A stretch of DNA of 56,125 bases, filler included, from Stramenopiles sp. TOSAG23-6 (Eukaryota), in assembly GCA_900128565.1 (NCBI GenBank). It is 2 parts of 2 records of this genome, joined end to end, with 100 filler letters (N's around TTAATTAATTAA, not from the genome) between each part and the next. Parts side by side here need not be neighbours in the genome. Positions count along the whole stretch, not along the records: positions 1 to 28,350 come from LT635978.1; positions 28,451 to 56,125 come from LT635979.1. One strand, 5' to 3'. The translations under genes were made by a program, and so were the position numbers. The notes under the pieces are model-generated. The model had not been told where the DNA came from. It made no database searches and saw only the letters and a list, made by a program, of their open reading frames with translations. This document shows, piece after piece, positions 1 to 56,125 of this stretch. Every line of letters starts with the position of its first letter. Position 1 is the stretch's first letter.

Positions 1-56
1 TTAGGTACGGAATTTCGTATGAAAAAAACAAAAAAAAATTCATCACGAAATTGTAC
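1..56 (-). other. Partial repeat-family intron (donor GT at 56; truncated by window edge)
   Basis: Minus strand reads GAT|GTAC...TTTTCATACGAAATTCCGTACCTAA, matching the family core. Confidence 0.7.
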
Positions 57-3000
57 ATCATATATTTTCAGAGCCTCATTTAGAATTGTTCTTTTGAGAT
101 CTATATCGCCATTGCAATGATGATCAGTAAGTAAAAGATCAGGATCTATTCTAATATCATTTGATGACCAATTTGGAAACGACATTACCAAAAATAATTT
201 GCGTTTATCTAAAACTTGTTGAGCGATACTTTGAGATGCACGAACAGGTTTATTCCTGAGCTTTTCTTTCCCATTGACGAGTTCGCCTTGTTGCTTCATA
301 TAGCGAGGTCGATATTTGATAAATTCATCAATATCTGAAATTTCTTTCTCTAATCGTTCAATGCTTTTTCGAGTCCCATGTTTTGGTGCATCTAACGCTT
401 CACAGTAAATTTGCACGGCTTGTTGTAAATATTTGGATATTGTAGATTGGTTTTCATTTGCACTACAACGCAAATCACTCAGCGCTTCGGCCAAATTAGA
501 GGCTCTCCCAAAAATACAATCACATTTAACAATATCACATAGATAGTCTACACAGTCACTCACCCAAGTATCATCAAAAGTAATATGTTGCTTTCTCTCT
601 TTTGTACCACTACAAGACTGTATAAACAAACCTTTTATACGGTTAATTATACTATTATCCACACTATTTTGAACTGGAGTTGTTCCATTATAATCCAAAG
701 GAGGGCGAGTGTTTATTATACGTGTTAACTTTTCATTGCCACAAACCCAAAAGAGATCTCCATCATAATCACCACCAGACATTTTATGCGCCTCGGAATA
801 TTCACCACGGACTGAAAAAACTAAACGTCCTACTCTATCTTTTGAACAGATTTCCTTGAGTTCATCGGGTACTACAGCTTTTAACTTACGTATATCGCCA
901 GGCCACATACAAGGATTCCGAGTGATCAAAACATCACCTTCTAAGTAACATCCTTCGCCATCACAAATAAAGACTTCTCCTGGTTGAAGGACTTGTTCTA
1001 TTGTTGGATCAGTGACACCGATAAAGTAGTAACTTTTAGGTATCTTGATTTTTAGACGACTAATTTGATCAATTAATGGAAGAATAATCAATTTCTTCCA
1101 TATGTATCACAAAAAAATATTTCGAAAATTTCAGTTTTTTTGTTAGGTACAACATTTCATACGAAAAAAAAAATAAATTCAAAATTAAAATGATGAAAAC
1201 GTACTGTAATTGTAGAAATGGATCGGAAAGTGATTGACCTGCCTGTATCATATCATTTAAAAGTGTAGGAGAACGACTAGAGATTGGATCAATTGTATCG
1301 CCTACATGATATTGACGAAATGCAAATCTCAGCATTTCTTGACGAAAATTTGGATTATTCAAAGAATTTGAACATAGAGATGAGTTTGATCTTTGTTGTT
1401 CTGACTCATTGTTGTATGATTCTTTACTCGGTATCATCGAACGAATGATTTCCATTTCTTTTTCATACAAGTCTAGTAAAAACGCAACAGCATTCGATCC
1501 TCCCAAAGCACAAAGCTGTAATGCAAATTGCTGGTTAAGTTTTGCTGGAGTTCCTCTATATGTACGAGATGAAGTGATAACTTCCACTTGACCTTTAGTT
1601 TCTGGATTTTGAAAGCGATGAGATGGGCTGCATTTAATCATGGATTTACGAAGTACGATTACTGTATTCTTGATAACATTGTCAGATGCAGAATGTTTAC
1701 GAAGAATTTGACGCAAATACTCGCGAGATACAACTTGAAGGGTTCCCTTTGCCAATCCTTTGTCGGAATGAATTCTCACCTGAAATACCGCAGGCTGTCT
1801 TTCCATATTAATACATGTAGGAGTGGGTGAAGATTCGGAACCTTTGAAAACATTTGTCGGAAATAAAAATGCGAAATCTTCAGCAACAAAACCAGTTCCA
1901 TCTGTCATGTTTACATGATGATGATACACATCATCCATAACATAAACATCGCCATTTTGTAATGATGGGCCGCGGGCTGTCTTTGAAAAACCCAGTTGTA
2001 GTCTTGCATTAAATTTAGCTATAGACAGAGAAGCCACGTCACCAATCCAACCTCGAACATCATCCACTGTTACATTACAAGTATTATATGCAAGGAATTC
2101 TGCAAATAATATCGCTTCTAATCCTGTTTTATTTCGATTTGTAACTTTGCGTACAAATAACAAAGAATATCTTACATTATATAAAGCTCTTTTCATATCT
2201 TTGCAAGTCACGCAAAATAATTCATTATCAATGTCAGAAAGAGACAATTTTAATTGTGATATGAATATATCCTTACATTTAGACTGGCGTGGGATATCTA
2301 TAGCAATATGAAGAAATCTTGATTTGCCAAATTCTCTTTCGAGTACACCCATTCCATTATCGTCTGCACACATGTATTGTGAAAAAATATTTCAAAAAAA
2401 ACGAAAAAAAATAAATTCGAAATTCAAAAAAAAATAAAACATACACTCCAAATGAAACATCAAATAAACCTTTTTTGTGACCTTTCACGAAAACAAACTC
2501 TCCATTTTGTGGTAAATTTTCAAAAACGATTTTCTCATTGGTACATTCAGTGTATTCATATTCATCAGCGTATTCTCCAGATATTTTACTATTTGCACTA
2601 CTATAATCATCATAATTTTCATCAATATCATCGCCATCAGTAGTATTACTTTCAGAACAAAAATCATCATAATTTTCATCACCATCAGTAGTATTACTTT
2701 CAGAACGAAACTCCAAACTTTTCTGATGGTCCTTATACCGTAAACAATTGTCACAATTATTGCAGCGCTCATAAGTATTTCCATTTTCTCCATTGAAATA
2801 CCTCCGAAAAGCAACTTGGCGACACGTAATTTTGTCACAACAATATGCATGACACTTTTCGATTTCAATGCGTCGTCTCTGTTTTACTATTTCAGTGATT
2901 TTGTTTGAAAATCCTGTCGTAATAGATCGCAATAGATTTTGCTGATCTCGATGAAACAGAACAAGGCATTGGGCAGGTTTCCTATCACGACCTGCACGGC

Positions 3001-4244
3001 CAGCTTGTTGATATAAATGTAATAATGACTTTGGCAAAGCAGCATGAAGCACCCAACGCACATTCTGATTATTAACACCCATACCAAATGCTTCAGTTGC
3101 ACACATTATAATTGGCCATTTACCAGGGTTGGAACAACCCTCAGACCACTTTTTATGTAAGTAAGTCTTGTCCCTTGATGTTCTAATACCACCATGATAG
3201 TAAGTTGCAATGCCTTCGCCAAATTTCAAATTAATATGACGACAAAGTGATTCACATTCTTTCTTGGTAATTGTATAAACAATACCTGGCTTTCCATTAT
3301 TCTTTTTTATGAAGTTTATGACACGAGATAATGTATTTGGGTGTGAATGTATTTTCGAAAAATATTTCAAAAAAAAATTGTTAGGTACAAAATTTCGTAC
3401 GAACAAAAATGGAATTTGAAAAAAAATAAAACATACATGGCCTTGGTTCCTACTATTCCATTCACTCAATTCTTCACAAGCAAAAAAAAGATTTTGTCTG
3501 CCACCAATGTTTTCTCTTATCATCGTGTAGGTGTTAAAATCATCACTACCAAATAAATCATTCGCAATAGTTTTCTGAACAAAAATAGTAGCTGTCGCAG
3601 TCAAAGCAAGCAAACTAATCGATGGAAACATTCTAAGCCACTTATGTAAGTCTTTATAGTTTGGTGATAAATCCTCACCCCAAGTTGAAATACAATGTGC
3701 TTCATCTACAACAACCCGTGAAAGCTTGCCTCTATCATACAATTTTTGAAGGATACATTGGCCTAAAAACAATTGAGATTTTTCACAAACAAAAGACTGA
3801 ACAGTAACGTATAAAAGTCGACAAGTTCCGTTTAATACATCTAATTTGGTCTGTTCATATTCCTTTGAAGAAATATCTGAACGTAGGCACCGTGCATTGA
3901 ACAGTTTCTTCAGCTTCTCTGGCATTTTGTTTATTTGTAACATTTGATCATAAATCAATGATAGAGTGGGTACAATAACAACAGTAAGGCCATCATTCTG
4001 TTTGAAAATGGATTCATATTGTATTTCTACGACGTATTGTTGATTTAATTGCTTCTAGCTGTAGCGCCCGAAAACTCTTAAAAGAAAACAAATTAAAGAG
4101 TAAAGTTGACAGTTTTTCATCCAGTGAGATTCTGTCTCCAGTTTTCCTTCCTCTTCCTTTGCTTTTGGCTGCCTTTATTTGGCGAGTCTTTTGTCTCTTG
4201 CGGGCCTCATTTCGAGCAATCTCAAGTTTTGATAGTGCAGTCAT
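57..4244 (-). CDS. RecQ-family helicase fused to eukaryotic RNA-dependent RNA polymerase (RDR/QDE-1 family); multi-exon, C-terminus runs off the window
   Basis: Exons ~4244-3437, 3346-2445, 2371-1205, 1101-57. RecQ motifs: FRALQLEAI, VIVPTLSLIYDQ, VVDEAHCISTWG, FGMGVN, QQAGRAGRD, CR...CNNCDNC Zn site. RdRP motifs: TDGTG, QVR..KG and, in my manual translation of 1101-57, GVTDP, LQPGEVF, TRNPCMWPGD, SGGDYDGDLFWV (DYDGD at 770-756), ALDAPKHG. Frameshift and missing Walker A near 4014-4030. Confidence 0.8.
1102..1204 (-). other. Non-canonical GT-AT intron (103 bp)
   Basis: GTACGTTTT...TCGTATGAAATGTTGTACCTAAC...GATACAT. Removal gives FLQLQ-WKKLIILPLIDQISRLKIKIPKSYYFIGVTDP, in frame with the RdRP catalytic exon; the next AG is out of frame. 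Confidence 0.85.
2372..2444 (-). other. Non-canonical GT-AT intron (73 bp, lacks the TACCTAAC core); joins RecQ and RdRP parts
   Basis: GTATGTTTT...GAAATATTTTTTCACAATACAT. Removal gives FDVSFGV-CADDNG in frame. Confidence 0.7.
3347..3436 (-). other. Non-canonical GT-AT intron (90 bp, in-frame, stop-free)
   Basis: Full family consensus; translated in the ORF track as VCFIFFQ...VRNFVPNN...SKIH inside RecQ. Confidence 0.8.
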
Positions 4245-4662
4245 TACTTAATTGATTGCAATCACTTGAATTGTTGTCTTGTTTCGTTTTTTATAAAAGA
4301 AAAATGTAAAAGTGACCTTTCTTTGACGTTTCTCACTTCAATTAAAAGTGAAAACTACTTTATCAACTTGCTATTTCAATGAAGAAAATAATGAGTCGCT
4401 ACTCTAAATGTGAAATATATAATAATTCAGTTATGAATTGAAAAATGACAAGAATTTCCACCACAGGCAGTCTTCTTGAATAAATAGGATAGCAAATTTT
4501 ACATTTTACATTTTTTGATTTGAGATTTAAAATTTCGATTTTCATCGGAGATTTTTCCTGAAAATAGAAACTGTCAAGAGACTCAGAGTCACGTATATAT
4601 CAAAAGTAGCAGAAGAAACAACTTCACATCATATGTTTTTCTTCTCATGATTACATAAAATA

Positions 4663-6751
4663 ATGTCGCGGAATGTGTTAGATAAATGGAGATTAGGTGG
4701 TCGTCCAACAGGAGTGAAGCCTTACGTCTACTGTTTTCGAACTAAAAGCTTGAACAGTTATAAGCACGGTGAGTATTGTTGGGATAAACATGGTCAGGGA
4801 GTTGTATCAGCAATTGATCAGAGAAACAGTATAGTTGGAGTTTCGAATTATGCTGCCTTAAATTCCGGTCATTTTGAATTACGAAAGAGTGATGATGCTT
4901 CAAAATACCACATTAAGCAACATCTTCAAGATGGTACAGTTGTGCGCTGTGTGGACACTATTAACAATGTTATAATTGTCCAGCGAAATCGAAACAAATC
5001 ACATAAAAATAGATATAACTTAGTAGAGGACGAGCAACAAAATGTAAAAATAGAAAGAAATCGAAACAAATCACATAAAAATAGATATAACTTACTAGAG
5101 GAACAAAATGTAAAGGTAGAAAAAAGTACTGTAGAAATTGCTCCAAAACGAAGAAGGAGAAGGAAGAAGAAAAAGAAACACGATCCTGGAGGTCTAAAAG
5201 CGTTGAAAAAAGAAATGAAACAAATGATGGGAATATCATCTGTAAAACCGAAAAAAGATAATTCTATATTTGAATCTCAAAAGGAAACAACACAGCAACT
5301 ACATCTAAATTCACAAGAAAAAAAGATTATTCGTGTTTTGAACACAGTATCTATATTTGAAGGTATGCTATTAGAAACGTTAGCTGAGATGGCCCGAGAA
5401 ATGGAAGAAATGACATTCCAAGATGGTTACTCTATCATCAAACAAGGTGCAGAAAATGATAATGAATTTTATGTTTTGATAAAAGGTTCCGCTAATGTAT
5501 TAATTAAACGTGTTGCTGTTGCTGCACTGAAAGCACCAACGTTCTTTGGTGAACTGGCGCTCTTAAATGATGCTCCAAGAAATGCCACAATAAAATCTCG
5601 TGGAACAACTACATGCCTAATCCTTCGCCGTGCTGCGTTTAACCGATTTGTTAAAGAAAATACGAAACGTTGTACGTTTTTATCATGAATTTTAATTTTA
5701 TTTTTTTTCATACGCAATTTTGTACCTAACGAATTTCAGTTTTTTTTAATATTGTTTCACAATATATGCATGGAAAATGCAAATATGGAAAGAGAAGAAA
5801 AAGTTTTTCATGCTGCAAATGCTAATCTTATTACAGCCACAGAATATCTTGATGAATACGACACAAATACACGAAATACACGAGACGCTGGGATATTGAA
5901 AGTGAAAGATGCAATTAGTATTTTACGGAATGCTATAAAAATGACCTCTGAAAATAGAGTAAGGGGCAATCCTTTGCAATTATTCCACATATATATGTAT
6001 GTTTTATTTTTTTTCAAATTCGAATTATTTTTCGTACGAAATTTCGTACCTAACGAATTTTTTTTGAAATATTTTTCCAAAATACATACAACTTGGTAGA
6101 GGTCATCTTAATTTAGAAAATGAAGATGAAGCTCAAAGAGCTTTGATGGAAGCCACTCGAATTATGAAAATAAATGATCTTGATCATAAAAATCCTCGAA
6201 ATGAAATTTTATTAAGAGAGGTATTCGGAAATGCTTTAGGGTGGTTTGGTCATATCAGAGCAGCGAATATTCATTTTATAAAGGGAAAACGATTGGCAAA
6301 GGAGATTGGAGATCGACAACAGGAGCTTCAATTTGATATGTTTTACAAAGAAATCCTTTTAAGAAATGGACGATTTGATGAAGCTATGGAACTAACAGTG
6401 CTATTAAGAAAAGAAAAGTTTATTGGAAGAAAACAGAGAACTTTAAAAAAAGAAAAAGAAAAACCACCAGATTATCTACGAAAGAGTACACATAATACAT
6501 ACCATCTTTTCTCGGATGATGCTTTACGATGGATAGTACACAAAAGAGTGTATCCTAACCCTGATTCTACTTCATCTATTGCAAAGATTGGAACCATGAA
6601 TAGATCGGAATTACTAAATTTAATTATTGCATTTGACGATAGCGTAACATTCCATGAAGCAATGACATTAAAATGGCAACACCATATGCGTAGTATGAAT
6701 AGTGATAGTCTCGTAGCTCCACCTTTTTGCAAACGATTTCCCAAGATTTAA
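4663..6751 (+). CDS. Cyclic-nucleotide-binding (cNMP) domain protein with helical/TPR-like C-terminal region; 3 exons (4663-5671, 5768-5996, 6088-6751)
   Basis: IIKQG..FYVLIKG..FFGELALLNDAPRNATI cNMP motif; three ORFs join in frame after removing two family introns. Confidence 0.75.
5672..5767 (+). other. Non-canonical GT-AT intron (96 bp)
   Basis: GTACGTTTT...TGTACCTAAC...CACAATATAT. Removal gives TKR-C-MENAN; the internal CAG at 5737-5739 is out of frame. Confidence 0.8.
5997..6087 (+). other. Family intron, GT-AT (91 bp); an in-frame AG alternative exists at 6099
   Basis: Near-perfect consensus copy; removal gives FHIY-I-QLGRGH. Confidence 0.75.
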
Positions 6752-6887
6752 TCATCGGGATTATACTGATTCAATAGGTTGGTACACTCTATGATAATCA
6801 TATCTAGTAAAACCTAACCCTAAGGTAGCTAATAGGTAAACTAAAGTTTATTATAAGAAAAAAACAAATGGATCTTCTTTTAATATT

Positions 6888-7757
6888 TTAACTTTTTTTT
6901 TTCTTTCTTTTTTTCGCTGCTAGTCGCTTTTCCAATTTTTTTCTTTGAGCAGCCTGAGCACTGTCATATTCGGTTGCCCTAAGATTAGTCTCTCGTGCAT
7001 GTTCTTCATGGATTTTCTTCTGAAACTGGAGTGTCTCTGATGCCGAAGGAGCACCCTGCATATCTTCTTCAATATCGTTTAATCTCTCTTGTAATCTTTC
7101 CGAGCGTTTGCGTTGTTCTTGCATTTCCTGGCGAAGCTGGTTGTTTTGGTTTTGTGCATCCTGAAATGCACGGCGTTCGGCCTCGAACTTTGCGCGTTCC
7201 TCGTCTAGCGCAGCTTTTTCTGAAGATACTGTCGCTGTTTTTGCAGATTCCGCCATAACCATTCGAAGTCTATTATAAAGAGGTACAAACTCTTCAAATG
7301 ATAGTACGCCATCTCTGTTATAATCTGCTGCCATGAATTGCTGGTTTGTAAAAACTTTAGGAAACTGCAGATCCTTTAGTAGTAGTGAAAGTTCTGCGCG
7401 GTCAATCAGCATGTCACCAGAAGTGTCATATGTAGCAAATATCTCTCTTATTTGATCTTCTCTCTCATGCAAAGAGTGCATCTGGTCATGCTCAATGTTT
7501 CCATTTGTACCAATTGCATTGGCATTATTTGCTCTCATGCGAGCACCACAAGAAGGACACCCAAATTCTACTACGCCGGGAGGTACTCCAAGTATTGTTT
7601 TGCAGCTGATACATGTACAAAGCGACTGCTGCAATTGGTGTGAGGGTTTGTTTTCTGGCGGTAAGGCCATTACAGTACCACATTTAGGGCAGCCAAATCT
7701 ATTGTGGCCAGGAGGCACCATAATTCTCGTACCGCATGTTGGGCATCCAACCTGCAT
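6888..7757 (-). CDS. Zinc-ribbon (CxxC x2, LSD1-like) + EF-hand pair + coiled-coil protein
   Basis: CPTC..CPKC, CISC..CPSC; DTSGDMLIDRAE and DYNRDGVLSFEE EF-hand loops; charged helical tail. Confidence 0.8.
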   Translation of the reverse strand: MQVGCPTCGTRIMVPPGHNRFGCPKCGTVMALPPENKPSHQLQQSLCTCISCKTILGVPPGVVEFGCPSCGARMRANNANAIGTNGNIEHDQMHSLHEREDQIREIFATYDTSGDMLIDRAELSLLLKDLQFPKVFTNQQFMAADYNRDGVLSFEEFVPLYNRLRMVMAESAKTATVSSEKAALDEERAKFEAERRAFQDAQNQNNQLRQEMQEQRKRSERLQERLNDIEEDMQGAPSASETLQFQKKIHEEHARETNLRATEYDSAQAAQRKKLEKRLAAKKRKKKKS

Positions 7758-8076
7758 TTATGTATCTATTGGGTGCTCTACGTACCTTGGAAGGAATTCA
7801 GTCCAACTAAAACTGTAAAATAATGGATATGTCAATAGATATGATATCATAGTACGGGTCAAGTCAAAAAGTGTAACTGCCGTGTAGGTAGCTTGAGGAC
7901 TTTGATCCTTGAAAAAGCTCTACAAGTCTTATTAAACCAGCCCGTCAATCATTCTTGATTTGTTGCATGTATACATATGGGAACATCAATTTAGATGTAT
8001 GGTCTAGCAGGCTACTATAATACTATGATTGCACTTTATATACCTTATACCTTGAGAAAAGTTTAGTTTCAGTATA

Positions 8077-11000
8077 ATGGAAATGACACCTGAAGATGAT
8101 GAGAAGAAAGGAGTTCTTGAAGTATCTTCTATACCTGGTCCGAAATCGCGAATGGAGGAAAATACAGAATATATAGATGTATCATCAACAGAAATTACAT
8201 CAGTAATGAACAACGAAATGCACATATCTGTAGATGGGAGTAAAGTATCTGTATCTAACCATCCTACTTCGAAGCCGGCTGGTAAGAGAAATGTAGGAAA
8301 ACATAACAATAACAGTAATAATTATAGCTCAAAATATACAGAAATACGACCAGTGACAATGACACCAGACGCAAATGACCTGATTATACCAAAGAATACA
8401 ATAAATATGTATGATGATGAAATGCAGTTGACTAAAATTCAAGACAATGAAGAAAAAGGCGACGAACATAAACTAGATATATTTGCCATACCGAAGAAAA
8501 AAAAGGGTAAAAGCCTTCACAAGACAGTTGGTGGTAGATATCGCGCAATAAGTTCTGTCCATTATTTACACTGCCTTTCATCGAGTCCTTCGACACAAGC
8601 ATTACGTCCAGATCAAATTAGTATTAAAAGAAAGACTACTATATTCCCTAGAATTGAGGTAAAACTAGGACATTCAACCGCTTTACTAAATGAATTGCTA
8701 AATTTATCGGATACAAAAAACAGCCACAATAGAAAAACTCGTACAAGAAAGAAAAAGAATCAAAGTAAGAAAACAAATAGAGTTACAAAATCTACTTCTT
8801 ATGGTAGTGGGACAAAACGAACAATGAAAATATCGGATTATCCTGACTTTCCAAGAAGACTTATGTATCAGGATTCTGCTGAACTTTATCCCCAGCTCAG
8901 CCTTGATCTAACAGATTGGGGCTGTGGCGATGACGTTTTATATTTAGTTTCTCGAGCTGGTAAAAGACGTATCAAGAAAGGAGGGGTTATTCTCCCACAA
9001 TTATCAGATTTAGAAGGACATAATACTATTTTAACTTCGTTGGTCATTAATGGCAGTGGAGCCTGTCGAAATTCTAACAAAACTACAAATGTGGGAATAT
9101 CCCATCTGAATGCATGTCAAGCATTACAGAAAATTACACTATCAAATCTTCCCTATATTACTGAAAAAGCTTTCTTTCATATTAGAGCAACACATGCTTT
9201 CCTTACTGAAGTAATACTCGATAACTGTCAAAGTGTCGGTGATAAAGCAATTATCCATTTAATGACTGGGTGTAGGCGCTTAAACAAATTAGAATTAAGA
9301 AACCTAGGGGGTATTACTGATGAAGGCCTTGCTGCAATTGCAATTCGTCCTCCTCCCCCAGATATAGAGGTTGTTAGTGGTGGCGATGATGTTAACATGA
9401 AACATTCAAAACCCACAGACGACTATTTTAAAAAACCGGTATTTCATGCAATTACAGAACTTGTCATTGCAAACTGCCCTAGTGTTAGTGATAAAGGAAT
9501 TTCAGATATGTTTGCTGGATCTTCGCTGAAACATCTAAAAGTTCTAAAATTAATAAAGTTGACAAAACTAACTGATCTATGTCTAATGGGGCTAATTCGA
9601 GGTGAAAGTGCCTGTCAAACAATTGTGGCTTTAAAAGCGTTAACTATATCATGTGTGCCCATCACGTCTTCAGGTTTAGCTTGGATTGCTACAGGCTGTC
9701 CGCAACTTACATACCTTGATATTTGTGGTAGTGATCGTGTTGATGATATTGGTATTTCAAAGCTCGGAGAACATTGTTTGCAATTGCAAACCTTGAATTT
9801 GAATGGATTGAAACTCATTAGTGATGATGGTATTCGAAATATGTTACGAAATGTTCACTGCCTTACATCGCTTGATATATCTGACATGCCACGTATTACG
9901 GATGAAGGTATACTCGCGGTTTCACGATACTGTCCTGATTTGAAAAAGATAAGTATTGTTGGTATTAATAAATTAACAGATTTGTCAATGTGTGCGCTTG
10001 GTGGTGGATGCACTGCACTCACTGATCTTAATATCTCTGGCCGTGGTCCCCAAGTTGCTCAAAATGTTGGTATACGAGCACTTTATGGATCTCCTAGACT
10101 GACTGATAATGCCATTATTGCACTCGCTATTGGTGCACGTTCGTTGAAAACATTGGATCTCTCTGGACTAGCCAGTTTGACCAATTCTACACTTTCAGCT
10201 ATTGCAAGGTATTGCAAGGATATATCAATTTTAATTCTTGCAGGTTGTACAGAAATCACAGACACAGGTATTATTGAAATCATTGAGTCGTGCTCTGCTT
10301 TACGAACTTTAAATTTATCTTACTGTGGTAAAATTACCGATGTCACATTGGCCGCGATAGGTCGAGGTTGTCGCTCTGAGACATATGAAAATGGTAAAAT
10401 GGAAGTTTCCTTCGAGCCAATATTATTGGAAAATTTGATTCTTAACTGTTGTGGTAAAATTACAGATATTGGGATGATAAGACTGGTAGGAGATAATAGT
10501 CCTTCAGTGCCAACCTCAAATCTAACGCGACTTGTGCCGCAAATATCTCACCCTCTTCAAAATGAAGAAGTGTCACGCGGGTGTCGAACACTTACAATGA
10601 TTAGCTTTAAAACATGCCCACTACTCACTGATTTTACTCTGTTAGTTATTGGCAGGTCTTTAATTGAATTAAAAACCCTTGACATAAGTTTCTGCGATTT
10701 CATGACATTGCAAGGTCTGCATTCGTTGTTCCCTTCTGGAAATGGAGTGTGCAAATATCTAAATTCCATTAAATTTTGGGGATGTTTTCACATAACCGCA
10801 AAAAAATACAGTGCACGTCTTGATACGGCTGCAGAAGAATGGGTGGCAATGGGTAGATTACACAAAGATCGTAAGAAAATTTGCCCACTCCCTAATCAAG
10901 CATCTCTAGAAAAACAAATATCATTTGAAAAGCTAGTTCAAAACGAACTTGCCGCAGCGAAAATTATCCAAAACGAATATGTAAAGTATAGAAGACGCAA

Positions 11001-13377
11001 GGAAACAACGATGCATGCAATTGCAGTTGCAACCCAAAACAGCAAGGCTGAGGCAAAGGCGCGACGGAAACGAGCTAGGTGGCAGAGAAAGGCTGCCGCA
11101 GCATCTATCAAAATTCAAAAGGTCTATAGAGGATTTGTTGATAGAAAGACTGTCAAAGCTCTTTCCAAAAAACTAAATGAAGCAGCACCTTACATACAAA
11201 AAATTGTGCGAGGATATTTTGGCCGGATTAAAGCAAAGATAAGATTTGCTGAGGTTCAGGAACAGAAAAGGTTGGAACGATTACTTCGAAAGAAGGCATC
11301 CATTATTATTCAGAGTATTTGGCGTAGCTTTACAGCTCGTACAAATACAGGTATTCTATTTTCTATCAGTAAATTTGAAAATTATGTGCAGCTGTGTGGT
11401 GCAAATACTATTCAAAATGCATGGAGATGTCACCAAGCTCGACAAAAAAAAAGCAACCAACTCCGTTTATTTTTAGAAAAAATAATGCGTGAAAAGCGAT
11501 CAGCCACAATCATTGCCAATACTTGGAGAGGTTACAAAGCGAAAGGCATCATGAAAATAATGCGAAATAGGTATCGTAGGAAGCGCAAGAGGAGGGCATT
11601 GAAGATACAGACATGGGGAAGAAGGATGATAGCAAAAAGGTATGTACAAAAGCGTAGAATGAAGTATAATGCTGCAGCACCACCAATACAGAGGTCCTAT
11701 CGTTGTTACAAAGCAAGGGAAATATTACGCATTCTCTCGGCAGCTAAAATTGCACGTGATAAATTGGTTTTAGCATCAACATATATGATCCAAAATGCTT
11801 GGCGCTGCTACAAAGCGAAATCAGTTGCTAATGTGATTAGGTGGAAAATATGGATGGAAAAGCAAAGATTAAATGCCGCTATAAGGACACAAGCTAGTTT
11901 CCGTCGATATCGTTGTCGCCGCAAAATATTAGCTCGAAAGATCGTATTACAGCACGAAAATATATTTCGAGACCGCAATGCATTAAGAGAATCTCGAATA
12001 AACTCGTTGCGAATCAATGGAGCTGCAATATTAATTCAGCATTGGTTCAAATGCTATCTTGAGCGACGATACACCTTGCAGAAAATCACTTGGCTCAAAG
12101 AGGAAGCTATATTGACAATTCAGAAGTATGCACGAGGGTTCATTTATCGCACTGCATATAAGATAAAGCTTGCAAAATGGCTTCGAGCAATCACAAAACT
12201 CCAGAACTGGCGTCGCGCAAAAAGAGCCCAGCGTATGCTCCAAGACTTGATTAATATTGCTATCCGAAAATATATTGATGAACAGATGGAGCTTCAGGAC
12301 ACGTTGACAGAGTTCTTGTTATTACAGAAAAAAAAACTTAGTAAGAACGATTTTGAAAACGACATGGCTGAAAGAATTCAAAGAATGGTTCGTTCTTGGA
12401 TGGCACGCACAATAAATGATCGGGCAGATCGAGAATATATCTTACAGGAGGAAGCACGTCGCAAGGTCCCTATAGTATTATCAATTTGGAATTCAACTAA
12501 AGCGACATATTCTAAACGAAAAAAAACATTAGAAAGGAAGAAGCTATTAGAGGAAATGACGGAAGCGGATCGAGAGAAATTTCTTTTGCGCGAGAAAGAA
12601 AAGAAAGAAGAAAAAATAAGAGAAGACATTGCTAGGAAAGCGCGGATTCTTGCAAGAGCTCGAGACAAGGAAGCCAAGCGAATATTGCGCATTGCTGAGA
12701 GAACACACAGAGAAGCTATCAAAGAAGCAAAAGTTAAGTTTGATCTCGCTGAGCAATATGAATACATCTGCGAGCAATCTGTAGAAGCGACACAGAAGAT
12801 TTGTGATGCTGCTCCTGGTAAGTTCCAATTGGCATCTTCAAAACTTGATGAGTGTAAGAAGTTACTAAAGAAAGCGAAGGGATTGGAAAAGCGCCCACTT
12901 AATGAACAAAAAATGGAACTTGAAGAAGCCTACAAACTTGCAAAGGAAGCAATTAAATCTACACGATTGGCTGCCAAGAAAGCGCGGCTTAATCTCATCA
13001 AAGCAAAAAAAGATGTAGTTATAATGGAGCTTGAGTTAGAAGTAGTTGTTCGCGACACTGAAGAAAGAATGGAAATCATAAAGAAAACGGCAAGTGATGT
13101 ACGTACTGGTGCTATAAGTGCAAAGAAAGCAGCAAAAAAGAAAATAATTCGATCCCCCTCTTCGTCGCCTATTGCAAATCGGAAAAAAATTTCCAAGAGC
13201 CAGGTAAATGAAAGACTCAAACAAAGAAAGAAACAGAAAGATGATACCGAACAACAAGAAGAAGTTTGTGAGGAATCAAATAGACAAAGTATGGAATCGC
13301 ATAGAATGAGTTCCGTCGATGAGAAAGAGGGGAAAACTACTAGTGTTTCTAGCAATAGTTGGACACTAGGTAGGTAA
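8077..13377 (+). CDS. Large protein with cysteine-containing (FBXL/AMN1-type) LRRs, multiple IQ motifs and a C-terminal coiled coil
   Basis: Repeats of L..L.L..C..ITD.G; many IQxxxRGxxxR motifs; 1766-aa uninterrupted ORF. Confidence 0.85.
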   Translation: MEMTPEDDEKKGVLEVSSIPGPKSRMEENTEYIDVSSTEITSVMNNEMHISVDGSKVSVSNHPTSKPAGKRNVGKHNNNSNNYSSKYTEIRPVTMTPDANDLIIPKNTINMYDDEMQLTKIQDNEEKGDEHKLDIFAIPKKKKGKSLHKTVGGRYRAISSVHYLHCLSSSPSTQALRPDQISIKRKTTIFPRIEVKLGHSTALLNELLNLSDTKNSHNRKTRTRKKKNQSKKTNRVTKSTSYGSGTKRTMKISDYPDFPRRLMYQDSAELYPQLSLDLTDWGCGDDVLYLVSRAGKRRIKKGGVILPQLSDLEGHNTILTSLVINGSGACRNSNKTTNVGISHLNACQALQKITLSNLPYITEKAFFHIRATHAFLTEVILDNCQSVGDKAIIHLMTGCRRLNKLELRNLGGITDEGLAAIAIRPPPPDIEVVSGGDDVNMKHSKPTDDYFKKPVFHAITELVIANCPSVSDKGISDMFAGSSLKHLKVLKLIKLTKLTDLCLMGLIRGESACQTIVALKALTISCVPITSSGLAWIATGCPQLTYLDICGSDRVDDIGISKLGEHCLQLQTLNLNGLKLISDDGIRNMLRNVHCLTSLDISDMPRITDEGILAVSRYCPDLKKISIVGINKLTDLSMCALGGGCTALTDLNISGRGPQVAQNVGIRALYGSPRLTDNAIIALAIGARSLKTLDLSGLASLTNSTLSAIARYCKDISILILAGCTEITDTGIIEIIESCSALRTLNLSYCGKITDVTLAAIGRGCRSETYENGKMEVSFEPILLENLILNCCGKITDIGMIRLVGDNSPSVPTSNLTRLVPQISHPLQNEEVSRGCRTLTMISFKTCPLLTDFTLLVIGRSLIELKTLDISFCDFMTLQGLHSLFPSGNGVCKYLNSIKFWGCFHITAKKYSARLDTAAEEWVAMGRLHKDRKKICPLPNQASLEKQISFEKLVQNELAAAKIIQNEYVKYRRRKETTMHAIAVATQNSKAEAKARRKRARWQRKAAAASIKIQKVYRGFVDRKTVKALSKKLNEAAPYIQKIVRGYFGRIKAKIRFAEVQEQKRLERLLRKKASIIIQSIWRSFTARTNTGILFSISKFENYVQLCGANTIQNAWRCHQARQKKSNQLRLFLEKIMREKRSATIIANTWRGYKAKGIMKIMRNRYRRKRKRRALKIQTWGRRMIAKRYVQKRRMKYNAAAPPIQRSYRCYKAREILRILSAAKIARDKLVLASTYMIQNAWRCYKAKSVANVIRWKIWMEKQRLNAAIRTQASFRRYRCRRKILARKIVLQHENIFRDRNALRESRINSLRINGAAILIQHWFKCYLERRYTLQKITWLKEEAILTIQKYARGFIYRTAYKIKLAKWLRAITKLQNWRRAKRAQRMLQDLINIAIRKYIDEQMELQDTLTEFLLLQKKKLSKNDFENDMAERIQRMVRSWMARTINDRADREYILQEEARRKVPIVLSIWNSTKATYSKRKKTLERKKLLEEMTEADREKFLLREKEKKEEKIREDIARKARILARARDKEAKRILRIAERTHREAIKEAKVKFDLAEQYEYICEQSVEATQKICDAAPGKFQLASSKLDECKKLLKKAKGLEKRPLNEQKMELEEAYKLAKEAIKSTRLAAKKARLNLIKAKKDVVIMELELEVVVRDTEERMEIIKKTASDVRTGAISAKKAAKKKIIRSPSSSPIANRKKISKSQVNERLKQRKKQKDDTEQQEEVCEESNRQSMESHRMSSVDEKEGKTTSVSSNSWTLGR

Positions 13378-13462
13378 ATAGTTAATCATAATAAAATAAA
13401 CAAAAATATACTGTAAAAAATAAATTCATAATTTTGTAGTCTTGAACATTTTATATAATCTG

Positions 13463-14281
13463 TCATATTCTTGGAACCACATCACTGATTAATGTATCAC
13501 TATTTGCTAATCCTTCTACGATAACTCCATTATATTCCTTTATACGTTGAATAACCCATTCTTCAACACTCGGTTTTTCAGAACCTCCAGAAGAAAGTGG
13601 TAATTCAGAGTGCTCGAACTCTTGACTCACTCGATCCATCTCAACGAAACTTACACGCGAAAGCACTTTAGACTTGGAAAACAAGCTAGCAAACTTTATC
13701 AACGCATTGATAAATACTCTCTTTATAAAGCTTGCACCAACAATAAAGATATTTTTTGGTCGGAGAGGCAAACTTTGCCATGTTTTCTGGAGTTTCCTTT
13801 CATTACCTACTTTTGAGATTGAAGATTGCTTGCTTGTATCAATTACAAATGTACAACCATTTCTTAATGTATAAATATCAGAGTGTACTGCCATCCAATA
13901 CATTATTCCAGCGTGTACAACTGTCTTTTCCTCGGATATTGGGTTCGGCTTCGACGCAGATATCCACATAGTTGATCGTCCAGATTTATCTAAACCACAA
14001 ACTTCATAATTCTCTGACCACTTTTTCCCTAGTTTCTGCTGAAGTACCGAATCCTCATCGTATAAGTCATTCATCTGCAGGTCATATTCCTCAAGAATAC
14101 GAAGGAATTCTTTATATTTTTCTACCGCAGTGTCAACCCTTAACTTGGATAGAGTAGTCACTAGAGCAATTTCTCGAGCACGTACTACATCATTTGGTAC
14201 TTCTTTGTCAGCCAGCAGAGTATTGGCTACATTCTTGAAACATGCTTTTTCTTCATCATTAAATGAACTCTCCAAAGACAT
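13463..14281 (-). CDS. CRAL-TRIO (Sec14-like) lipid-binding domain protein
   Basis: GLDKSGR, GCTFVID, SLPLRPKNIFIV, LPLSSGG motifs. Confidence 0.8.
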   Translation of the reverse strand: MSLESSFNDEEKACFKNVANTLLADKEVPNDVVRAREIALVTTLSKLRVDTAVEKYKEFLRILEEYDLQMNDLYDEDSVLQQKLGKKWSENYEVCGLDKSGRSTMWISASKPNPISEEKTVVHAGIMYWMAVHSDIYTLRNGCTFVIDTSKQSSISKVGNERKLQKTWQSLPLRPKNIFIVGASFIKRVFINALIKFASLFSKSKVLSRVSFVEMDRVSQEFEHSELPLSSGGSEKPSVEEWVIQRIKEYNGVIVEGLANSDTLISDVVPRI

Positions 14282-14436
14282 CTTTCTTAATTATTCTATT
14301 GTTGACTAATAGTTACAAGATTCTTCTTCAGCTAATCCTAAAATTTAATCTAATCGTAAGCTTCGTGTGTGCAAGGGTGTGTTCCTCCTCAGTTGAGTTG
14401 ACTGACTGTTGTGAAATCGAAAATCATCAGCTGATC

Positions 14437-14815
14437 ACACGGGGCGACGAAAATATAGAAAAAAGTCCAAAAATAAGAAATCGAAAAATTGGCCTAATTT
14501 GCTCAAAGCTGAGAGATTTTCTTATTCCTTTCAGATTTGAGGTGGGGCACATAGCTGGAGCTTAAATCTGAAAGGAATAAGAAAATCTCTCAGCTTTGAG
14601 CAAATTAGGCACATTGTGCATTTTTGGCATTTTGGAAACTTCATGCTAAATTTTTAGAAATTTCATGAAACTTTTGAATTTTTGGAACTGGTACCGGGTA
14701 ATTATTGAAATTTGTCCATTTTTTTTGGAAACATGGAAAAAATTGGACAAAATTTCGCCAAAATATTTCGTGTTCTTATTTTTGGACTTTTTTCTATATT
14801 TTCGTCGCCCTGTGT
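14437..14815. mobile_element. MITE-like fold-back element with 43-bp terminal inverted repeats and an internal 47-bp perfect hairpin
   Basis: 14437-14479 is the reverse complement of 14773-14815 (1 mismatch); 14492-14538 is the reverse complement of 14564-14610 with a 25-nt loop; no coding capacity; no clear TSD. Confidence 0.65.
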
Positions 14816-15244
14816 CATCGATCTTGATCTGAATTTTTATTTTCTACCCAGTGGGTATTTAGTATTAATACCTGTGGGGTACTGTTCGGCAAGCGTTTCA
14901 TATATCTCTATCTAAAACAAAACAGTACAATATCAAAATATCAAAATATCAATATAAATATTCTAAAACAAAAAATTACAATAATTTGCTCGGAATAAAA
15001 ATCCATAAATGTTAATTTATTATACAATCACAAGACTATAGTTCAAACAAAGTCCTAATCTACATCTTATTTATAATATCATTATGATATTATCGAAAAT
15101 AATAAATAAAAAAAACATTCTTTTTATCAGTAAATATTTTTTCTTAGAATGAGAGAATCCAAATAAAAATAACTAGAATCAAAGAAATTTTTAAAACAAG
15201 ACTCCAATCCTAAAAAAATATACAAACATCACTCTCATTATCAG

Positions 15245-16603
15245 TTATAACCGATAATTTGCTGCTAAAGCTGCCAACAATAGAACAGCAAGAGGCACTA
15301 GGTATATATGTTGATGAATTACATGGGTAATGCGTCCTAGAGCAGTCGGAGGTAATTGGAAGTCAGTGTGAATGTTACTGAATCGTTGACGAATTTCCTC
15401 TGGAATTGATAGTTGGTTGTTGTTCAAGTTCAAAGTCCAAAGTTTTCTTAGTTGACCAATTTCCGTTGGAATTGAACCAGATAGGTTGTTACAATTCAAG
15501 TACAATTCTTTGAGATTTGTTAGTTTACCAATTGTAGCAGGAGGTATTGAGCCAGTTAGTTCATTGTTGTTCAAATGCAATTCTTCGAGATTTGTTAGTT
15601 TACCAATTTCACTCGGAATTGAACCAGATAGTTTGTTGCTGTACAACCACAATGTTTGGAGATTTGATAGTTGACCAATTTCTTTTGGTATTGGACCAGT
15701 TAGGTTGTTCATATACAAGTACAATTTTTCGAGATTTGTTAGTTGACCAATTTCTTTTGGAATTGGACCAGTTAGTTTGTTATCAGACAAGCTCAAATCT
15801 ACGAGCTTTGTTAGTTGACCAATTTCTTTTGGAATTGGACCAGATAGTTGGTTTCTTCCCAACTTCAATTCTTCAAGATTTGTTAGTTGACCAATTTCCT
15901 TTGGAACTGAACCAGATAATTTGTTGCTTTGCAAGAGTAATTTAGTAACACTTCCTTCAGTACACGTAACTCCCCCCCATTCACAAATATCTGCATCTGT
16001 TTTCCAATTTGTCTTACGCCTCCAACCATCTCCATTTGTACTATCATACAATATAGTTAGAGCTTCTTTTTCCAATAAATTACGATGTTTCACTTCTACA
16101 CGGCTTAACCATTCGGCACAGGTTTCGGTTTCATTCCTTGTAAGGGTGGTTGTTTCTACGTTGAGGCGAACAGAACTTTCAAAAAACATTCTGAAAATTC
16201 CTTTAACACGGTCATACCACTTCCATAAAGATTCATTTGGGGTTTGTTTAGTAAGTTCTTTCATTCGGTCTTCAGTGGTTTTTCCTCCGAAATTTTCGAC
16301 AACTTTCATTAGTAAGTAATCTGCTTCATCCTTAACCTTTTTACTGGTATGCTGATGTATCACAGCATTTGCAGTGGACAGAATCATTCTTTCAGATGGA
16401 GTAAGAAATTCACTCAGAGGGCGCATAGCAGAGTCTGTGAATTTTTGCGCACCGACGTCTTCATTTGCGAGACGATTAGCAGCACGTGTTGGATTAGTGG
16501 GAGAGGCGTTTCCCTCACGGAGGAGATGTTGTGAAGCATTGACAAGAGTAATCAACATGAATAACGACAACATAGAAGTGTATCGAGTGAGTAAGATTGT
16601 CAT
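15245..16603 (-). CDS. Secreted/membrane-anchored LRR protein, plant-specific 24-aa LRR type, 8 repeats
   Basis: Hydrophobic N-terminus, N-cap ALTILYDSTNG..W..CEWGGVTC, LxxLxLxxNxLSGxIPxEIGQLxx repeats, hydrophobic C-terminus. Confidence 0.85.
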   Translation of the reverse strand: MTILLTRYTSMLSLFMLITLVNASQHLLREGNASPTNPTRAANRLANEDVGAQKFTDSAMRPLSEFLTPSERMILSTANAVIHQHTSKKVKDEADYLLMKVVENFGGKTTEDRMKELTKQTPNESLWKWYDRVKGIFRMFFESSVRLNVETTTLTRNETETCAEWLSRVEVKHRNLLEKEALTILYDSTNGDGWRRKTNWKTDADICEWGGVTCTEGSVTKLLLQSNKLSGSVPKEIGQLTNLEELKLGRNQLSGPIPKEIGQLTKLVDLSLSDNKLTGPIPKEIGQLTNLEKLYLYMNNLTGPIPKEIGQLSNLQTLWLYSNKLSGSIPSEIGKLTNLEELHLNNNELTGSIPPATIGKLTNLKELYLNCNNLSGSIPTEIGQLRKLWTLNLNNNQLSIPEEIRQRFSNIHTDFQLPPTALGRITHVIHQHIYLVPLAVLLLAALAANYRL

Positions 16604-17046
16604 GATATGTTTTTCCAATCAAAAGTAATACCTTTATGTTTGTACTAATTAGTTACACGAGAACTTCGCATCGATCATGAAAGAGTCAGCGTCGACGTCA
16701 GCTGACCAAATTTAACACGAAATCTCATAAATTCCTACTATCAAAATATCAATCTAAAAATTCTAAAACAAAAAAAATTACAATAATTTGCTCGGAATAA
16801 AAATCCATAAATGTTAATTTATTATACAATCACAAGACTATAGTTCAAACAAAGTCCTAATCTACATCTTATTTATAATATCATTATGATATTATCGAAA
16901 ATAATAAATAAAAAAAACATTCTTTTTATCAGTAAATATTTTTTCTTAGAATGAGAGAATCCAAATAAAAATAACTAGAATCAAAGAAATTTTTAAAACA
17001 AGACTCCAATCCTAAAAAAATATACAAACATCACTCTCATTATCAG

Positions 17047-18639
17047 TTATAACCGATAATTTGCTGCTAAAGCTGCCAACAATAGAACAGCAAGAGGCAC
17101 TAGGTATGGACGTTCATCTATATGTTCATATATTACACGGCCAATACGTCCTAGAGCAATCGGAAGTTCGTGGAAGTCAGTCTCAATGTTACTGAATCGT
17201 TGACGAATTTCCTTTGGAATTAATAGTTGGTTGTGATTCAAGGTCAAAAGATCGAGATTTGTTAGTTTACAAATTTCCGTTGGTATTGAACCAGATAGTT
17301 GGTTATGTGACAGTTGTAACCAATCTAGATTTGATAGTTGGCCAATTTCTTTTGGAATTGAACCAGATAGATTGTTGTTGTGCAAGTTCAAATCTTCAAG
17401 ATTTGTTAGTTGACCAATTTCCATTGGAATTGAACCCGATAGCTTGTTGTTGTACAATTCCAAAGTTTTGAGATTTGATAGTTGACCAATTTCGGTTGGA
17501 ATTGAACCAGATAGTTGGTTACGATACAAGTACAATGCTTTGAGATTTGTTAGTTGACCAATTTCCGTTGGAATTGGACTAGATAGTTTGTTTTCGTTCA
17601 ACGACAATCTTTCGAGATTTCTTAGTTGACCAATTTCCTTTGGAATTGAACCAGTTAGTTTGTTTTCGTGCAACAACAATTTTTCGAGCTTTGTTAGTTG
17701 ACCAATTTCTTTTGGTATTGAACCAGATAGTTTGTTGCGATTCAAGCGCAATTCTTTGAGCTTTGTTAGTTTACCAATTTGATTTGGAATTGGACCAGTT
17801 AGTTTGTTATCAAACAAGTACAATGCTTTGAGATTTGTTAGTTGACCAATTTCTTTTGGTATTGAACCAGTTAGTTCGTTGTTTTCCATGTTCAATTTTT
17901 TCAGATTTGTTAGTTGAAAAATTTCAGTTGGTATTGAACCAGATAGTTGGTTGCTAAACAAGTACAATTCAGTAACGCTTCCATTAATACACGCAACTCC
18001 CTCCCATATACAAATATCTGCATCTGTCTTCCAATTTGTCTTACGCCTCCAACCATCTCCATTTGTACTATCATACAATAAAGTTAGAGCTTCTTTTTCC
18101 AATAACTTACGATGAATACTTTCTACACGTTGTAGCCATTTGTCACAGGTTTCGTTTTCTTTTTTTGCGAGGGTGGTTGTTTTTTCTTTGAAGCGTTCCA
18201 AACTTTCAGAAAACATTCTGTGAATGCTTTTCACACGGTAGAGCCACTTCAATAAAGGTTCATCTTTGGTTTGTTTGGTAAGTTCTTTCATTTGAATTTC
18301 CACTTCTTCAGTGGTGTTTCCTCCGAATTTTTCGACAACTTTCATTAGTAAGTAATCTGCTTCATCCTTGACCTTTTTACTGGTATGCTGATGTATCACA
18401 GCATTTGTAGTGGACAGAATCATTCTTTCAGATGGAGTAAGAAATTCACTCAGAGGGCGCATAGCAGAGTCTGTGAATTTTTGCGCACCGACGTCTTCAT
18501 TTGCGAGACGATTAGCAGCACGTGTTGGATTAGTGGGAGAGGCGTTTCCCTCACGGAGGAGATGTTGTGAAGCATTGACAAGAGTAATCAACATGAATAA
18601 CGACAACATAGAAGTGTATCGAGTGAGTAAGATTGTCAT
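17047..18639 (-). CDS. Secreted/membrane-anchored LRR protein paralogue, 11 repeats
   Basis: First ~110 aa nearly identical to the 15245-16603 gene; more and different LRR units. Confidence 0.85.
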   Translation of the reverse strand: MTILLTRYTSMLSLFMLITLVNASQHLLREGNASPTNPTRAANRLANEDVGAQKFTDSAMRPLSEFLTPSERMILSTTNAVIHQHTSKKVKDEADYLLMKVVEKFGGNTTEEVEIQMKELTKQTKDEPLLKWLYRVKSIHRMFSESLERFKEKTTTLAKKENETCDKWLQRVESIHRKLLEKEALTLLYDSTNGDGWRRKTNWKTDADICIWEGVACINGSVTELYLFSNQLSGSIPTEIFQLTNLKKLNMENNELTGSIPKEIGQLTNLKALYLFDNKLTGPIPNQIGKLTKLKELRLNRNKLSGSIPKEIGQLTKLEKLLLHENKLTGSIPKEIGQLRNLERLSLNENKLSSPIPTEIGQLTNLKALYLYRNQLSGSIPTEIGQLSNLKTLELYNNKLSGSIPMEIGQLTNLEDLNLHNNNLSGSIPKEIGQLSNLDWLQLSHNQLSGSIPTEICKLTNLDLLTLNHNQLLIPKEIRQRFSNIETDFHELPIALGRIGRVIYEHIDERPYLVPLAVLLLAALAANYRL

Positions 18640-19147
18640 GATATGTTTTTCCAATCAAAAGTAATACCTTTATGTTTGTACTAATTAGTTACACGAGTGT
18701 GCGCATTGCAGGCTCGCTGAATTGATTTGAACGAAATTTAAAGTCAGCTGACCTTTTAGGTAAGAAATTTTCTACCAAATCAAAAATCAAAGGCTAACTA
18801 GAATCGGATCTGAAAGTTGTAACAGTTACTGCTTAGAATAACCCTAGGTACCAGTACTGCGCCACTCAATACAATAATGCCTCTCGAAGGAGTCGTTATA
18901 TTATTATTATTCTGAATTGCAGTTTTCTAAAAATGTATACAGTGTTCTACGTACAAAAAAGATACGTAGAACGCTGAATGTATAGTAATATGTAAAGCAT
19001 TAAAAGAAATATAATACATCTTAAATTAAATTCGTTTATTTAACTGTACACTGTACACATTGTAAAAGTATATAGATCTAAATTGTACCTATCATAATTA
19101 TTAAGTTCTCACATCCTTCTAGAATAAATTATAAACATCAAAGATCA

Positions 19148-22100
19148 TTAATGTTGGCTTGACTTTGAAATTTCTCGGAGTCTTCGTCTTGCTCCCGACG
19201 GTAGGCGCAAAGCTCCACCTCTACTTTCAACAGGAAGCATTGTTAAAGCAAGAACTGCTGGCGGACCCGCTGATGCAACTAAACGGCGCCAGTTTCCATA
19301 GGGCATCTCACGTTGCAGCGGTGGAGCATCTTTACCACGCGCTACTTCAATCTCATCTAGAAGACTAGAGAGAAGTTTTGGAGGGATTCCAAAGTGAGCA
19401 GCATCAAAGTGAATAATTTTGGTTTTAGTATCATCCCGGATACCATTTTTATTACTTTCAGTCGAATCACTCAAAACATTTGATGCCTCAGCCACCAAAG
19501 CAGCAGCGGCAATATTTACAGGTAAGACCCCAACACTGCGCTTTTTAGAGGTCAACCCAGCGGGGCTTGCACCTGTTACCTCTACAGCAGATAGCAAGAG
19601 TGAGAGCCAATCACGACGCTCTGAACGCGGTGTATAGTGAGAAATATTTTCATTGCATTCAAAAGAAGAATTCATATTTTGTTTGGATGAAACTGGAGGA
19701 CCAATCAGCCCAAGACGGACAATAACAAGTTGTATTTTCCCACGAGCTGTATTTTGGAAAAATATTTGAAAAAAAACGTTAGGTACAAAATTTCGTACGA
19801 AAAAAATATCGAATTTGAAAAAAAATAAAACATACATGCTGCAGCAGCAAAGAGATGTTCAGCAACCATTTTACTACGGGCGTATCCACTACCTAAAGAC
19901 ATTGCACATGATGATGGAACCAATGAGTCAACTGGGTCTCTCCAGTCTGCTACTTTCGCTGCCGCGGCAACTGGAATCACACTCATAGTAGATACAAATA
20001 CAACAAGTGGTTTTGTATACTTGCTAATGTAATTGTTGTTCTTATTTACATTGATTGCTCGCGAGGAACTTGGAGATATGAGGTCAACTAGAGCTGCAAC
20101 AGAGGCAACATTAGTTGCACGAAGTGAATTATAGGGTCGAGCATGATCAACTGATGCACCGCTATGTAAAACAGCGCCAAAGTGCATTGCCTGAATGGTT
20201 GAGAAGTCAGATGTTGAAAGACCAAGTTGAGGTTTTGACAAATCATATTCAAACACAAGCAAACGACCAGACGTTTTTGCTTCATTCGTTGCACAGCTTT
20301 TACAAATACGATCAAGTGGGCTACGCGTCAAAACTACTATGGTTTTCCATGAATTATTCAAAATTGCATCAAGAAGATGAGGACCAAGGAATCCAGTGGC
20401 TCCAGTGAGAAGTATACAGGGTGATTTTACTTCATTATTGCTTACACATACTTTTTCTACTGGAACCTTTTGAAGAGCTTGCCAAGCAACATCGAAAGAA
20501 ACCTCCTCTTTCCAAAATATGGTAGATTCCGTCTTGGTAGATTCCGTCTTGGGTATGCACTGCGCATCGATGTTATCAAAGTTTGACTGCTCAATTGCTT
20601 GCACAGTATCATTCTTGAAAGAATGGATGTAAAACTGCGCCTTTCTTCGAAGATCCCAGGGTAAGAGGGCATATATATCCCTCACGGAAATCCTTTCAAT
20701 AGACATTGAGGTTGAATTTCTTATATATTGTTGATCCCAAGCAGCTACAAGTAAAGTTGCAGCAATACTGTCACCACCTAATAATGTCCACCATTCTCCA
20801 GGATCTAATTCCTTGGAATTTACCAAGGCTTCAGGTAATAACTTTATTGCCTCTTTATCAGTTTCTGCTACTAAAAACGCTAATATTCTTTCGACTACAT
20901 CATTACTACCATGATCTATATTGTTACTAATGCTTGAGTTCACTGTTGACGTTGTCGTTGTAGTAATGATACCTGGGTGTCGACTTGCAATAACATTTCG
21001 CCTGAGCTTTCCATGAGAAGAACAACAGCCACTTGTCTCATCCCACGGACCACTGTCAATCGAAACACGATCAGGACACTCCCAACTTCTTAGTCCAGCT
21101 TCAGATGCTGCTAATCTCATTTCTCTAATAATTTTACGAGCTACATCAGCTGTTGTTTTTACCGGGACCTCGTTTTGTTTTACTGTAGAAATGCTCGTAT
21201 TTGCAACAATGACAATAGCAATTGGTTTCACATCACCAGGTCTTGCAATTAGCACACAACTTTCGATAGAGGGACAGTGCTCTTCATATACCCATTCCAC
21301 AGTCTGCGGTGAAAAAAATTCACCATTATCTAGTTTGACGGTAAAGCTAACACGTTCACAAACTTCTAGAAGTTTTCGTTCTGGTTCATTCTCATTTCCA
21401 GGGCGAACAATCCAACGACCAAGGTCTCCAGTATGGAACCATCCAGCAGCATCCAATACCACTGCATCGGTGCCTCCATTTTGTAAAGGTTTCTTCACTA
21501 GAATCTCACCTAAATCATCCCGGTATTTGTGTTTTAACAACTTGATATGTACACCTTTCAGTGGAACACCATCGCGTGTAATGCCACCAATTTCAGTCAT
21601 GGCATATCCATTCGAAACAACAGCGTTACCACCGCCTTTACCACCTTTTCCAAAACATTTTCGAAGAAAATCTAATAATGGTGGAGGAACAACTGCACCA
21701 CCAATAGCCACTAGTCGAAGACGAGATCCACCAAGACGCCGAATTATTCCAAAAGCAGTTGTTGTAGCTTTTTCAACAGTTTTACTTTCTTTACATAAAT
21801 TATGTAACTCGATTTCATACCGACGTTGATATAGAGAATAGAAGCGCGGTGCTGCTGAGAGTGTGGTTGGTGCAATAGCAAAGATCTGATCAAGAATATC
21901 TATTTCTCTACACTTATTATCGCTTTTTCTATCACTAGTACCTCTCGGATTTGTTTCACTATTATTAGATATATTACTATTACTATAACACACACCGCGA
22001 GTATTACAAAGGCCAAGACGCCCGCCATGTAGCAACTCACCCCATGACGTTCTACGAGCTAACGCATGAGACAATGGTGCAAATAGTGCAGCACAAGATA

Positions 22101-23058
22101 CTCGAATACTTCGACGAGCAAGAGCAAGTCTGCCCCGTCTAGAAATTGGTGGATTTTGCTCTCCCCAAGACGCCCAACGATTAGAATCGAACCATATCGG
22201 TTTTGGTTTACCAGTTGAACCAAAGGAAAAAAGACAAGTAACCAAATCATTACCTGTTGTTTCGACCAAAGTATTGGTTTTAGTAAAATCAGCAATTTTG
22301 TTTCTTAAGGGAGACGACAAGGTTACTTTTGTTTGTTCTTTTACTAGTAAATTACGAGAATACATTGTTGTAAATATGGAAATTCNCGTTTCACTTAAAA
22401 GTTCTTGCCATTCANCTTCGCAGGCNGCATCGACAATAACTGCTCCAATCACACGTCCCACAATTTTGGCAGCTTCCTGAGCTGATAAAAATACACTATT
22501 CGNATCTACTGATGAATCTGCAGCAATTGACGGAAGTCCAGCCAATGTACAAGCCCAATCTGAAATAAGCCAGCCAACTGAATTTGTTGCACAAATTAGG
22601 ATAGCAACTCTATCGGGGTTGAAAATGGCACAACTTTGATATAATTCAGACGCAAATGTTTGAGTGGCAATGCCACAATCATGGTAATTGAACCAATGTA
22701 CTGAGCCGTCGTTGCATGGCTCACCTAGTAGAGGTCGCTCAGCGTATGTTACAAAAGCTCGTCTAACCATTTCCCGAGGATGCACTACTGTCGAAGAATC
22801 GATATTATTAGACTCAAACGATTCGCGAAAGCATCTGGCTCGCAGTACATACGGCGATGCATCATCACGGTACATACATGCACTACACTGCGGACAAGTA
22901 ATACCACATGAAGTACACAAATGTATGTCGTCACACTGTGTCCTTTGGCAGCGACGGCGGGGTGATATTGCTAGAATTTCAGCTTTGCACGCGTCGCATG
23001 TGCTATCCGCTCCCTGGCACCACATTTTAGGATTTCGACTGAAAGCCAGTGGTGCCAT
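19148..23058 (-). CDS. Carboxylic-acid-reductase-like NRPS enzyme (Cys-rich N-terminus, adenylation, carrier, thioester reductase); exons 23058-19836 and 19746-19148
   Basis: FSFGSTGKPK, NGYAMTE, WFHTGDLG, GKLRR (A domain); LGGDS (phosphopantetheine Ser); LLTGATGFLG and GYARSK (SDR reductase). Confidence 0.85.
19747..19835 (-). other. Family intron ending in canonical AG (89 bp)
   Basis: GTATGTTTT...GTACCTAAC...CCAAAATACAG; removal gives AAAA-S-RGKIQLVIVRLG. Confidence 0.85.
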
Positions 23059-23457
23059 ACTTTAAATAACTTCCTTATAGTTTAAGATAAGAAGTATAAT
23101 TATAGCGAATGCTGAATATTTAGCTCACTACTACTACTAGAAAAATAAAGGCTACTAAAAGCCAGAAAGTACAAAGCGTGGTGTTGTGATGTCTAGTCGA
23201 ACCAATTATTGACCGGAGCCGACTATTTTCATTGTTTTTTTTCTGGATTTCGTGTGCATCTTGGAGCGATATTGTACTACATACTATTTAATTGAATTAT
23301 AACATTTAAACATTGTGTTTCGATAATATGGTAGTCACAAGTATAATGCTTGTGATGATATAGAGTGTATGAAGTTACAGTGATTTGATTTTCATATTTT
23401 TACATTTTGAAAGTTCGTTTATAAATAATCAAGTGTTATGAAAAATAAATAAGAACG

Positions 23458-23685
23458 TATTCTCACACACAACCACTCTTTGTTATATATATACTTCATT
23501 TTATTCTCACACATAACCACTCTTTGTTATATATATATTTCATTTTATATACTCACACACAACCACTCTTTGTTATATATATACTTCATTTTATATTCTC
23601 ACACACAACCACTCTTTGTTATATATATTTCATTTTATTCTCACACACAACCACTCTTTGTTATATATATACTTCATTTTATATA
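23458..23685. repeat. Minisatellite, ~5 copies of a 44-48 bp unit
   Basis: TATTCTCACACACAACCACTCTTTGTTATATATAT(AC)TTCATTTTA repeated. Confidence 0.9.
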
Positions 23686-26042
23686 CGAACTCCGTTGGCT
23701 TCAATAATAGCATTTTCTCCAGCATTCAAANCATTTGCTGGTGTTGGAGCAGGTGTTTGTTTCTGTTCATCTGCAGCAAGTTGGTTAAAGGCTCCTGCAA
23801 GATTGACATTCTCTCCATATGTGAAAGGAACTGGATCATGGTTGTCGCCACTTGCATCTGTGTCACTCTCACTTGCATCTGTCTCACTCTCACTTGCATC
23901 TGTCTGACTCTCACTTGCATCTGTGTCACTCTCACTTGCATCTGTGTCACTTTCATCTGCGACTTCTTCTTCCAATTTTCTTCGATCATCCCAGTTTGCA
24001 TTAGTAAAATACGATTCAGCCTCTGCAGAAAAATTGATACTCGGTGATTCACCATTAGAAATGGCATTAGCATTCGCATCAACAAAAGTGTTCTCATTAA
24101 CATCAGTCGCATCAGTGGCATCACCATCAATGGATTCCGCAAAGCCACTATTATCCATGGACTCAGATTCTGCAAAACTATTATCATCAGCATTTCCTTC
24201 ATCAAGTGCAATGTCACCAGCATTTTCTCCATCAAATGTAGTGTCATTCGCATTTTCTTCACCAAGTGTATCATCATTAATGTTTGTTTCAGCAGGATTG
24301 CCCATGATATCAAAACCATCAGCCCCACTGAAGGATTCACCACCAAAATCATCAAAATCATCAAAATCATCATCAGCAAAGTCATCAAGATCATCATTCA
24401 AGAAGTAATCATCAACTGTATCATCGATATTATTTTCTATATCAATGGAATCCAAAGTATCATTACTGGACTGTAAAGCATTTTTCATATCTTGAAGCAC
24501 GTCGGCTTCCAAAGAATCTACTANAGATGTACCAGGGGCTGAAGTAGTATTCTGGCTATTACTTTCGGGGGTTGCTTCCAATCTCCTTTCTTCGCCGTTT
24601 TCNAATGCACTATTGATTGCAGTATTAGCCTTGTCAACATTTGCTTGTGTGCATATACACNTTATTTCATCGTTATCCTCGAAGACCTGACCTTCATAAG
24701 AACATCCATATAGGAGCTCTCCAACACAGTCATAATTTCCAGATTCTTCACCAGAATAGTCATCAGATTCATCATCAGATTCACTTTTGCCACCATCTCC
24801 AGATTCTTCACCAGAATAGTCATTTATGAGATCATCATACATGTCTAATCTTCTTTTGCCATTGTTACCACCATCATCAGCACCACCGGTACCATCATCA
24901 CTACCACCACCATCGCCAACACCAGNGGCAGCACCACCACTATCACCAGTATCACTACCACCAGTATCACTACCACCAGTATCACTACCACCTGTATCAC
25001 CACCGGTACCATCCTCATTGTTACCATCATCACCTGCAGCATCACCACCACCACCATAAATGCCACTATTGGCACGCTCAACTTCTTCCTCGGTGCATCC
25101 TTCGCTACAAGGAATCCCATTAGCATCTTTAAGGACTTGATCTTTAATCAAACAAGTATCTACAAGACTTTCTCTGTTTTGGCATTCTAAAGAAACACCA
25201 TCATCATTGTTACCACCATCATCAATTGCATCATCACCATAATTATCACCATCATCAATTACATCATCACCTGCATCATCACCTGAATCATCACCTGCAT
25301 CACCATAATTATCACCATCATCACCATAATTATCACCATCATCACCATAATTATCACCATCATCAATTGCATCATCATCTGCATCATCAACTGCATCACC
25401 ATCGTAATCATCACCATCATAATCATCACTATCATAAACACCACCATCATCACTTACATCATCACCATCATCATCAACTGCATCACCATCGTAATCAGCA
25501 CCTAAATCATCACTTGAATCATCACAATCATCACCACCATCATCATCAATCGCATCAATCATTCTTTCAATTTTTTGAGCGTTGTCTATAAGAGCTTGTG
25601 TACATTTGCACAACTCATTACCCTCGACATCTGTGAGTGGTTGACCTACAGATTCACATGTGATACACTTGGCGAATTCCACGTTTTCCTTGGAGCATAC
25701 ACACACATTGCCACAGGTATCTTCGACTTCCAGATCAACAGAGTCACAGCTATATAGGACGATTCCTATAGCGCAATCACTCTCAGAAGGCTCAGAAGTA
25801 TAGTTATTACCGTTGTTATCAGCATCTTCACCCTCACTAACTTCAATAACAGGAGTACTTTGATCGTTTTCCGTTTTATCCTCAAGTACCCTCAATTTTC
25901 TTAAAACGTTTGTGCTTCCTGTGCTTCTTATTCTTGATTGAGTTTCATATGCGATGATAGTGAAAGCAAATAATGTTACAATCAAAACCCCTTTCGCAAA
26001 TGGTTTATGTTGAGCATAAGATTTTTGCTTCGCTTTTGTCAT
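23679..26042 (-). CDS. Highly acidic Asp/Gly-rich extracellular protein with N-terminal membrane anchor, Cys-rich modules and RRL motifs
   Basis: N-terminal hydrophobic helix; DDGDNYG, GGSDT and DASESxT repeats; Cys modules of type LY(S/G)C...CxC; KRRLD, ERRLE, RRKLE. Confidence 0.75.
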   Translation of the reverse strand: MTKAKQKSYAQHKPFAKGVLIVTLFAFTIIAYETQSRIRSTGSTNVLRKLRVLEDKTENDQSTPVIEVSEGEDADNNGNNYTSEPSESDCAIGIVLYSCDSVDLEVEDTCGNVCVCSKENVEFAKCITCESVGQPLTDVEGNELCKCTQALIDNAQKIERMIDAIDDDGGDDCDDSSDDLGADYDGDAVDDDGDDVSDDGGVYDSDDYDGDDYDGDAVDDADDDAIDDGDNYGDDGDNYGDDGDNYGDAGDDSGDDAGDDVIDDGDNYGDDAIDDGGNNDDGVSLECQNRESLVDTCLIKDQVLKDANGIPCSEGCTEEEVERANSGIYGGGGDAAGDDGNNEDGTGGDTGGSDTGGSDTGGSDTGDSGGAAXGVGDGGGSDDGTGGADDGGNNGKRRLDMYDDLINDYSGEESGDGGKSESDDESDDYSGEESGNYDCVGELLYGCSYEGQVFEDNDEIXCICTQANVDKANTAINSAXENGEERRLEATPESNSQNTTSAPGTSXVDSLEADVLQDMKNALQSSNDTLDSIDIENNIDDTVDDYFLNDDLDDFADDDFDDFDDFGGESFSGADGFDIMGNPAETNINDDTLGEENANDTTFDGENAGDIALDEGNADDNSFAESESMDNSGFAESIDGDATDATDVNENTFVDANANAISNGESPSINFSAEAESYFTNANWDDRRKLEEEVADESDTDASESDTDASESQTDASESETDASESDTDASGDNHDPVPFTYGENVNLAGAFNQLAADEQKQTPAPTPANXLNAGENAIIEANGVRI

Positions 26043-26342
26043 TGTCTTTTTCTTTGTCTCGTAAAGGTTCGCTTTCCTTAGAGTACTAAGTTGTCTACAG
26101 AACGCCGACCGTTAAAATAACACAAAAACAAGGAAACAAGAACAGAATGTAACGTCAATTTTTTGCGCATTTGTTACCCGGTACTTTATATTTTAAAATG
26201 AAAAAATTGACAGCTATTTTGAGCCACACACGAATCTATCATCAACACTGTTAACTTTGACTACGTAATCCAGTAAGTAGGTACAAGTGTCAAGTGCTCA
26301 GCATACAATAATTCTTCTTTTTCTCTATAAAGGTGGTCTACA

Positions 26343-28292
26343 ATGACGGACTACATGGCAGAACTGATTACAGAGACAGGGTTGGCTGTGCCTGCACCGA
26401 ATACTATGCGAGGGCATCGTACTCCTATTTCTGTAAACGCTAAAGATGGGGACACGTTTGCATACGGCGCAAAAAAGATGACAGTCATCCGTAGTTTACG
26501 TACGCCGTCTACTTCTTTGGTTGACACGAATCATCAAGAAACAGTCCGTGTTGCTCGATTTGATAAAAGTGGTTCTTGGGTAGCAAGTGCAGACGTAACA
26601 GGAGTACTCCGCGTGTGGGCTTGGAAACGGGAGGATCATTTATTGAAAAAGGAAAGTCGACCAATTGCAGGAGAGGTTACAGATTTGGCTTGGGATTCCG
26701 ACTCAAAGCGCATCGCTGTAGTTGGAAAAGCCCGGGGATGCAAAGGCAAAGTTGTTGGATGGGACACAGGATCGGCGATGGGTGAGCTTACGCAACACAC
26801 TAAAAATATCAATTGTTGTTCTTTCCGTCAATCTCGTCCGTTTCGTGTGTGTACTGGAGGAGAAGATAGAAATGTCATTTTGCATCAAGGACCTCCGTTC
26901 AAAGTGCTTTTGCGTAATAAGGCCGGACATAAAAATTATGTAAATGCTATGGCATACAGTCCTGATGATTCTGTATTTGCTACGGGATCATCAGATACTC
27001 GTATTCGCATATGGGACGGGAAAACTGGAGAAAAACTAAAGCAAATGGCCTGTACGTTTTTCAACCAAATGTCTACTTTTTTTTGTTACGAAATTTCATA
27101 CCTAACATTTTTTTTTTCCCTTTTCAAATGAATGACTAGAATGTATCGTTCAATTTGAAGTTTATTTTTATACCACATTCTCTGTATCTAAACATATTTT
27201 CGAATTGTGCATATTTCTTTACTGTACACGGAAAGGTGAAAATCCTGGACACGTAGGTTCCGTGATGGATTTGTGCTGGTCAGAGGATGGAAAAACAGTA
27301 ATTTCCTGTGGTAGTGACAAAAAACTTTGCTGGTATGATCTTGAAACACGAGCGTGTTTGAATGAGTGTATTGTCCGTGATAAAGTTACCGTGACTTCGT
27401 TTCCAGATCTAAAACCGCAAGTCCATCATCAGCTGGTTAGTGTTTCTCGGTGCGTTTTCATTTCAATTTCGAATTTGGTTTTTTTTTCGTACGAAATTTT
27501 GTACCTAACGATTTTTTTTGAAATATTTTTTCATAATCCATGTGCGGCGATAAATTATTAGTAGGCTCTCTTGCTGGAGATATCAATGTCATTGAAGCTA
27601 CAGATGGCACATTTGTCGACACTATATATAGTCATACATCTATGGTATCTAAAAATAGTCTTGTACTCGCATCCGATGGGAAAACAGTTTATTCAGGAGA
27701 TCTTGGTGGTATGATTTTCTGTTGGGATGTTACTGCTGATTACCTTCAGCTTTCACGATTACCTGGTTATGCTGTGCCTGACGATAACCGAATGGCACAT
27801 GATGGTTGTGTGCAAGGTATCGCAGCTCTTACTAACAATTGTCTTTTGTCTGTTGGTAATGATGACACGTGTCGTGTTTGGATGAATGGAGTCTCAGCAG
27901 GTGTTGGGGATAAACTTGGAGGCCAACCACGTTCTATGGTGTCTGTTGGTCCTTCTGATAAGGCTACTATGGCCATTATTGTGACTTCGAAAAATAAAGT
28001 TCTTACGGTCAATGGGTCAGGGAAAATTATTTCATCATTCGATTTACCTTATTCTGCTAGTAATGCTCTTGCTGTGTCTGTAACTGGAACTGAAATTGCT
28101 ATTGGTTCATCTCAAAGAGGTAGAGGTGTAATGCATAGATATGAACTTGTTGATGGCGTAATTGGCAATGAGCTTCAAAAAGTCTGTGGTAATGCAGAAT
28201 ATTATGAGAATGCTGAAGACGCAGAGTATTCTCCGGATGGCACGATGTTGGCTGTTGGCTGGGGAAAAGGAGAAGTTTCGCTATATGAAAGT
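26343..28292 (+). CDS. WDR1: WD40-repeat actin-interacting protein 1 (AIP1/WDR1)-like; exons 26343-27051, 27230-27449, 27542-28292; truncated at contig end
   Basis: PAPNTMRG, VASADVTG.LRVW, WDSDSKRIAVVG, WDTGSAMGEL..H, RPFR..TGGED, GPPFK hallmark motifs. Confidence 0.8.
27052..27229 (+). other. Family intron, GT-AC (178 bp; possibly two abutting units split at 27142/27143)
   Basis: GTACGTTTT...ATACCTAAC...GAAT|GTATCG...TGTACAC; removal gives KQMA-W-KGENPGH. Confidence 0.65.
27450..27541 (+). other. Non-canonical GT-AT intron (92 bp)
   Basis: GTGCGTTTT...TCGTACGAAATTTTGTACCTAAC...ATAATCCAT; removal gives QLVSVSR-CGDKLLVGSLAG; downstream AGs are out of frame. Confidence 0.8.
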
Positions 28293-28350
28293 GTATGTTT
28301 TATTTTTTTTCAAATTCGAATTTTTTTTTCGTACGAAATTTTGTACCTAA
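28293..28350 (+). other. Partial family intron at contig end
   Basis: GTATGTTTT...TCGTACGAAATTTTGTACCTAA followed by Ns. Confidence 0.8.
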
Positions 28351-28450
28351 NNNNNNNNNNNNNNNNNNNNNNNNNNNNNNNNNNNNNNNNNNNNTTAATT
28401 AATTAANNNNNNNNNNNNNNNNNNNNNNNNNNNNNNNNNNNNNNNNNNNN
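28351..28450. other. Artificial contig linker / assembly gap
   Basis: 44 N + TTAATTAATTAA (stops in six frames) + 44 N. Confidence 0.9.
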
Positions 28451-28513
28451 TTTTTTTTCGTACGAAATTTTGTACCTAACAAATTTTTTTTGAAATATTT
28501 TTCCAAAATATAT
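28451..28513 (+). other. Partial family intron at contig start (3' end TAT)
   Basis: TCGTACGAAATTTTGTACCTAAC...CCAAAATATAT followed by an open frame continuous with the ankyrin ORF. Confidence 0.75.
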
Positions 28514-29700
28514 ACACTCGTCAAGGTTTTATAGATTTTTATGGGAAGAAAAAAGGAATAGCAAACTGGAATAATGCTGTAGGGAAACCTAATAAAAGTA
28601 AAACAGATACTAAAACTCAAGGAAATTTTTCAATTAGTAAACACTTCAACATTATGCAGATGTCATCCGAGAATCAGCAGAACAAGGGTCAGATGACTAG
28701 CGAAAGATCAATAAATGGAGAAGTTTTGTGTGATACTCAACAAAATCGAAATTTGTTAGTTACGAAATCCATGAATGATCAAATAGATGATGTAGCGGAA
28801 GGTATAGTTTCGTATTCATCTGATGCGAACGACGTCGATATAATGAAACAAAAAAGTAAGTCAAATACAAATACAAATCAGAAACAAAATAAAATTAAGT
28901 CAAATACAAATGTGGAAAAAAATAAAATTAAGCCAAATGCAAATGTTGAACACCAACCAATGTTTGACTCCGTATTTGGTCCTAATTCTCCTGCTGGTCG
29001 TCGCCACATTATGGATGAAGATATGATTCTATATTCACCAAATACGATTAATATTGAAAAGAAGCAACTAAAAGAAAAGTCTAGAATTTCGAAAGTTCAT
29101 ACATCAGTGAATATCTCACCACCGACACCTCCGATTGCATTATCAGAACCTATATCTGATCCAGTAGTAAATCAGAATAATTCCACTAATCCAGTAGTAC
29201 ATCAGAATAATTCAACCGACACCTTACTTCTTTCAAATGAAAATGTGCTAAATACCACAACACAAAAAAAAACACAAAAAAAAGCAATACCTAATGTAAA
29301 GACTAACAAAACAAATAAAAGTAGTAAAAAGAAAAAAAATGATAGAAAATTAACAAAGAAAGAATTGGACCATAAACTTCATGAAGCTGCGAGAAAAGGT
29401 CGACCTCAAACTGTGAAGTACTTCATTGATGCTGGTGCAGATGTAAATTCTAGAGATTCTCGAAAGGGATACACGGCACTCCATCAGGCGGCATGGTACG
29501 GTCATCGTGCTGTAGTGCAAGTATTACTTAATCAGGGTGCAAGACCTCAAGTAGTAAACTTTCGCGGCGAAACAGCTGTAGATGCAGCGTCTCTTGCAGG
29601 AAGACCGGATATGGTAGAACTTATGAAGGATGCACTTGGTCCAACTGATTTCTTTGCTCCTGTAGAGGCTTCGGATAATGATAGTAGTAGTACTATATAA
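28514..29700 (+). CDS. Ankyrin-repeat protein (last exon; 5' part missing)
   Basis: LHEAARKG, GYTALHQAAWYGH, GETAVDAA ankyrin motifs; frame is open upstream of ATG 28654 to the intron end (TRQGFIDFYGKKKGIANWNNA). Confidence 0.8.
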
Positions 29701-29790
29701 ATATTATATAATATAATTAGATATTCATCTTTAAAGATAGTGATTGTCGTGTAACATTTTTTTTAATTTATTTGATAGTAATAGGTATGG

Positions 29791-31731
29791 CTAAAATGCA
29801 TATTTAACATTTAAATTACCACCATATGAATGCTTTCTTCGCATTGGAATTTCATCTCCTTTATTAACATTATCATTTATTATCCTATTTGTAATGTTTG
29901 AGGTATTAGATTTCTTTCTTTGTTGCGCTGATGATACCCTGGTAATCTTTGAAGGTTGAAATTTTTTTCTCTGTCGCGCTGCTGATGCCGCACTAGCTCG
30001 TATTCTGGCATTTCCTCTAGTACTATTAGTTTGCACACGATAAATCTTATTACTATAGCTACTATGTGAAACCTCTTTATTTATCTGTTGAACAACTTTA
30101 ACGGCATTTAGTGCAGACCCACTAGCTACAAGCGGGGAAACATCTTGATAATCTGGGTGAGATGTACCTTTTGATGTTGCTTTAATTGCAGCGGCAAGAG
30201 CTCCAGGAATGGTATTAAAATCAATATCCTCGTTATCATTTTGAAATCCTTTTTCTAGTTTCTGTACAGGAGAACTCCAAATCCCTTCCATTAAATGCGA
30301 TCGCTTCTCAAACGGAGATACACTTGTGCTTATTGAATTTTCTCTTTTTTTGCTATCTGGTATTTTTACTGGAGTTTTCACAACGTTTTCCCATATTTCA
30401 TCTATAGACATTTGCATTTCTAATAAGCCTTTAGGTTTTACTTTTTGAGATATCATATTATCATTATTCATATCATCATCCCTTGTATTTTTTATATCTT
30501 TTGTATCTTTTGCATCATTTGTATCTATTGCATTTGTTGTATGTTTTGTATCTATTGTATCTATTGGACTTTCTTGACTTGATGGTTTTTTACTACTGTG
30601 GTGGAGAGCAAAACCAATGGTACTATTTTTATTACTAACAGGAAAATTTTCACTAATATTGTTTTGCAAAATGACATTATTATCATTATTGATACTAGTG
30701 GCGTTGACTTTGCATTCAATGGGAATATCTCCGACATTTTCTTCATCATTAATCATCCCATGATCTTCAATTATTTCCATTCTATTCTCAATATTTCTAA
30801 TTTTTTCCTCAATTTGTAATTTTTTTTCTTCTATATCAACATTTTTATATTGATCATCATCATCCATTAATAATGCTCTTAACTCATCTTCCAGAATTTG
30901 CATTTCTTCATCTAACTGTTCATATTCATGTAAAAGTTTGGAATGATCTACTTTATCTATATAGACTATTTCATGATGCGGTATGTTCGAATCTTTTGAT
31001 GTTTCTGAAGGTTGGTTTCGATTAGTTTCAGAAGGTTGGCTTCGATTAGTTCCAGATAGCGCTTCCTCTAGTTTAACATTGGCTTGATGAAAGCTTTTGT
31101 TTCTACTATAAGAGAAATCAACAAAACTCGTTTTTTTAGATTGGCGATTCACATGTGAATGTTTTAAATGGTCCGATATTTGAAATGTTGTTGACATTTT
31201 TGAAGCGACTGAAGATGAATTTTCAGAAAACTGACTTTTCAATAAACTCTCATCAGGGACAGGGACAGCAATGTCACTTGTGTGGGTTGCAGCTAGTTTC
31301 TGTGAAGAATGATCAACACTTTCATGTGCAGTCAGCACGTATGCAACCGCATCTGCGGCAGCTGCAGCCAAACTATCAGCATCTTTGACGTGATCGAAAT
31401 CGAAAACATCAAGACCTGCTGCGACAGCGCTTGCTTTATTACCTGTTGAACGAGCACACTGGATGAGTTGTTTGTCCCGCTCTTTCCGCCAATTACGAGA
31501 GATCCGAATAATGCCATGTTTATCAAATGAATCCCGCCGTCGATTTAAGCGCTCCAACCAATTGTCAGACGCAGATGTATGTGGTTGGCTGTCTAACGAT
31601 AATGAAGGAGATCTATCACCACGAGAAAAAGCCCTTCGAGCATTAAAACGAGTCTGGGTCAATGGTGAATTTATAAAGCCCTTTAGACCGCTTCCACGAC
31701 TTTTGAGCTGCTCACGTGAAAGGACACTCAT
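29791..31731 (-). CDS. Hypothetical low-complexity/coiled-coil protein
   Basis: 646-aa ORF, no recognised motif. Confidence 0.65.
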   Translation of the reverse strand: MSVLSREQLKSRGSGLKGFINSPLTQTRFNARRAFSRGDRSPSLSLDSQPHTSASDNWLERLNRRRDSFDKHGIIRISRNWRKERDKQLIQCARSTGNKASAVAAGLDVFDFDHVKDADSLAAAAADAVAYVLTAHESVDHSSQKLAATHTSDIAVPVPDESLLKSQFSENSSSVASKMSTTFQISDHLKHSHVNRQSKKTSFVDFSYSRNKSFHQANVKLEEALSGTNRSQPSETNRNQPSETSKDSNIPHHEIVYIDKVDHSKLLHEYEQLDEEMQILEDELRALLMDDDDQYKNVDIEEKKLQIEEKIRNIENRMEIIEDHGMINDEENVGDIPIECKVNATSINNDNNVILQNNISENFPVSNKNSTIGFALHHSSKKPSSQESPIDTIDTKHTTNAIDTNDAKDTKDIKNTRDDDMNNDNMISQKVKPKGLLEMQMSIDEIWENVVKTPVKIPDSKKRENSISTSVSPFEKRSHLMEGIWSSPVQKLEKGFQNDNEDIDFNTIPGALAAAIKATSKGTSHPDYQDVSPLVASGSALNAVKVVQQINKEVSHSSYSNKIYRVQTNSTRGNARIRASAASAARQRKKFQPSKITRVSSAQQRKKSNTSNITNRIINDNVNKGDEIPMRRKHSYGGNLNVKYAF

Positions 31732-32100
31732 TTCTTTGATTGAAGCAAAGCCATTGAAATATTATCATTTCATTATGCAATTAATGAAAACGGTTGTTCG
31801 TGCTAATACCATCATACACCAATTTGTTATAAAAAGCTTCGTTAGAAAGTAATAAATATATAATATAGCTAGTAGTATATATAGCTATATAATTAGTTAA
31901 CGGTTACTTGGCAGTTACGTACATATGACTTTACTAAACTACTACGAACTGTCTCAAAGGTAGTACTACTCTAGCTAGGATACATGTATACTATTAGCTA
32001 GTCTACTTTACAGATTGTAATAATGATGCCATTCTATTTCATTTGATACCCAAAAACATACTAGATAGTAGTCTAATACCCATTCATAAGCCTAAGGCCG

Positions 32101-33444
32101 ATGAGATTAGTGAAGAAACCGTCACTAATTTCTCAACACACCCTTCGAATACTCAAAAAAAATAATTGTGACACTAGCTCTGCTGTGATTATCCATGAAG
32201 GAAATTGGGGGAGTAGAGACTCTGTGCAACGGCGAAATAGAAGACTTGAATATGGAAACCATAAAAGGGGTATTGTCAAGAAAAAGAGTAGTATCCAAAA
32301 AGTCAAGAAAAAGAGTAGTAACCAAAAAGAGCAGCCTGCAACAGTGGTAAAAAGAAGTACACCCTATGAACAGCGCGAAGAAAAACAATCAAGTAAAGAT
32401 GGCAAAACCTCTACTAAAAAATCTTTAGAGAAAGCTTTGGAGCATCAAAAAAAAAAGCGCATTATGCTTCAACTTAGACATATGGAACACCAGAGGCGTT
32501 TGGAAAAAACGCGCCTTAAAGCTCGAAGGAAAATCTCAAAACAATTTCCAAGCCATTGGAGACACAAACCAAAACGCAACATTAATGCACCTATTCACAT
32601 AGAATCAACAAAGCACGTATCAGGTGGTCATCCTCCATTTGATTTCTCAGTTGGTACAATGCATTCAAATTATATCAAGTATATTTCTAAAGCTGTCGAA
32701 AACGAAGAAAAAGCTTTAGGAACTTATACTGGAAATGATGATTTGATTCAAAGACATGAGTCTGGTTGGGCGCCACGCGTTCTACACAAGATCAATCCAT
32801 CATTTGAAAAAGATAGAATAAATGGAACGCTAGTCTTGAAAAATCCTCAAAAGGTTGTTCAAGACATAAATGCAGCCCGACTTGAAAAGAATGTTAATTT
32901 ATCTTCCAAAAAGGTTCTTTTAAAGACGCGACATAAACTTGCAAGCGAATTGAAAGAAACTTCTAATACATTAAGAAAACAAATCCGTCGAAAACATAAA
33001 CGCGATAGAAAAAGTGTACTAAAATCAGCATTAAGTATGTTTCATGATGATATTGATCTTTCACTTTATAAGCATCAACGAAAAAAGAAAGTATCTATTT
33101 TGGATTCAAAAGTTTCCAAACAAGGTAAAACGAAAAAGAAAGTTCAATGTTCAAAAAAAGGAAAAAAAAAAGTCCATGTTGGGAAATTTTCCATCTATAA
33201 AGGCAAACCATCACCTTTAAAGCATAGTATGAATTCAAGTAGCATGAAATCTATTCTACGTTCATCAGGTGATGTTTTCAGATATCCCAAACTAATGAAA
33301 AGTACCGCCCAAATTATGAATACTACAATTAAAGAGAAGAATAAAATGAACATACCTGAAAGAGTTGCACGTGCTATTACTTCAGAAAGAGACTTACAGT
33401 GTAAAGTCAAGGAACATTTAAGTCGTGTACATGTACGAGAGTAA
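32101..33444 (+). CDS. Hypothetical lysine-rich protein
   Basis: 447-aa ORF, no recognised motif. Confidence 0.6.
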   Translation: MRLVKKPSLISQHTLRILKKNNCDTSSAVIIHEGNWGSRDSVQRRNRRLEYGNHKRGIVKKKSSIQKVKKKSSNQKEQPATVVKRSTPYEQREEKQSSKDGKTSTKKSLEKALEHQKKKRIMLQLRHMEHQRRLEKTRLKARRKISKQFPSHWRHKPKRNINAPIHIESTKHVSGGHPPFDFSVGTMHSNYIKYISKAVENEEKALGTYTGNDDLIQRHESGWAPRVLHKINPSFEKDRINGTLVLKNPQKVVQDINAARLEKNVNLSSKKVLLKTRHKLASELKETSNTLRKQIRRKHKRDRKSVLKSALSMFHDDIDLSLYKHQRKKKVSILDSKVSKQGKTKKKVQCSKKGKKKVHVGKFSIYKGKPSPLKHSMNSSSMKSILRSSGDVFRYPKLMKSTAQIMNTTIKEKNKMNIPERVARAITSERDLQCKVKEHLSRVHVRE

Positions 33445-33580
33445 ATTAGTTCATAAAGTGAAATAAAAAAGAATTAACAAAGAAATAAGATACTGTACGT
33501 CTATATATATATAATTTAATCGATTCAATACATTCAAGTAAATTAAATATCGCTACAAGATCATGAAATGTTCAAAAATC

Positions 33581-34786
33581 TTATAAATTCACTGCTTCCA
33601 CATCAATATTGCCTTGTGGAACAACCTTGCTGTTTTTTTCTTTCTTCTTATCCACTGTCCTCATACCTGTTTTTCTTTTCATAGCTTTCCTCCTTTTAGC
33701 TCTCCGCATGGCTTTGAAATCTAGCTCTTCCATATACTCAGAGTAACCTCCAAGAAGTCCAGACAGAAGTGCTAGTCCAAGTAGAGTTAAAAGGGCAAAT
33801 GCAAAAAATCCAGATGCTTTGAACCATCCCTCTCTTTCAGGCTTAAACGTTGGAGCATAATCTCCAAATCCAATTGTCGAAAATGTGATAGTAGCAAAGT
33901 ATACAGACTGTAGAAAAGTCCAACTCATCACGATTGGGCCAAACATACTCAAAAAGAATATGTAGACGATACAAACTGAACTAATAATAATTAACTGCTT
34001 CCACTTTGGTAAAAACCAGTAATGTTTTTCCTCTTGATTCATTTTTTTTGTATAATATGCTTTAGCCACTCTTTGAATGTAAACGAGAATGCGATCTGAA
34101 ACTAATGTCAGGGTGTATCCGAAATATCCAATTCCAATAAAGCAAAATATAGCAATAAATGCTTTACCTCCGTCCGTAGCAGGCGCAAAAGTACCATATC
34201 CAATTGTAGAAATAATCGTCATCATAAAAAATATACTTGATGTGATTTCCCAGCTCATCGCCTTCACATCCGAACCTGAAATATCTCCACTACTTAAGCC
34301 TTCCAGCTGTGTTTTCAAATACGAAGGTATAACACCGACATATTTAGCCCCAGTAGCATCTGCTGGACATTGTTGTACACCATCAGACAATTTTGTTGAA
34401 TCTTTGTTTGCGTTACAGTTTGTTACTGTGAATATGAAGTCGCTTTTAAATCCTGAAGAGCTGGTACCTGAAGCAGCTTCAAAAGTAGTAAAAGCAGTCG
34501 CACTATCGTCGAGATAATCTTGCACAAATGATGCCTGCTTGTGATAAGCAATAGCAGCATCTTTTTCTGCATCTGCTTCTATCAATTGAAAAATAAAAGC
34601 ACCTCCTACCAATATGAAAACCGTTATCAAAAAGTGAACGCCGCACTGCAGATTCGAATAACGGTTACGATGTTGAAGTTGAAGATGATGTTGCCAAGAC
34701 TCTAGTTTTAGTTTATCCAAAGCCTTTTTTGACATGCTTGCCTTTCTTTTAACTTTCCCTTTGAACTGAAACTCACCATCCTCCAT
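33581..34786 (-). CDS. Two-pore-domain potassium channel (K2P)
   Basis: Two pore loops STIGYG and STIGFG, four hydrophobic segments. Confidence 0.9.
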   Translation of the reverse strand: MEDGEFQFKGKVKRKASMSKKALDKLKLESWQHHLQLQHRNRYSNLQCGVHFLITVFILVGGAFIFQLIEADAEKDAAIAYHKQASFVQDYLDDSATAFTTFEAASGTSSSGFKSDFIFTVTNCNANKDSTKLSDGVQQCPADATGAKYVGVIPSYLKTQLEGLSSGDISGSDVKAMSWEITSSIFFMMTIISTIGYGTFAPATDGGKAFIAIFCFIGIGYFGYTLTLVSDRILVYIQRVAKAYYTKKMNQEEKHYWFLPKWKQLIIISSVCIVYIFFLSMFGPIVMSWTFLQSVYFATITFSTIGFGDYAPTFKPEREGWFKASGFFAFALLTLLGLALLSGLLGGYSEYMEELDFKAMRRAKRRKAMKRKTGMRTVDKKKEKNSKVVPQGNIDVEAVNL

Positions 34787-35055
34787 ATTTGAAGATTTGT
34801 ACTATCGAGCAACGGGTAATCAAGTGAGTAACACCAAATGAGTTGTATACACCTTTATGTAGAGTTTGGTTTGCAAAGTTGCGACCTATTTCCGTTACTT
34901 TCGAGATTTTCGTGAAACTCCCTAAATAACGGACTTTTTTTTCCCTTTTTCGTGTTTTGTTTTGCTACCCCCAGTTTAAACTTTCAAGAATATATTATTA
35001 CTCAATCTTTCGGAGTTCATCCAAATCGTTAAATTTTACATCGCTACTTTGCATA

Positions 35056-35277
35056 ATGCCTAAAGGACACAGCGTAACGAATTCCGGTACGAATTCCTCA
35101 GGGAATAGCTATTCATCGTATAATGGAGGCTCCTCATATCGTTATTCAAATTCCAACGGAGGAAGTTACTACAGCAGTGGCAGTGGTAATTTTTACACTG
35201 CTCCGTCTTCGTCTGGTGGTGGAAGCTATTACCAAAGTACTAGCAAAGGTAGCAGTGGTGGTTGGTCTAAAAAGTAG
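35056..35277 (+). CDS. Small Ser/Gly/Tyr-rich protein (73 aa)
   Basis: MPKGHSVTNSGTNSSGNSY...YRYSNSNGGSYY; coding-like composition in an otherwise AT-rich gap. Confidence 0.6.
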   Translation: MPKGHSVTNSGTNSSGNSYSSYNGGSSYRYSNSNGGSYYSSGSGNFYTAPSSSGGGSYYQSTSKGSSGGWSKK

Positions 35278-35347
35278 ATATTTTCATGTGAAAAGTTATG
35301 TACAATAAGAAAGGACAGTAATGTGTTAAAATGTTGATCATTTTTTT

Positions 35348-37302
35348 TTATAAAAAATTAGATTGAGTAACCTTCATAGCCATATTTTTTTCCATCCGAG
35401 CTTTTTTTTTCCCTTTTAAACCTGCTACTTTATCTTCATATGTACCACCGCAGTGTCGTTTGCACAATTTCGTATACTTCTTTGTACGATTATCAGTAAA
35501 ATCTGCATCAACGGTAAAACAATCTTCTTCGGGAGAATGACTCGCATTTTCTATTGATTGTAGCAGCGTTCTGGCCATTGCCGCTTTCACAGAATATCGA
35601 CACCATTGCTTTTCAACAACTTTCCTAATTGATGACAATGCACGTGTACTAATTGTGTGATCAAAATCAAGGTTATCAAAACTACAATCATACAAAAGAA
35701 GAGGCCAGTCTGGTGCCATGTCGTATCCAGGTTTACAAGGGCATTTTGAAATATCTAAAAGTTGTTTAATTATGTATTTTAGAAAAATATTTAAAAAAAA
35801 AAAAAATTGTTAGGTACAAAATTTCGTACGAAAAAAAAATAAATTCGAAATTGAAAAAAAAATAAAACATACATAGAAGGGTTTTCTTGACCACGACCGA
35901 CTAGAAATAGTACCGCAACCATACAACGTACTTGATGCCATAAAAATCCACGTCCACAAATTTCAAATACGAAAACTTCATCAGTATTGTTTTCTTGTAT
36001 TGTTTCATCATTACTTTTCATTTCTTCTTCTTCTAAAATTTTTACTCCGTTTTGGGTTGCTTTAAATATTTTACAGGTGAGAATTTCTCTAACAAAATTG
36101 TGGACATTTACCACATCCATTTTACAAAAGTTACGAAAGTCATGCTGACCAACGAAATACGATGCTGCTTCTTGCATTTGATGAAGATTGAGGGATCTCT
36201 TTGGGAAGAAATATCTATAAGTTCTACTACGACAACTAAATCGTGCATCAAATGGTTGCAATGTTTGAGATTCATTTTTTTCATTTAATTCTTTCAAACG
36301 AAATGTATGTTTTTGTCTTGGAGCTTCGGACCAACCTAAAACTCTAATTTCTAAAGGTAATACATTATTTAGTAGCATTGCGTAGTCATGTTCTTTTTTG
36401 TGCATGTTGAGTTTACTTTCTAATGAACTTGAAGGTATTAAACGAACACTGAGCGTTCTACTTTTGAACTGTTTCTCAAAAACACAAGATTCTGATGCAC
36501 CAACATCTCTCCAAGTTGAGTTTTTCTCGTCCAATATTTGAATGATTGTATCAATCGGTGCAATTCCCATATAGTGATCGATTTTAGTTTCCAAATCTGC
36601 AACAGTTGCATTTTTTGGAAGATGTAGACAGGTTTTTCGGAAACCTCCGAACATTTCAGTTTCCACTTTGACTACAACGTTATCACTATCATCAATAAGA
36701 TCAATTTGTTTAGACTTATACTCCATATATTTAATACCTTCGGCAGCAGACTTTGATGCGGCTTCTGTGAGAACACGGGGAACAAATGCAACACCACGTT
36801 TGAGTTTTGACCGAAGGTTCAAAGCAATAACTTGACCTGATGCACTAACACCTTTATCGGTGCGACCACAACGGGAATACACAGATGATAAACGGTTTTC
36901 AATAAGGCAAGTTTTTTGTAAAGCATCAAATAGTTTTGATTCTACAGTATTATCCGTATCAGATTGAGATGCGAGACCTAAATAATCTTCTCCATTATAC
37001 CAAACTTTAAGAGCAATATGCCGCTGTCTATATTGTGAGAAATCAAATGGTCGACGGATCTTTTTCTTCTTTTTACATTTCACTTTTGCTGTTTTGTTAT
37101 TTACACTAATGGAAGAATGTACAGTTGCTGTAATGACTTTTTTAGTTATTGTAGACAGCCGAAGTTTTTTAAGAGGAGGCTCTTCTAGTTGCACATGAGA
37201 ACCTACGATACGACCGTTAATTTCGATTCTAGGACTTCCACTACGGTATTGCTGTACCAAATCAATCAGTTCCTCTTTTGAAAGGTTATCCAACCCATCC
37301 AT
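35348..37302 (-). CDS. PUS3: tRNA pseudouridine(38/39) synthase, TruA family; exons 37302-35873 and 35771-35348
   Basis: RHIALK, YSRCGRTDKGVSA, FDARFSC..RTYRY, HDFRNFCKMD, FLWHQVRCM, then KPGYDMA..PLLLYDC. Confidence 0.9.
35772..35872 (-). other. Non-canonical GT-AT intron (101 bp)
   Basis: Removal gives GQENPS-I-IKQLLDISKCPCKPGYDMA, the expected PUS3 segment; the next AG is out of frame. Confidence 0.9.
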
Positions 37303-37531
37303 TGTACTGGAAGACAAGATGAATCTCGGGTTTTTGTGATTTCGACACTCAATTGTTCAGTATATTAAAGCTCAAAGTATCACTGCTGAAGTTCGACACT
37401 GACTGACTACTATTTTATTTCGAACACGAAATCTTGTTGCTGCCGCGATATTATTATTGGCCAGTCTTTCGAATTCGCGTTGATATATTTGCATATTTGC
37501 TCTCTCTCTCTGCGCAATAATTGTGTCACTA

Positions 37532-38923
37532 ATGAATTCACCAGAACCAAAGAAGCATAAAAAAACACACCATACCATGCGAAGTTGGGTAATGTATAAA
37601 GCGGAATGCGAATTTCCAATCCAGAATTTGCCATATGGAGTATTTCAGCGAAGCACTGATAGTTGCGGTAAAATAGGTATTGCTATTGGTGACTTAATTC
37701 TTGATCTTGGAGTACTCTCCAGGGTCGGTAAGTTCGCTTCTGCTCCAGTAGGAACGGAAAGTGCTCTTCAAGAATCAACGTTAAATACGTTTATGTCGCT
37801 TGGTAGACCATCGTGGTCATATGTTCGTCAAAAAGTCACAGAATTGTTATCATCTGAGTGCGCGGAATTGCAGGGCGATCAGGCATTGCGTAGTGAAGCT
37901 TTTGTTGCCCAAAGCGAGGTCAAGATGTTGTTACCAACAAGAATTGGCGATTACACCGATTTCTACTCTTCAAAGGAACATGCCAGTAATGTTGGTACAA
38001 TGTTTCGAGGTAAAGAAAATGCACTTCAACCTAATTGGACTCGTATGCCTATCGGATACCATGGACGATCTTCTTCTGTTGTTGTATCTGGCACTCCTTT
38101 CCGTCGTCCCTGTGGTCAGTTACAAAAGGATGCTAAGGATAATAAACAGGGCTCCCGGTATGGTCCTTGTAGGCTAATGGATTTCGAATTAGAAATTGGT
38201 TGCTTTGTGGGTAAAGGAAACGAACTCGGCGTGCCTATCAATATTAATGATGCCCTCGAAGAAAATATATTTGGACTTGTCTTGATGAATGATTGGAGTG
38301 CTCGTGACATACAAAAGTTTGAGTATGTTCCATTGGGTCCTTTTTTGGGAAAAAATTGTATGACTACTATATCGCCATGGATTGTTACTATGGATGCTTT
38401 GAAACCATTCCGCGAGGAAACGTCCGTTGGACTGTCCGGTCAAATTCCCAAGCCTCATAAGTATCTTCGATCAACCGACTACAGAAGTTACAATATTGAT
38501 CTTCATGTTGCTATCTCCAGAAAGGAGTGGTCAAACCCTCACCGTATTACAACATCAAATTTTAAGTCTATGTATTGGACAGTTGAGCAGCAATTGGTAC
38601 ATCACAGTAGTTCTGGCTGTAATATGCAACCAGGAGATCTTTTTGGTTCTGGAACAATCTCGACAACAATGGATGACGGTGAAGGTGCTGAAGTACCACC
38701 TGGTTTAGGTTCTATGTTGGAAATGTGCTGGAAAGGGAAGCGCGAAATAACAGGATTCCCCGATGGTTCTGTACGTAAATTTCTCAAAGACGGTGATGAA
38801 GTAATAATGACAGGTGCATGTAACGGCGATGGATTTCGTGTTGGATTTGGACAATGTTCTGGCGTTGTCCTCCCAGCATTACCACAACTCAAGGAGTTGG
38901 GTGAAGATGGTTATGTTTGTTGA
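37532..38923 (+). CDS. FAH: Fumarylacetoacetase
   Basis: FPIQNLPYG, GDYTDFYSSKEHA, PIGYHGRSSS, DFELE, NDWSARDIQ, PLGPFLGKN, GSGTIS; start may be 37577. Confidence 0.95.
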   Translation: MNSPEPKKHKKTHHTMRSWVMYKAECEFPIQNLPYGVFQRSTDSCGKIGIAIGDLILDLGVLSRVGKFASAPVGTESALQESTLNTFMSLGRPSWSYVRQKVTELLSSECAELQGDQALRSEAFVAQSEVKMLLPTRIGDYTDFYSSKEHASNVGTMFRGKENALQPNWTRMPIGYHGRSSSVVVSGTPFRRPCGQLQKDAKDNKQGSRYGPCRLMDFELEIGCFVGKGNELGVPININDALEENIFGLVLMNDWSARDIQKFEYVPLGPFLGKNCMTTISPWIVTMDALKPFREETSVGLSGQIPKPHKYLRSTDYRSYNIDLHVAISRKEWSNPHRITTSNFKSMYWTVEQQLVHHSSSGCNMQPGDLFGSGTISTTMDDGEGAEVPPGLGSMLEMCWKGKREITGFPDGSVRKFLKDGDEVIMTGACNGDGFRVGFGQCSGVVLPALPQLKELGEDGYVC

Positions 38924-39089
38924 AATTTCTAAATTGAAGGGTAGAAACATTTGAGTAAGTATAGCCCATGGTTATTATTTTTTGATTCTTGTATTGACAA
39001 ATAAAATTTTCAGTTTTCGTTTAAAAAAAGATTTTGATCCTTTTACTAACAAATAAAAAGTTCAGTTTTAAAAATGCGATTTATAAGAT

Positions 39090-42000
39090 TTACGTAAAAG
39101 CATTTGCTATGCTTGTAAGTAGTACATCAAGTTTCTCTACTAATGGCCTTTCATCATCGTAGTTTGCAAGTGCGACTCGTGCTATTGCTTCAAGGAAGTC
39201 AAGGAAAGAAAGCTCTCGATGTCTATTTGAGATTAAATGGTTTACTACGTATGGGGTACTCGCAAGAAATGCCCACCTTGTCCGAAATTGATCAATCTCA
39301 ATATTACATTTTTTGAGGACTCGTCGAAACGACTGGTAATTTATCGTACTTAATCTATTGGTGGAACTCTTGAAGTATCCACCACAAAATATGAAACATT
39401 TGCGACACGAGGATAAATATTTTTTGAAACAATCATCAATCGATGGGTGGTATAAATATTCAATACGGAATTTATCTGGCGACATCCGACGAGAGAAAGG
39501 CATAATATGTCTTTCGATTAACATTTGAACTGCCTCCATTCTACTAATCGAAGAATCACTTTTCTTCCAAAATTTTCGCAATGCAAGTCGAACAACACTA
39601 TGCAGAAATAGTGGTCGACATAACAACTTTGAGAAATTATTTTTTGCTTCTGCCTTTGAAAATTGTCCTTGGGTTGTAACAGTACTTTGAACAAAACAAA
39701 TTGCACAGTCATTTTGAGATAGATTTTTATCCAATATATGAATATCTTCACAAAAATCTGCAAAATCAGATGGCCCAACAAAGTACATTTGCTTGCCTCG
39801 ACGTTTGAGATCTTCCACTGCACGCACCAAAAAGACATCTAGTAAAAGAGGATAGTATTTTTGTATAAATAGTTTAAGACAAGATATTTCGCGTTGGATA
39901 CTGTTCTTATCATCCTCTTCGTTATTGAGAAGCTTTTGTATTCCACTCTGTTTCCAATCTGTTAGAAAAATTCGATTATAAAGCTTTTTATTGTTGACAT
40001 AATCTCGGGCATCATTTTCTGTTTTTCGACGTCCAAATATACTTGAGGAAGACACATCCCATTCTACACAATCTCTAACCTCAGGCATTTGATGACTCAA
40101 AATTACTTTAATTGCAGCCTTTTTTCGTTCATCTGCCTCAAAATCATTCTTTGAATTAAGCTGTTTTGCCCCAAGTCTTGGTTTTGATGCCTCAAGTATC
40201 ATTTCGTCAATATCAGTCACCAAAATTGCAAATAATGCAGCATCCATTGAAATTTTTGCAGCTTGCTTTGCTGCACGCTTTCGAAAAAGACGTTTCCTAG
40301 AATTTCGACCACGTACAATTGTTTGTAAAACAACTGTCGCCCATGTTCTAATATGAGTTCTGACATTATCTGAAACTTCAGCTGCAGTCAATGCCCCAGT
40401 GGAAAGTAATTTTGCATTTGACATTGCTTTATTTGCAGCTAATGCGGCCACAAGTGCAGACAATTTTGCAGAGACGCTCTGTGCGGTCCTTGCTGCATAC
40501 ATTGACGCAAAAGCAGCACCAACTGAAGCATAACAACAGGCAACACTTTGCTCAAGTTCCGTCACACGATCCCGATGCCACACAAGAGCATCCCACATCA
40601 TTCCCCTGGATAAATATGAGTATGCCTCACTATAACTAGGATTCCACTTTGAGCCTTTAGTTTTTATATTTGCATTTAAAAGACTAATATTTTTTCTTGT
40701 ACTACTTTTGTGAGTTTTGCGTTTTTTGCTCTCTTCACGTTTTGATTCTAGAAGAACTTCAGCAATTTCTTTCGGATCAGTACCACTTCTAATCATAGCT
40801 CTTTCTAAAATAGCTGTCTCATATTCTATAAGTTCTTTGTCAACAAACGCATCCTCCACGAGTTTTGTTTTTCTATTGCTTACTAAGGGGAAGCGTTCAG
40901 ACTTTGATGATCCAAATGCGACTGTATTCGGAATTCTCGATGTAGTTGTACTCTTTCGACTAGTTGTTTTCACACGAGCAAACTTTGTTTTCGGGCTATT
41001 GTAGTTGTCTTTCAAATTTCTATCTGAGGTTAAACCGGCTCTAGTTTTCCATTTTTTCAGTTTCTGTGTAGGTGTATTTGATACAAGAATATTATTTGCT
41101 CTATGTATTTTCTTTTTTGTGAAAGATATTTTTTCTTTCATTCTCTCTTGTTGAATGTCAAGTTTTTTTTTCGTGAAAGATAATTTTTCTTTCATTTTCT
41201 CATGTTCAATTTCAAGTTTCTTGATTTTATTTTTTATCCTAAGTTCTTCTGGTGTGAAAGCTGTTGTTGAAACATTCAAACTTTGATGAACGTTTTCAGA
41301 AATGCCTTTTCTTTTACTATTTCGATCTGTTTGTATACGGTTTTTATATTTCTTACTACTACTTGACACACCACTAATGTAATGATCAACATCTAGACCT
41401 AACGCACTGAATGTAGTTTTGTGTTTTTCATATTCTAAATCCTTTCTAGATCGATTCTTTATTTCTTCTAATGATCGTTCAGTATGATTATGAAGTGTAT
41501 CTGAATATGGTACTTGTGGCCAATAACCAGAATTTGGCGATACATTGTAATTTCTGAATGAAGTAGTAGAACTATCTGGTGCAACTATTTTGGAGTTATT
41601 TTTGTTTTTAATATATACTGCGTGGGCTAAATCTAAAGTTGCAAAGAAACGTCTTGTGTCAATTAATCCGATATCTTGTGTATCCATTTCAAAAGCAACT
41701 TCTGCAATATTAGCTGGAGTAATGCCGAACTCTAAGCGCAGAATAGAATCCATAAATATGGATGTAGGAAGTAAAGAAGTATCAGTTGGTCTATTTCTAT
41801 TTGAATGTATCTCGTGATTTTGTAAGTCTCTTTTATACCGAGTTTGATCAAGTTCTATAACAGACTTCATTTTTTTTAATCGTCTATCAAATATAGTTTT
41901 CGGTCTTTCTACAATCTCATGTAGGCTCTCTCCGATTCTTTTGGCTAATTCATGTTCTTCAATACGTTGGTGATGTATCTTTTCAATTTCATCTGAGCCT

Positions 42001-42164
42001 CCATGGACGGTAACTTGAAGACGCTCTGAAACACTAGGCATGGATTCAACTATATTATTTATATTATTTGGTACCCGGTCTACATTTTTGGAATACACTC
42101 TACTATGTTGTATCCGTGTACTATTTCTAGTAGGCGATTTCCCTGATACCGGAAAGGTCATCAT
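39090..42164 (-). CDS. Hypothetical 1024-aa protein with IQ-like and EF-hand-like segments
   Basis: LQTIVRGRNSRK; DTQDIGLID; ELSFLDFLEAIARVA. Confidence 0.7.
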   Translation of the reverse strand: MMTFPVSGKSPTRNSTRIQHSRVYSKNVDRVPNNINNIVESMPSVSERLQVTVHGGSDEIEKIHHQRIEEHELAKRIGESLHEIVERPKTIFDRRLKKMKSVIELDQTRYKRDLQNHEIHSNRNRPTDTSLLPTSIFMDSILRLEFGITPANIAEVAFEMDTQDIGLIDTRRFFATLDLAHAVYIKNKNNSKIVAPDSSTTSFRNYNVSPNSGYWPQVPYSDTLHNHTERSLEEIKNRSRKDLEYEKHKTTFSALGLDVDHYISGVSSSSKKYKNRIQTDRNSKRKGISENVHQSLNVSTTAFTPEELRIKNKIKKLEIEHEKMKEKLSFTKKKLDIQQERMKEKISFTKKKIHRANNILVSNTPTQKLKKWKTRAGLTSDRNLKDNYNSPKTKFARVKTTSRKSTTTSRIPNTVAFGSSKSERFPLVSNRKTKLVEDAFVDKELIEYETAILERAMIRSGTDPKEIAEVLLESKREESKKRKTHKSSTRKNISLLNANIKTKGSKWNPSYSEAYSYLSRGMMWDALVWHRDRVTELEQSVACCYASVGAAFASMYAARTAQSVSAKLSALVAALAANKAMSNAKLLSTGALTAAEVSDNVRTHIRTWATVVLQTIVRGRNSRKRLFRKRAAKQAAKISMDAALFAILVTDIDEMILEASKPRLGAKQLNSKNDFEADERKKAAIKVILSHQMPEVRDCVEWDVSSSSIFGRRKTENDARDYVNNKKLYNRIFLTDWKQSGIQKLLNNEEDDKNSIQREISCLKLFIQKYYPLLLDVFLVRAVEDLKRRGKQMYFVGPSDFADFCEDIHILDKNLSQNDCAICFVQSTVTTQGQFSKAEAKNNFSKLLCRPLFLHSVVRLALRKFWKKSDSSISRMEAVQMLIERHIMPFSRRMSPDKFRIEYLYHPSIDDCFKKYLSSCRKCFIFCGGYFKSSTNRLSTINYQSFRRVLKKCNIEIDQFRTRWAFLASTPYVVNHLISNRHRELSFLDFLEAIARVALANYDDERPLVEKLDVLLTSIANAFT

Positions 42165-42434
42165 ATATACTCAAACTTTACTTCAATATTCTAAAAGTAA
42201 AGAAAGATGTCAAAAAAAAAGGAAAGAAATCGAAATGTAACTGTCAAATTCCAGGCCGTATTAAAGGTACCGGGTTCCGGTTCGATCTGAACAAGAAAGA
42301 TGACAGTATTCAATGGTAGTATTTCACCAGTACTTCTAGAAATTCAGAATAACAATCAAATCTAAACATTGTGTGCATTATCTTTATTTATTTGAATTGG
42401 TTCGTGACTACCCAGTGTCGCTTCTATTCAAAAC

Positions 42435-43841
42435 ATGTCGTATCAAAGGATTGAAGATGTGGATTTTCATGGACATGCTCATAGTGGTGCTGACCATGGG
42501 CATAGTCATAGTCACAACGACAGTCACAGTGGTAATGACAACGGTCATTTCGAGCATCATAGTGATCACGGACACAGTCATCAAAGTGATCATGGACACA
42601 GTCATCAAAGTGATCACGGGAATAGCCATCAAAAAGATCACGGTCATAGTCATCAAAGTGATCACGGGCACAGTCATCAAAGCGATCACGGACACAGTCA
42701 CCACAGTGATCACGGACACAGTCATGGCTCACATGATTTAGACCATGATAGAGAAGCGTATTTGGTCGCTAGACGAAAACTGTTATGTGCCGGTGGCTTC
42801 TGTTTTGTTTTCATGATTGTAGAAGTTATTGGAGGTTATATCGCGGGATCCTTGGCAATAATGACTGATGCTGCGCACTTACTCAGTGATGTTGCTGGAT
42901 TTGCTATTTCTTTATTTGGGCTATATGTAGCACAAAAACCGACAAACTTAGAGTATACTTATGGTTACCAGAGAGCTGAAGTCATTGGTGCAATTCTTAG
43001 TGTTTTGATGTTATGGTTTCTGACTGGTATTTTAGTGTATGAAGCGATTAATCGGCTAATACATCCGAGTCCTGTTGATGGTAAAATTATGTTTATAGTC
43101 GCAACTTTGGGTTTGTTTGTTAATGTCATTATGGGATTAATTTTAGCATATTCAGGTCATGGTCATTCTCACGGCGAACTTCCTGGTTCTTCACACGGTC
43201 ACTCACATGGCATTATTGCAAAAGAGACAGAGACTGAGAGTATCGCTGTTCGATCAGCTCTTATTCATGTTGTTGGAGATTTGGTACAAAATGCTGGAGT
43301 TATGTGTGCGGCAGGTTTAATTTGGTATAATCCAAAATGGACTGTTGCGGATCCTCTCTGTACATTCGTATTTGCTACTTTAGTGCTTGCCACAACACCG
43401 GGAATTCTCAGGCAAGGTTTTAATATTCTTCTCAGTGCTGCTCCAGTGGGAATGTCGGGTCAAATTTATTCAGATCTAAGTGAAGTTCCTTGTATTGTTG
43501 ATGCTCATGATTTACACATCTGGCCGTTAAATTCTTCTGGAAAACTTTCATTAACAGTTCATGTCGTTGCGACCGACAAAGAAAAAGCTCTAGATGCCGC
43601 TCAATCTATTGCTAAAAAATACGAAATACGCCACACAACGATTCAAGTAGAAGGTGCAAATTCTATGGAAGTCGAAAATTGTGCAACTATAAATATGCAT
43701 CATCATAATGAACTTGGATCATTTTTCAAAACAAGGAAGGATTCGGACTCTGATCATTATTTTCAAACGGCTCATGTTGATACCAAAATAAATATGAACC
43801 ATCCCGAAACAAATCATTATGGAAGTACAAGTATTGGATAA
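42435..43841 (+). CDS. Cation diffusion facilitator Zn transporter (SLC30/ZnT2/MTP1-like) with long His-rich N-terminus
   Basis: SLAIMTDAAHLLSD, TYGYQRAEVIGA, HVVGD, HDLHIW, HTTIQVE. Confidence 0.92.
   Translation: MSYQRIEDVDFHGHAHSGADHGHSHSHNDSHSGNDNGHFEHHSDHGHSHQSDHGHSHQSDHGNSHQKDHGHSHQSDHGHSHQSDHGHSHHSDHGHSHGSHDLDHDREAYLVARRKLLCAGGFCFVFMIVEVIGGYIAGSLAIMTDAAHLLSDVAGFAISLFGLYVAQKPTNLEYTYGYQRAEVIGAILSVLMLWFLTGILVYEAINRLIHPSPVDGKIMFIVATLGLFVNVIMGLILAYSGHGHSHGELPGSSHGHSHGIIAKETETESIAVRSALIHVVGDLVQNAGVMCAAGLIWYNPKWTVADPLCTFVFATLVLATTPGILRQGFNILLSAAPVGMSGQIYSDLSEVPCIVDAHDLHIWPLNSSGKLSLTVHVVATDKEKALDAAQSIAKKYEIRHTTIQVEGANSMEVENCATINMHHHNELGSFFKTRKDSDSDHYFQTAHVDTKINMNHPETNHYGSTSIG
42555..42732 (+). 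repeat. Coding tandem repeat, ~24-bp unit (HQSDHGHS)
   Basis: About 7 units of CATCAAAGTGATCACGGACACAGT-like sequence. Confidence 0.85.
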
Positions 43842-43996
43842 TTGATGAAGATGAAAATTACATCACAGGTATTTTGGATTCAAAAAGTAAAAATATTTGT
43901 ATTTTTTATGACATTTTATATCTACTATTTTTTTTCTTTTCATTGCAATATGAAAAGAATCACCAATTTTGTTTTTGAAAGAAAATATCTAGAGTA

Positions 43997-44842
43997 TTAC
44001 CGCTTTCCCTTTGCACCACCCTTTCTCCCTATATACACTGGTCGACCTGAAGATTCTGCTATAGCAAAATTTGGATCAATAACATCTCCTTCCTTGATCA
44101 AAACTTTTCTGTAAAACTGTGAACATTGATATCCTACTCTATGAGGTATATGACTTGAAAATAAGCCCCATTTATCTCCACCACCATACTTTGTTAGAAC
44201 TTTTAAAAATAATTCTTTTTCAGAATTTGACCAGGAATGATCCGAATCCATCCAATGCGCTTCGCCTGGTGCACAATGACGATAAAAATATTGGTTTGGA
44301 TTCTTAAATAACATACCTTTTGCAGACTCTTTTGCACTAAGTTTTCCTTTTACACCTTTACCCCAAGTGAATTTTCCACCGCCACCAGCAGCCCAGGCTT
44401 CCGCAGCACTATCAGCAATACCAAGCTTCTTACACACCTCTTCATTAACCCATCCTCGGTAATGACCTTCAACTTCTATTCTACTTTTGGGTTGTACTCG
44501 TCCTGCCTTTATTTCGCGCTCCCAATAGTCCTTGGCACTTATAGTACCCAGTCCAAATTCCTCGTTCGAAACTGCAGCTATTGTCGTATCTGTTTTTTCC
44601 TTCATTGATGTGCTTTTCCTTCGCGATGACCTCCGTAAAGGTCCCGTGTGAGGTACCGGCGGATTTCTCTTGCGCTTCGTTCGGTTAGACTGTTTTGCAT
44701 TATTTTCACCTTTTGGGTCTTTGAGAGAAGAAAGTAATTCACGTCTCGCGATGTGTAAATCAAGTTGCTTTAGCACAGAGTTATTTCTTCGAATGTTTGC
44801 TTCTCTCTGCAACTCATATTCACTCTTTTCTGGGACTGGCAT
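43997..44842 (-). CDS. Myb/SANT-domain protein
   Basis: WSNSEKELF...KWGLFSSHIPHRVGYQCSQFYR; N-terminal SEYELQREANIRRN motif. Confidence 0.75.
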   Translation of the reverse strand: MPVPEKSEYELQREANIRRNNSVLKQLDLHIARRELLSSLKDPKGENNAKQSNRTKRKRNPPVPHTGPLRRSSRRKSTSMKEKTDTTIAAVSNEEFGLGTISAKDYWEREIKAGRVQPKSRIEVEGHYRGWVNEEVCKKLGIADSAAEAWAAGGGGKFTWGKGVKGKLSAKESAKGMLFKNPNQYFYRHCAPGEAHWMDSDHSWSNSEKELFLKVLTKYGGGDKWGLFSSHIPHRVGYQCSQFYRKVLIKEGDVIDPNFAIAESSGRPVYIGRKGGAKGKR

Positions 44843-45120
44843 ATTACGTATGTTTAGTGTAGCGATAGAATTATCGAATTCGTCGTAATCTAATGTATAT
44901 GCGTAAGAGTGTAAAAATTTGTATCCTATATTTTGACTGATTCTGACTGCTCCTCTGGATTCCGTGTCGAATCGAATGCAATCAATGATGCAGTCAGTCG
45001 ATCAAGAGTTTTGACTACGTAAATATACTACGGATACTACCAGCTACAGTAGCCTACTATACAAACCATACGAGAAGGCTTTAGGGCTTTTTAGTTATTT
45101 GATTTTATAGCGTTTGCAAC

Positions 45121-46386
45121 ATGAGTACGTCTAGACCTCGCCAATGGTCTGTATCTAAAGTCCAAGAGCAGTTGCTTCATTCTGAACTACTTTCGACAGA
45201 TTCTAGAAGGAAAAGGTATGGTTATATCGTCGAGGAAATTGTTGAAGTACTCAAAAATTGGGATAATAGGTTTTCAGGTCAAAAACGTTGGCAGTCATTT
45301 CTAAATAAACGAGCCTTGCTCCATGAAATCGAGGAGAGCACGGTTGCATTGCAGTCACTATTTGAGTTCTTAGGAATAAACAAGGTTGAAGAAAATGAAG
45401 AGGTCTGTAGAAATAGCGAAAAGCAAATAACTGTTGTTGACCTTTGTTGTGGTAAAGGTTATTTTAGTATGCTTTTATCGTACCTTGCTGCGAGAATTCC
45501 CGCACTCCGTGCTAGAGTAAAGAAAATTGTCGCATTGGACAAAATGACAAAGCAGAAAGTGAATTGGTATCATATAGAGGTTGCGAATACGGAATATCTA
45601 CAATACTATGAAAATAATATTGAGCAAAGTGATTTTCTTATTCATGGGAATGGATTCAACGGAAATAGTATTTTAGTTGCTGGTTTACCAATAGAGCTCA
45701 TTGATAATTGTAATATTCACAACAATAATTTTATTGATATTCTTCGGAACCAACCAGGCCCCTTAGCTTTGATTGGTATTCATTTATGTAAAGGTTTAAG
45801 TCCATGTTGTGTAGGAACGTTTAATCGTTTAGGTGTAGAAAAAGCTCATTTTCTCTGTCTGGCACCTTGTTGTTTACCTAGACTTAACCAAAAATCAGTT
45901 GCTGTTCGACAATATGAGACGAAATTTGAAATAAAGAATCGTTTAGAATTAGAAAAACTTCGGATACTTGCCTGTAGTAAGAAACGTAACTCTTGTCTTT
46001 ATTGTAGAGAAGAAGGGCATTATCTTCGTGATTGTAGTAAGTTACCGAGTGATCCAATTCAAAAGAAAGAAACAATTATAGACATATTATCAAAAATACC
46101 TTGTTTTAAATGTGGAGGTTTAGGTCATAAAAAGGGACAATGTCCTGTATTACGCAGTGCAAGTCGACCTCCTAGACCGTTACCTATAGCTACAGAAATT
46201 AATCTTGAACCAATCCGATCATCAGAAACTCCATTTGATAGTTATTGTAAAGCACTTTTAGAAACTATTGATGTATCGCGAGAAAAGAGAGAAATTAAAG
46301 TAGTACAAATGCCAGGTAATGGAATGAATCACGACACGAAAAATTGGAATAGTAATAGAAAATGTACATGGCTTATTAGTAATTAA
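45121..46386 (+). CDS. SAM-dependent methyltransferase-like protein with two CCHC zinc knuckles
   Basis: VVDLCCGKGY, GIHLCKGLS, LAPCC; CLYCREEGHYLRDC and CFKCGGLGHKKGQC. Confidence 0.8.
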   Translation: MSTSRPRQWSVSKVQEQLLHSELLSTDSRRKRYGYIVEEIVEVLKNWDNRFSGQKRWQSFLNKRALLHEIEESTVALQSLFEFLGINKVEENEEVCRNSEKQITVVDLCCGKGYFSMLLSYLAARIPALRARVKKIVALDKMTKQKVNWYHIEVANTEYLQYYENNIEQSDFLIHGNGFNGNSILVAGLPIELIDNCNIHNNNFIDILRNQPGPLALIGIHLCKGLSPCCVGTFNRLGVEKAHFLCLAPCCLPRLNQKSVAVRQYETKFEIKNRLELEKLRILACSKKRNSCLYCREEGHYLRDCSKLPSDPIQKKETIIDILSKIPCFKCGGLGHKKGQCPVLRSASRPPRPLPIATEINLEPIRSSETPFDSYCKALLETIDVSREKREIKVVQMPGNGMNHDTKNWNSNRKCTWLISN

Positions 46387-46487
46387 CAAAAATGTACATG
46401 GCTTATTAGTAATTAACAAAAATGTAGTACTATTTTAATGTGAAAGGCACACAAGCTGTTTATAAGCATTATATAATGATTTCCAAA

Positions 46488-47660
46488 TTATGAAATATTT
46501 AGTGACCTGCCCAAAGTGTTGTCATATTTTTCCTGTGAAAATCCACACACTGTCAATGTATATGCATTACTACGAGCAATTCTACCTGAATGTTTTTCAA
46601 ATAGTTGTGCAGAAAAAGGATTCACTCGACCTTTTTTTAGCTCATCTTTAGAATCACTAAATGAATCTGTAAAATGCGCGCCTATCTCATATAGAAACTC
46701 TCCATCACCTTTAACATCTTCTAAACAATTGGCTGTCGCAAATAAAGGAACTTCTTCATTTAATATAGTTTCAATTGTATCTTTCCACATTACTTCATCT
46801 AATTTTAATCCTGCATTAAACGCAACATATAAATCAGGTTTCATCTTTTTCTCAACAGTGCTATCAGAGCCAGTGTCTTTATCCAAATTTGCTCTAACTT
46901 CATTATGGAAAGTCATATAATCTGATTTCATAAATGCTGCTGTGATTTTGTCGTTGATTTGAATAATCGGGTTTGCCTTTGTGTCCTCTGACAAATCAGG
47001 TCCAATTAAAACAAATTCAAAAAACACATCAGGCATCATTGCGCCCAACTCAGGCCAAAAATTTCGAATTAAAGACTCTTCTTGAGATGCAGCACCTAGT
47101 ACGTAAATAACAAGATGCTTTTTATCAAGAACGGTAGTTGGTAAGTTCTGTATCGCAGAGTGAAGTGTTAAAGGACAAGTGAGAGCTGCGGTTACCTTCT
47201 GCATCAAAGTACGGTCTTTTTCGTCTAGTTTGATTTCGCCTTCATATCCTCTAAAAGCGAAATATTCTCCCCAAGATTTCCACAATGTTGGTGTATTCGG
47301 GTCCCCGCTTGCATTGCATGATATTATTGGAATCTCTGGACTTGAATTTTCAGTAGTCTTTTTAGGAATTTTAGGAACTTCAGGTAAGACAATGTCGTCA
47401 GGCATTAGAAAAGGGGTACGTTTGCTAGCAGCTAAAGCTTTATCATCTACATTCATTACGCGAATTTGCTCATCATTATCATCGTCGGGTGGCAATATCA
47501 ATAACTTATCAATTGCAGCGGCTCGTTTTAATAAATTTTTCCTCTTTGTGAGAGCAATCTCTGCTTCAAGAGCAGATTGAGATAGTGCCGACGCCACTGA
47601 TGACATATACTTTCTGTCTAAGAGTGTGTTTCGATTCAATCTTCGAAGTATTTGCAACAT
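46488..47660 (-). CDS. MSS51/ZMYND-C-terminal-like domain protein, probably mitochondrial
   Basis: SWGEYF, LTCPLT, IYVLGA..EE, VLIGPDL, PDLYVAFNAGL, NPF; basic presequence-like N-terminus. Confidence 0.65.
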   Translation of the reverse strand: MLQILRRLNRNTLLDRKYMSSVASALSQSALEAEIALTKRKNLLKRAAAIDKLLILPPDDDNDEQIRVMNVDDKALAASKRTPFLMPDDIVLPEVPKIPKKTTENSSPEIPIISCNASGDPNTPTLWKSWGEYFAFRGYEGEIKLDEKDRTLMQKVTAALTCPLTLHSAIQNLPTTVLDKKHLVIYVLGAASQEESLIRNFWPELGAMMPDVFFEFVLIGPDLSEDTKANPIIQINDKITAAFMKSDYMTFHNEVRANLDKDTGSDSTVEKKMKPDLYVAFNAGLKLDEVMWKDTIETILNEEVPLFATANCLEDVKGDGEFLYEIGAHFTDSFSDSKDELKKGRVNPFSAQLFEKHSGRIARSNAYTLTVCGFSQEKYDNTLGRSLNIS

Positions 47661-47925
47661 CATACAGGAATTAGTCGCCGTAGTTATATAGACGTGTATG
47701 TAAATTACCTATTATGCAATTAATGAAAAGTATACTATCTATCGATAATCTAATATTCTTTCCCCAGGCTGTTGTTGTTAATTAATGAATTTGGTGTTGG
47801 GAACACCACGCGACTCGACTCGTGAGTCGTGACTTTGACTGGCGAATGACACGTGGCAAAAAATAGCTCCGCGAAACAAGAATAAAATTTATCGACAGAA
47901 TTAATTAAAAAAAAAGGAATGAAAA

Positions 47926-49063
47926 ATGATCAAGACGAAATTAGAAACAAAAACAATGGGACCTACCCAAAATGCAATCCAAGAAAAGTATGGCTATAGA
48001 CAATGGTTGTCTAAAAACTATGATTTTGCTAAAAAGCTTGAGGACGGAGCGCGTATGCTAACGTTGTTATGCTCTTCACAACTTGATGAGAGGTCTGGTC
48101 TCCTAGCTGAAGGTGTGTACGCAGTTATAAATACAATAGGAACTTTAAACGACCATATTATATCTCGAGGTGAAACAACAATTGGTAGCAAATCTGCATG
48201 GGCATTGACCCTGATAAGTAATCTTGCTGTAGTTGCTGAAATGCTCTCTGCTAGAAAAGGAAATAAGTCAAAGTGGCGTACAATTACTTATGTCGAGTTG
48301 TTGAAGGCTGCTCTTAGAATTATGATTCTTATACGTAGTGGCTGGGCTACCCAAATAAATGATTCTTTGTACATGCCAATTGACGACGATGTTCAAAGAA
48401 CAAAAGATCAACAATTGTGGTGGAGAGGTCGTCGTAGTGGCTCTTTGATACCACTTCCTTCTGGACTCTCTGCTCACAAATTCAAACAATTGAAGAACAA
48501 AGGAACACTTGTTCGTTCTCCAAATACTCCACGAGGTGTATATTCCAGTATTGGTGAATTACTGTATATAATACGACCTGTAGTTTTCTCATTGATGCGA
48601 TCTAAACAAAATACAAATACAAAGAAAAATATGTTCTGGGCTCCTTTTCTCCTATCCCTTGCTATTGACTTTGCGAGCTATCGTTGTTCAAATGCAGCTG
48701 TGAAATCAGCAGAAAAACGTGATGAAGCAACTACTGTAGGAGGCGGATCAGTACCATCTTTTATTAGTATGGAATTTTCTAGACGAAAACTTTTGTGGTT
48801 ACTTTACGCACTTAGAGAACCTTTCTTCAGTTCTGTCACAAAAAGAGCAACAGACAAAGTTAGCTCTTTGTCAAGTATGTTTTATTTTTTTCAATTTCAA
48901 AATTATTTTTTTTTCGTACGAAATTTCGTACCTAACAAATTCAACAAAAAAAAATATTTTTCACAATATATATTACGTTCCACTTTTTGGTATGTTAGTT
49001 CGTTATATGCTTGATATGTTGTACTATATCCAGCGACATCACTTTTATATCTCTGGCTCATAA
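47926..49063 (+). CDS. PEX16: Peroxisomal membrane biogenesis protein PEX16; exons 47926-48874 and 48972-49063
   Basis: ELLKAALR, GELLYIIRPVV, RRKLLWLLYALREPFF; spliced C-terminus NYVPLFG...QRHHFYISGS*. Confidence 0.85.
48875..48971 (+). other. Non-canonical GT-AT intron (97 bp)
   Basis: Family consensus; removal restores the PEX16 C-terminus; no AG within ~25 nt downstream. Confidence 0.9.
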
Positions 49064-49242
49064 AAATAAACATATACAATATTTTTATATTTCAAGTTGA
49101 ATTTAATGTAATAATAAAAACGTGTTATTTAGAATGTTAAATATTATTTTCTATTTTAGAAACTATTTCAAAAGTGTTTACGATTTAAAAAAAATGAAAA
49201 CCTTTCATAATCTAATCCTAGGTACATATATCTACAACCCTA

Positions 49243-49812
49243 TTATGTAGTATTAAATACACAAAATATTGTAACAACAAGTGCTACAACGGATAACAAA
49301 ATAAACGGTCTCACATTCATTCTTGAAGGAAAAGTGTTTTCTTCTCCATTTTTTTTTTTAGATTTCATATTTGTTTTCATTGTAGGCTTATCATCATAAA
49401 GCCCCTTTGCCGTTTTTTTTGAAAAGAATCCTTTTCTTAAACGTAGAGGTTTTCCTTTGCCATGTTGTGCAACCTTTTTTCTATATTTTTCTTTACAATC
49501 CTGATCTTTTTTATATCGCAAAGTGGCATTGATGATACGCTTTGTGTAATTATGAGCAGCAGGTTTCGCTAACTCAGCCTCTAACTCTTCAACACTGAGT
49601 TGTGATAGCTTTTCAATGGCTAAATTCCGATCACTCGGTTTAATAAAAGGTACGGACGATACTCCAGAGACTGAACCATCGTCATCCGCCTGGCGTTTGG
49701 CAGTAGCCAACATTTCTGCATTTCTTTCACTTTCTGCGGCAGCAACAGCATCTTCCTCGGCTCTAGATTCGACAACCTCAATCTTTTCAAATTTTGAGTA
49801 ATCTATAGGCAT
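49243..49812 (-). CDS. Hypothetical tail-anchored protein
   Basis: MPIDYSKFEKIE start; single C-terminal hydrophobic helix. Confidence 0.6.
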   Translation of the reverse strand: MPIDYSKFEKIEVVESRAEEDAVAAAESERNAEMLATAKRQADDDGSVSGVSSVPFIKPSDRNLAIEKLSQLSVEELEAELAKPAAHNYTKRIINATLRYKKDQDCKEKYRKKVAQHGKGKPLRLRKGFFSKKTAKGLYDDKPTMKTNMKSKKKNGEENTFPSRMNVRPFILLSVVALVVTIFCVFNTT

Positions 49813-50194
49813 TGGTACGCACTTAGTATTGTTACAATCAAGACATTTCGATGATATAATCAATCTCCAATATTATTTATATTATATAAGCTTGGAGTAT
49901 GAAAGAATACTAGCGAAAACACGAAAAATAAATTAAAATTTGACCGATATGAAAAAAATACGCTCATTGCGCGCCAAACGTCGGTCGACTCGATCGATCC
50001 ATCAAAAAAAAAGAAGAAGAAGAAGTGATTGATGTGTGTGTGCCGCTTCGATTGATTCCGATTGATTGCGATTGGTACCAGGTCCCAGGAGCTGTTCTTT
50101 TTTTGAATTATTGATCATTCACAACAGCGACACTGTTCACGACAACGAACAGCAACACGAGTCTGTTCAAGGCAGTAACTGTTTCGAGATAACG

Positions 50195-52156
50195 ATGAAT
50201 ATATCGTTTTTCTCGGACGTTTCCACCACAAGTTACCAAAATCTTTCGGCAGCTTGTGTATTTGACGGCTGCAATCAGTCATCAATAGTATTCGGGAATG
50301 ATCAAGAAAATTCCTTTGATAGTAATTTTAACGCTTCCGCAGAGTTTGGTCGGGGAGAAAAAGAAGAAGAAGTGATTGATGACTCCATTTATCAAGGGAA
50401 GCCCCCCATAGAAATCAAAAGTCCACGTAGTCCACAACTAAATGGTACAAATTTGTTTTTGCCAAGGTCCAAATTGACTGAAAGTATCTTGGAAAGCAAG
50501 TCGCCTGTACATTTGCATCATTCATTTCAAATTTATAGTTCAAGTTTTATTTATTTTATATCCAATGTGTCTAATGAATTTCAAATTTGAAATATTCTTT
50601 TACAATATATGTTCCTATATCTCGAAATGATCAAGATGATATTAGAAATGATGTCAGTGTCCCCGCTACTGCCTGTTCTGACTTCTCTACCCCGAGTAGT
50701 TTTGACGGTTCTAGTGCACCAGGTGGAGGCGTTGATGTGACTTCTCGTAAACATACTGGTGATCAAGATGATATTAGAAATGATGTCAGTGTCCCTGCTA
50801 CTGCCTGTTCCTCCCTCTCTACCCCGAGTAGTTTGATCGGTTCAAGTGCAGCAGGTGGAGGCATTGATGTGACTTCTTGTAAACATACTGGTGGATACAT
50901 TCATGATGACCATACAAACAAAATAACACCCAACAAAAATGTACATTTACGTCATTCATTTCAAATTTATAGTTCAAGTTTTATTTATTTTATATCCAAT
51001 GTGTCTAATGAATTTCAAATTTGAAATATTCTTTTACAATATATGTTCCTATACCTCGAAATGACCAACAAGATGATATCAGAAATGATCTCAGTGTCCC
51101 TGCTACTGCCTGTTCCTCCCTCTCTACCCCGAGCGGTTCAAGTGCAGCAGGTGGAGGCATTGATGTGACTTCTTGTAAACATACTGGTGGATACATTCAT
51201 GATGACCATACAAACAAAATAACACCCAACAAAAATGTACATTTACGTCATTCATTTCAAATTTATAGTTCAAGTTTTATTTATTTTATATCCAATGTGT
51301 CTAATGAATTTCAAATTTCAAATATTCTTTTACAATATATGTTCCTATATCTCGAAATGACCAACAAGATGATATCAGAAATGATGTCAGTGTCCCTGCT
51401 ACTGCCTGTTCTGACTTCTCTACCCTGAGTAGTTTGGTCGGTTCTAGTGCAGCAGGTGGAGGCATTGATGTGATTTCTCGTAAACATACCTGTGGAACTC
51501 GTGGAACTGGTGGTTACATTGCTTGCCCTAAATGGACCACTTCAAAAAAAAGTGCCATATTGGCAAGAGATATTTTGTGTTGTCAAAAAAAACAACAACC
51601 CGATCAAGGTGGTCTTGTCATGCACCGTCATTGCAAAATACAACACTCGAATCTTGGTGGACGAAATTGTTGTTTGAATGCCTTCGACTTTGCAACTGGA
51701 AAATTTCGTACAGTCACAAGGAAGCAGATGCAACTGGAAGGTGCAGGCGACATCAGCATTATTGACATAGCCAAATACGTTAATGAATGTGGAAAGAAGG
51801 TACCCTTTAGATTGCGTACAAGGCCTGGGATGACCTGGGGTTGCCTAATTTCAAAAAAAGAAGGAATATTTGTTGGTCGTAGCTATGTTTATTCTGATAA
51901 ATCTCATCATTACATCGTTTATGATGCCTGGCGCTCGATCATATATATTGGATGTGGTTTTGCAGATGTGATGATCCAGGAAAGTGATCGTGAGGATCCA
52001 AAAGCCTTTGAGAAAAGATTTTCTGATGAATATGGCCTTGGTCTCCAAGTGGAACATTTGTACTGTTTGTATGTCATTGCAAAGCATGCATTCAAAACAA
52101 CATACAACACTCCAGATGACTACAAGCCTAAGTCGAAGAAGCGTAAGCTAATGTAA
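50195..52156 (+). CDS. Internally triplicated protein with C-terminal Cys/His domain (possibly papain-like); exons 50195-50506, 50611-50940, 51045-51236, 51341-52156
   Basis: Four ORFs join in frame via three phase-0 GT-AT introns; DDIRNDVSVPATACS repeats; NCCLNAF...HYIVYDAWR. Confidence 0.65.
50507..50610 (+). other. GT-AT intron (104 bp), divergent family member, copy 1
   Basis: GTACATTT...GTCTAAT...GAAATATTCTTTTACAATATAT; in-frame join. Confidence 0.75.
50941..51044 (+). other. GT-AT intron (104 bp), copy 2
   Basis: Near-identical to copy 1; in-frame join. Confidence 0.75.
51237..51340 (+). other. GT-AT intron (104 bp), copy 3
   Basis: Near-identical to copy 1; in-frame join to ORF 51434-52156. 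Confidence 0.75.
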
Positions 52157-52209
52157 AAAATGTGTCTTTATATGGTATAGTGAGTTTTTCCTAGTATTTT
52201 TGTTTTTAT

Positions 52210-52525
52210 TACCAAGATGAATAATGTTAGTTTTGAAAATAAGAATTTTATTCATTTAAAATACTATTGACATATTGTGCATATTATTTGATACCAAGAC
52301 TGATAATGTTCGCTTTAAAAATAGCAATGCTTATTCATTTTTAAAATATTGTTCGACACAAAGACAAATAATATTAGGTTTAAATGCATTGTTTATTCAT
52401 TTTTAAAATACGGCTAACATATTTTACATATTATTGGATATATTTTTGTTTTATTGCAAAGCAATTGAAAATAACATTGTTTATTCATTTTAAATACTAC
52501 TAACATATTGTCCATATTATTTCCA
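52210..52525. repeat. Degenerate AT-rich tandem repeats
   Basis: Recurrent TTATTCATTT(T)AAAATA...ACATATT units, ~4 copies. Confidence 0.55.
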
Positions 52526-52993
52526 TCATATATGTCCCCCTCTAGTTTTGGAGTTTTTTTTATAAAGTACTGTATAATTTGGGGCAAATATTGCCCTATG
52601 TGTTTTTGACCTTTTTTTTTTTTGATTTTTTGATTATTCTATTGTTTTGGGAATTTCAACATATATTATGTAGTATAAAAGTTGAGTCTCCTAGAGTAAA
52701 TGAAAATGGAAACTTCTATTTATTACTAATGAGCTTGATGTCCTTGGTTTGTGAATCTTTTATTCATATTGTGATACCTCTAGAATTTCATACTACATGT
52801 ATTATTGAAATGTGTAAACTACGAATAAGAAATTTCAAATTTTGATTTGAGATTTTTAGATTGCCATTGCGGTCAAAAACTGTCATTTTTGATGATTTTT
52901 TGAAATTTTTATCATTTCTCGTGCCTTGCATGATTAATCAGAAGGTTTTATCAACTTTGTTGGTTTATTTTTTACTTTGTGTCTGCATTCGCC

Positions 52994-55900
52994 ATGAGTG
53001 GACGTGATCGTTTGATTGATTACTTTGTTTGTTCTTCTTGTGATGATTATGAATCGCAGCTGCAAAGTATGCTTGCCGAAACTTCAGAAGTTTATGGATC
53101 GGATCTTCCGATAACAGATCTTGCGGTCATCTTTCCAACGTGTGGTGATTCAGTTCCCGATGGTTTCGAGGTCATTGATAGAAGCTATGGTGGTCAAAGT
53201 GCAGACTTAAATGGCGGGCGATTTATGTCTAAGATTTGCTATATCTGCGTCGAACGAAAGTCTAACAATCGTCAACCTATTATTGACATAAAACTAATCA
53301 AAGTCAATGAAAGTGACATTGTAGAATACAGAAAATATGTACCTGGAGTTACACCAGAATCCCCTACGAATAAAACAACTTTATCAGCTGGAGGTCGTAC
53401 AATATTAAAACTAGCTCTCTCTGGGTATATTATTATTAAGGAAACACCGTCTGGTTTGCCTGCAAATTTAAATATGGGTCGGTTTGGTCCAGACATTTTC
53501 ATGGCATTTAGAAGACAAGCAGATGTTCCTACTGTTGAAGAATTATACAGATCATTGGCCCCCATTGTCGAAGTTGCCGTCTTACAGCCTGGTAATACCA
53601 CACCACCTCCAGGTTTTTTTATGGATCCTACAAATGTCAATGAAGTGAAATTATCAAGGACACCAGCACGGCATATCTGTTTCCGACGTGCCGAAGCCAA
53701 TTCTTTAATAGATTATACATTTGAAGCAAAAATTTCAGATCGATTTCCAGAGAGTAATTATTCTGACTTTGATTTGCCTTCAATTATTCATCATTTTTGT
53801 TTCCCTCAGGGAGTTAAACTAAAAAGATGTAAAAATGATGCGATGCCAATACCTACTTGGCATATCTTTGTACTTACCGGTGGTGCTGGACAAAGAGTAT
53901 TCGGAGCTTGCCTAACGTTTTATGAGAAACTTTCAAAGGAGACAACGTCTGCAATTCAAAATCTACAATGGAAAAATCGAATTTCATTGATAAGTAATGA
54001 AGGATTGAAATTAGAACCGATAAAATCTAGTGTATCGAATGGACCTACAGGTGAAATGTCTAATATGTGCACATATACACCAAAGTGTATTGCTGTACTC
54101 TCACATTTTGCATTTTTTAAACCCCTTAAACAGTTTCTCACACAATTATATAGTGTTTCGTTAGGTACTTCTCTTGTTCCAATTGAACGGATAATTGGTC
54201 AATTTCTACTCAATGTGCCAAGACCTGTCTCTGGAGAGCAATCAGTGATGATGTGGCCTGCTAAAGATAAAACATTTTCAGAATTAACATTCAATCCTGA
54301 TAATCTAAACAATCCGGAAATTGAGGGATCTCAAAAAGTCATTAGTGGAGCTTTCGATACAGTTGTAATGACTGCGGATGAACGTGGTGACAATGGACAG
54401 TTTGTAACATCTAAAAAAGTTCCCGCAGGATCTGTAAAATTTACACCGTCAGATGTCAAATTCTCAGCTCCAAGGGCTGATTACCTCCCTTTGTTAGATT
54501 TATCATTTGTTCCTTTATTTCAACATTTAGGGTGTGATCTTGTAATTGCGGTAATCTATACACTTCTATTAGAAGAACGTGTACTTTTTTATCATTCATT
54601 TAAATTTTGTGTTTTGGTAGAAAATTCTGTACCTAACAATTTTGTTTTGAAATGTTTTTCACAATACATGTACTTTTGGTTTCCCGACAACTTGCACTAC
54701 TTGGTCAAGTGGGTGAGCTTTTGCGTGCATTACTTTTACCCTTCCAATGGCAAGGTGTTTACATACCAGTTTGTCCTAATTACATGTCCGGATTTTTAAA
54801 TGCTCCGATGCCTTTCATATTAGGTATATCACCTGATGAATTACCAAATGATTTGGTACCAAAAGAAGGCCAACTCGCTGTCCCTGATGATGTTTTGTGT
54901 GTTAACCTTGATAGTAATTCAGTGTCCATGGGTTGGCGAGGCAATCAAAAAGGTGATACAGTTAGTGATTTAATCCGTGGGTCTGAATGGCGTGCATGTT
55001 CTAATGCAGCAAATGAGTTAGCTAAAGTAGTAAAATCTAGTGGAATTGATCCAAAAGGTCCTTCGTATTCTTGTATGTTTTCATTAGAAATTTCGAATAT
55101 AGTATTCAAATGTATTGTTCAAATATATTGTTTAAATATATTGTTTACATATATTTATGTTTGTATCAAATGTTGTTTCCAATAATTATTGAATTTGACA
55201 TAATTTTTCACATTACATCTACTTCAAATGACAACATCAAAAATAAAACAACAAACAATTTAGATTTTGGCTTTGCATTCAAGACTGAAATGTGTGTAGA
55301 TTACAATTTGCCACCACTACGCATCCGTGCAATTGTCTTGACAATGATGTGTGAAATTCTTGGAGGTTATGTATGTTTCATCGCCAACATTTTTGTAAGA
55401 AAATTCTGTACCTAATGATTTTTTTACTAACAAAATATATACATATATATATTTTTCACAATTCATAGACGTTTTCTTAAAATTGGATTTCCAAAAAATA
55501 ATACTCAAATAAAATCTGATGCTAGTGTTTCATCAAGTAGCTGTGAGACTAATCATGTATGTTTTATTTTTTTTTTACAAAAAATTCGATTTTTTTTTTC
55601 GTACGAAATTTTGTACCTAACAAAAAACAATTTGAAATATTTTTCCAAAATACATTTCGTATACGTTTATTTGAAAATAATAGAATTTACACCAAAAATA
55701 ACAAAAATACAAATTCTGATTGTTTATGTAAATATTTGAGTATTGACCGAGAAGGACCTCTTTATGTTTTCACAATATATCTAACTCGTTCATCGTATGA
55801 TATGATTCCAAAAGAAATGCAAATAATTATAGAAAAAAGTAATAGATGTACGTAGTCTTGTTATATTTCGTGTTTTTTTTTTTTTTTTGTAAAAAAAAAT

Positions 55901-56066
55901 TTGTAAAAAAAAGTCATACCTAACGATTTTTTTAAACAAAAACAAAATCTTTTTTCACAATACATCTCATAAACAAAATGGAAACAAAATTAAGGGATTA
56001 ATTCGTGTAATTCCTGTAATCTTTCAACAAGGCATTAACGAGAAAGCATTACTTCAAGACTGGGTT
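52994..56066 (+). CDS. MABP + uDENN/DENN/dDENN Rab-GEF (DENND4-like); multi-exon, runs off window
   Basis: LIDYFV, PITDLAVI, ADLNGG, DRFP, FCFPQG, FVLTG, FGACLTFYE, PKCIAVLSH, LLEERVLLVS, LLPFQWQGVYIPV, APMPFILG, GGYRRFL after removing family introns. Confidence 0.85.
54581..54669 (+). other. Non-canonical GT-AT intron (89 bp)
   Basis: Removal gives LLEER-VLLVSRQLALL (DENN core). Confidence 0.85.
55073..55218 (+). other. Non-canonical GT-AT intron (146 bp, diverged interior)
   Basis: GTATGTTTT...TTTTCACATTACAT; in-frame join PSYS-S-TSNDN. Confidence 0.7.
55371..55466 (+). other. Non-canonical GT-AT intron (96 bp)
   Basis: Removal gives LGGY-RRFLKI; using the adjacent AG (55467-55468) gives a stop within four codons. 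Confidence 0.85.
55557..55655 (+). other. Non-canonical GT-AT intron (99 bp)
   Basis: Full consensus, ends CCAAAATACAT. Confidence 0.75.
55659..55780 (+). other. Putative GT-AT intron (122 bp) following a 3-nt micro-exon
   Basis: GTATACG...TTTTCACAATATAT; needed to regain the frame LTRSSYDM. Confidence 0.55.
55848..55965 (+). other. Non-canonical GT-AT intron (118 bp)
   Basis: GTACGT...ATACCTAAC...TTTCACAATACAT; in-frame join SNR-S-HKQNG. Confidence 0.75.
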
Positions 56067-56125
56067 GTACGTTTTATTTTTTTTTCAATTTTGAATTTAT
56101 TTTCGTACGAAATTTTGTACCTAAC
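56067..56125 (+). other. Partial family intron at window end
   Basis: GTACGTTTT...TTTCGTACGAAATTTTGTACCTAAC. Confidence 0.8.

Follow-up and report, generated by a model that had tools for sequence, protein, structure and literature searches.

What are the introns of this stramenopile genome, and how are their ends recognised? The window analysed here (56,125 nt from Stramenopiles sp. TOSAG23-6, two scaffold pieces joined across a gap) had been described in an initial annotation as carrying about 23 intron copies of one repeat family. We counted 20 copies or fragments of a ~90-nt family in the 56-kb window (15 complete, 1 hybrid and 4 truncated at a window end or at the gap; Table 1), and nearly every intron of the window is a copy of this element. 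An nhmmer profile built on nine copies gave 15 matches at E < 0.001 in the window, and three weaker matches are true members as well. The three internal motifs that the annotation had considered shared occurred 4, 13 and 8 times with at most 3 mismatches, against 0.00 expected from shuffled sequences. The similarity spans the whole ~90 nt, T-run lengths included, beyond the splice signals, as expected of the single family that had been proposed.

Table 1. Copies and fragments of the intron family in the window.
Feature	Position	Strand	Ends, phase and context
Cut copy	1..56	-	Window start; donor GTACAA at 56; broken at GTACCTAA
Complete copy, 103 nt	1102..1204	-	GTACGT...ATACAT; phase 2; within RdRP domain
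Internally deleted copy, 73 nt	2372..2444	-	Without TACGAAATTTTGTACCTAAC core; GT...CAT; phase 2; links RecQ-like ORF and RdRP ORF
Young complete copy, 90 nt	3347..3436	-	GT...CAT; phase 0; RecQ-like helicase, between DEAD and Helicase_C domains
Older complete copy, 96 nt	5672..5767	+	GTACGT...ATATAT; phase 1; directly after cNMP-binding domain
Young complete copy, 91 nt	5997..6087	+	GT...CAT; phase 2; nested palindrome, four concentric arm pairs
Young complete copy, 89 nt	19747..19835	-	Sole complete family copy with CAG end; phase 1; within NAD_binding_4 domain
Hybrid/eroded intron, ~184 nt	27052..27235	+	WDR1; 5' half is family copy GTACGT...ATACCTAAC; 3' end most likely in-frame AG at 27235
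Complete copy, 92 nt	27450..27541	+	WDR1; GTGCGT...TCCAT; phase 2; first 5 nt equal next exon's first 5 nt
Young copy, 5' part	28293..28351	+	Interrupted by scaffold gap
Copy, 3' part after gap	28450..28513	+	Ends ATATAT; intron differs from that before gap
Complete copy, 101 nt	35772..35872	-	GT...CAT; phase 2; within conserved PUS3 core; best-proven junction
Complete copy, 97 nt	48875..48971	+	GT...ATATAT; phase 1; close to PEX16 C-terminus
Older copy, 89 nt	54581..54669	+	GTACTT...ATACAT; phase 0; within DENN domain; first 8 nt equal next exon's first 8 nt
Eroded intron, 146 nt	55073..55218	+	Retains GTATGTTTT and TTTTTCACATTACAT; without ACCTAAC; phase 1
Eroded copy, 96 nt	55371..55466	+	Core mutated to ACCTAAT; TACTAAC downstream; TTCAT end; phase 0
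Young copy, 99 nt	55557..55655	+	GT...CAT; phase 0; 3 nt upstream of next intron
Eroded intron, 122 nt	55659..55780	+	GTATAC...CACAATATAT
Eroded copy, 118 nt	55848..55965	+	GTACGT...ATACCTAAC...CACAATACAT; phase 1
Cut copy	56067..56125	+	Window end directly after GTACCTAAC

All 20 copies and fragments lie within coding sequence, on the same strand as the flanking long ORFs. The profile search found no intergenic or antisense copy in the window, its reverse-strand matches being only self-matches of the palindromic core. The 15 complete copies are divided evenly among phases 0, 1 and 2 (5/5/5). The sense orientation and the use of all three phases noted in the annotation were thus confirmed. The copies make up whole look-alike introns, up to 91% identical over their full length, at unrelated sites in unrelated genes: RdRP, RecQ-like, cNMP-binding, AMP-binding/NAD_binding_4 (reductase-like), WDR1, PUS3, PEX16 and DENN. 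The stretch 55557-55780 can be read as one 224-nt intron or as two introns flanking a 3-nt exon; the frame is kept either way. Both window ends and both gap edges fall inside a copy, as had been claimed, and three of these breaks occur directly at GTACCTAA(C). That contigs break inside the repeat indicates a high copy number. The two gap edges belong to different introns because the donor before the gap is in phase 0 while the exon after it needs phase 1.

The copies form an age series. Those at 3436, 5997 and 19835 share 89-91% pairwise identity (91% between 19747-19835 and 5997-6087), the next tier shares 74-82%, and the eroded copies 31-50%; the range from near-identical to eroded, which had already been pointed out, therefore runs from 91% down to about 40%, with 31% the lowest value. 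Subfamilies are recognisable by the 5' block (CAAATTCGA versus CAATTTCGAATTTA) and by the 3' block (CCAAAATACAT versus CACAATAYAT). Eroded copies retain only three blocks: GTAYGT(TTT), often ACCTAAC, and TTTTTCMMAATAYAT, the 15-nt 3' motif. The annotation had offered extended cis-signals under selection as an alternative to recent or ongoing mass intron gain. The persistence of the three blocks agrees in part with that alternative, but the whole-length similarity and the subfamilies point to descent, and these comparisons support a single family by descent rather than merely common splice signals.

Could the copies be old, non-mobile introns of an intron-poor genome, alike through constraint on unusually long and strict signals, and perhaps through gene conversion? 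The signals are common to all introns seen, the eroded copies retain exactly both ends and often ACCTAAC, and intergenic or antisense copies are absent from the window, all as this explanation predicts. Constraint is harder to reconcile with 89-91% identity across the whole 90 nt, spacer and T-run lengths included, with linked variants that mark subfamilies, and with assembly breaks at the repeat. Moreover, the core cannot be required, because the 73-nt copy that lacks it joins two long in-frame ORFs. We therefore regard old introns as improbable; were they the answer, the GT...AT boundary described below would still stand.

The 3' end of the introns had been missed in the initial annotation: it is AT, not AG. 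GT occupies donor positions +1/+2 in 21 of 21 cases, within GTAYGT in most, young and eroded alike. At the acceptor, position -2 is A in 17/17 and position -1 is T in 16/17, so that the copies begin GTAYGT and end YAT rather than YAG, and all acceptors except one depart from the canonical U2-type AG. Only two of the 20 copies and fragments, 19747-19835 and the hybrid 27052-27235, end in AG. For every one of the 15 complete copies, 14 ending in AT and 1 in AG, excision of the interval given in Table 1 rejoined long same-strand reading frames. Read-through translation was rejected because most copies shift the frame. The message thus appears, from the genomic sequence, to be cut at GU...AU, with U as the last intron base where almost all eukaryotes have G.

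The PUS3 gene allowed the boundary to be placed exactly. We scored 2773 donor-by-acceptor pairs against an HMM of 77 homologues. The best pair removes 35872..35772 as GT..AT (243.6 bits), and the best GT..AG pair scored 45 bits lower (198.6 bits). Removal as GT..AT left a gap-free junction in an alignment with 11 homologues, and in the 77-homologue comparison only the GT...AT excision gave back a gap-free alignment. The intron itself contains zero AG dinucleotides; AG acceptors downstream are out of frame or cost 30 conserved residues. Three left-shifted cuts, AT..AC among them, yield an identical message, and GT..AT is preferred over these only because it is the single rule that fits all copies. 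As a general rule AT..AC was rejected, since it requires an exon with AT at its end. Homology thus demonstrates one exact junction, that of PUS3, at the level of the predicted message. The public model of this locus (P0002), in which GT-AG was forced, ends in a frameshifted tail.

Other genes were less decisive. In DENN, an 89-nt excision gave a gap-free alignment over the junction with P0170, and the best GT..AG pair was 8.5 bits lower; the homologue search for this gene returned a single protein. In RdRP the best excised length equals the nominal 103 nt; the scan places this junction only to within ~7 nt, and a GTTTTC..GGAAG alternative was 2 bits lower. For the WDR1 copy at 27450 the HMM favours a loop deletion, the nominal pair ranking 56th of 1533 (50.1 bits versus 54.8 for the best). 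The phmmer comparison of the RecQ-like protein with PDB aligned intron-coded residues by chance and shows only that ~30 extra residues lie between the domains. The 29-residue tail of PEX16 had no match in Pfam, and the window gave no match to Rfam families and no tRNA.

Are these U12-type introns? Minor introns have RTATCCTT at the 5' site and the branch motif TCCTTAAC 10-15 nt from the 3' end, and some end in AC or AT. The present introns resemble them in that a non-AG 3' end is tolerated and in that TCCTTAAC is similar to ACCTAAC. However, their 5' end is GTAYGT(TTT), and the branch-like motif lies about 34-40 nt from the 3' end, farther than in U12-type introns; the start of ACCTAAC is 38-47 nt before that end in family copies whose 3' motif is clear, and 57 nt before it in 55371, an eroded copy; AT..AC ends fit some copies only. 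U12-type identity was rejected on the 5' site and the branch-motif spacing.

Some young copies can fold end to end. The copy at 5997 has terminal arms of 10 nt pairing at 90% and three inner pairs, arranged roughly concentrically, and its end-to-end hairpin is more stable than those of shuffled sequences (z -3.1), as is that of the 3436 copy (z -2.3). Six copies were folded in all, and the remaining four did no better than shuffles (z -0.1 to -0.4), even though one of them, 35872, is fairly young. The palindromic layout was found only in the two most similar of the folded copies and is absent from older ones, which suits decay after insertion rather than old constrained introns. A hairpin uniting both ends could also guide removal without a spliceosome, either through elimination from the DNA or through an RNA endonuclease and ligase that follow the structure, and the 3' end without AG would be in keeping with this. 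We consider such a route very improbable: donors are invariably GT and mostly GTAYGT, a branch-like ACCTAAC (or TACTAAC in the 55371 copy) is present, two copies use AG, and older copies lose the hairpin yet still interrupt intact genes. The element is also present in the assembly DNA and in two metagenome contigs. We infer that the copies are removed by the spliceosome.

How did the family spread? From the family itself, its sense-only coding placement, the restored frames and the PUS3 junction, all demonstrated by sequence comparison, we favour an introner-like family spliced as GU...AU, with a probability of roughly 60%; its mobility is presumed. The element would be a short, non-autonomous nested palindrome of ~90-100 nt that forms the whole intron at each site. 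Each copy would bring a complete kit of splice signals: GUAYGU as a 5' site of the yeast kind, UACCUAAC as a putative branch sequence, U-runs and, at the 3' end, the 15-nt motif UUUUUCMMAAUAYAU. The 3' site would be recognised through this long motif, since 3-12 AT dinucleotides lie downstream of each ACCTAA core. Copies would have spread over a long time, the interior decaying after insertion while selection holds only the three signal blocks. In 6 of the 15 complete copies an AT on the exon side repeats the AT at the intron end. Most young copies have this repeat and most older ones lack it, an absence that old introns would also explain; this AT/CAT echo may be a target-site duplication of 2-3 bp or may mark preferred insertion sites. 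We found no clear target-site duplication in older copies.

Either reverse splicing or a DNA transposase that works on the inverted ends may have driven the spread. The lack of intergenic and antisense copies counts against a plain DNA transposon, because such an element should leave some. By the RNA route, as proposed for fungal introner-like elements, an excised intron would reverse-splice into another transcript, be copied to DNA and recombine, the exon-side AT being a preferred insertion context. Strict sense orientation and confinement to transcribed coding sequence agree with this route, as does the T at exon position -1 in 17 of 21 cases, which matches intron position -1 as for a proto-splice-site. 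But the nested palindrome and terminal inverted ends play no part in it; in the copies at 27450 and 54581 it is instead the first 5 and 8 nt of the intron that recur at the start of the next exon, resembling a DNA-level event; and 7 of the 20 copies and fragments crowd into 1.6 kb of a single gene, a pattern that fits local hopping. We regard spread through RNA as unlikely, if slightly less so than old introns.

Known introners offer close parallels to the family that we favour. As described in PMC7789003 and PMC9860276 (Gozashti et al. 2022), those of Micromonas and Aureococcus are likewise short, non-coding look-alikes that form whole introns in unrelated genes, with inverted ends and their own splice signals. 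In contrast, theirs are canonical GT-AG with direct and inverted repeats of constant length, whereas the present family has an AT 3' end, a boundary repeat of 2-3 nt that is not universal, and a presumed mobility. The Amoebophrya introners (Farhat et al. 2021; PMC7789003) are also repeated introns with non-GT-AG ends in a marine protist host; 8-20-nt inverted repeats join the intron ends, 3-5-nt direct repeats lie over the exon/intron borders, and standard gene predictors fail on them. However, their terminal dinucleotides are not fixed and no U1 components were detected in Amoebophrya, whereas the present family keeps to a single rule, GT...AT, and combines it with a textbook 5' site and a motif resembling a branch site. 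In the tunicate Fritillaria borealis most introns also escape GT/AG, and 3'-site recognition had to change; this is an animal with varied intron ends and duplicated U2AF subunits (bioRxiv 10.1101/2025.08.15.670264).

Intron-poor genomes can carry strict, extended signals, such as GTATGT/TACTAAC in yeast and the fused branch and 3' motif of Giardia and Trichomonas. The present introns share with them a strong consensus at the 5' site, another at the branch, a long 3' motif that is conserved, and low number, but introns in those genomes end in AG and are not alike over their whole length. Outside supplements, which may list splice-site statistics, our literature search turned up neither GT-AT introns nor introners from MAST groups, and text searches of PMC5778133, PMC12614181, PMC9860276 and PMC12130899 gave none either.

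The intron-final AG is among the most constant of eukaryotic signals. Here the 5' site is a textbook GU and a branch-like motif is present, but the introns appear to end in AU. The family thus offers a clean natural experiment on the reading of the last intron base, by U2AF, by second-step factors and by pairing between the first and last intron bases. It adds a transposon-looking intron family with its own non-standard signal, and bears on the origin of introns and the tolerance of the spliceosome. More tentatively, and at somewhat less than even odds, the 3' splice-site rule of a marine stramenopile lineage may have changed, for nearly all introns, from AG to AU. The site would be set by the 15-nt motif, brought into genes by a palindromic element that copies itself, and the spliceosome would have co-evolved; a mobile element would then have rewritten part of the splicing code. 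Gene models of these abundant uncultured ocean grazers assume GT-AG introns. We checked one of them, P0002, which is truncated into its frameshifted tail, and the same error probably affects many proteins of this assembly. Introner surveys based on annotated introns would also miss the present family.

Nine sequencing runs contained part of window positions 100-7000, three of them metatranscriptomes (shares 0.05-0.14); these figures are evidence for neither expression nor habitat. An exact 26-nt core had no match in JGI metagenomes, and a 21-nt degenerate core had none in viral contigs. In JGI metagenomes the degenerate core matched two loci, L001 and L002, the only two further copies, a small number that counts against the favoured reading. 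Beyond its core the L001 copy is broken or chimeric, and it yielded a donor only. The exon-side AT is present upstream of both copies, and removal from GT to AT is in frame in L002 as well.

We searched the window for the three motifs of the initial annotation, allowing up to 3 mismatches, and found 4, 13 and 8 matches, whereas shuffles gave an expectation of 0.00. Nine clear copies were used to build a profile, which returned 15 hits with E < 0.001 and three weaker true members; together with reading-frame work, this gave 20 copies or fragments (15 complete, one hybrid, four cut). The motif counts, the profile hits and the pairwise identities confirm the observation that the introns form one repeat family, while the proposed count of about 23 copies has to be lowered. 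The four cut copies lie at both ends of the window and on either side of the gap, exactly where the repeat had been said to break. All 20 are on the strand of their flanking long ORFs, and none of the 20 in the window is intergenic or antisense, in agreement with the claimed sense orientation and not with random placement. The 15 complete copies occupy phases 0, 1 and 2 five times each, so that all three phases are indeed used. Judged from sequence, the reading of the introns as an introner-like family is therefore partly supported, namely in its repeat-family part. The material consists of the 56-kb window and two outside copies from metagenome contigs.

The host genes are mutually unrelated: RdRP, RecQ-like helicase, cNMP-binding, AMP-binding/NAD_binding_4 (reductase-like), WDR1, PUS3, PEX16 and a DENN protein. 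ORF inspection of the window, which is not proof, found no non-family interruption between same-strand ORFs. A single gene in the last 1.6 kb holds 7 of the 20 copies or fragments, young and eroded intermixed, two of them only 3 nt apart.

Positions of the family copies named in the text and of other features
Feature	Position	Strand	Description
Copy at 3436	3347-3436	-	
Copy at 5997	5997-6087	+	
Copy at 19835	19747-19835	-	ends CAG
35.8-kb copy	35772-35872	-	in PUS3
Copy at 27450	27450-27541	+	in WDR1
Copy at 54581	54581-54669		in DENN gene
Copy at 2444	2444-2372		
Copy at 55073	55073-55218		eroded
Copy at 55659	55659-55780		eroded
Copy at 55848	55848-55965		eroded
Hybrid copy	27052-27235		
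Helicase and RdRP ORFs	1-4054	-	RecQ-like ORF (2372-4054) and RdRP ORFs (1-2371) joined in frame by the copy at 2444
Leucine-rich repeat gene pair	14953-18654	-	two adjacent genes, 24-residue plant-type repeats (72-nt period); family introns in neither
Tandem array	23414-23730		CACACA- and TATATA-rich unit of 44-46 nt, six copies listed; adjoins an acidic-repeat ORF
Gap	28352-28449		TTAATTAATTAA linker between N runs, stops in all six frames; an assembly device
Histidine-rich run	42531-42749	+	encoded by a 24-nt repeat; opens a cation-efflux (zinc-transporter-like) gene
Tandem repeats	50506-51492	+	132 and 296 nt, 90-97% identity, in a chain of overlapping frame-shifting putative ORFs
Region with a copy on metagenome contig L002	440-800	-	GT...CACAATACAT, in frame in its gene; contig from elsewhere

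We then considered the intron borders. The donors carry GT at +1/+2 in 21 of 21 cases; the acceptors have A at -2 in 17 of 17 and T at -1 in 16 of 17. The sole non-T acceptor, the CAG of the copy at 19835, belongs to a copy that is itself 91% identical to a CAT copy. For each of the 15 complete copies, excision from GT to YAT joined the long ORFs on either side (chance, about one in three each), and the same held on L002. Nine of the 15 complete copies have no internal AG. For the hybrid, ~181-187 nt must be removed, and position 27235 offers an AG in frame. With this AG and the CAG of the copy at 19835, 2 of the 20 copies or fragments can still use AG; no single rule other than GT...AT suits all the others. 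An AT..AC reading works only for copies whose preceding exon chances to end in AT.

An HMM of 77 homologues was used to score all 2773 open pairings of donor and acceptor near the 35.8-kb copy in PUS3. The top pair removed 101 nt as GT..AT and scored 243.6 bits, versus 198.6 for the best GT..AG pair; three left shifts that yield an identical message tie with this optimum. Alignment with 11 homologues was gap-free over the junction, within a conserved block. The nearest downstream AG acceptors were out of frame or deleted 30 conserved residues. For the DENN gene, the nominal 89-nt excision aligned gap-free with the single homologue found, and the best GT..AG pair was 8.5 bits lower; an 8-nt boundary repeat allows nine equivalent junction placements, none of them AT..AC or GT..AG. 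For the RdRP, the best excised length was the nominal 103 nt, with a position fixed only to ~7 nt, and a GT..AG alternative with a poor donor was merely 2 bits lower. Homology scoring singled out no junction for the WDR1 copy at 27450, and comparison of the RecQ-like gene with PDB added no junction detail. Taken together, homology and frame evidence strongly suggest that the boundary is GT...AT (probability about 0.85), a result more surprising than the introner reading.

In the database, the PUS3 exon matched best the public protein model P0002, which is a gene model of the same locus (100% identity in blocks). Its donor is a GT lying 4 nt into the intron, its acceptor an AG 17 nt beyond what we take to be the true end, and its C-terminus a frameshifted tail of ~57 residues. 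Our literature search found neither a GT...AT rule with textbook 5' and branch signals nor introners reported for MAST groups. Non-canonical introns go unmentioned in those passages of the single-cell assembly paper that contain the word "intron" (PMC5778133), and the word is absent from a MAST-3 genome paper (PMC12614181).

A young copy reads, 5' to 3', GTATGT, T-run, CAAATTCGA, palindrome TTTCGTACGAAA, GTACCTAAC, T-run, TTGAAATATTTTTCCAAAATACAT. Four roughly concentric inverted arm pairs were found in the copy at 5997: a terminal pair (10 nt, 90%), TTTCAAA/TTTGAAA, AAATTCG/CGAATTT and a central GTACGAAA/TTTCGTAC. The end-to-end fold beat shuffles for this copy (z -3.1) and the copy at 3436 (z -2.3), and four other folded copies were no better than shuffles (z -0.1 to -0.4). 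Pairwise identity is highest among the copies at 3436, 5997 and 19835 (89-91%), reaches 74-82% in a second tier and falls to 31-50% in eroded copies, bearing out the range from near-identical to eroded; linked variants mark subfamilies. The copies resemble each other along their full length and fall into subfamilies, which speaks against strict splice signals as the source of the similarity. At their 5' ends the eroded introns at 55073, 55659 and 55848 retain GTAYGT and at their 3' ends the block TTTTTCACAATAYAT; ACCTAAC also survives in some eroded introns. The copy at 2444 has lost the entire core, yet the long ORFs on its two sides are in frame with each other. Three complete copies lack ACCTAA (at 2444, 55073 and 55659), and all copies without ACCTAAC carry the CACAAT form of the 3' motif.

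We propose that the element would bring its own 5' site, branch and 3' motif, and that the major spliceosome would excise it at GU...AU. Candidate branch A sites are UACCUAAC, or UUCACAAU, part of the 3' motif. Each family copy has 3-12 AT dinucleotides 3' of the ACCTAA core, so simple scanning from the branch cannot locate the 3' end; therefore, the 15-nt 3' motif must specify it. This motif is the best-kept block in eroded copies. In copies without ACCTAAC its CACAAT form may contain the branch, as would be expected for the three that lack ACCTAA.

The last exon base is T at 17 of 21 donors, and the exon ends in AT at 11 of 21. In 6 of the 15 complete copies, exon and intron end in the same 2-3 nt; both metagenome copies have CAT upstream. 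If a transposase drove the spread, it would act on the inverted ends and leave a 2-3-bp duplication; reverse splicing would account for the sense-only, transcript-only placement. Two older copies display the reverse pattern, the intron start repeating the next-exon start over 5 nt (copy at 27450) or 8 nt (copy at 54581). Their donors, GTGCGT and GTACTT, depart from GTAYGT exactly as the next-exon repeat dictates. These repeats may reflect target duplication, microhomology at a repaired break, or chance.

The family works like known introners (PMC9860276, PMC12130899). The closest layout is that of Amoebophrya introner elements (PMC7789003), with inverted ends and short direct repeats over non-canonical borders. 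Fritillaria (bioRxiv 10.1101/2025.08.15.670264) shows that a spliceosome is able to adapt to introns with ends other than GT/AG. Unlike those systems, the family here combines one fixed rule, GT...AT, with textbook 5' and branch signals. On L002, a GTAAGT-type donor-like site lies ~75 nt downstream of the family copy, and relatives may thus mix intron types.

The donor on the left side of the gap is a phase-0 site, but the exon on the right side requires phase 1. The two gap edges must therefore come from different introns. Sequence is missing between them, probably the last part of WDR1 and the beginning of an ankyrin-repeat gene. The RecQ-like helicase and RdRP ORFs look like one fused helicase-RdRP gene; in fungal RNA silencing, a RecQ helicase and an RdRP act together. 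Over 300 nt, the leucine-rich repeat genes share flanks of 98-99% identity, suggesting that they were duplicated locally and recently.

What the first reader, a model, noticed from the sequence alone, without database searches (positions are those of the whole stretch)
1102..55965. Intron system dominated by non-canonical GT-AT splice sites
Seen: all 19 complete introns I could delimit start GT and end YAN; 17 end AT (CAT/TAT), 1 AG, 1 AC. Cutting at AT restores frame and conserved motifs in unrelated proteins (RdRP, WDR1, PUS3, PEX16, DENN). Nearby AGs are usually out of frame, most clearly at 55466 where CAT|AG must be cut before the AG. Known: U2 spliceosomal introns almost always end in AG, read by U2AF35 and a G(+1)-G(-1) pair. 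Non-canonical intron expansions are known in a few lineages (Fritillaria, Amoebophrya, euglenids), but I know of none dominated by GT-AT. Inference: this organism has a spliceosome with altered 3' splice-site recognition, or a separate excision system.
Basis: partly seen in the sequence, partly recalled or inferred. Interest (0 to 1): 0.95.

Follow-up and report, generated by a model that had tools for sequence, protein, structure and literature searches.

The report
Repeated intron family ending in AT
Nearly all introns in this stretch of a marine protist genome are copies of one roughly 95-base mobile intron that starts with the normal GT but ends in AT instead of the near-universal AG, which would mean an unusual splicing rule if RNA data confirm it.

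Summary
I delimit the same 19 complete introns: 17 read GT...YAT, one GT...CAG (19835-19747), and one (27052-?) is unresolved, best fitted by AG. Cutting at these ends joins the longest upstream and downstream reading frames in 18 of 18 cases, whereas the first AG after the branch site is in frame in only 4 of 15. Two junctions are gapless against solved homologues: PUS3 and a DENN protein. A WDR1 profile prefers the AT cut by about 6 bits.

These are not unrelated introns but one repeated, introner-like family: 12 core matches against 0 expected, always in the sense strand of genes. Copies carry GTAYGT, a CTAAC branch site 32-42 nt from the end, and a conserved A(C/A)AATAYAT 3' end.

An altered spliceosome therefore remains an inference. 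I found no description of a GT-AT-dominated system in the paper searches.

The parts
1..56 (-). copy a: 5' part of a family copy (donor GTACAA near 56) in the RdRP gene, cut by the window start
   Evidence: nhmmer hit 40-1(-), E 8.6e-5; sequence
1102..1204 (-). intron b in the RdRP gene, GTACGT...CTAAC...GATACAT
   Evidence: core match. Joins frames of 395 and 366 codons. No register other than GT-AT is possible. 75% identical to the young-copy consensus
2372..2444 (-). copy c, 73 nt, with the branch-site core deleted. It lies between the RecQ ORF and the RdRP ORF and would join them in frame
   Evidence: 536 and 433 codons. Uncertain whether it is spliced, because it has no CTAAC
3347..3436 (-). 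intron d in the RecQ helicase gene. It is open in frame, so it reads as a 30-residue insert
   Evidence: The BLM/RECQ1 alignments break around the element-coded residues
5672..5767 (+). intron g in the cNMP-binding protein gene, ends TATAT
   Evidence: 70% identical to the consensus
5997..6087 (+). intron h in the same gene, ends TACAT
   Evidence: A canonical alternative exists 12 nt downstream (GGTAG) that would delete 4 codons
19747..19835 (-). intron e in the AMP-binding/NAD_binding_4 gene: a young family copy whose last base is G (CAG) at the position homologous to T in the others
27052..27235 (+). intron i in WDR1/AIP1: a degenerate family copy with an unresolved 3' end. AG at 27235 fits best
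   Evidence: nhmmer hit 27067-27107; in-frame options; profile scores
27450..27541 (+). intron j in WDR1/AIP1, GTGCGT...CTAAC...ATCCAT, followed by a 5-nt direct repeat GTGCG
28293..28350 (+). copy k1: 5' half of a copy in WDR1, running into an assembly gap (N runs around TTAATTAATTAA)
28451..28513 (+). copy k2: 3' half of a copy after the gap, ends AATATAT, upstream of an ankyrin-repeat ORF
35772..35872 (-). intron f in the PUS3 (tRNA pseudouridine 38/39 synthase) gene
   Evidence: The junction is gapless against human PUS3 chains
48875..48971 (+). intron l in the PEX16 gene, ends TATAT
   Evidence: Only 29 codons follow. No canonical alternative within 36 nt
50507..50610 (+). intron m, an old diverged copy (GTACAT...CTAAT...ATATAT) in the repetitive gene 50066-52156
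   Evidence: 54% identical to the consensus
50941..51044 (+). intron n, tandem duplicate of m
51237..51340 (+). intron o, tandem duplicate of m
54581..54669 (+). intron p inside the DENN domain, GTACTT...CTAAC...ATACAT, with an 8-nt direct repeat GTACTTTT
   Evidence: GT-AT is the only register with a GT donor, and there is no canonical alternative
55073..55218 (+). intron q in the DENN gene, 146 nt, GTATGT...TTACAT, no CTAAC
55371..55466 (+). intron r in the DENN gene, GTATGT...ACTAAC...TTCAT, directly followed by an out-of-frame AG
55557..55655 (+). intron s1 in the DENN gene, a young copy
   Evidence: (frame mismatch when taken alone)
55659..55780 (+). intron s2 (GTATAC...ATATAT). With s1 it forms either two introns around a 3-nt exon or one 224-nt intron
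55848..55965 (+). intron t in the DENN gene, GTACGT...CTAAC...ATACAT
56067..56125 (+). copy u: 5' part of a copy, cut by the window end

Best explanation
The window carries about 23 copies of one short (73-146 nt, mostly 89-104 nt), AT-rich, introner-like element. It has spread into unrelated genes and serves as their introns.

Each copy supplies:
- a yeast-like 5' splice site (GTAYGT);
- a branch site (GTACCTAAC);
- a T-rich tail;
- a conserved 3' end, A(C/A)AATAYAT, 32-42 nt after the branch adenosine.

I infer that the major (U2-type) spliceosome removes the element from GT to the terminal YAT. The -2 A and -3 pyrimidine of a normal YAG acceptor are kept, and the last base is U instead of G. 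One young copy has G there and is an ordinary GT-AG intron cut at the same position.

Shown here: the family, its orientation, its signals, and that exact GT...AT removal restores frame and homology.

Inferred: that removal happens in RNA, by the spliceosome, at that exact bond. Also inferred: that the element inserts at the DNA level with short target duplications or microhomology.
For: Family:
- 12 matches to a 22-nt core against 0.00 expected in 100 shuffles.
- A profile built from 9 copies finds 15 hits at E<0.001, all on the strand of the host ORF.
- 15 copies align end to end with conserved GTAYGT, GTACCTAAC and TTTTYNAMAATAYAT blocks.

Exact removal:
- 18 of 18 introns join the longest frames. 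14 of these are independent and had their ends fixed by motif.
- L001 also passes.
- The first AG after the branch site is in frame in only 4 of 15.
- GT-AT is the only register common to all copies.
- 6 of 17 introns have no canonical in-frame, stop-free alternative within 36 nt. Only 3 of the other 10 non-canonical ones keep the family donor, at the cost of 4-12 codons.

Homology:
- PUS3: exon ends abut human PUS3 residues 297 | 298 | 299 with no gap.
- DENN: the upstream exon ends LLLEER and the downstream exon starts VLLVS. The downstream start is aligned from DENND1A residue 196 and from DENN profile position 111.
- WDR1 intron j: the AT cut scores 384.3 bits, against 378.3, 378.1 and 372.0 for the canonical alternatives and 380.5-381.4 for shifts of 3 or 6 nt. 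The upstream TAT gives an in-frame stop.

Persistence: copies range from 98% to 54% identity to the young-copy consensus. Even the old ones keep GT...YAT and intact flanking ORFs.

Copy e carries AG at the homologous last position.
Against: - No RNA evidence of any kind was obtained.
- For young copies, frame restoration would follow from a recent precise insertion even without correct splicing.
- A conserved TAT 15 nt upstream of the end is also in frame in most copies. It is excluded only where homology or a stop codon speaks (f, j) or where it is absent (p, t).
- Copies c, q and s2 lack a CTAAC.
- Second-step catalysis on a U at the last intron position at this scale is, to my knowledge, undescribed for U2-type introns.
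- What distinguishes the used YAT from earlier YATs is unexplained.
Confidence: 0.72

Rival explanations
1. The elements are spliced, but by a minor (U12-like) spliceosome or in an AT-AC register. Both are known to tolerate non-AG ends.
For: An AT-AC register is possible for d, f, h and s1 and for t (upstream AT). 6 of 15 independent introns are preceded by AT, against 1.36 expected. In Physarum, GT-AT makes up 17% of about 1,014 non-canonical U12-type introns (passages read). The branch motif CCTAAC loosely resembles the U12 consensus, which I recall from memory.
Against: AT-AC is impossible for b, c, g, j, l, m, p, q and r. The 5' site is GTAYGT, not RTATCCTT. The branch site lies 32-42 nt from the 3' end, whereas the Physarum paper reports 9-12 nt.
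Confidence: 0.08
2. The elements are transposon insertions that are not removed exactly. Either the genes are disrupted, or the spliceosome uses the GT donor with the next AG and yields altered or frameshifted products. GT...AT would then merely mark the insertion unit.
For: Junctions carry more direct repeat than chance: a summed length of 37 against 10.3 +/- 3.9, with 0 of 20,000 simulations reaching it. This points to DNA-level insertion, so deleting element plus repeat restores the frame by construction. Canonical alternatives that keep the donor exist for c, g and h.
Against: All copies lie in the sense strand of their genes. Old copies (54-76% identity) still sit between long intact ORFs whose phases match only the AT cut. 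The first AG is in frame in 4 of 15, which is chance level. The conserved proteins PUS3, DENN and WDR1 are collinear with homologues only after exact removal.
Confidence: 0.1
3. The elements are cut out of DNA, like ciliate internal eliminated sequences, or out of RNA by a non-spliceosomal system that recognises paired ends, like euglenid nonconventional introns.
For: In young copies the ends are complementary (exon AT + GTAT against ATACAT) and pair in the minimum-energy fold of 2 of 7 copies folded.
Against: Fold z-scores are -2.46, -2.43, -0.55, 0.06, -1.01, -1.00 and 0.68 for 7 copies, and the end pairing is not kept in diverged copies. Every copy has spliceosomal 5' and branch signals, and the sense orientation is strict. 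DNA elimination would not require either.
Confidence: 0.05

Closest known systems
Introners / introner-like elements (Micromonas, Aureococcus, dinoflagellates, fungi and others; Gozashti et al. 2022 PMC9860276 and 2025 PMC12130899, passages read)
   Same: Many near-identical short introns in unrelated genes, lower GC than the exons, removal that restores the coding sequence, short direct repeats at the junctions, and a range of copy ages.
   Different: The passages I read tabulate GT, GC and GA at the 5' end and name only AG and AC as 3' ends. The 2025 survey discarded families with mainly unfamiliar splice sites unless RNA data supported them. Here the element's own 3' end is AT in 17 of 19 introns.
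Yeast-type U2 spliceosomal introns of intron-poor genomes (recalled knowledge)
   Same: A strict GTAYGT 5' site and a CTAAC branch site. The 3' site is a YAN trinucleotide some tens of bases downstream, preceded by a T-rich stretch.
   Different: The last base is T, not G. Earlier YAT triplets are skipped, so a simple first-site rule does not hold.
Non-canonical U12-type introns of Physarum polycephalum (bioRxiv 10.1101/2020.10.12.336362, passages read)
   Same: GT-AT boundaries do occur there, and the authors propose that transposons created the introns.
   Different: There GT-AT is a small minority (17% of about 1,014 non-canonical introns among about 175,000). Those introns have U12-type 5' motifs and a branch site 9-12 nt from the end. 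Here it is the majority class, with U2-type signals and a branch site 32-42 nt from the end.
Non-canonical intron expansions: Fritillaria and other tunicates (PMC13326754, abstract seen), Amoebophrya (PMC7789003, abstract seen), euglenids and diplonemids (PMC12621601, abstract and passages)
   Same: Lineages in which most introns escape GT-AG. Some derive from mobile elements with direct repeats.
   Different: In those lineages the termini are diverse, the 5' GT is often lost, and in euglenozoans the ends are brought together by base pairing. Here the 5' GT, the branch site and the A at position -2 are conserved, a single 3' dinucleotide dominates, and no conserved fold is seen.

Membership tests
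U2-type spliceosomal intron | 5' end GT with an extended U1/U6-complementary hexamer | tested here: met
   19 of 19 complete introns start with GT. GTATGT or GTACGT is found in 12 of the 18 listed; the other six are GTGCGT, GTACAT (three times), GTACTT and GTATAC.
U2-type spliceosomal intron | Branch site (YTRAY) some tens of bases before the 3' end, followed by a pyrimidine-rich stretch | tested here: met
   CTAAC or CTAAT lies 32-42 nt from the end in 15 of the 18 listed. It is absent in c, q and s2.
U2-type spliceosomal intron | 3' end AG | tested here: not met
   Only e (CAG), and probably i, end in AG. The other 17 of 19 end in AT.
U2-type spliceosomal intron | Removed from RNA through a lariat | not testable with these tools
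No transcript-derived proteins were found.
Introner / introner-like element | Many similar copies serving as introns in unrelated genes | tested here: met
   Hosts (Pfam): RdRP, RecQ, a cNMP-binding protein, an AMP-binding reductase, WDR1, PUS3, PEX16, DENN and a repetitive gene.
Introner / introner-like element | Removal leaves the coding sequence intact | tested here: met
   Frames; homology.
Introner / introner-like element | Insertion signatures (target-site duplication, terminal inverted repeats) or presence/absence between relatives | tested here: inconclusive
   Junction repeats of 0-9 nt exceed chance but have no fixed length. The termini GTAT...ATAC are only weakly inverted. No intron-free orthologue was available, because the metagenome scan gave a single locus.
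U12-type (minor) intron | 5' motif RTATCCTT | tested here: not met
   No copy has it (alignment).
U12-type (minor) intron | Branch site close to the 3' end (about 10-15 nt; 9-12 nt in Physarum) | tested here: not met
   The distance is 32-42 nt.
Euglenid/diplonemid nonconventional intron | No conserved GT, and a stable structure pairing the intron ends | tested here: not met
   GT is conserved. Folds of 7 copies give z-scores from -2.46 to +0.68, and end pairing appears in 2 of the 7.
Internal eliminated sequence (DNA elimination) | Excision from DNA, independent of the transcription strand | tested here: inconclusive
   The strict sense orientation argues against it. DNA with and without the elements could not be compared.

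The most novel reading that the evidence does not exclude
This marine protist's major spliceosome routinely completes the second step at a YAU acceptor. That would be a lineage-specific change in 3' splice-site recognition, for example in Prp8, Slu7, Prp18 or U2AF, or in the pairing between the first and last intron bases. The change would have allowed, or co-evolved with, an invasive introner that now supplies nearly all of its introns. Canonical-site gene predictors would then mis-model a large share of its genes.
Probability: 0.55. Interest if true: 0.9.

Novelty: new variant of a known kind. Interest (0 to 1): 0.8.

Why it matters
The terminal G of introns is among the most conserved nucleotides in eukaryotic genes. 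Solved spliceosome structures show it pairing with the first G of the intron (recalled knowledge).

A genome in which one mobile intron family with a terminal U makes up most introns would be a natural experiment on how the 3' splice site is chosen. It would extend the known range of introners. It would also imply that gene models made with GT-AG-only tools for this organism and its relatives are systematically wrong. The public protein collection already holds an ORF-style call that reads from WDR1 exon 1 into the intron (P0002).

Tried and rejected
RNA evidence:
- The look-up of sequencing runs listed two metatranscriptome runs, each holding about 12% of the sampled words of 1-10000.
No reads were laid.

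Protein collection:
- WDR1 exon 3, longer proteins: no hit.
- cNMP exon 2: no hit.
- WDR1 exon 1 against representatives: the list was dominated by multi-WD40 giants, and the only near-identical entry was an ORF-style read-through call.
- WDR1 exon 1, longer proteins: orthologues of at most 43% identity. These were useful for a profile, but none was a transcript of this organism.

Collection scans for the 22-nt core:
- metagenome contigs: 1 locus;
- genome contigs: 0;
- viral contigs: 0;
- the first attempt was unanswered.

Other attempts:
- No whole genome is held.
- No Rfam family and no tRNA were found in the window.
- PDB search with the upstream DENN exon gave no hit.
- Pfam on the 29-residue PEX16 tail and three short DENN exons gave no hit.

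Ideas rejected:
- a first-YAT rule, because an earlier TAT lies at -15;
- conserved end pairing;
- an AT-AC reading for all copies.

I did not determine the organism beyond a marine, AT-rich, gene-dense eukaryote. Supplementary tables of the introner surveys, which list families and splice sites, were not available and might hold a related family.
Full report
**What the window is.** It is a 35% GC, gene-dense eukaryotic stretch. Long single-frame ORFs carry ordinary eukaryotic domains: RdRP, RecQ, cNMP-binding, WD40/AIP1, PUS3, PEX16, DENN and others. DNA of near-identical sequence is held by a run labelled 'organism A' and by seawater metagenomes. No whole genome is held. I did not determine the taxon.

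The introns are copies of one element.
- A 22-nt core (CGTACGAAATTTTGTACCTAAC) occurs 12 times with at most 3 mismatches, against 0.00 expected.
- A profile built from nine copies finds 15 hits at E<0.001, each on the strand of the ORF it interrupts. It also finds weaker hits to further diverged copies.
- Fifteen copies, one of them from a metagenome contig (L001), align end to end. The conserved blocks are GTAYGT at the 5' end, GTACCTAAC, AAATAT, and TTTTYNAMAATAYAT at the 3' end.
- Identity to the consensus of the five youngest copies runs from 98% down to 54%. The family has therefore been active for a long time.
- Intron GC is 0.15-0.25.

**Catalogue.**
- Seventeen end in YAT (11 CAT, 6 TAT).
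- Intron e (19835-19747) is a young copy whose last base is G, so it ends CAG at the homologous position.
- Intron i (27052-?) is a degenerate copy that has lost the family 3' end. Several in-frame acceptors are possible.
- A profile of 22 WDR1 orthologues was used to score i. These were picked as under 70% mutually identical from 79 proteins of 540-640 residues among the 120 hits listed. It scores AG at 27235 best: 384.3 bits, against 381.6 for CAC at 27229 and 376.8 for TAT at 27214. This is a weak preference.

**Is GT...AT more than chance?** Each intron was cut from the GT of the family donor to the terminal YAT. The cut joins the longest upstream open frame to the longest downstream open frame in 18 of 18 cases. 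Flanking frames are typically hundreds of codons, with second-best frames of 4-45 codons.

Caveats on that count:
- The end of i was chosen among in-frame sites.
- s1 taken alone failed. It is rescued either as a 224-nt intron ending at 55780, or as s1 + a 3-nt exon + s2.
- n and o are tandem duplicates of m.
- The remaining 14 are independent. All pass, with a chance probability of about 2e-7. L001 passes as well.

As a control, the first AG at least 8 nt after the branch site is in frame in 4 of 15. That is the chance rate.

**Other registers.** Short repeats at the junctions allow the boundaries to slide, and I listed every equivalent register.
- GT-AT is available for every non-AG intron.
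- AT-AC is available only for d, f, h and s1, and for t once its donor was corrected.
- No register gives GT-AG.

I then searched +/-36 nt for any GT/GC...AG pair that keeps the frame without stops.
- 6 of 17 introns (d, l, p, q, s, t) have none.
- e is itself canonical.
- The other 10 have alternatives, but only c, g and h keep the conserved donor. Those would delete 12, 12 and 4 codons.

**Homology at the junctions.**
- *PUS3, intron f.* The upstream exon aligns to human PUS3 up to chain residue 297 at its last full codon. The read-through residue falls on 298. The downstream ORF aligns from 297/298, and its first fully exonic residue falls on 299. The junction codon (AT|A) is isoleucine and falls on isoleucine 298. 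The join is therefore gapless. Here AT-AC gives the same mRNA.
- *DENN, intron p.* The upstream exon ends ...TLLLEER and the downstream exon begins VLLVSRQL.
  - HMMER aligns the downstream exon's first residue to DENND1A residue 196. The six intron-coded read-through residues sit on 190-195, MLYERR. The true exon end, LLEER, fits that stretch by eye.
  - Pfam places the first residue of the downstream exon at DENN profile position 111 of 186.
  - Intron p is flanked by an 8-nt direct repeat. No register other than GT-AT has a GT donor, and no canonical alternative exists.
- *WDR1, intron j.*
  - The AT cut scores 384.3 bits.
  - The two nearest canonical alternatives score 378.3 and 378.1; an AG 90 nt downstream scores 372.0.
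  - Shifts of 3 or 6 nt score 380.5-381.4. The upstream TAT creates a stop. Retention gives 8 stops.
- *RecQ, intron d.* The element is open in frame. In the alignments to BLM, the query has 59 residues between the aligned blocks where BLM has 14. HMMER places part of the element-coded peptide on BLM residues that, by eye, the upstream exon matches better. This evidence is supportive but not precise.

**How it most likely works.** The signals are those of a U2-type intron of an intron-poor genome: a strict GTAYGT, a CTAAC branch site and a T-rich tail.
- The cut falls 32-42 nt after the branch adenosine.
- It follows a YAT that keeps the -3 pyrimidine and -2 adenine of a normal YAG.
- Copy e shows that G is also accepted at the last position.
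- I therefore infer spliceosomal removal with U in place of G at the last intron base.
- An earlier TAT 15 nt upstream is present in most copies and is also in frame. Choice of the terminal site must therefore rest on more than the triplet, perhaps on distance or on the conserved A(C/A)AATAYAT motif. This remains unexplained.
- End-to-end RNA pairing is not the answer. Folds of 7 copies give z-scores from -2.46 to +0.68, and the ends pair in only 2 of the 7.

**Origin.**
- Junctions carry more direct repeat than random insertion would give. The summed length over 15 independent introns is 37, against 10.3 +/- 3.9, and 0 of 20,000 simulations reached it.
- 6 of the 15 are preceded by AT, against 1.36 expected (P about 0.001).
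- The repeats vary from 0 to 9 nt, for example GTGCG at j and GTACTTTT at p.
- This favours DNA-level insertion with short duplications or microhomology over reverse splicing. It does not identify a transposon superfamily.
- Because insertion is at the DNA level, frame restoration alone does not prove correct splicing for the young copies.
- The argument for splicing rests on three things: strict sense orientation, the old copies between intact ORFs, and the homology results.

**What is missing.** No RNA evidence is available.
- The protein collections held no transcript-derived protein of this organism. They held only an ORF-style call that runs from WDR1 exon 1 into intron i (P0002).
- The metagenome scan gave one extra copy.
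- The window holds no snRNA or tRNA.

**Comparison with what is known.**
- Full-text searches for GT-AT introns, introners and non-canonical systems returned no paper describing a GT-AT-dominated intron complement.
- The introner surveys tabulate 5' GT, GC and GA, and name AG and AC as 3' ends (passages). Their supplementary tables were not available to me.
[quoted passage not shown] Those have U12 motifs and a branch site 9-12 nt from the end, unlike these.
- Tunicate, Amoebophrya and euglenozoan non-canonical introns differ in having diverse termini. In euglenozoans the ends are paired.
- Two papers on single-cell genomes of marine stramenopiles that I checked describe gene prediction with standard tools and do not mention unusual splice sites (passages).

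**Verdict.** What is there is an introner-like family whose own 3' end is AT. Spliceosomal removal at that AT is the best-supported reading (0.72) but is unproven without RNA. I rate it a new variant of a known kind, of high interest if RNA data confirm it.

Noticed in passing
window 2372-2444 (-), with ORFs 2357-4054 and 1069-2391: Removing copy c from GT to AT would join the RecQ helicase ORF (536 codons) in frame to the RdRP ORF (433 codons). That suggests a RecQ-RdRP fusion gene. However, copy c lacks the branch-site core, and the RdRP ORF has its own ATG soon after, so the two may be separate genes.
   Followed up: partly
window 28351-28450: Two 44-N runs flank TTAATTAATTAA, a six-frame stop linker, and sit inside a family copy. 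Two contigs that each ended in the repeat seem to have been concatenated. WDR1 loses its C-terminal part here, and the ankyrin ORF that follows is probably unrelated.
   Followed up: partly
window 50066-52156 (+): A gene with tandemly repeated coding units. Each unit carries a nearly identical old family intron (m, n, o), so the intron was duplicated together with its exon.
   Followed up: partly
window 55557-55780 (+): Two family copies are separated by only TTC. This is either a 3-nt micro-exon or one composite 224-nt intron made by insertion next to, or into, an existing copy.
   Followed up: partly
element consensus, e.g. window 5997-6087: The element contains two perfect palindromes: AAATTCGAATTT in some copies and TTCGTACGAA in the core. 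The core palindrome causes weak antisense self-hits. Their role, whether a protein binding site or a hairpin, is unknown.
   Followed up: no
L001 2300-2480 (-): The metagenome contig that carries an extra copy ends its gene close to CCCTAAA-type (TTTAGGG) telomere-like repeats.
   Followed up: no
protein P0002, window 26343-27131: The public protein collection holds a 262-residue ORF-style call that is identical to WDR1 exon 1 and continues into intron i. Existing calls for this genome therefore ignore these introns.
   Followed up: no
window 15245-16618 and 17047-18654 (-): Two adjacent paralogous leucine-rich-repeat genes with a plant-type LRRNT_2 N-terminal domain. Long stretches of their sequence are near-identical.
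   Followed up: no
window 22386-24926 and 23679-26111 (-): Nine single-N positions, and an 810-codon ORF rich in Asp, Gly and Ser with no Pfam match. Minisatellite-like GTGTGTGAGAAT repeats lie near 23430-23600.
   Followed up: no

Follow-up and report, generated by a model that had tools for sequence, protein, structure and literature searches.

A candidate gene joining a RecQ-type helicase to an RdRP in a stramenopile-like marine protist

Introduction

The locus described here raises the question of whether a RecQ helicase and a cellular RdRP can be encoded as parts of a single polypeptide and, if so, what such a protein might do. To our knowledge, the mechanism by which repetitive or damaged DNA is marked for small-RNA production is understood in a few fungi only. 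In the quelling and qiRNA pathways of Neurospora crassa, the RecQ helicase QDE-3, RPA and the RdRP/DdRP QDE-1 act as separate proteins, and the helicase and RPA bring QDE-1 to single-stranded DNA (PMC2950127). The first-pass annotation of the locus had named QDE-3 and QDE-1 as partners in the production of aberrant RNA, and this account agrees with that source, in which RPA takes part as well (PMC2950127).

The window, that is, the whole stretch of DNA that was analyzed, comprises 56,125 nucleotides (filler included) of the assembly GCA_900128565.1 from Stramenopiles sp. TOSAG23-6. The gene is read on the minus strand, from 4244 to 57, and runs from a helicase core through an acidic linker and a 73-nt element to an RdRP. 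Judged from its DNA, the region has about an even chance of being a single, working, fused RecQ-RdRP gene, nuclear, and belonging to a compact, AT-rich marine eukaryote that is probably an uncultured stramenopile.

Domain organization of the candidate gene

The gene consists of five exons, and the elements between them are listed in Table 1. After four removals, namely the three elements of an intron-like family that interrupt the gene and a 16-nt skip near its start, the reading frame stays open for 1302 codons in DNA of ~34% G+C. Each of the features that the first-pass annotation had listed (RecQ core, Zn-binding region, acidic linker, intervening element, and an RDR-type RdRP with a DYDGD motif) was recovered where it had been placed, on the minus strand. 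The four Pfam families proposed there as a check (DEAD, Helicase_C, RecQ_Zn_bind and PF05183) were likewise all matched above their gathering cut-offs.

Table 1. Parts of the candidate RecQ-RdRP gene, in window coordinates
Feature	Position	Strand	Content	Evidence
Exon 1	4034..4244	-	ATG at 4244-4242, basic N-terminal stretch, RecQ motif 0 (Q motif)	ORF list; tblastn of RecQ relatives (motif 0 at 4115-4023)
Lesion zone	4018..4033	-	~12 codons with the Walker A loop missing; one-base frame shift at ~4023/4024	
Exon 2	3437..4017	-	RecA-like domain 1, motifs Ia to III, DEAH at 3695-3706	PF00270 2.9e-11; BLM and RECQ1 alignments
Family intron	3347..3436	-	90 nt, GT..AT, phase 0, within helicase core	
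Exon 3	2445..3346	-	Helicase_C, RecQ zinc-binding subdomain, acidic linker, then ~30 residues before the junction	PF00271 3.9e-11; PF16124 1.7e-6
Junction element	2372..2444	-	73 nt; candidate family intron with ~31-nt core (including ACCTAAC) deleted; phase 2	
Exon 4	1205..2371	-	RdRP N-terminal half	PF05183 3.3e-25, profile 67-308; local alignments
Family intron	1102..1204	-	103 nt, GT..AT, phase 2, within RdRP domain	
Exon 5	57..1101	-	RdRP catalytic half	PF05183 1.8e-40, profile 333-577; PDB matches to plant RDRs and QDE-1; P0013 alignment
Partial family intron	1..56	-	5ʹ part of a further copy; window stops inside	

The helicase half is recognized by three of these Pfam families. DEAD is matched with 43.8 bits (3581-4003), Helicase_C with 43.6 bits (2984-3328) and RecQ_Zn_bind (PF16124) with 29.1 bits, above its cut-off of 25 (2741-2902), and the zinc cysteines align with those of BLM. 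By score, BLM (3e-43) and RECQ1 (1.7e-42) are nearest, followed by RECQ5 (1e-35). Motif II (DEAH) is intact, motifs III to VI are present in the alignment with BLM, and the motif 0 region of five RecQ relatives aligns to 4133-4023 by tblastn. RQC and HRDC domains are found in many members of the RecQ family, although not in all. In this gene, neither RQC (PF09382) nor HRDC (PF00570) is matched at E up to 0.01, and the zinc subdomain is followed directly by the linker, which is rich in D, E, Y and N and contains an imperfect 48-nt direct duplication (2599-2703). The helicase half is, as predicted from these matches, a RecQ-type SF2 core without a detected RQC or HRDC domain.

The RdRP half matches PF05183 (cut-off 23.8) in two pieces, one of 89.3 bits (1321-2187) and one of 139.7 bits (216-1070), which together span profile positions 67-577 of 582. 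The DYDGD motif, read by hand as GAT TAT GAT GGA GAT at 756-770, aligns with the same motif in P0013, the closest RdRP relative, and in solved plant RDRs. Scores against solved structures are 2e-14 to 1e-12 for plant RDR chains and 5e-12 for QDE-1 chains, with no specific kinship seen between the Neurospora enzyme and the RdRP described here; exon 4 alone matched no solved structure. The best-named relatives are plant RDR5, proteins labelled 'QDE-1', and proteins of Naegleria and of basidiomycetes. By its predicted sequence, the polymerase is a cellular RdRP of the two-barrel type with an intact DYDGD site.

The gene continues past position 57, and the next family element begins at 56. P0013 continues for ~115 residues beyond the aligned end. 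Because the window ends inside the family intron at 1..56, the last RdRP codons, at least ~115 of them, would fall outside it. The gene for P0013 itself sits on a 1777-nt contig that is too short to give upstream context.

The intron-like repeat family

The elements that interrupt the gene belong to a repeat family; in the window, a 23-nt core of the family has 12 matches against 0 expected, and 13 copies align. All 13 copies, which were anchored on GT, carry this dinucleotide at the 5ʹ end, where the family has GTATGT or GTACGT. Twelve of them terminate in AT (CAT or TAT), and the one at 19747-19835 terminates in AG. A branch-site-like CCTAA box (ACCTAAC core) is present in every copy except the one at the junction. 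The sense of the flanking frames is matched by all 13 copies, and the copy lengths, taken modulo 3, include each of the three residues. When the copies are cut from GT to A[T/G], the longest flanking ORFs are in phase at 12 of the 13 curated copies, the junction copy included, where chance would give 1 in 3; outside this gene, the same is true of nine of the ten copies. CAT or TAT also stands just 5ʹ of the element start in six of the 13, and a cut shifted by 6 nt (TA..TA) preserves the frame equally well, so that the borders given here are provisional.

The best reading of the family is that its members are short introns with yeast-like 5ʹ and branch signals and a 3ʹ end that would be AT rather than AG, a combination that makes the family noteworthy in its own right. 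Introns with a 3ʹ end other than AG are likewise described in two sources, one on the Fritillariidae, whose introns have YAY ends and frequently 3ʹ AT (PMC13326754), and one on Amoebophrya, whose introner elements are also short and repeated (PMC7789003). Unlike these families, the elements described here combine a canonical 5ʹ GTATGT or GTACGT with a yeast-like ACCTAAC box, and long terminal inverted repeats are not conspicuous in them. The hosts differ as well, being a tunicate (Fritillariidae), a dinoflagellate (Amoebophrya) and, in the present case, apparently a stramenopile; the GC content reported for Amoebophrya genes, ~54-58%, is a poor fit to the ~34% G+C of the window, and Amoebophrya was rejected as the source.

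The junction between helicase and RdRP

Removal of the junction element joins open frames of 536 and 433 codons in phase 2. Similarity of the junction copy to the rest of the family covers its first ~45 and last ~30 bases, and it is the loss of the segment between them that sets this copy apart. Because removal of family members brings the flanking ORFs into phase so regularly, at the junction as at nearly all other copies, one fused gene is the best reading of the region. In this reading, the junction copy would be spliced out and the gene would be expressed. Splicing is less certain here than in the relatives of the element, since only the junction copy lacks the ACCTAAC core.

The missing Walker A loop

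The second irregularity of the gene lies in the helicase core. The match to the DEAD profile does not set in before position 42 of 167, and the BLM alignment begins past motif I. With RecQ relatives as tblastn queries, none of the frames of the gene gives a P-loop match; the match to motif 0 is followed directly by that to motif Ia at ~4023/4024, where the frame changes. A Walker A exon located elsewhere was also sought with the P-loop regions of seven RecQ relatives, which, when compared with the whole window (tblastn), gave nothing above chance level outside the gene. Exons 1 and 2 share a frame only if 3n+1 bases are skipped, and without any skipping, the frame that begins with the ATG at 4244 reaches a stop after 77 codons. 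A mini-intron of 16 nt (GT..AT) or 13 nt that mends the frame at 4018-4033 is formally possible; introns so small are unsupported, and this solution was set aside. The loss of the Walker A loop in this copy may be an assembly fault.

These findings bear on the proposal of the first-pass annotation that the fusion couples DNA unwinding to silencing-RNA synthesis. A physical coupling is supported by the position of the two halves on one strand, 73 nt apart, and by their common frame after removal of the element. Unwinding is doubtful for this copy because the Walker A loop is absent as assembled and the first exon is out of frame.

The same irregularities could have arisen if the fusion architecture is real and this copy was recently inactivated, by deletions that removed the Walker A codons, with the frame shift at ~4023, and the branch-site core of the junction element, so recently that the frames have not yet decayed. 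Such a history would fit the presence of two small deletions, no more than 1.7 kb apart and both at functionally critical elements, as well as the early end of translation from the ATG at 4244. However, 1302 codons are still open in AT-rich DNA, in which stops are frequent, and DEAH, motifs III to VI, the zinc cysteines and DYDGD have all been retained. Moreover, either deletion can be explained equally well as a fault of the assembly. Recent inactivation is treated here as unlikely, though less so than the other alternatives to a working fused gene.

Separate genes or a misassembly

A separate RdRP gene is possible because an ATG abuts the 3ʹ end of the junction intron; this ATG, at 2371-2373, overlaps the end of the element and is in the RdRP frame. 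The RecQ-like gene would in that case read through the degenerate element to a stop at 2357-2359, and the RdRP would start at the ATG. Such a pair of adjacent genes would be in keeping with the absence of the family core from the junction element, with RdRP homology that starts only ~10 residues past the junction, and with a very compact genome in which roughly 100-250 nt separate the long frames of neighboring genes. It would also be in keeping with the closest long relative, P0107, which begins with Met and has no helicase. However, a terminator and a promoter would both have to fit into 73 nt, and the sequence between the two frames belongs, in sense orientation, to a family that is intron-like in 12 of 13 copies. 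Both frames are open up to the ends of the element, with matching phases, and a RecQ-like protein that ended by read-through would carry a hydrophobic tail of 29 residues. A G follows four of the 13 copies, so that an ATG at the junction easily arises by chance, and this ATG has T at -3 where two better-supported starts have G and A, a weak comparison. A free-standing RdRP that began at this ATG would have ~15 residues before the start of similarity, compared with at least ~65 in Met-starting RdRP relatives. Two adjacent genes are considered rather improbable.

Further comparisons at the junction gave no signal. The 60 residues before it have no similarity to the N-termini of P0107 and P0045 (E 1.4 and 17), and therefore no domain demonstrably straddles the junction; the juxtaposition in a MAFFT alignment is not significant either. 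A scan of the junction for promoters and terminators of bacterial type, a kind of scan that is inapplicable to a eukaryote, stayed at shuffle level.

Very improbable is an assembly chimera, in which two genes of unrelated origin were joined across the repeat by way of a family intron in each; misassembly at the repeat had also been raised in the first-pass annotation. The assembler evidently had trouble with this repeat, since both ends of the window and one N gap fall inside family copies. A chimera, however, would require that strand and phase agree and that the RecQ gene lack its C-terminus and the RdRP its N-terminus, and the junction copy, being short, is distinct from a generic member of the family. 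The sampled words of the whole stretch are found to 77% in DNA run X1 and to 48% in X2, shares that do not address the junction itself. In three metatranscriptome runs, 5-8% of the sampled words of the stretch are found, a share that is no evidence for expression of the gene.

Comparison with known helicase and RdRP systems

No RecQ-RdRP fusion was found among 162 RdRP relatives, among 120 long RecQ relatives, or in the literature searched. With phmmer at E up to 10, the RecQ half has 0 matches in the RdRP relatives, and from the ESM Atlas exon 4 retrieved only RdRP clusters, none of them with a RecQ domain. Narrow patterns searched in metagenome contigs (exon 5 with the P0013 alignment; exon 3 alone) found zero relatives, which is weak evidence of absence. 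Fusions of a helicase to an RdRP are nevertheless already known as a class; one source lists Dictyostelium RrpA/B/C, the RDR of peronosporomycete oomycetes, and proteins of Hydra and Nematostella (PMC4791657). The first-pass annotation was not aware of any description of the RecQ-RdRP pairing, and this agrees with the literature and databases searched. The novelty lies in the helicase family, RecQ, and not in the principle of joining a helicase to an RdRP.

Among long RdRP relatives, a helicase is present in eight of the 23 that were scanned. P0073 and P0099, like the published fusions of Dictyostelium, oomycetes, Hydra and Nematostella (PMC4791657), would share with the present gene, if it encodes one chain, the order of an N-terminal SF2 helicase (DEAD and Helicase_C) followed by the RdRP. 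A presumed role in small-RNA biogenesis would also be shared with the fusions of the Dictyostelium and oomycete type. The helicase described here, however, is of the RecQ family (RecQ_Zn_bind; BLM 3e-43), unlike the DEAD-box type associated with RDRs, a distinction drawn by way of P0099 and P0073. Between the RecQ half and the helicase parts of P0099 and P0073, no similarity is detectable (BLASTP E 0.9 and 2.2). The chytrid and amoebozoan RdRPs P0083, P0159 and P0114 also have DEAD and Helicase_C, but C-terminal to the RdRP, and the helicases of the ascomycete RdRPs P0098, P0119 and P0049, likewise C-terminal, are of the SF1 AAA_11/AAA_12 type. These RdRPs with a C-terminal helicase have the reverse order and other helicase families, and none has RecQ_Zn_bind. 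These arrangements show that RdRPs have, to judge from their domain content, recruited helicases repeatedly; if the fusion is genuine, RecQ would be the fourth helicase family to be so recruited.

Both enzyme families of the present gene, that of RecQ-type helicases and that of cellular two-barrel RdRPs with DYDGD, are represented in the Neurospora pair. In Neurospora, two proteins are in contact through RPA (PMC2950127), whereas here there is apparently one chain. Unlike QDE-3, the helicase described here is without RQC and HRDC and, as assembled, without a Walker A loop. The hosts also differ, a fungus in the one case and a stramenopile-like protist in the other.

A possible role in silencing-RNA synthesis

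If the two halves form one working protein, its action can be sketched by analogy, with the logic of every biochemical step taken from Neurospora. The RecQ module would bind DNA at single-stranded or repetitive loci, would unwind it provided that the living organism has an intact ATPase, and would hold the tethered RdRP on the single-stranded template. The RdRP would first make aberrant RNA, followed by double-stranded RNA that serves silencing, much as QDE-3, RPA and QDE-1 do in Neurospora. The loss of the P-loop could also be real, leaving the helicase as a pure targeting domain.

So conceived, the protein would be a single-chain 'aberrant-RNA synthase' of a marine stramenopile, in which the RdRP transcribes single-stranded DNA at repeats or lesions while covalently attached to a module that derives from RecQ and binds or unwinds DNA, and the QDE-3/QDE-1 partnership would be either ancient or re-invented outside the fungi. 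This proposal is tentative and on balance doubtful. If it is true, the RecQ-RdRP gene would be a Rosetta stone of the QDE-3/QDE-1 partnership, and a natural covalent fusion in a distant lineage would provide independent genetic evidence that the partnership of RecQ and RdRP is functional and widespread. Furthermore, such a gene would offer a compact construct for in vitro tests of DNA-templated RNA synthesis.

Genomic context

The neighboring genes in the window are ordinary cellular genes. One of them led to the rejection of a larvacean origin, which the resemblance to introns with YAY ends and 3ʹ AT had suggested at first: its product, a fumarylacetoacetase, shares 72% identity with a EukProt CDS (GSMAST32...) and 52-56% with the oomycete and animal proteins among the matches listed.

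Layout of the RecQ-RdRP gene model

The minus-strand gene begins with a short first exon opened by an ATG at 4244, after which come three long open frames. The spacers between these three are elements of 90, 73, and 103 nt, all from one sequence family, and cutting each element from GT to its terminal AT leaves a model of 1302 stop-free codons. The G+C content of the gene's DNA is about 33-35%. Among solved structures, the helicase half matches BLM (3e-43), RECQ1 (1.7e-42), RECQ5 (1e-35), bacterial RecQ (7e-35), and WRN (1e-25). The first-pass annotation, which had recognized a RecQ core and Zn-binding region followed by an acidic linker and an RdRP with a DYDGD motif, was correct in this respect because the Pfam domains, the BLM and RECQ matches, the DEAH and DYDGD motifs, and the acidic stretch were all found. 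It had also ended the gene at 57, which is not so: a further family element begins at 56, and the window stops within it. P0013, the closest RdRP relative, runs approximately 115 residues past the aligned end. Neighbouring genes are ordinary cellular ones, encoding a cNMP-binding protein, leucine-rich-repeat (LRR) proteins, fumarylacetoacetase, Pex16, a cation-efflux transporter, and others.

Positions of the gene model's parts, family copies, and other window features
Feature	Position	Strand	Basis or detail
Exon 1	4034-4244	-	
Exon 2	3437-4017	-	
Exon 3	2445-3346	-	
Exon 4	1205-2371	-	
Exon 5	57-1101	-	
Long open frames after exon 1	2357-4054, 1069-2391, 3-1106	-	ORF list
DEAD	exon 2	-	Pfam, 43.8 bits
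Helicase_C	exon 3	-	Pfam, 43.6 bits
RecQ_Zn_bind	exon 3	-	Pfam, 29.1 bits (cut-off 25)
RdRP PF05183, first piece	exon 4	-	Pfam, 89.3 bits, profile positions 67-308
RdRP PF05183, second piece	exon 5	-	Pfam, 139.7 bits, profile positions 333-577
DEAH	3695-3706	-	hand-read from sequence and alignments
DYDGD	756-770	-	hand-read from sequence and alignments
Imperfect 48-nt duplication	2599-2703	-	in the acidic stretch between zinc subdomain and junction
Junction element	2372-2444	-	between exons 3 and 4
Family copies, examples	5997-6087 (+), 19747-19835 (-), 35772-35872 (-), 48875-48971 (+), 55557-55655 (+)		curated
Partial family copies	1-56, 56067-56125		window ends
LRR genes	15245-16618, 17047-18654	-	adjacent
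Fumarylacetoacetase gene	37484-38923	+	intron-free
67-nt segment	50544-50610, 50978-51044, 51274-51340	+	three copies

An intron-like repeat family

Twelve matches to the family's 23-nt core lie in the window, compared with none across 100 shuffles, and 13 complete copies were curated, with partial copies kept apart. Copies measure 73-118 nt, start with GTATGT (yeast-like) or GTACGT, and finish in ..ACAT or ..ATAT, the last two bases being AT in 12 of 13 and AG at the same position in one. A CCTAA box, within the family box ACCTAAC, lies approximately 35-40 nt before the 3ʹ end in 12/13. When each copy was cut from GT to A[T/G] and the longest open frame entering its 5ʹ end was compared with the longest leaving its 3ʹ end, the flanking frames were in phase for 12 of 13 (chance, one in three; the exception has short flanks), including 9 of the 10 copies outside the RecQ-RdRP gene. 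All 13 are in sense orientation relative to these frames. Because copy lengths are spread over all three classes modulo 3, the copies must be removed for proteins to be made. The exact borders are not fixed, since moving the cut by 6 nt (TA..TA) preserves the frames just as well. CAT or TAT stands directly upstream of six of the 13 copies; the CAT/TAT ends recall the YAY rule of Fritillariidae introns, although the host here appears to be a stramenopile. A full-text literature search found no description of a GT..AT family of this kind.

Both the first and the last bases of the window belong to family copies, and another copy contains the N run (about 28351-28459; 97 N plus a TTAATTAATTAA linker), which was called a scaffold gap although these N's are filler joining two records; evidently, assembly breaks occur at the repeat. 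Additionally, when 3347-3436 (-) is translated in frame as if it were exon, the result is a peptide rich in phenylalanine, which HMMER placed against BLM's conserved NL.Y block. This match was rejected as chance because other family copies give the same peptide; the real block is in exon 2. Read-through of family introns is a trap for gene callers.

Apparent loss of the Walker A loop

As assembled, the helicase is without its Walker A loop. The DEAD profile match begins only at position 42, and the BLM alignment begins past motif I. Comparison of the P-loop regions of seven RecQ relatives with the window gave a motif 0 alignment reaching 4023 and a motif Ia alignment that starts at 4024 in a different frame; the approximately 12 residues between them had no alignment. 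Translation straight from the ATG at 4244 meets a stop after 77 codons. Skipping 16 nt (4018-4033, GT..AT) repairs the frame formally and does not recover the P-loop; introns so small found no support, the scan for others being too noisy. Should the loop truly be absent, the RecQ module would be able to bind DNA only, not to unwind it.

One gene or two

The junction element joins frames of 536 and 433 codons in phase 2. It aligns to the family over its first ~45 and last ~30 bases and is the only one of the 13 copies without the core that holds the CCTAA box. Judged from the sequence, a working fused gene has about an even chance of being the right reading. In its favor, the family behaves as an intron, no stop precedes the element, the spacer is just 73 nt, and Met-starting RdRP relatives have at least 65 residues before similarity starts, versus approximately 15 in a free-standing RdRP here. 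The first-pass fusion reading was partly supported: the in-phase joining stands, as does the failure to find a RecQ-RdRP fusion elsewhere; the absent Walker A loop and the junction copy's missing core weigh against it. A fused architecture represented by a freshly broken copy is unlikely, and two separate genes somewhat more so. Two genes would fit the very compact genome, the missing branch-site-like box, the start of RdRP similarity only ~10 residues past the junction, the lack of resemblance between the 60 residues before it and any RdRP N-terminus, and an RdRP-frame ATG exactly at the element's 3ʹ end. However, such an ATG can arise by chance, as G follows 4/13 family copies. Assembly could conceivably have joined two genes wrongly at the repeat, given the breaks inside the family at both ends of the window and at the N gap; this is very improbable, however, since it would take matching strand and phase as well as two truncated genes that complement each other.

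Relation to known helicase-RdRP proteins

Proteins combining DEAD-box, helicase-C, and RDRP domains are among those reported from peronosporomycete oomycetes, Dictyostelium, Hydra, and Nematostella (PMC4791657). Among the 23 longest of 162 RdRP relatives, eight carry a helicase: N-terminal in P0073 and P0099, C-terminal in P0083, P0159, and P0114, and of the SF1 type in P0098, P0119, and P0049. Those with names come from chytrids, an amoebozoan, and ascomycetes. Because this class is known and neither P0099 nor P0073 has a helicase related to the RecQ half (E 0.9 and 2.2, respectively), the gene model is a fusion of a known type that carries a new helicase family.

The view that the architecture was undescribed was borne out by the searches made. 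A HMMER search of 1.84 billion cluster representatives with exon 5 gave 1813 matches, of which P0013 is the best, yet only 42% identical. The RecQ half had no match in any of the 162 RdRP relatives (phmmer, E up to 10; 150 listed of the 1813 plus 12 from another search), and none of 120 long RecQ relatives, listed from 418 significant ones, carries PF05183. Metagenome contigs queried by narrow patterns (the exon 5 and P0013 alignment, or exon 3) gave no relatives, the ESM Atlas returned only RdRP clusters for exon 4, and full-text literature searches, with most papers judged without full text, found no description of a RecQ-RdRP fusion.

In Neurospora, dsRNA synthesis by the RdRP QDE-1 is promoted by RPA, and QDE-1/RPA contact requires the RecQ helicase QDE-3, according to statements in PMC2950127. 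With both modules on one chain, the polymerase would be placed wherever the RecQ module engages DNA, and the tethered enzyme would probably make aberrant RNA and dsRNA where that module sits. No special kinship between the window's RdRP and QDE-1 is evident from structure matches, where plant RDRs and QDE-1 score alike; among its named relatives, the best are RDR5-type proteins of plants together with Naegleria and basidiomycete enzymes.

Other features of the window

As a match to the fumarylacetoacetase, a EukProt CDS labelled GSMAST32... (72% identity) comes ahead of a metagenome protein (69%) and of the oomycete and animal proteins listed (52-56%), which makes this gene the best pointer to the organism. 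From this one gene and label, the source is probably an uncultured marine stramenopile, in keeping with the seawater metagenome labels borne by most of the sequencing runs listed for the window. Identical sequence near 15223 and 17025 suggests that the two LRR genes arose by recent tandem duplication. The copies of the 67-nt segment, bounded by GT..ATATAT and with ends and flanks identical as printed, lie in overlapping open frames (50066-52156), which suggests tandem exon-intron units of one gene.

Follow-up and report, generated by a model that had tools for sequence, protein, structure and literature searches.

The genome of Stramenopiles sp. TOSAG23-6 harbors a large family of short introns. 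The explanation that fits them best overall, and which we consider probable, is a MITE-like introner whose 2-bp duplication is used as the acceptor and to whose donor the U1 snRNA has become matched. The family was studied in a stretch of 56,125 nucleotides (hereafter, the window), the DNA of which is AT-rich, gene-dense and eukaryotic, and in a wider sample of the assembly. For CCT-beta of the same genome, most of the named close relatives are stramenopiles (70–72% identity), and environmental proteins reach up to 89%.

The intron family and the copy at 5995–6087

The conserved 22-nt core of the family has 2,714 exact matches in the 21.1-Mb assembly, which is incomplete and consists of 6,236 contigs; the control gave 0. 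Many near-identical introns are located in unrelated genes, as is characteristic of introners. The wider sample comprised 126 overlapping stretches (877 kb), mostly picked around family matches. Donors and ends were scored with matrices in which neither the exon bases nor the final two intron bases count. Of 286 calls, 177 copies were left after de-duplication, and 133 of these have an open frame of 45 codons or more on either side of the intron; in an earlier pass over 530 kb, 133 of 200 cores had been retained. Because the caller accepts only copies with GT and an ATAC-like end, other donors go uncounted, and a few ends are miscalled. Two family copies with an apparent AT donor instead of GT (stretch L052, +5457, and stretch L048, -5279) were left out by it. 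Inverted and duplicated contigs (L040/L041, C13/C14, C27) suggest amplification chimeras; hence, raw copy counts are inflated, and the decrease from 286 to 177 on de-duplication came partly from overlapping stretches.

Removal of the intron restores the reading frame in 133 of the 177 copies. The exon base preceding the donor is T in 156/177 and the base before it is A in 127/177, against an exon background of 0.305 for T and 0.345 for A. The enrichment of T at −1 instead of the usual G, noticed by the sequence-only reading in the window (T in 18 of 22 donors, AT in 10), thus holds in the wider sample. Our own list of 18 window donors, which is not identical to that list of 22, gives a close result (T 15/18, AT 8/18); it was compiled by script and by eye, the script step producing three false calls and missing two donors. 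The introns end with AT in 136 copies and with AG, the acceptor of U2-type introns, in 9; GT is found in 9, TT in 8 and other dinucleotides in 15. A TACCTAAC-like motif is located at a median distance of 39 nt ahead of the intron end. The ends had also been described as mutually complementary and, in many copies, as movable without a change in the mRNA. Both descriptions are confirmed: TGTA..TACA is present in 94 and ATGTAT..ATACAT in 53 of the 177 copies, and sliding by −1 and −2 leaves the mRNA unchanged in 147 and 120, respectively.

The copy at 5995–6087 (plus strand) has the layout AT|GTAT...ATAC-AT attributed to it earlier, as follows from the window letters (AT|GTATGTTTT...TACCTAAC...CCAAAATAC-AT) and from the restored frame. 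The exon-terminal AT at 5995–5996 is the left copy of the 2-bp target-site duplication and pairs with U10 and A9 of U1. The family intron occupies 5997–6087 (91 nt, GT..AT). Its donor GTATGTTT (5997–6004) is brought by the element and, together with the exon TAT, forms 11 of 11 pairs (two of them G-U) with the variant U1 described below; for the consensus U1 of Rfam, the count is 7 of 11. The conserved 22-nt core at 6033–6054 ends with the branch-point-like TACCTAAC, the presumed branch site. The 3′ end of the element is ATAC (6082–6085), a short imperfect inverted repeat of GTAT, and the subsequent AT (6086–6087) is the right copy of the duplication and, judging from the duplication, register and frame evidence, the putative 3′ splice site. 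The host gene (4663–6750, plus strand) encodes a cyclic-nucleotide-binding domain (PF00027, E 6.8e-14) and contains two family introns, the other one being TT|GT..AT at 5672–5767 (plus strand). Starting from the ATG at 4663, a 633-codon frame is obtained once both introns are removed, and retention of 5997–6087 leads to a stop at codon 446.

Further copies are distributed over the window. Those on the minus strand include CA|GT..AT at 1102–1204 (from the donor listing), GT|GT..AT without the branch core at 2372–2444, AT|GT..AT at 3347–3436 in a gene assigned by domain match to a RecQ-type helicase, AT|GT..AG at 19747–19835, one of the few AG ends, and AT|GT..AT at 35772–35872 in a tRNA pseudouridine synthase gene (domain match). 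The plus strand carries the family-type intron CT|GT..AC at 27052–27229 in a WD40-like gene (AIP1-like by eye), which is the sole junction with RNA support, CG|GT..AT at 27450–27541 (donor listing), the 5′ part of a copy cut by the assembly gap at 28293–28350 and AA|GT..AT at 48875–48971 in the gene of Pex16 (domain match). Three diverged copies at 50507–51340 (50507–50610, 50941–51044 and 51237–51340, plus strand) were multiplied by local tandem duplication, and a DENN-domain gene (54581–56125, plus strand) contains a cluster of copies at 54581–54669, 55371–55466, 55557–55655 and from 56067 to the end, along with others less clearly bounded. At 28351–28450, N runs around the linker TTAATTAATTAA join two separate contigs, with a family copy cut on either side; hence, the flanking halves are not one intron.

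Several other features of the window were recorded. On the minus strand of 1–4054, RecQ-type helicase domains seem, by eye, to continue across family introns into an RNA-dependent RNA polymerase-like region, labeled so by its motif. Leucine-rich-repeat-like genes at 14953–18700 are in tandem duplication, with 72-nt units and flanks 98–99% identical. The long imperfect intergenic inverted repeat at 14457–14800 (GGGCGACGAAAA...TTTTCGTCGCCC) is possibly another small transposon, as judged by eye.

Target-site duplication and splice register

The last two intron bases repeat the last two exon bases in 120 of the 177 copies (shuffle mean 90.8, maximum 105) and differ from them in 57. For ends other than AT, the dinucleotides match in 17 of 41 copies (shuffle mean 2.3, maximum 8). 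Same-base covariation is present only at −1 and −2, where none of 5,000 shuffles reached the observed value; at −3, p = 0.17. The proportion of matches falls with copy divergence (25/30, 51/63 and 44/84). Since the dinucleotide match exceeds that of the shuffles, a 2-bp target-site duplication can be assumed to supply the acceptor. This supports the earlier view of the ends as transposon-like termini, with the acceptor derived from a target-site duplication; enrichment of T and AT and same-base covariation were both found. A locus-specific target-site duplication is a feature of introners, and the logic of the test is that of 10.1101/2022.06.06.494994, as given in the available part of that paper. 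The junction AT|AT is found in 103/177 copies, and the flanks lean to C at −3 (65/177) and G at +1 (83/177), as a palindromic target preference would give, which suggests such a preference.

Perfect 4-nt inverted ends are present in 79/177 copies, and the terminal positions are without compensatory change. In survey usage, according to the accessible part of the source, a clear terminal inverted repeat has 6 nt or more; the short ends observed here look like a relic of mobility. The DDE_Tnp_4 search of the genome resulted in five matches at two loci, none of them with an element whose ends match the family. A 3,107-nt two-ORF PIF/Harbinger-type element (C2432, C2439; also C2433, C2440; stretches L131/L132) was ruled out as the parent, since its inverted ends are GGCC and its flanks TTA; a short family-core copy sits between its convergent ORFs, probably by chance insertion. 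The second locus has no clear element ends. Inverted ends that are only 4 nt long and imperfect, the lack of a matching transposase element in this search and the abundance of the family in non-polyA libraries (which may be DNA) would also suit a spread in which intron RNA is reverse-spliced into U1-like exon junctions, with no DNA transposase involved. Such a route, however, would in its plain form fix the last two intron bases, whereas here the local exon end is copied, and we consider it unlikely. Insertion of a MITE-like element is the preferred origin of the copies.

The splice register had been called ambiguous. It is now largely resolved to GT..NN by stops, a thiolase gene and one RNA contig, while the silent slides persist; GT..NN is the most likely register. 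With frames picked without the junction codons, GT..NN produced stops at 0 of 129 junctions, and slides by −1, −2, +1, +2 and +3 produced 3, 3, 4, 5 and 11, respectively (−3, none). The thiolase copy reads GHPL in GT..NN and GHRL when slid, GHP being what we take to be the thiolase motif. The stops from the −1 and −2 slides are all in AG- or AA-ending copies, as is the thiolase case, and the codon likelihood leans the other way, favoring the −2 slide in 26 of 36 informative cases and the −1 slide in 10 of 17; hence, where introns end with AT, the DNA does not settle the register by itself. The lean is partly expected from the AT-rich codon bias.

The RNA runs containing a window gene are seawater metatranscriptomes; on the basis of these and of the CCT-beta relatives, the organism is regarded as an uncultured marine stramenopile. 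In contig 12 of polyA run X2 (242 nt, depth 3.4), 209 nt align to 27230–27438, starting exactly at 27230, and the upstream-exon bin has a depth of 1.22, precisely what the 33 nt left over would contribute; the contig carries two unplaced differences. Depth arithmetic from this one contig implies the joint 27051^27230, that is, GT..AC, and implies that neither TG..CA nor the in-frame AG at 27235, 6 nt downstream, is used. The codon at 27052–27229, for which W or R had been predicted depending on the slide, is W according to this joint. The sole RNA-backed intron thus ends with AC, and no AT-ending junction occurs among the RNA joints listed; the intron 27450–27541 and the donor at 28293 are not bridged by RNA contigs. 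The RNA joints listed link family copies to one another and were discarded as repeat artefacts. The summed contig depth of the family core reaches about 18,000 in both of the non-polyA libraries, which come from one sample, against 7.4 and 4.8 in the polyA pair; exons have a depth of 3–6 in all of them. The contrast fits efficient intron removal, given that contig depth is rough and the non-polyA libraries may hold DNA.

It might be supposed that the family consists of ordinary GT-AG introns using the next downstream AG. An in-frame AG is located 12 nt past the end of the copy at 5997–6087 (6098–6099, plus strand), and the GT-AG reading 5997–6099 gives a 629-codon frame, so its sequence may be read in this way for that copy alone. 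Over the family, however, only in 35 of 126 copies does the first AG past the intron end keep the frame, no better than chance, and the RNA contig skips the in-frame AG at 27235, making this usage highly unlikely.

The proposal that end pairing may define the splice sites is not supported. Under it, base pairing of the intron ends would set the sites in the style of euglenid non-conventional introns, and cutting would take place at TG..CA or AT..AC. The copy at 5997–6087 does fold with a 7-bp terminal stem (z −3.1), GTAT/ATAC copies pair with a median probability of 0.6, slides are silent in most copies and the codon likelihood leaned toward the slid registers. However, complementary covariation is absent at any terminal position, and in the copies with C at +4 (n = 58) the unpaired A is kept in 56. 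The GTAC/ATAC copies pair with a median probability of 0.0, a pairing probability of at least 0.5 is reached in only 22 of the 70 folded copies (median 0.07), and the median fold z of the sampled copies is −0.98. A stem would hide precisely the bases to which U1 is complementary, and the RNA contig favors GT..AC. The conserved end pairing with variable borders typical of euglenid non-conventional introns was not observed, and splicing of this kind is very improbable. The GT..NN register of the introner is used below.

U1 and other components of the splicing machinery

The U1 found in the assembly starts with AAACGUACAUG, and the Rfam consensus with AUACUUACCUG. It is changed at three positions, 2, 5 and 9 (C to A at 9), and is the complement of CAU|GUACGUUU, i.e., of the family donor plus the target AT; the match to the −1 T is due to the A at the U1 position pairing with −1. 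The mean pairing over 133 donors is 10.11/11 for the variant U1 and 7.32/11 for the consensus. GT donors complementary to U1, as in U2-type introns, are thus found for the variant U1. This match of U1 to both the donor and the exon −1 T appears, from the sequences, to be what is new here, introners with a target-site duplication being already known. The U1 gene scores 54.1 bits (E 1.3e-12), under the Rfam cut-off of 69.5, and neither the model search nor the DNA search of the assembly found a second U1 form. The search for U1 relatives in metagenomes gave 24 matches, none alignable to the variant U1, and no confirmation from a second genome.

The U5, U2, U1 and U4 genes are arranged head to tail, 2–23 nt apart, and are followed by an AT-rich stretch. 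This cluster is located on C1146 (stretch L054:9–645) and is repeated on C6122 with an identical start; judging from the arrangement, it is possibly expressed as one precursor transcript. The standard pairing motifs are kept in U2 (GUAGUA), U6 (ACAGAGA, C3740) and loop I of U5.

An Hsp60-like gene (C437:31818–35093, stretch L107) contains three long canonical GTAAGT..AG introns, which pair better with the consensus U1 (10/11 at best, vs. 7/11 for the variant). The first of them includes a SNORD96-like C/D snoRNA match (E 2.1e-05, below the cut-off). No family core is found in 40 kb of contig C437. Since these canonical introns persist, a canonical U1 may be missing from the incomplete assembly. 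The variant would then be a specialized second U1 acting on the same introner, with an unassembled canonical U1 serving the old GT-AG introns, which is less a separate alternative than a special form of the best explanation. The CAG|GTAAGT donors of Hsp60 and the division of the assembly into 6,236 contigs are in line with this, and Physarum is said to have both a standard and a modified U1 (10.1101/2022.06.08.495308, available part). However, the variant occupies the only U5-U2-U1-U4 cluster found, no other U1 was retrieved by either search and canonical GTAAGT introns are confined to one gene across 877 kb, as estimated by a rough heuristic. We regard a specialized second U1 as possible, with a likelihood clearly below even.

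As to 3′ site recognition, both open frames of Prp8 appear intronless, and its middle part is close to the human chain, up to KKLTNAQRSGLNQIPN, a loop that presumably takes part in 3′ site docking. A change in the SGSTT motif of Prp8 was considered and dropped, the 118 homologs compared being one tight cluster with another variant. One motif pattern for U2AF35 gave two chance matches only.

Excision by the minor spliceosome, with the family read as U12-type AT-AC introns, was also considered, in that the −2 slide yields AT..AC in many copies and TACCTAAC resembles what we take to be the U12 branch motif. The slid donor, however, varies with the target (GT, TT, CT, AG) and departs from the presumed U12 donor consensus, ATATCCTT; the donor matches the major U1, and U12 snRNA was not found in the assembly by a search in which no control responded. 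This reading is extremely improbable, and the major spliceosome is assumed for the introner in what follows.

Proposed mechanism and comparison with known systems

We propose that a non-autonomous MITE-like introner of about 90–110 nt (GTAY...ATAC) has spread to thousands of sites. Its insertion, presumably by DNA transposition, would duplicate two bases of the target, most readily AT with C before and G after it, a loosely palindromic setting (C-AT-G); the duplication itself is shown by covariation. The element would carry the GT donor, the branch-like motif and a U-rich tract, and the right-hand duplicate would act as the acceptor, so that the exon regains its original sequence on splicing at GT..NN. 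The cutter would be the major spliceosome, with a putative branch at TACCTAAC, and the U1 changes at 2, 5 and 9 would serve to read CAU|GUACGUUU as the target AT plus the element start, a function suggested by the sequence match. The 3′ cut would occur two bases past the ATAY end, about 39 nt past the branch-like A; YAT would be favored there, and GT, TT, AG and others tolerated, most likely because U2AF or second-step factors check less strictly for AG. U1 may have changed in response to the invasion, and the reverse order, in which an already changed U1 let AT-targeting elements succeed, is equally open. That a transposon invasion rewrote the core splicing code, with the sole U1 of the cell reading the element end and its preferred target across the exon–intron border and the 3′ site being of no fixed sequence but the duplicated two bases placed by their position after ATAY, is put forward tentatively, at slightly less than even likelihood.

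If true, this would be a natural case of a mobile element and a spliceosome mutually adapted at both intron ends. Two old questions become open to experiment: whether an intron invasion comes first and the splicing machinery adjusts to it or the machinery lets the invasion happen, and what selects a 3′ site in the absence of AG if U2, U5, U6 and the part of Prp8 inspected are all standard in appearance. Gene finders and surveys of introns that insist on AG will overlook most introns of the lineage or cut them wrongly.

No report of the family or of the variant U1 was found in the literature, with subscription papers and some supplements outside the scope. The family core is absent from the 12 of 14 supplements of PMC12130899 that were searched and from the searched part of the single supplement of PMC9860276.

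The comparisons below refer to the available parts of the papers cited. In the introners of Micromonas (IE1) and Chrysochromulina, a duplication of 3–4 nt supplies a canonical AG (PMC11282704; 10.1101/2022.06.06.494994). The present family resembles them as high-copy short introns with an element-borne 5′ site, a 3′ site co-opted from the duplication and short inverted ends. Unlike in those introners, the duplication here is of 2 nt and gives AT or another dinucleotide (AG in 9/177). A 2-bp AT target-site duplication is shared with ISL2EU DNA transposons (PHIS superfamily), in which it lies within A|AT|T (PMC4482050). This flank is not the one seen here, since AT|AT (103/177) is accompanied by C at −3 (65) and G at +1 (83); unlike in ISL2EU, the duplication is not strictly AT, and the DDE_Tnp_4 search found no autonomous partner.

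Fritillaria borealis and F. pellucida have transposon-derived introns of the major spliceosome ending with YAT/YAC, the same triplet often standing at the upstream exon end; the donors of F. borealis are mostly non-GT (AG/AC 18%, AG/AT 16%), and the adaptation consists of U2AF duplication and snRNA methylation, a divergent U1 not being the route taken (PMC13326754). Non-AG, YAT-type ends shared with the upstream exon end and, presumably, a transposon origin and use of the major spliceosome are common to both systems. Unlike in Fritillaria, the donors here are GT, and U1 itself is changed.

Coevolved U1 sequences are described for Entamoeba (ACAAAC), Mastigamoeba balamuthi (ACGUAC) and Physarum (ACAUAC) (10.1101/2022.06.08.495308). 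The core of the variant U1, ACGUAC, is the Mastigamoeba form, and the A at position 2 parallels Entamoeba. The amoeba changes described there pair with intron bases only, whereas the C-to-A change at position 9 here extends the match to the exon −1 T; a U1 change at the base pairing with the last nucleotide of the exon is absent from the cases in the available part of that paper. Unlike in Entamoeba, Mastigamoeba and Physarum, the −1 T is here the target site of a mobile element, and the acceptors are non-AG.
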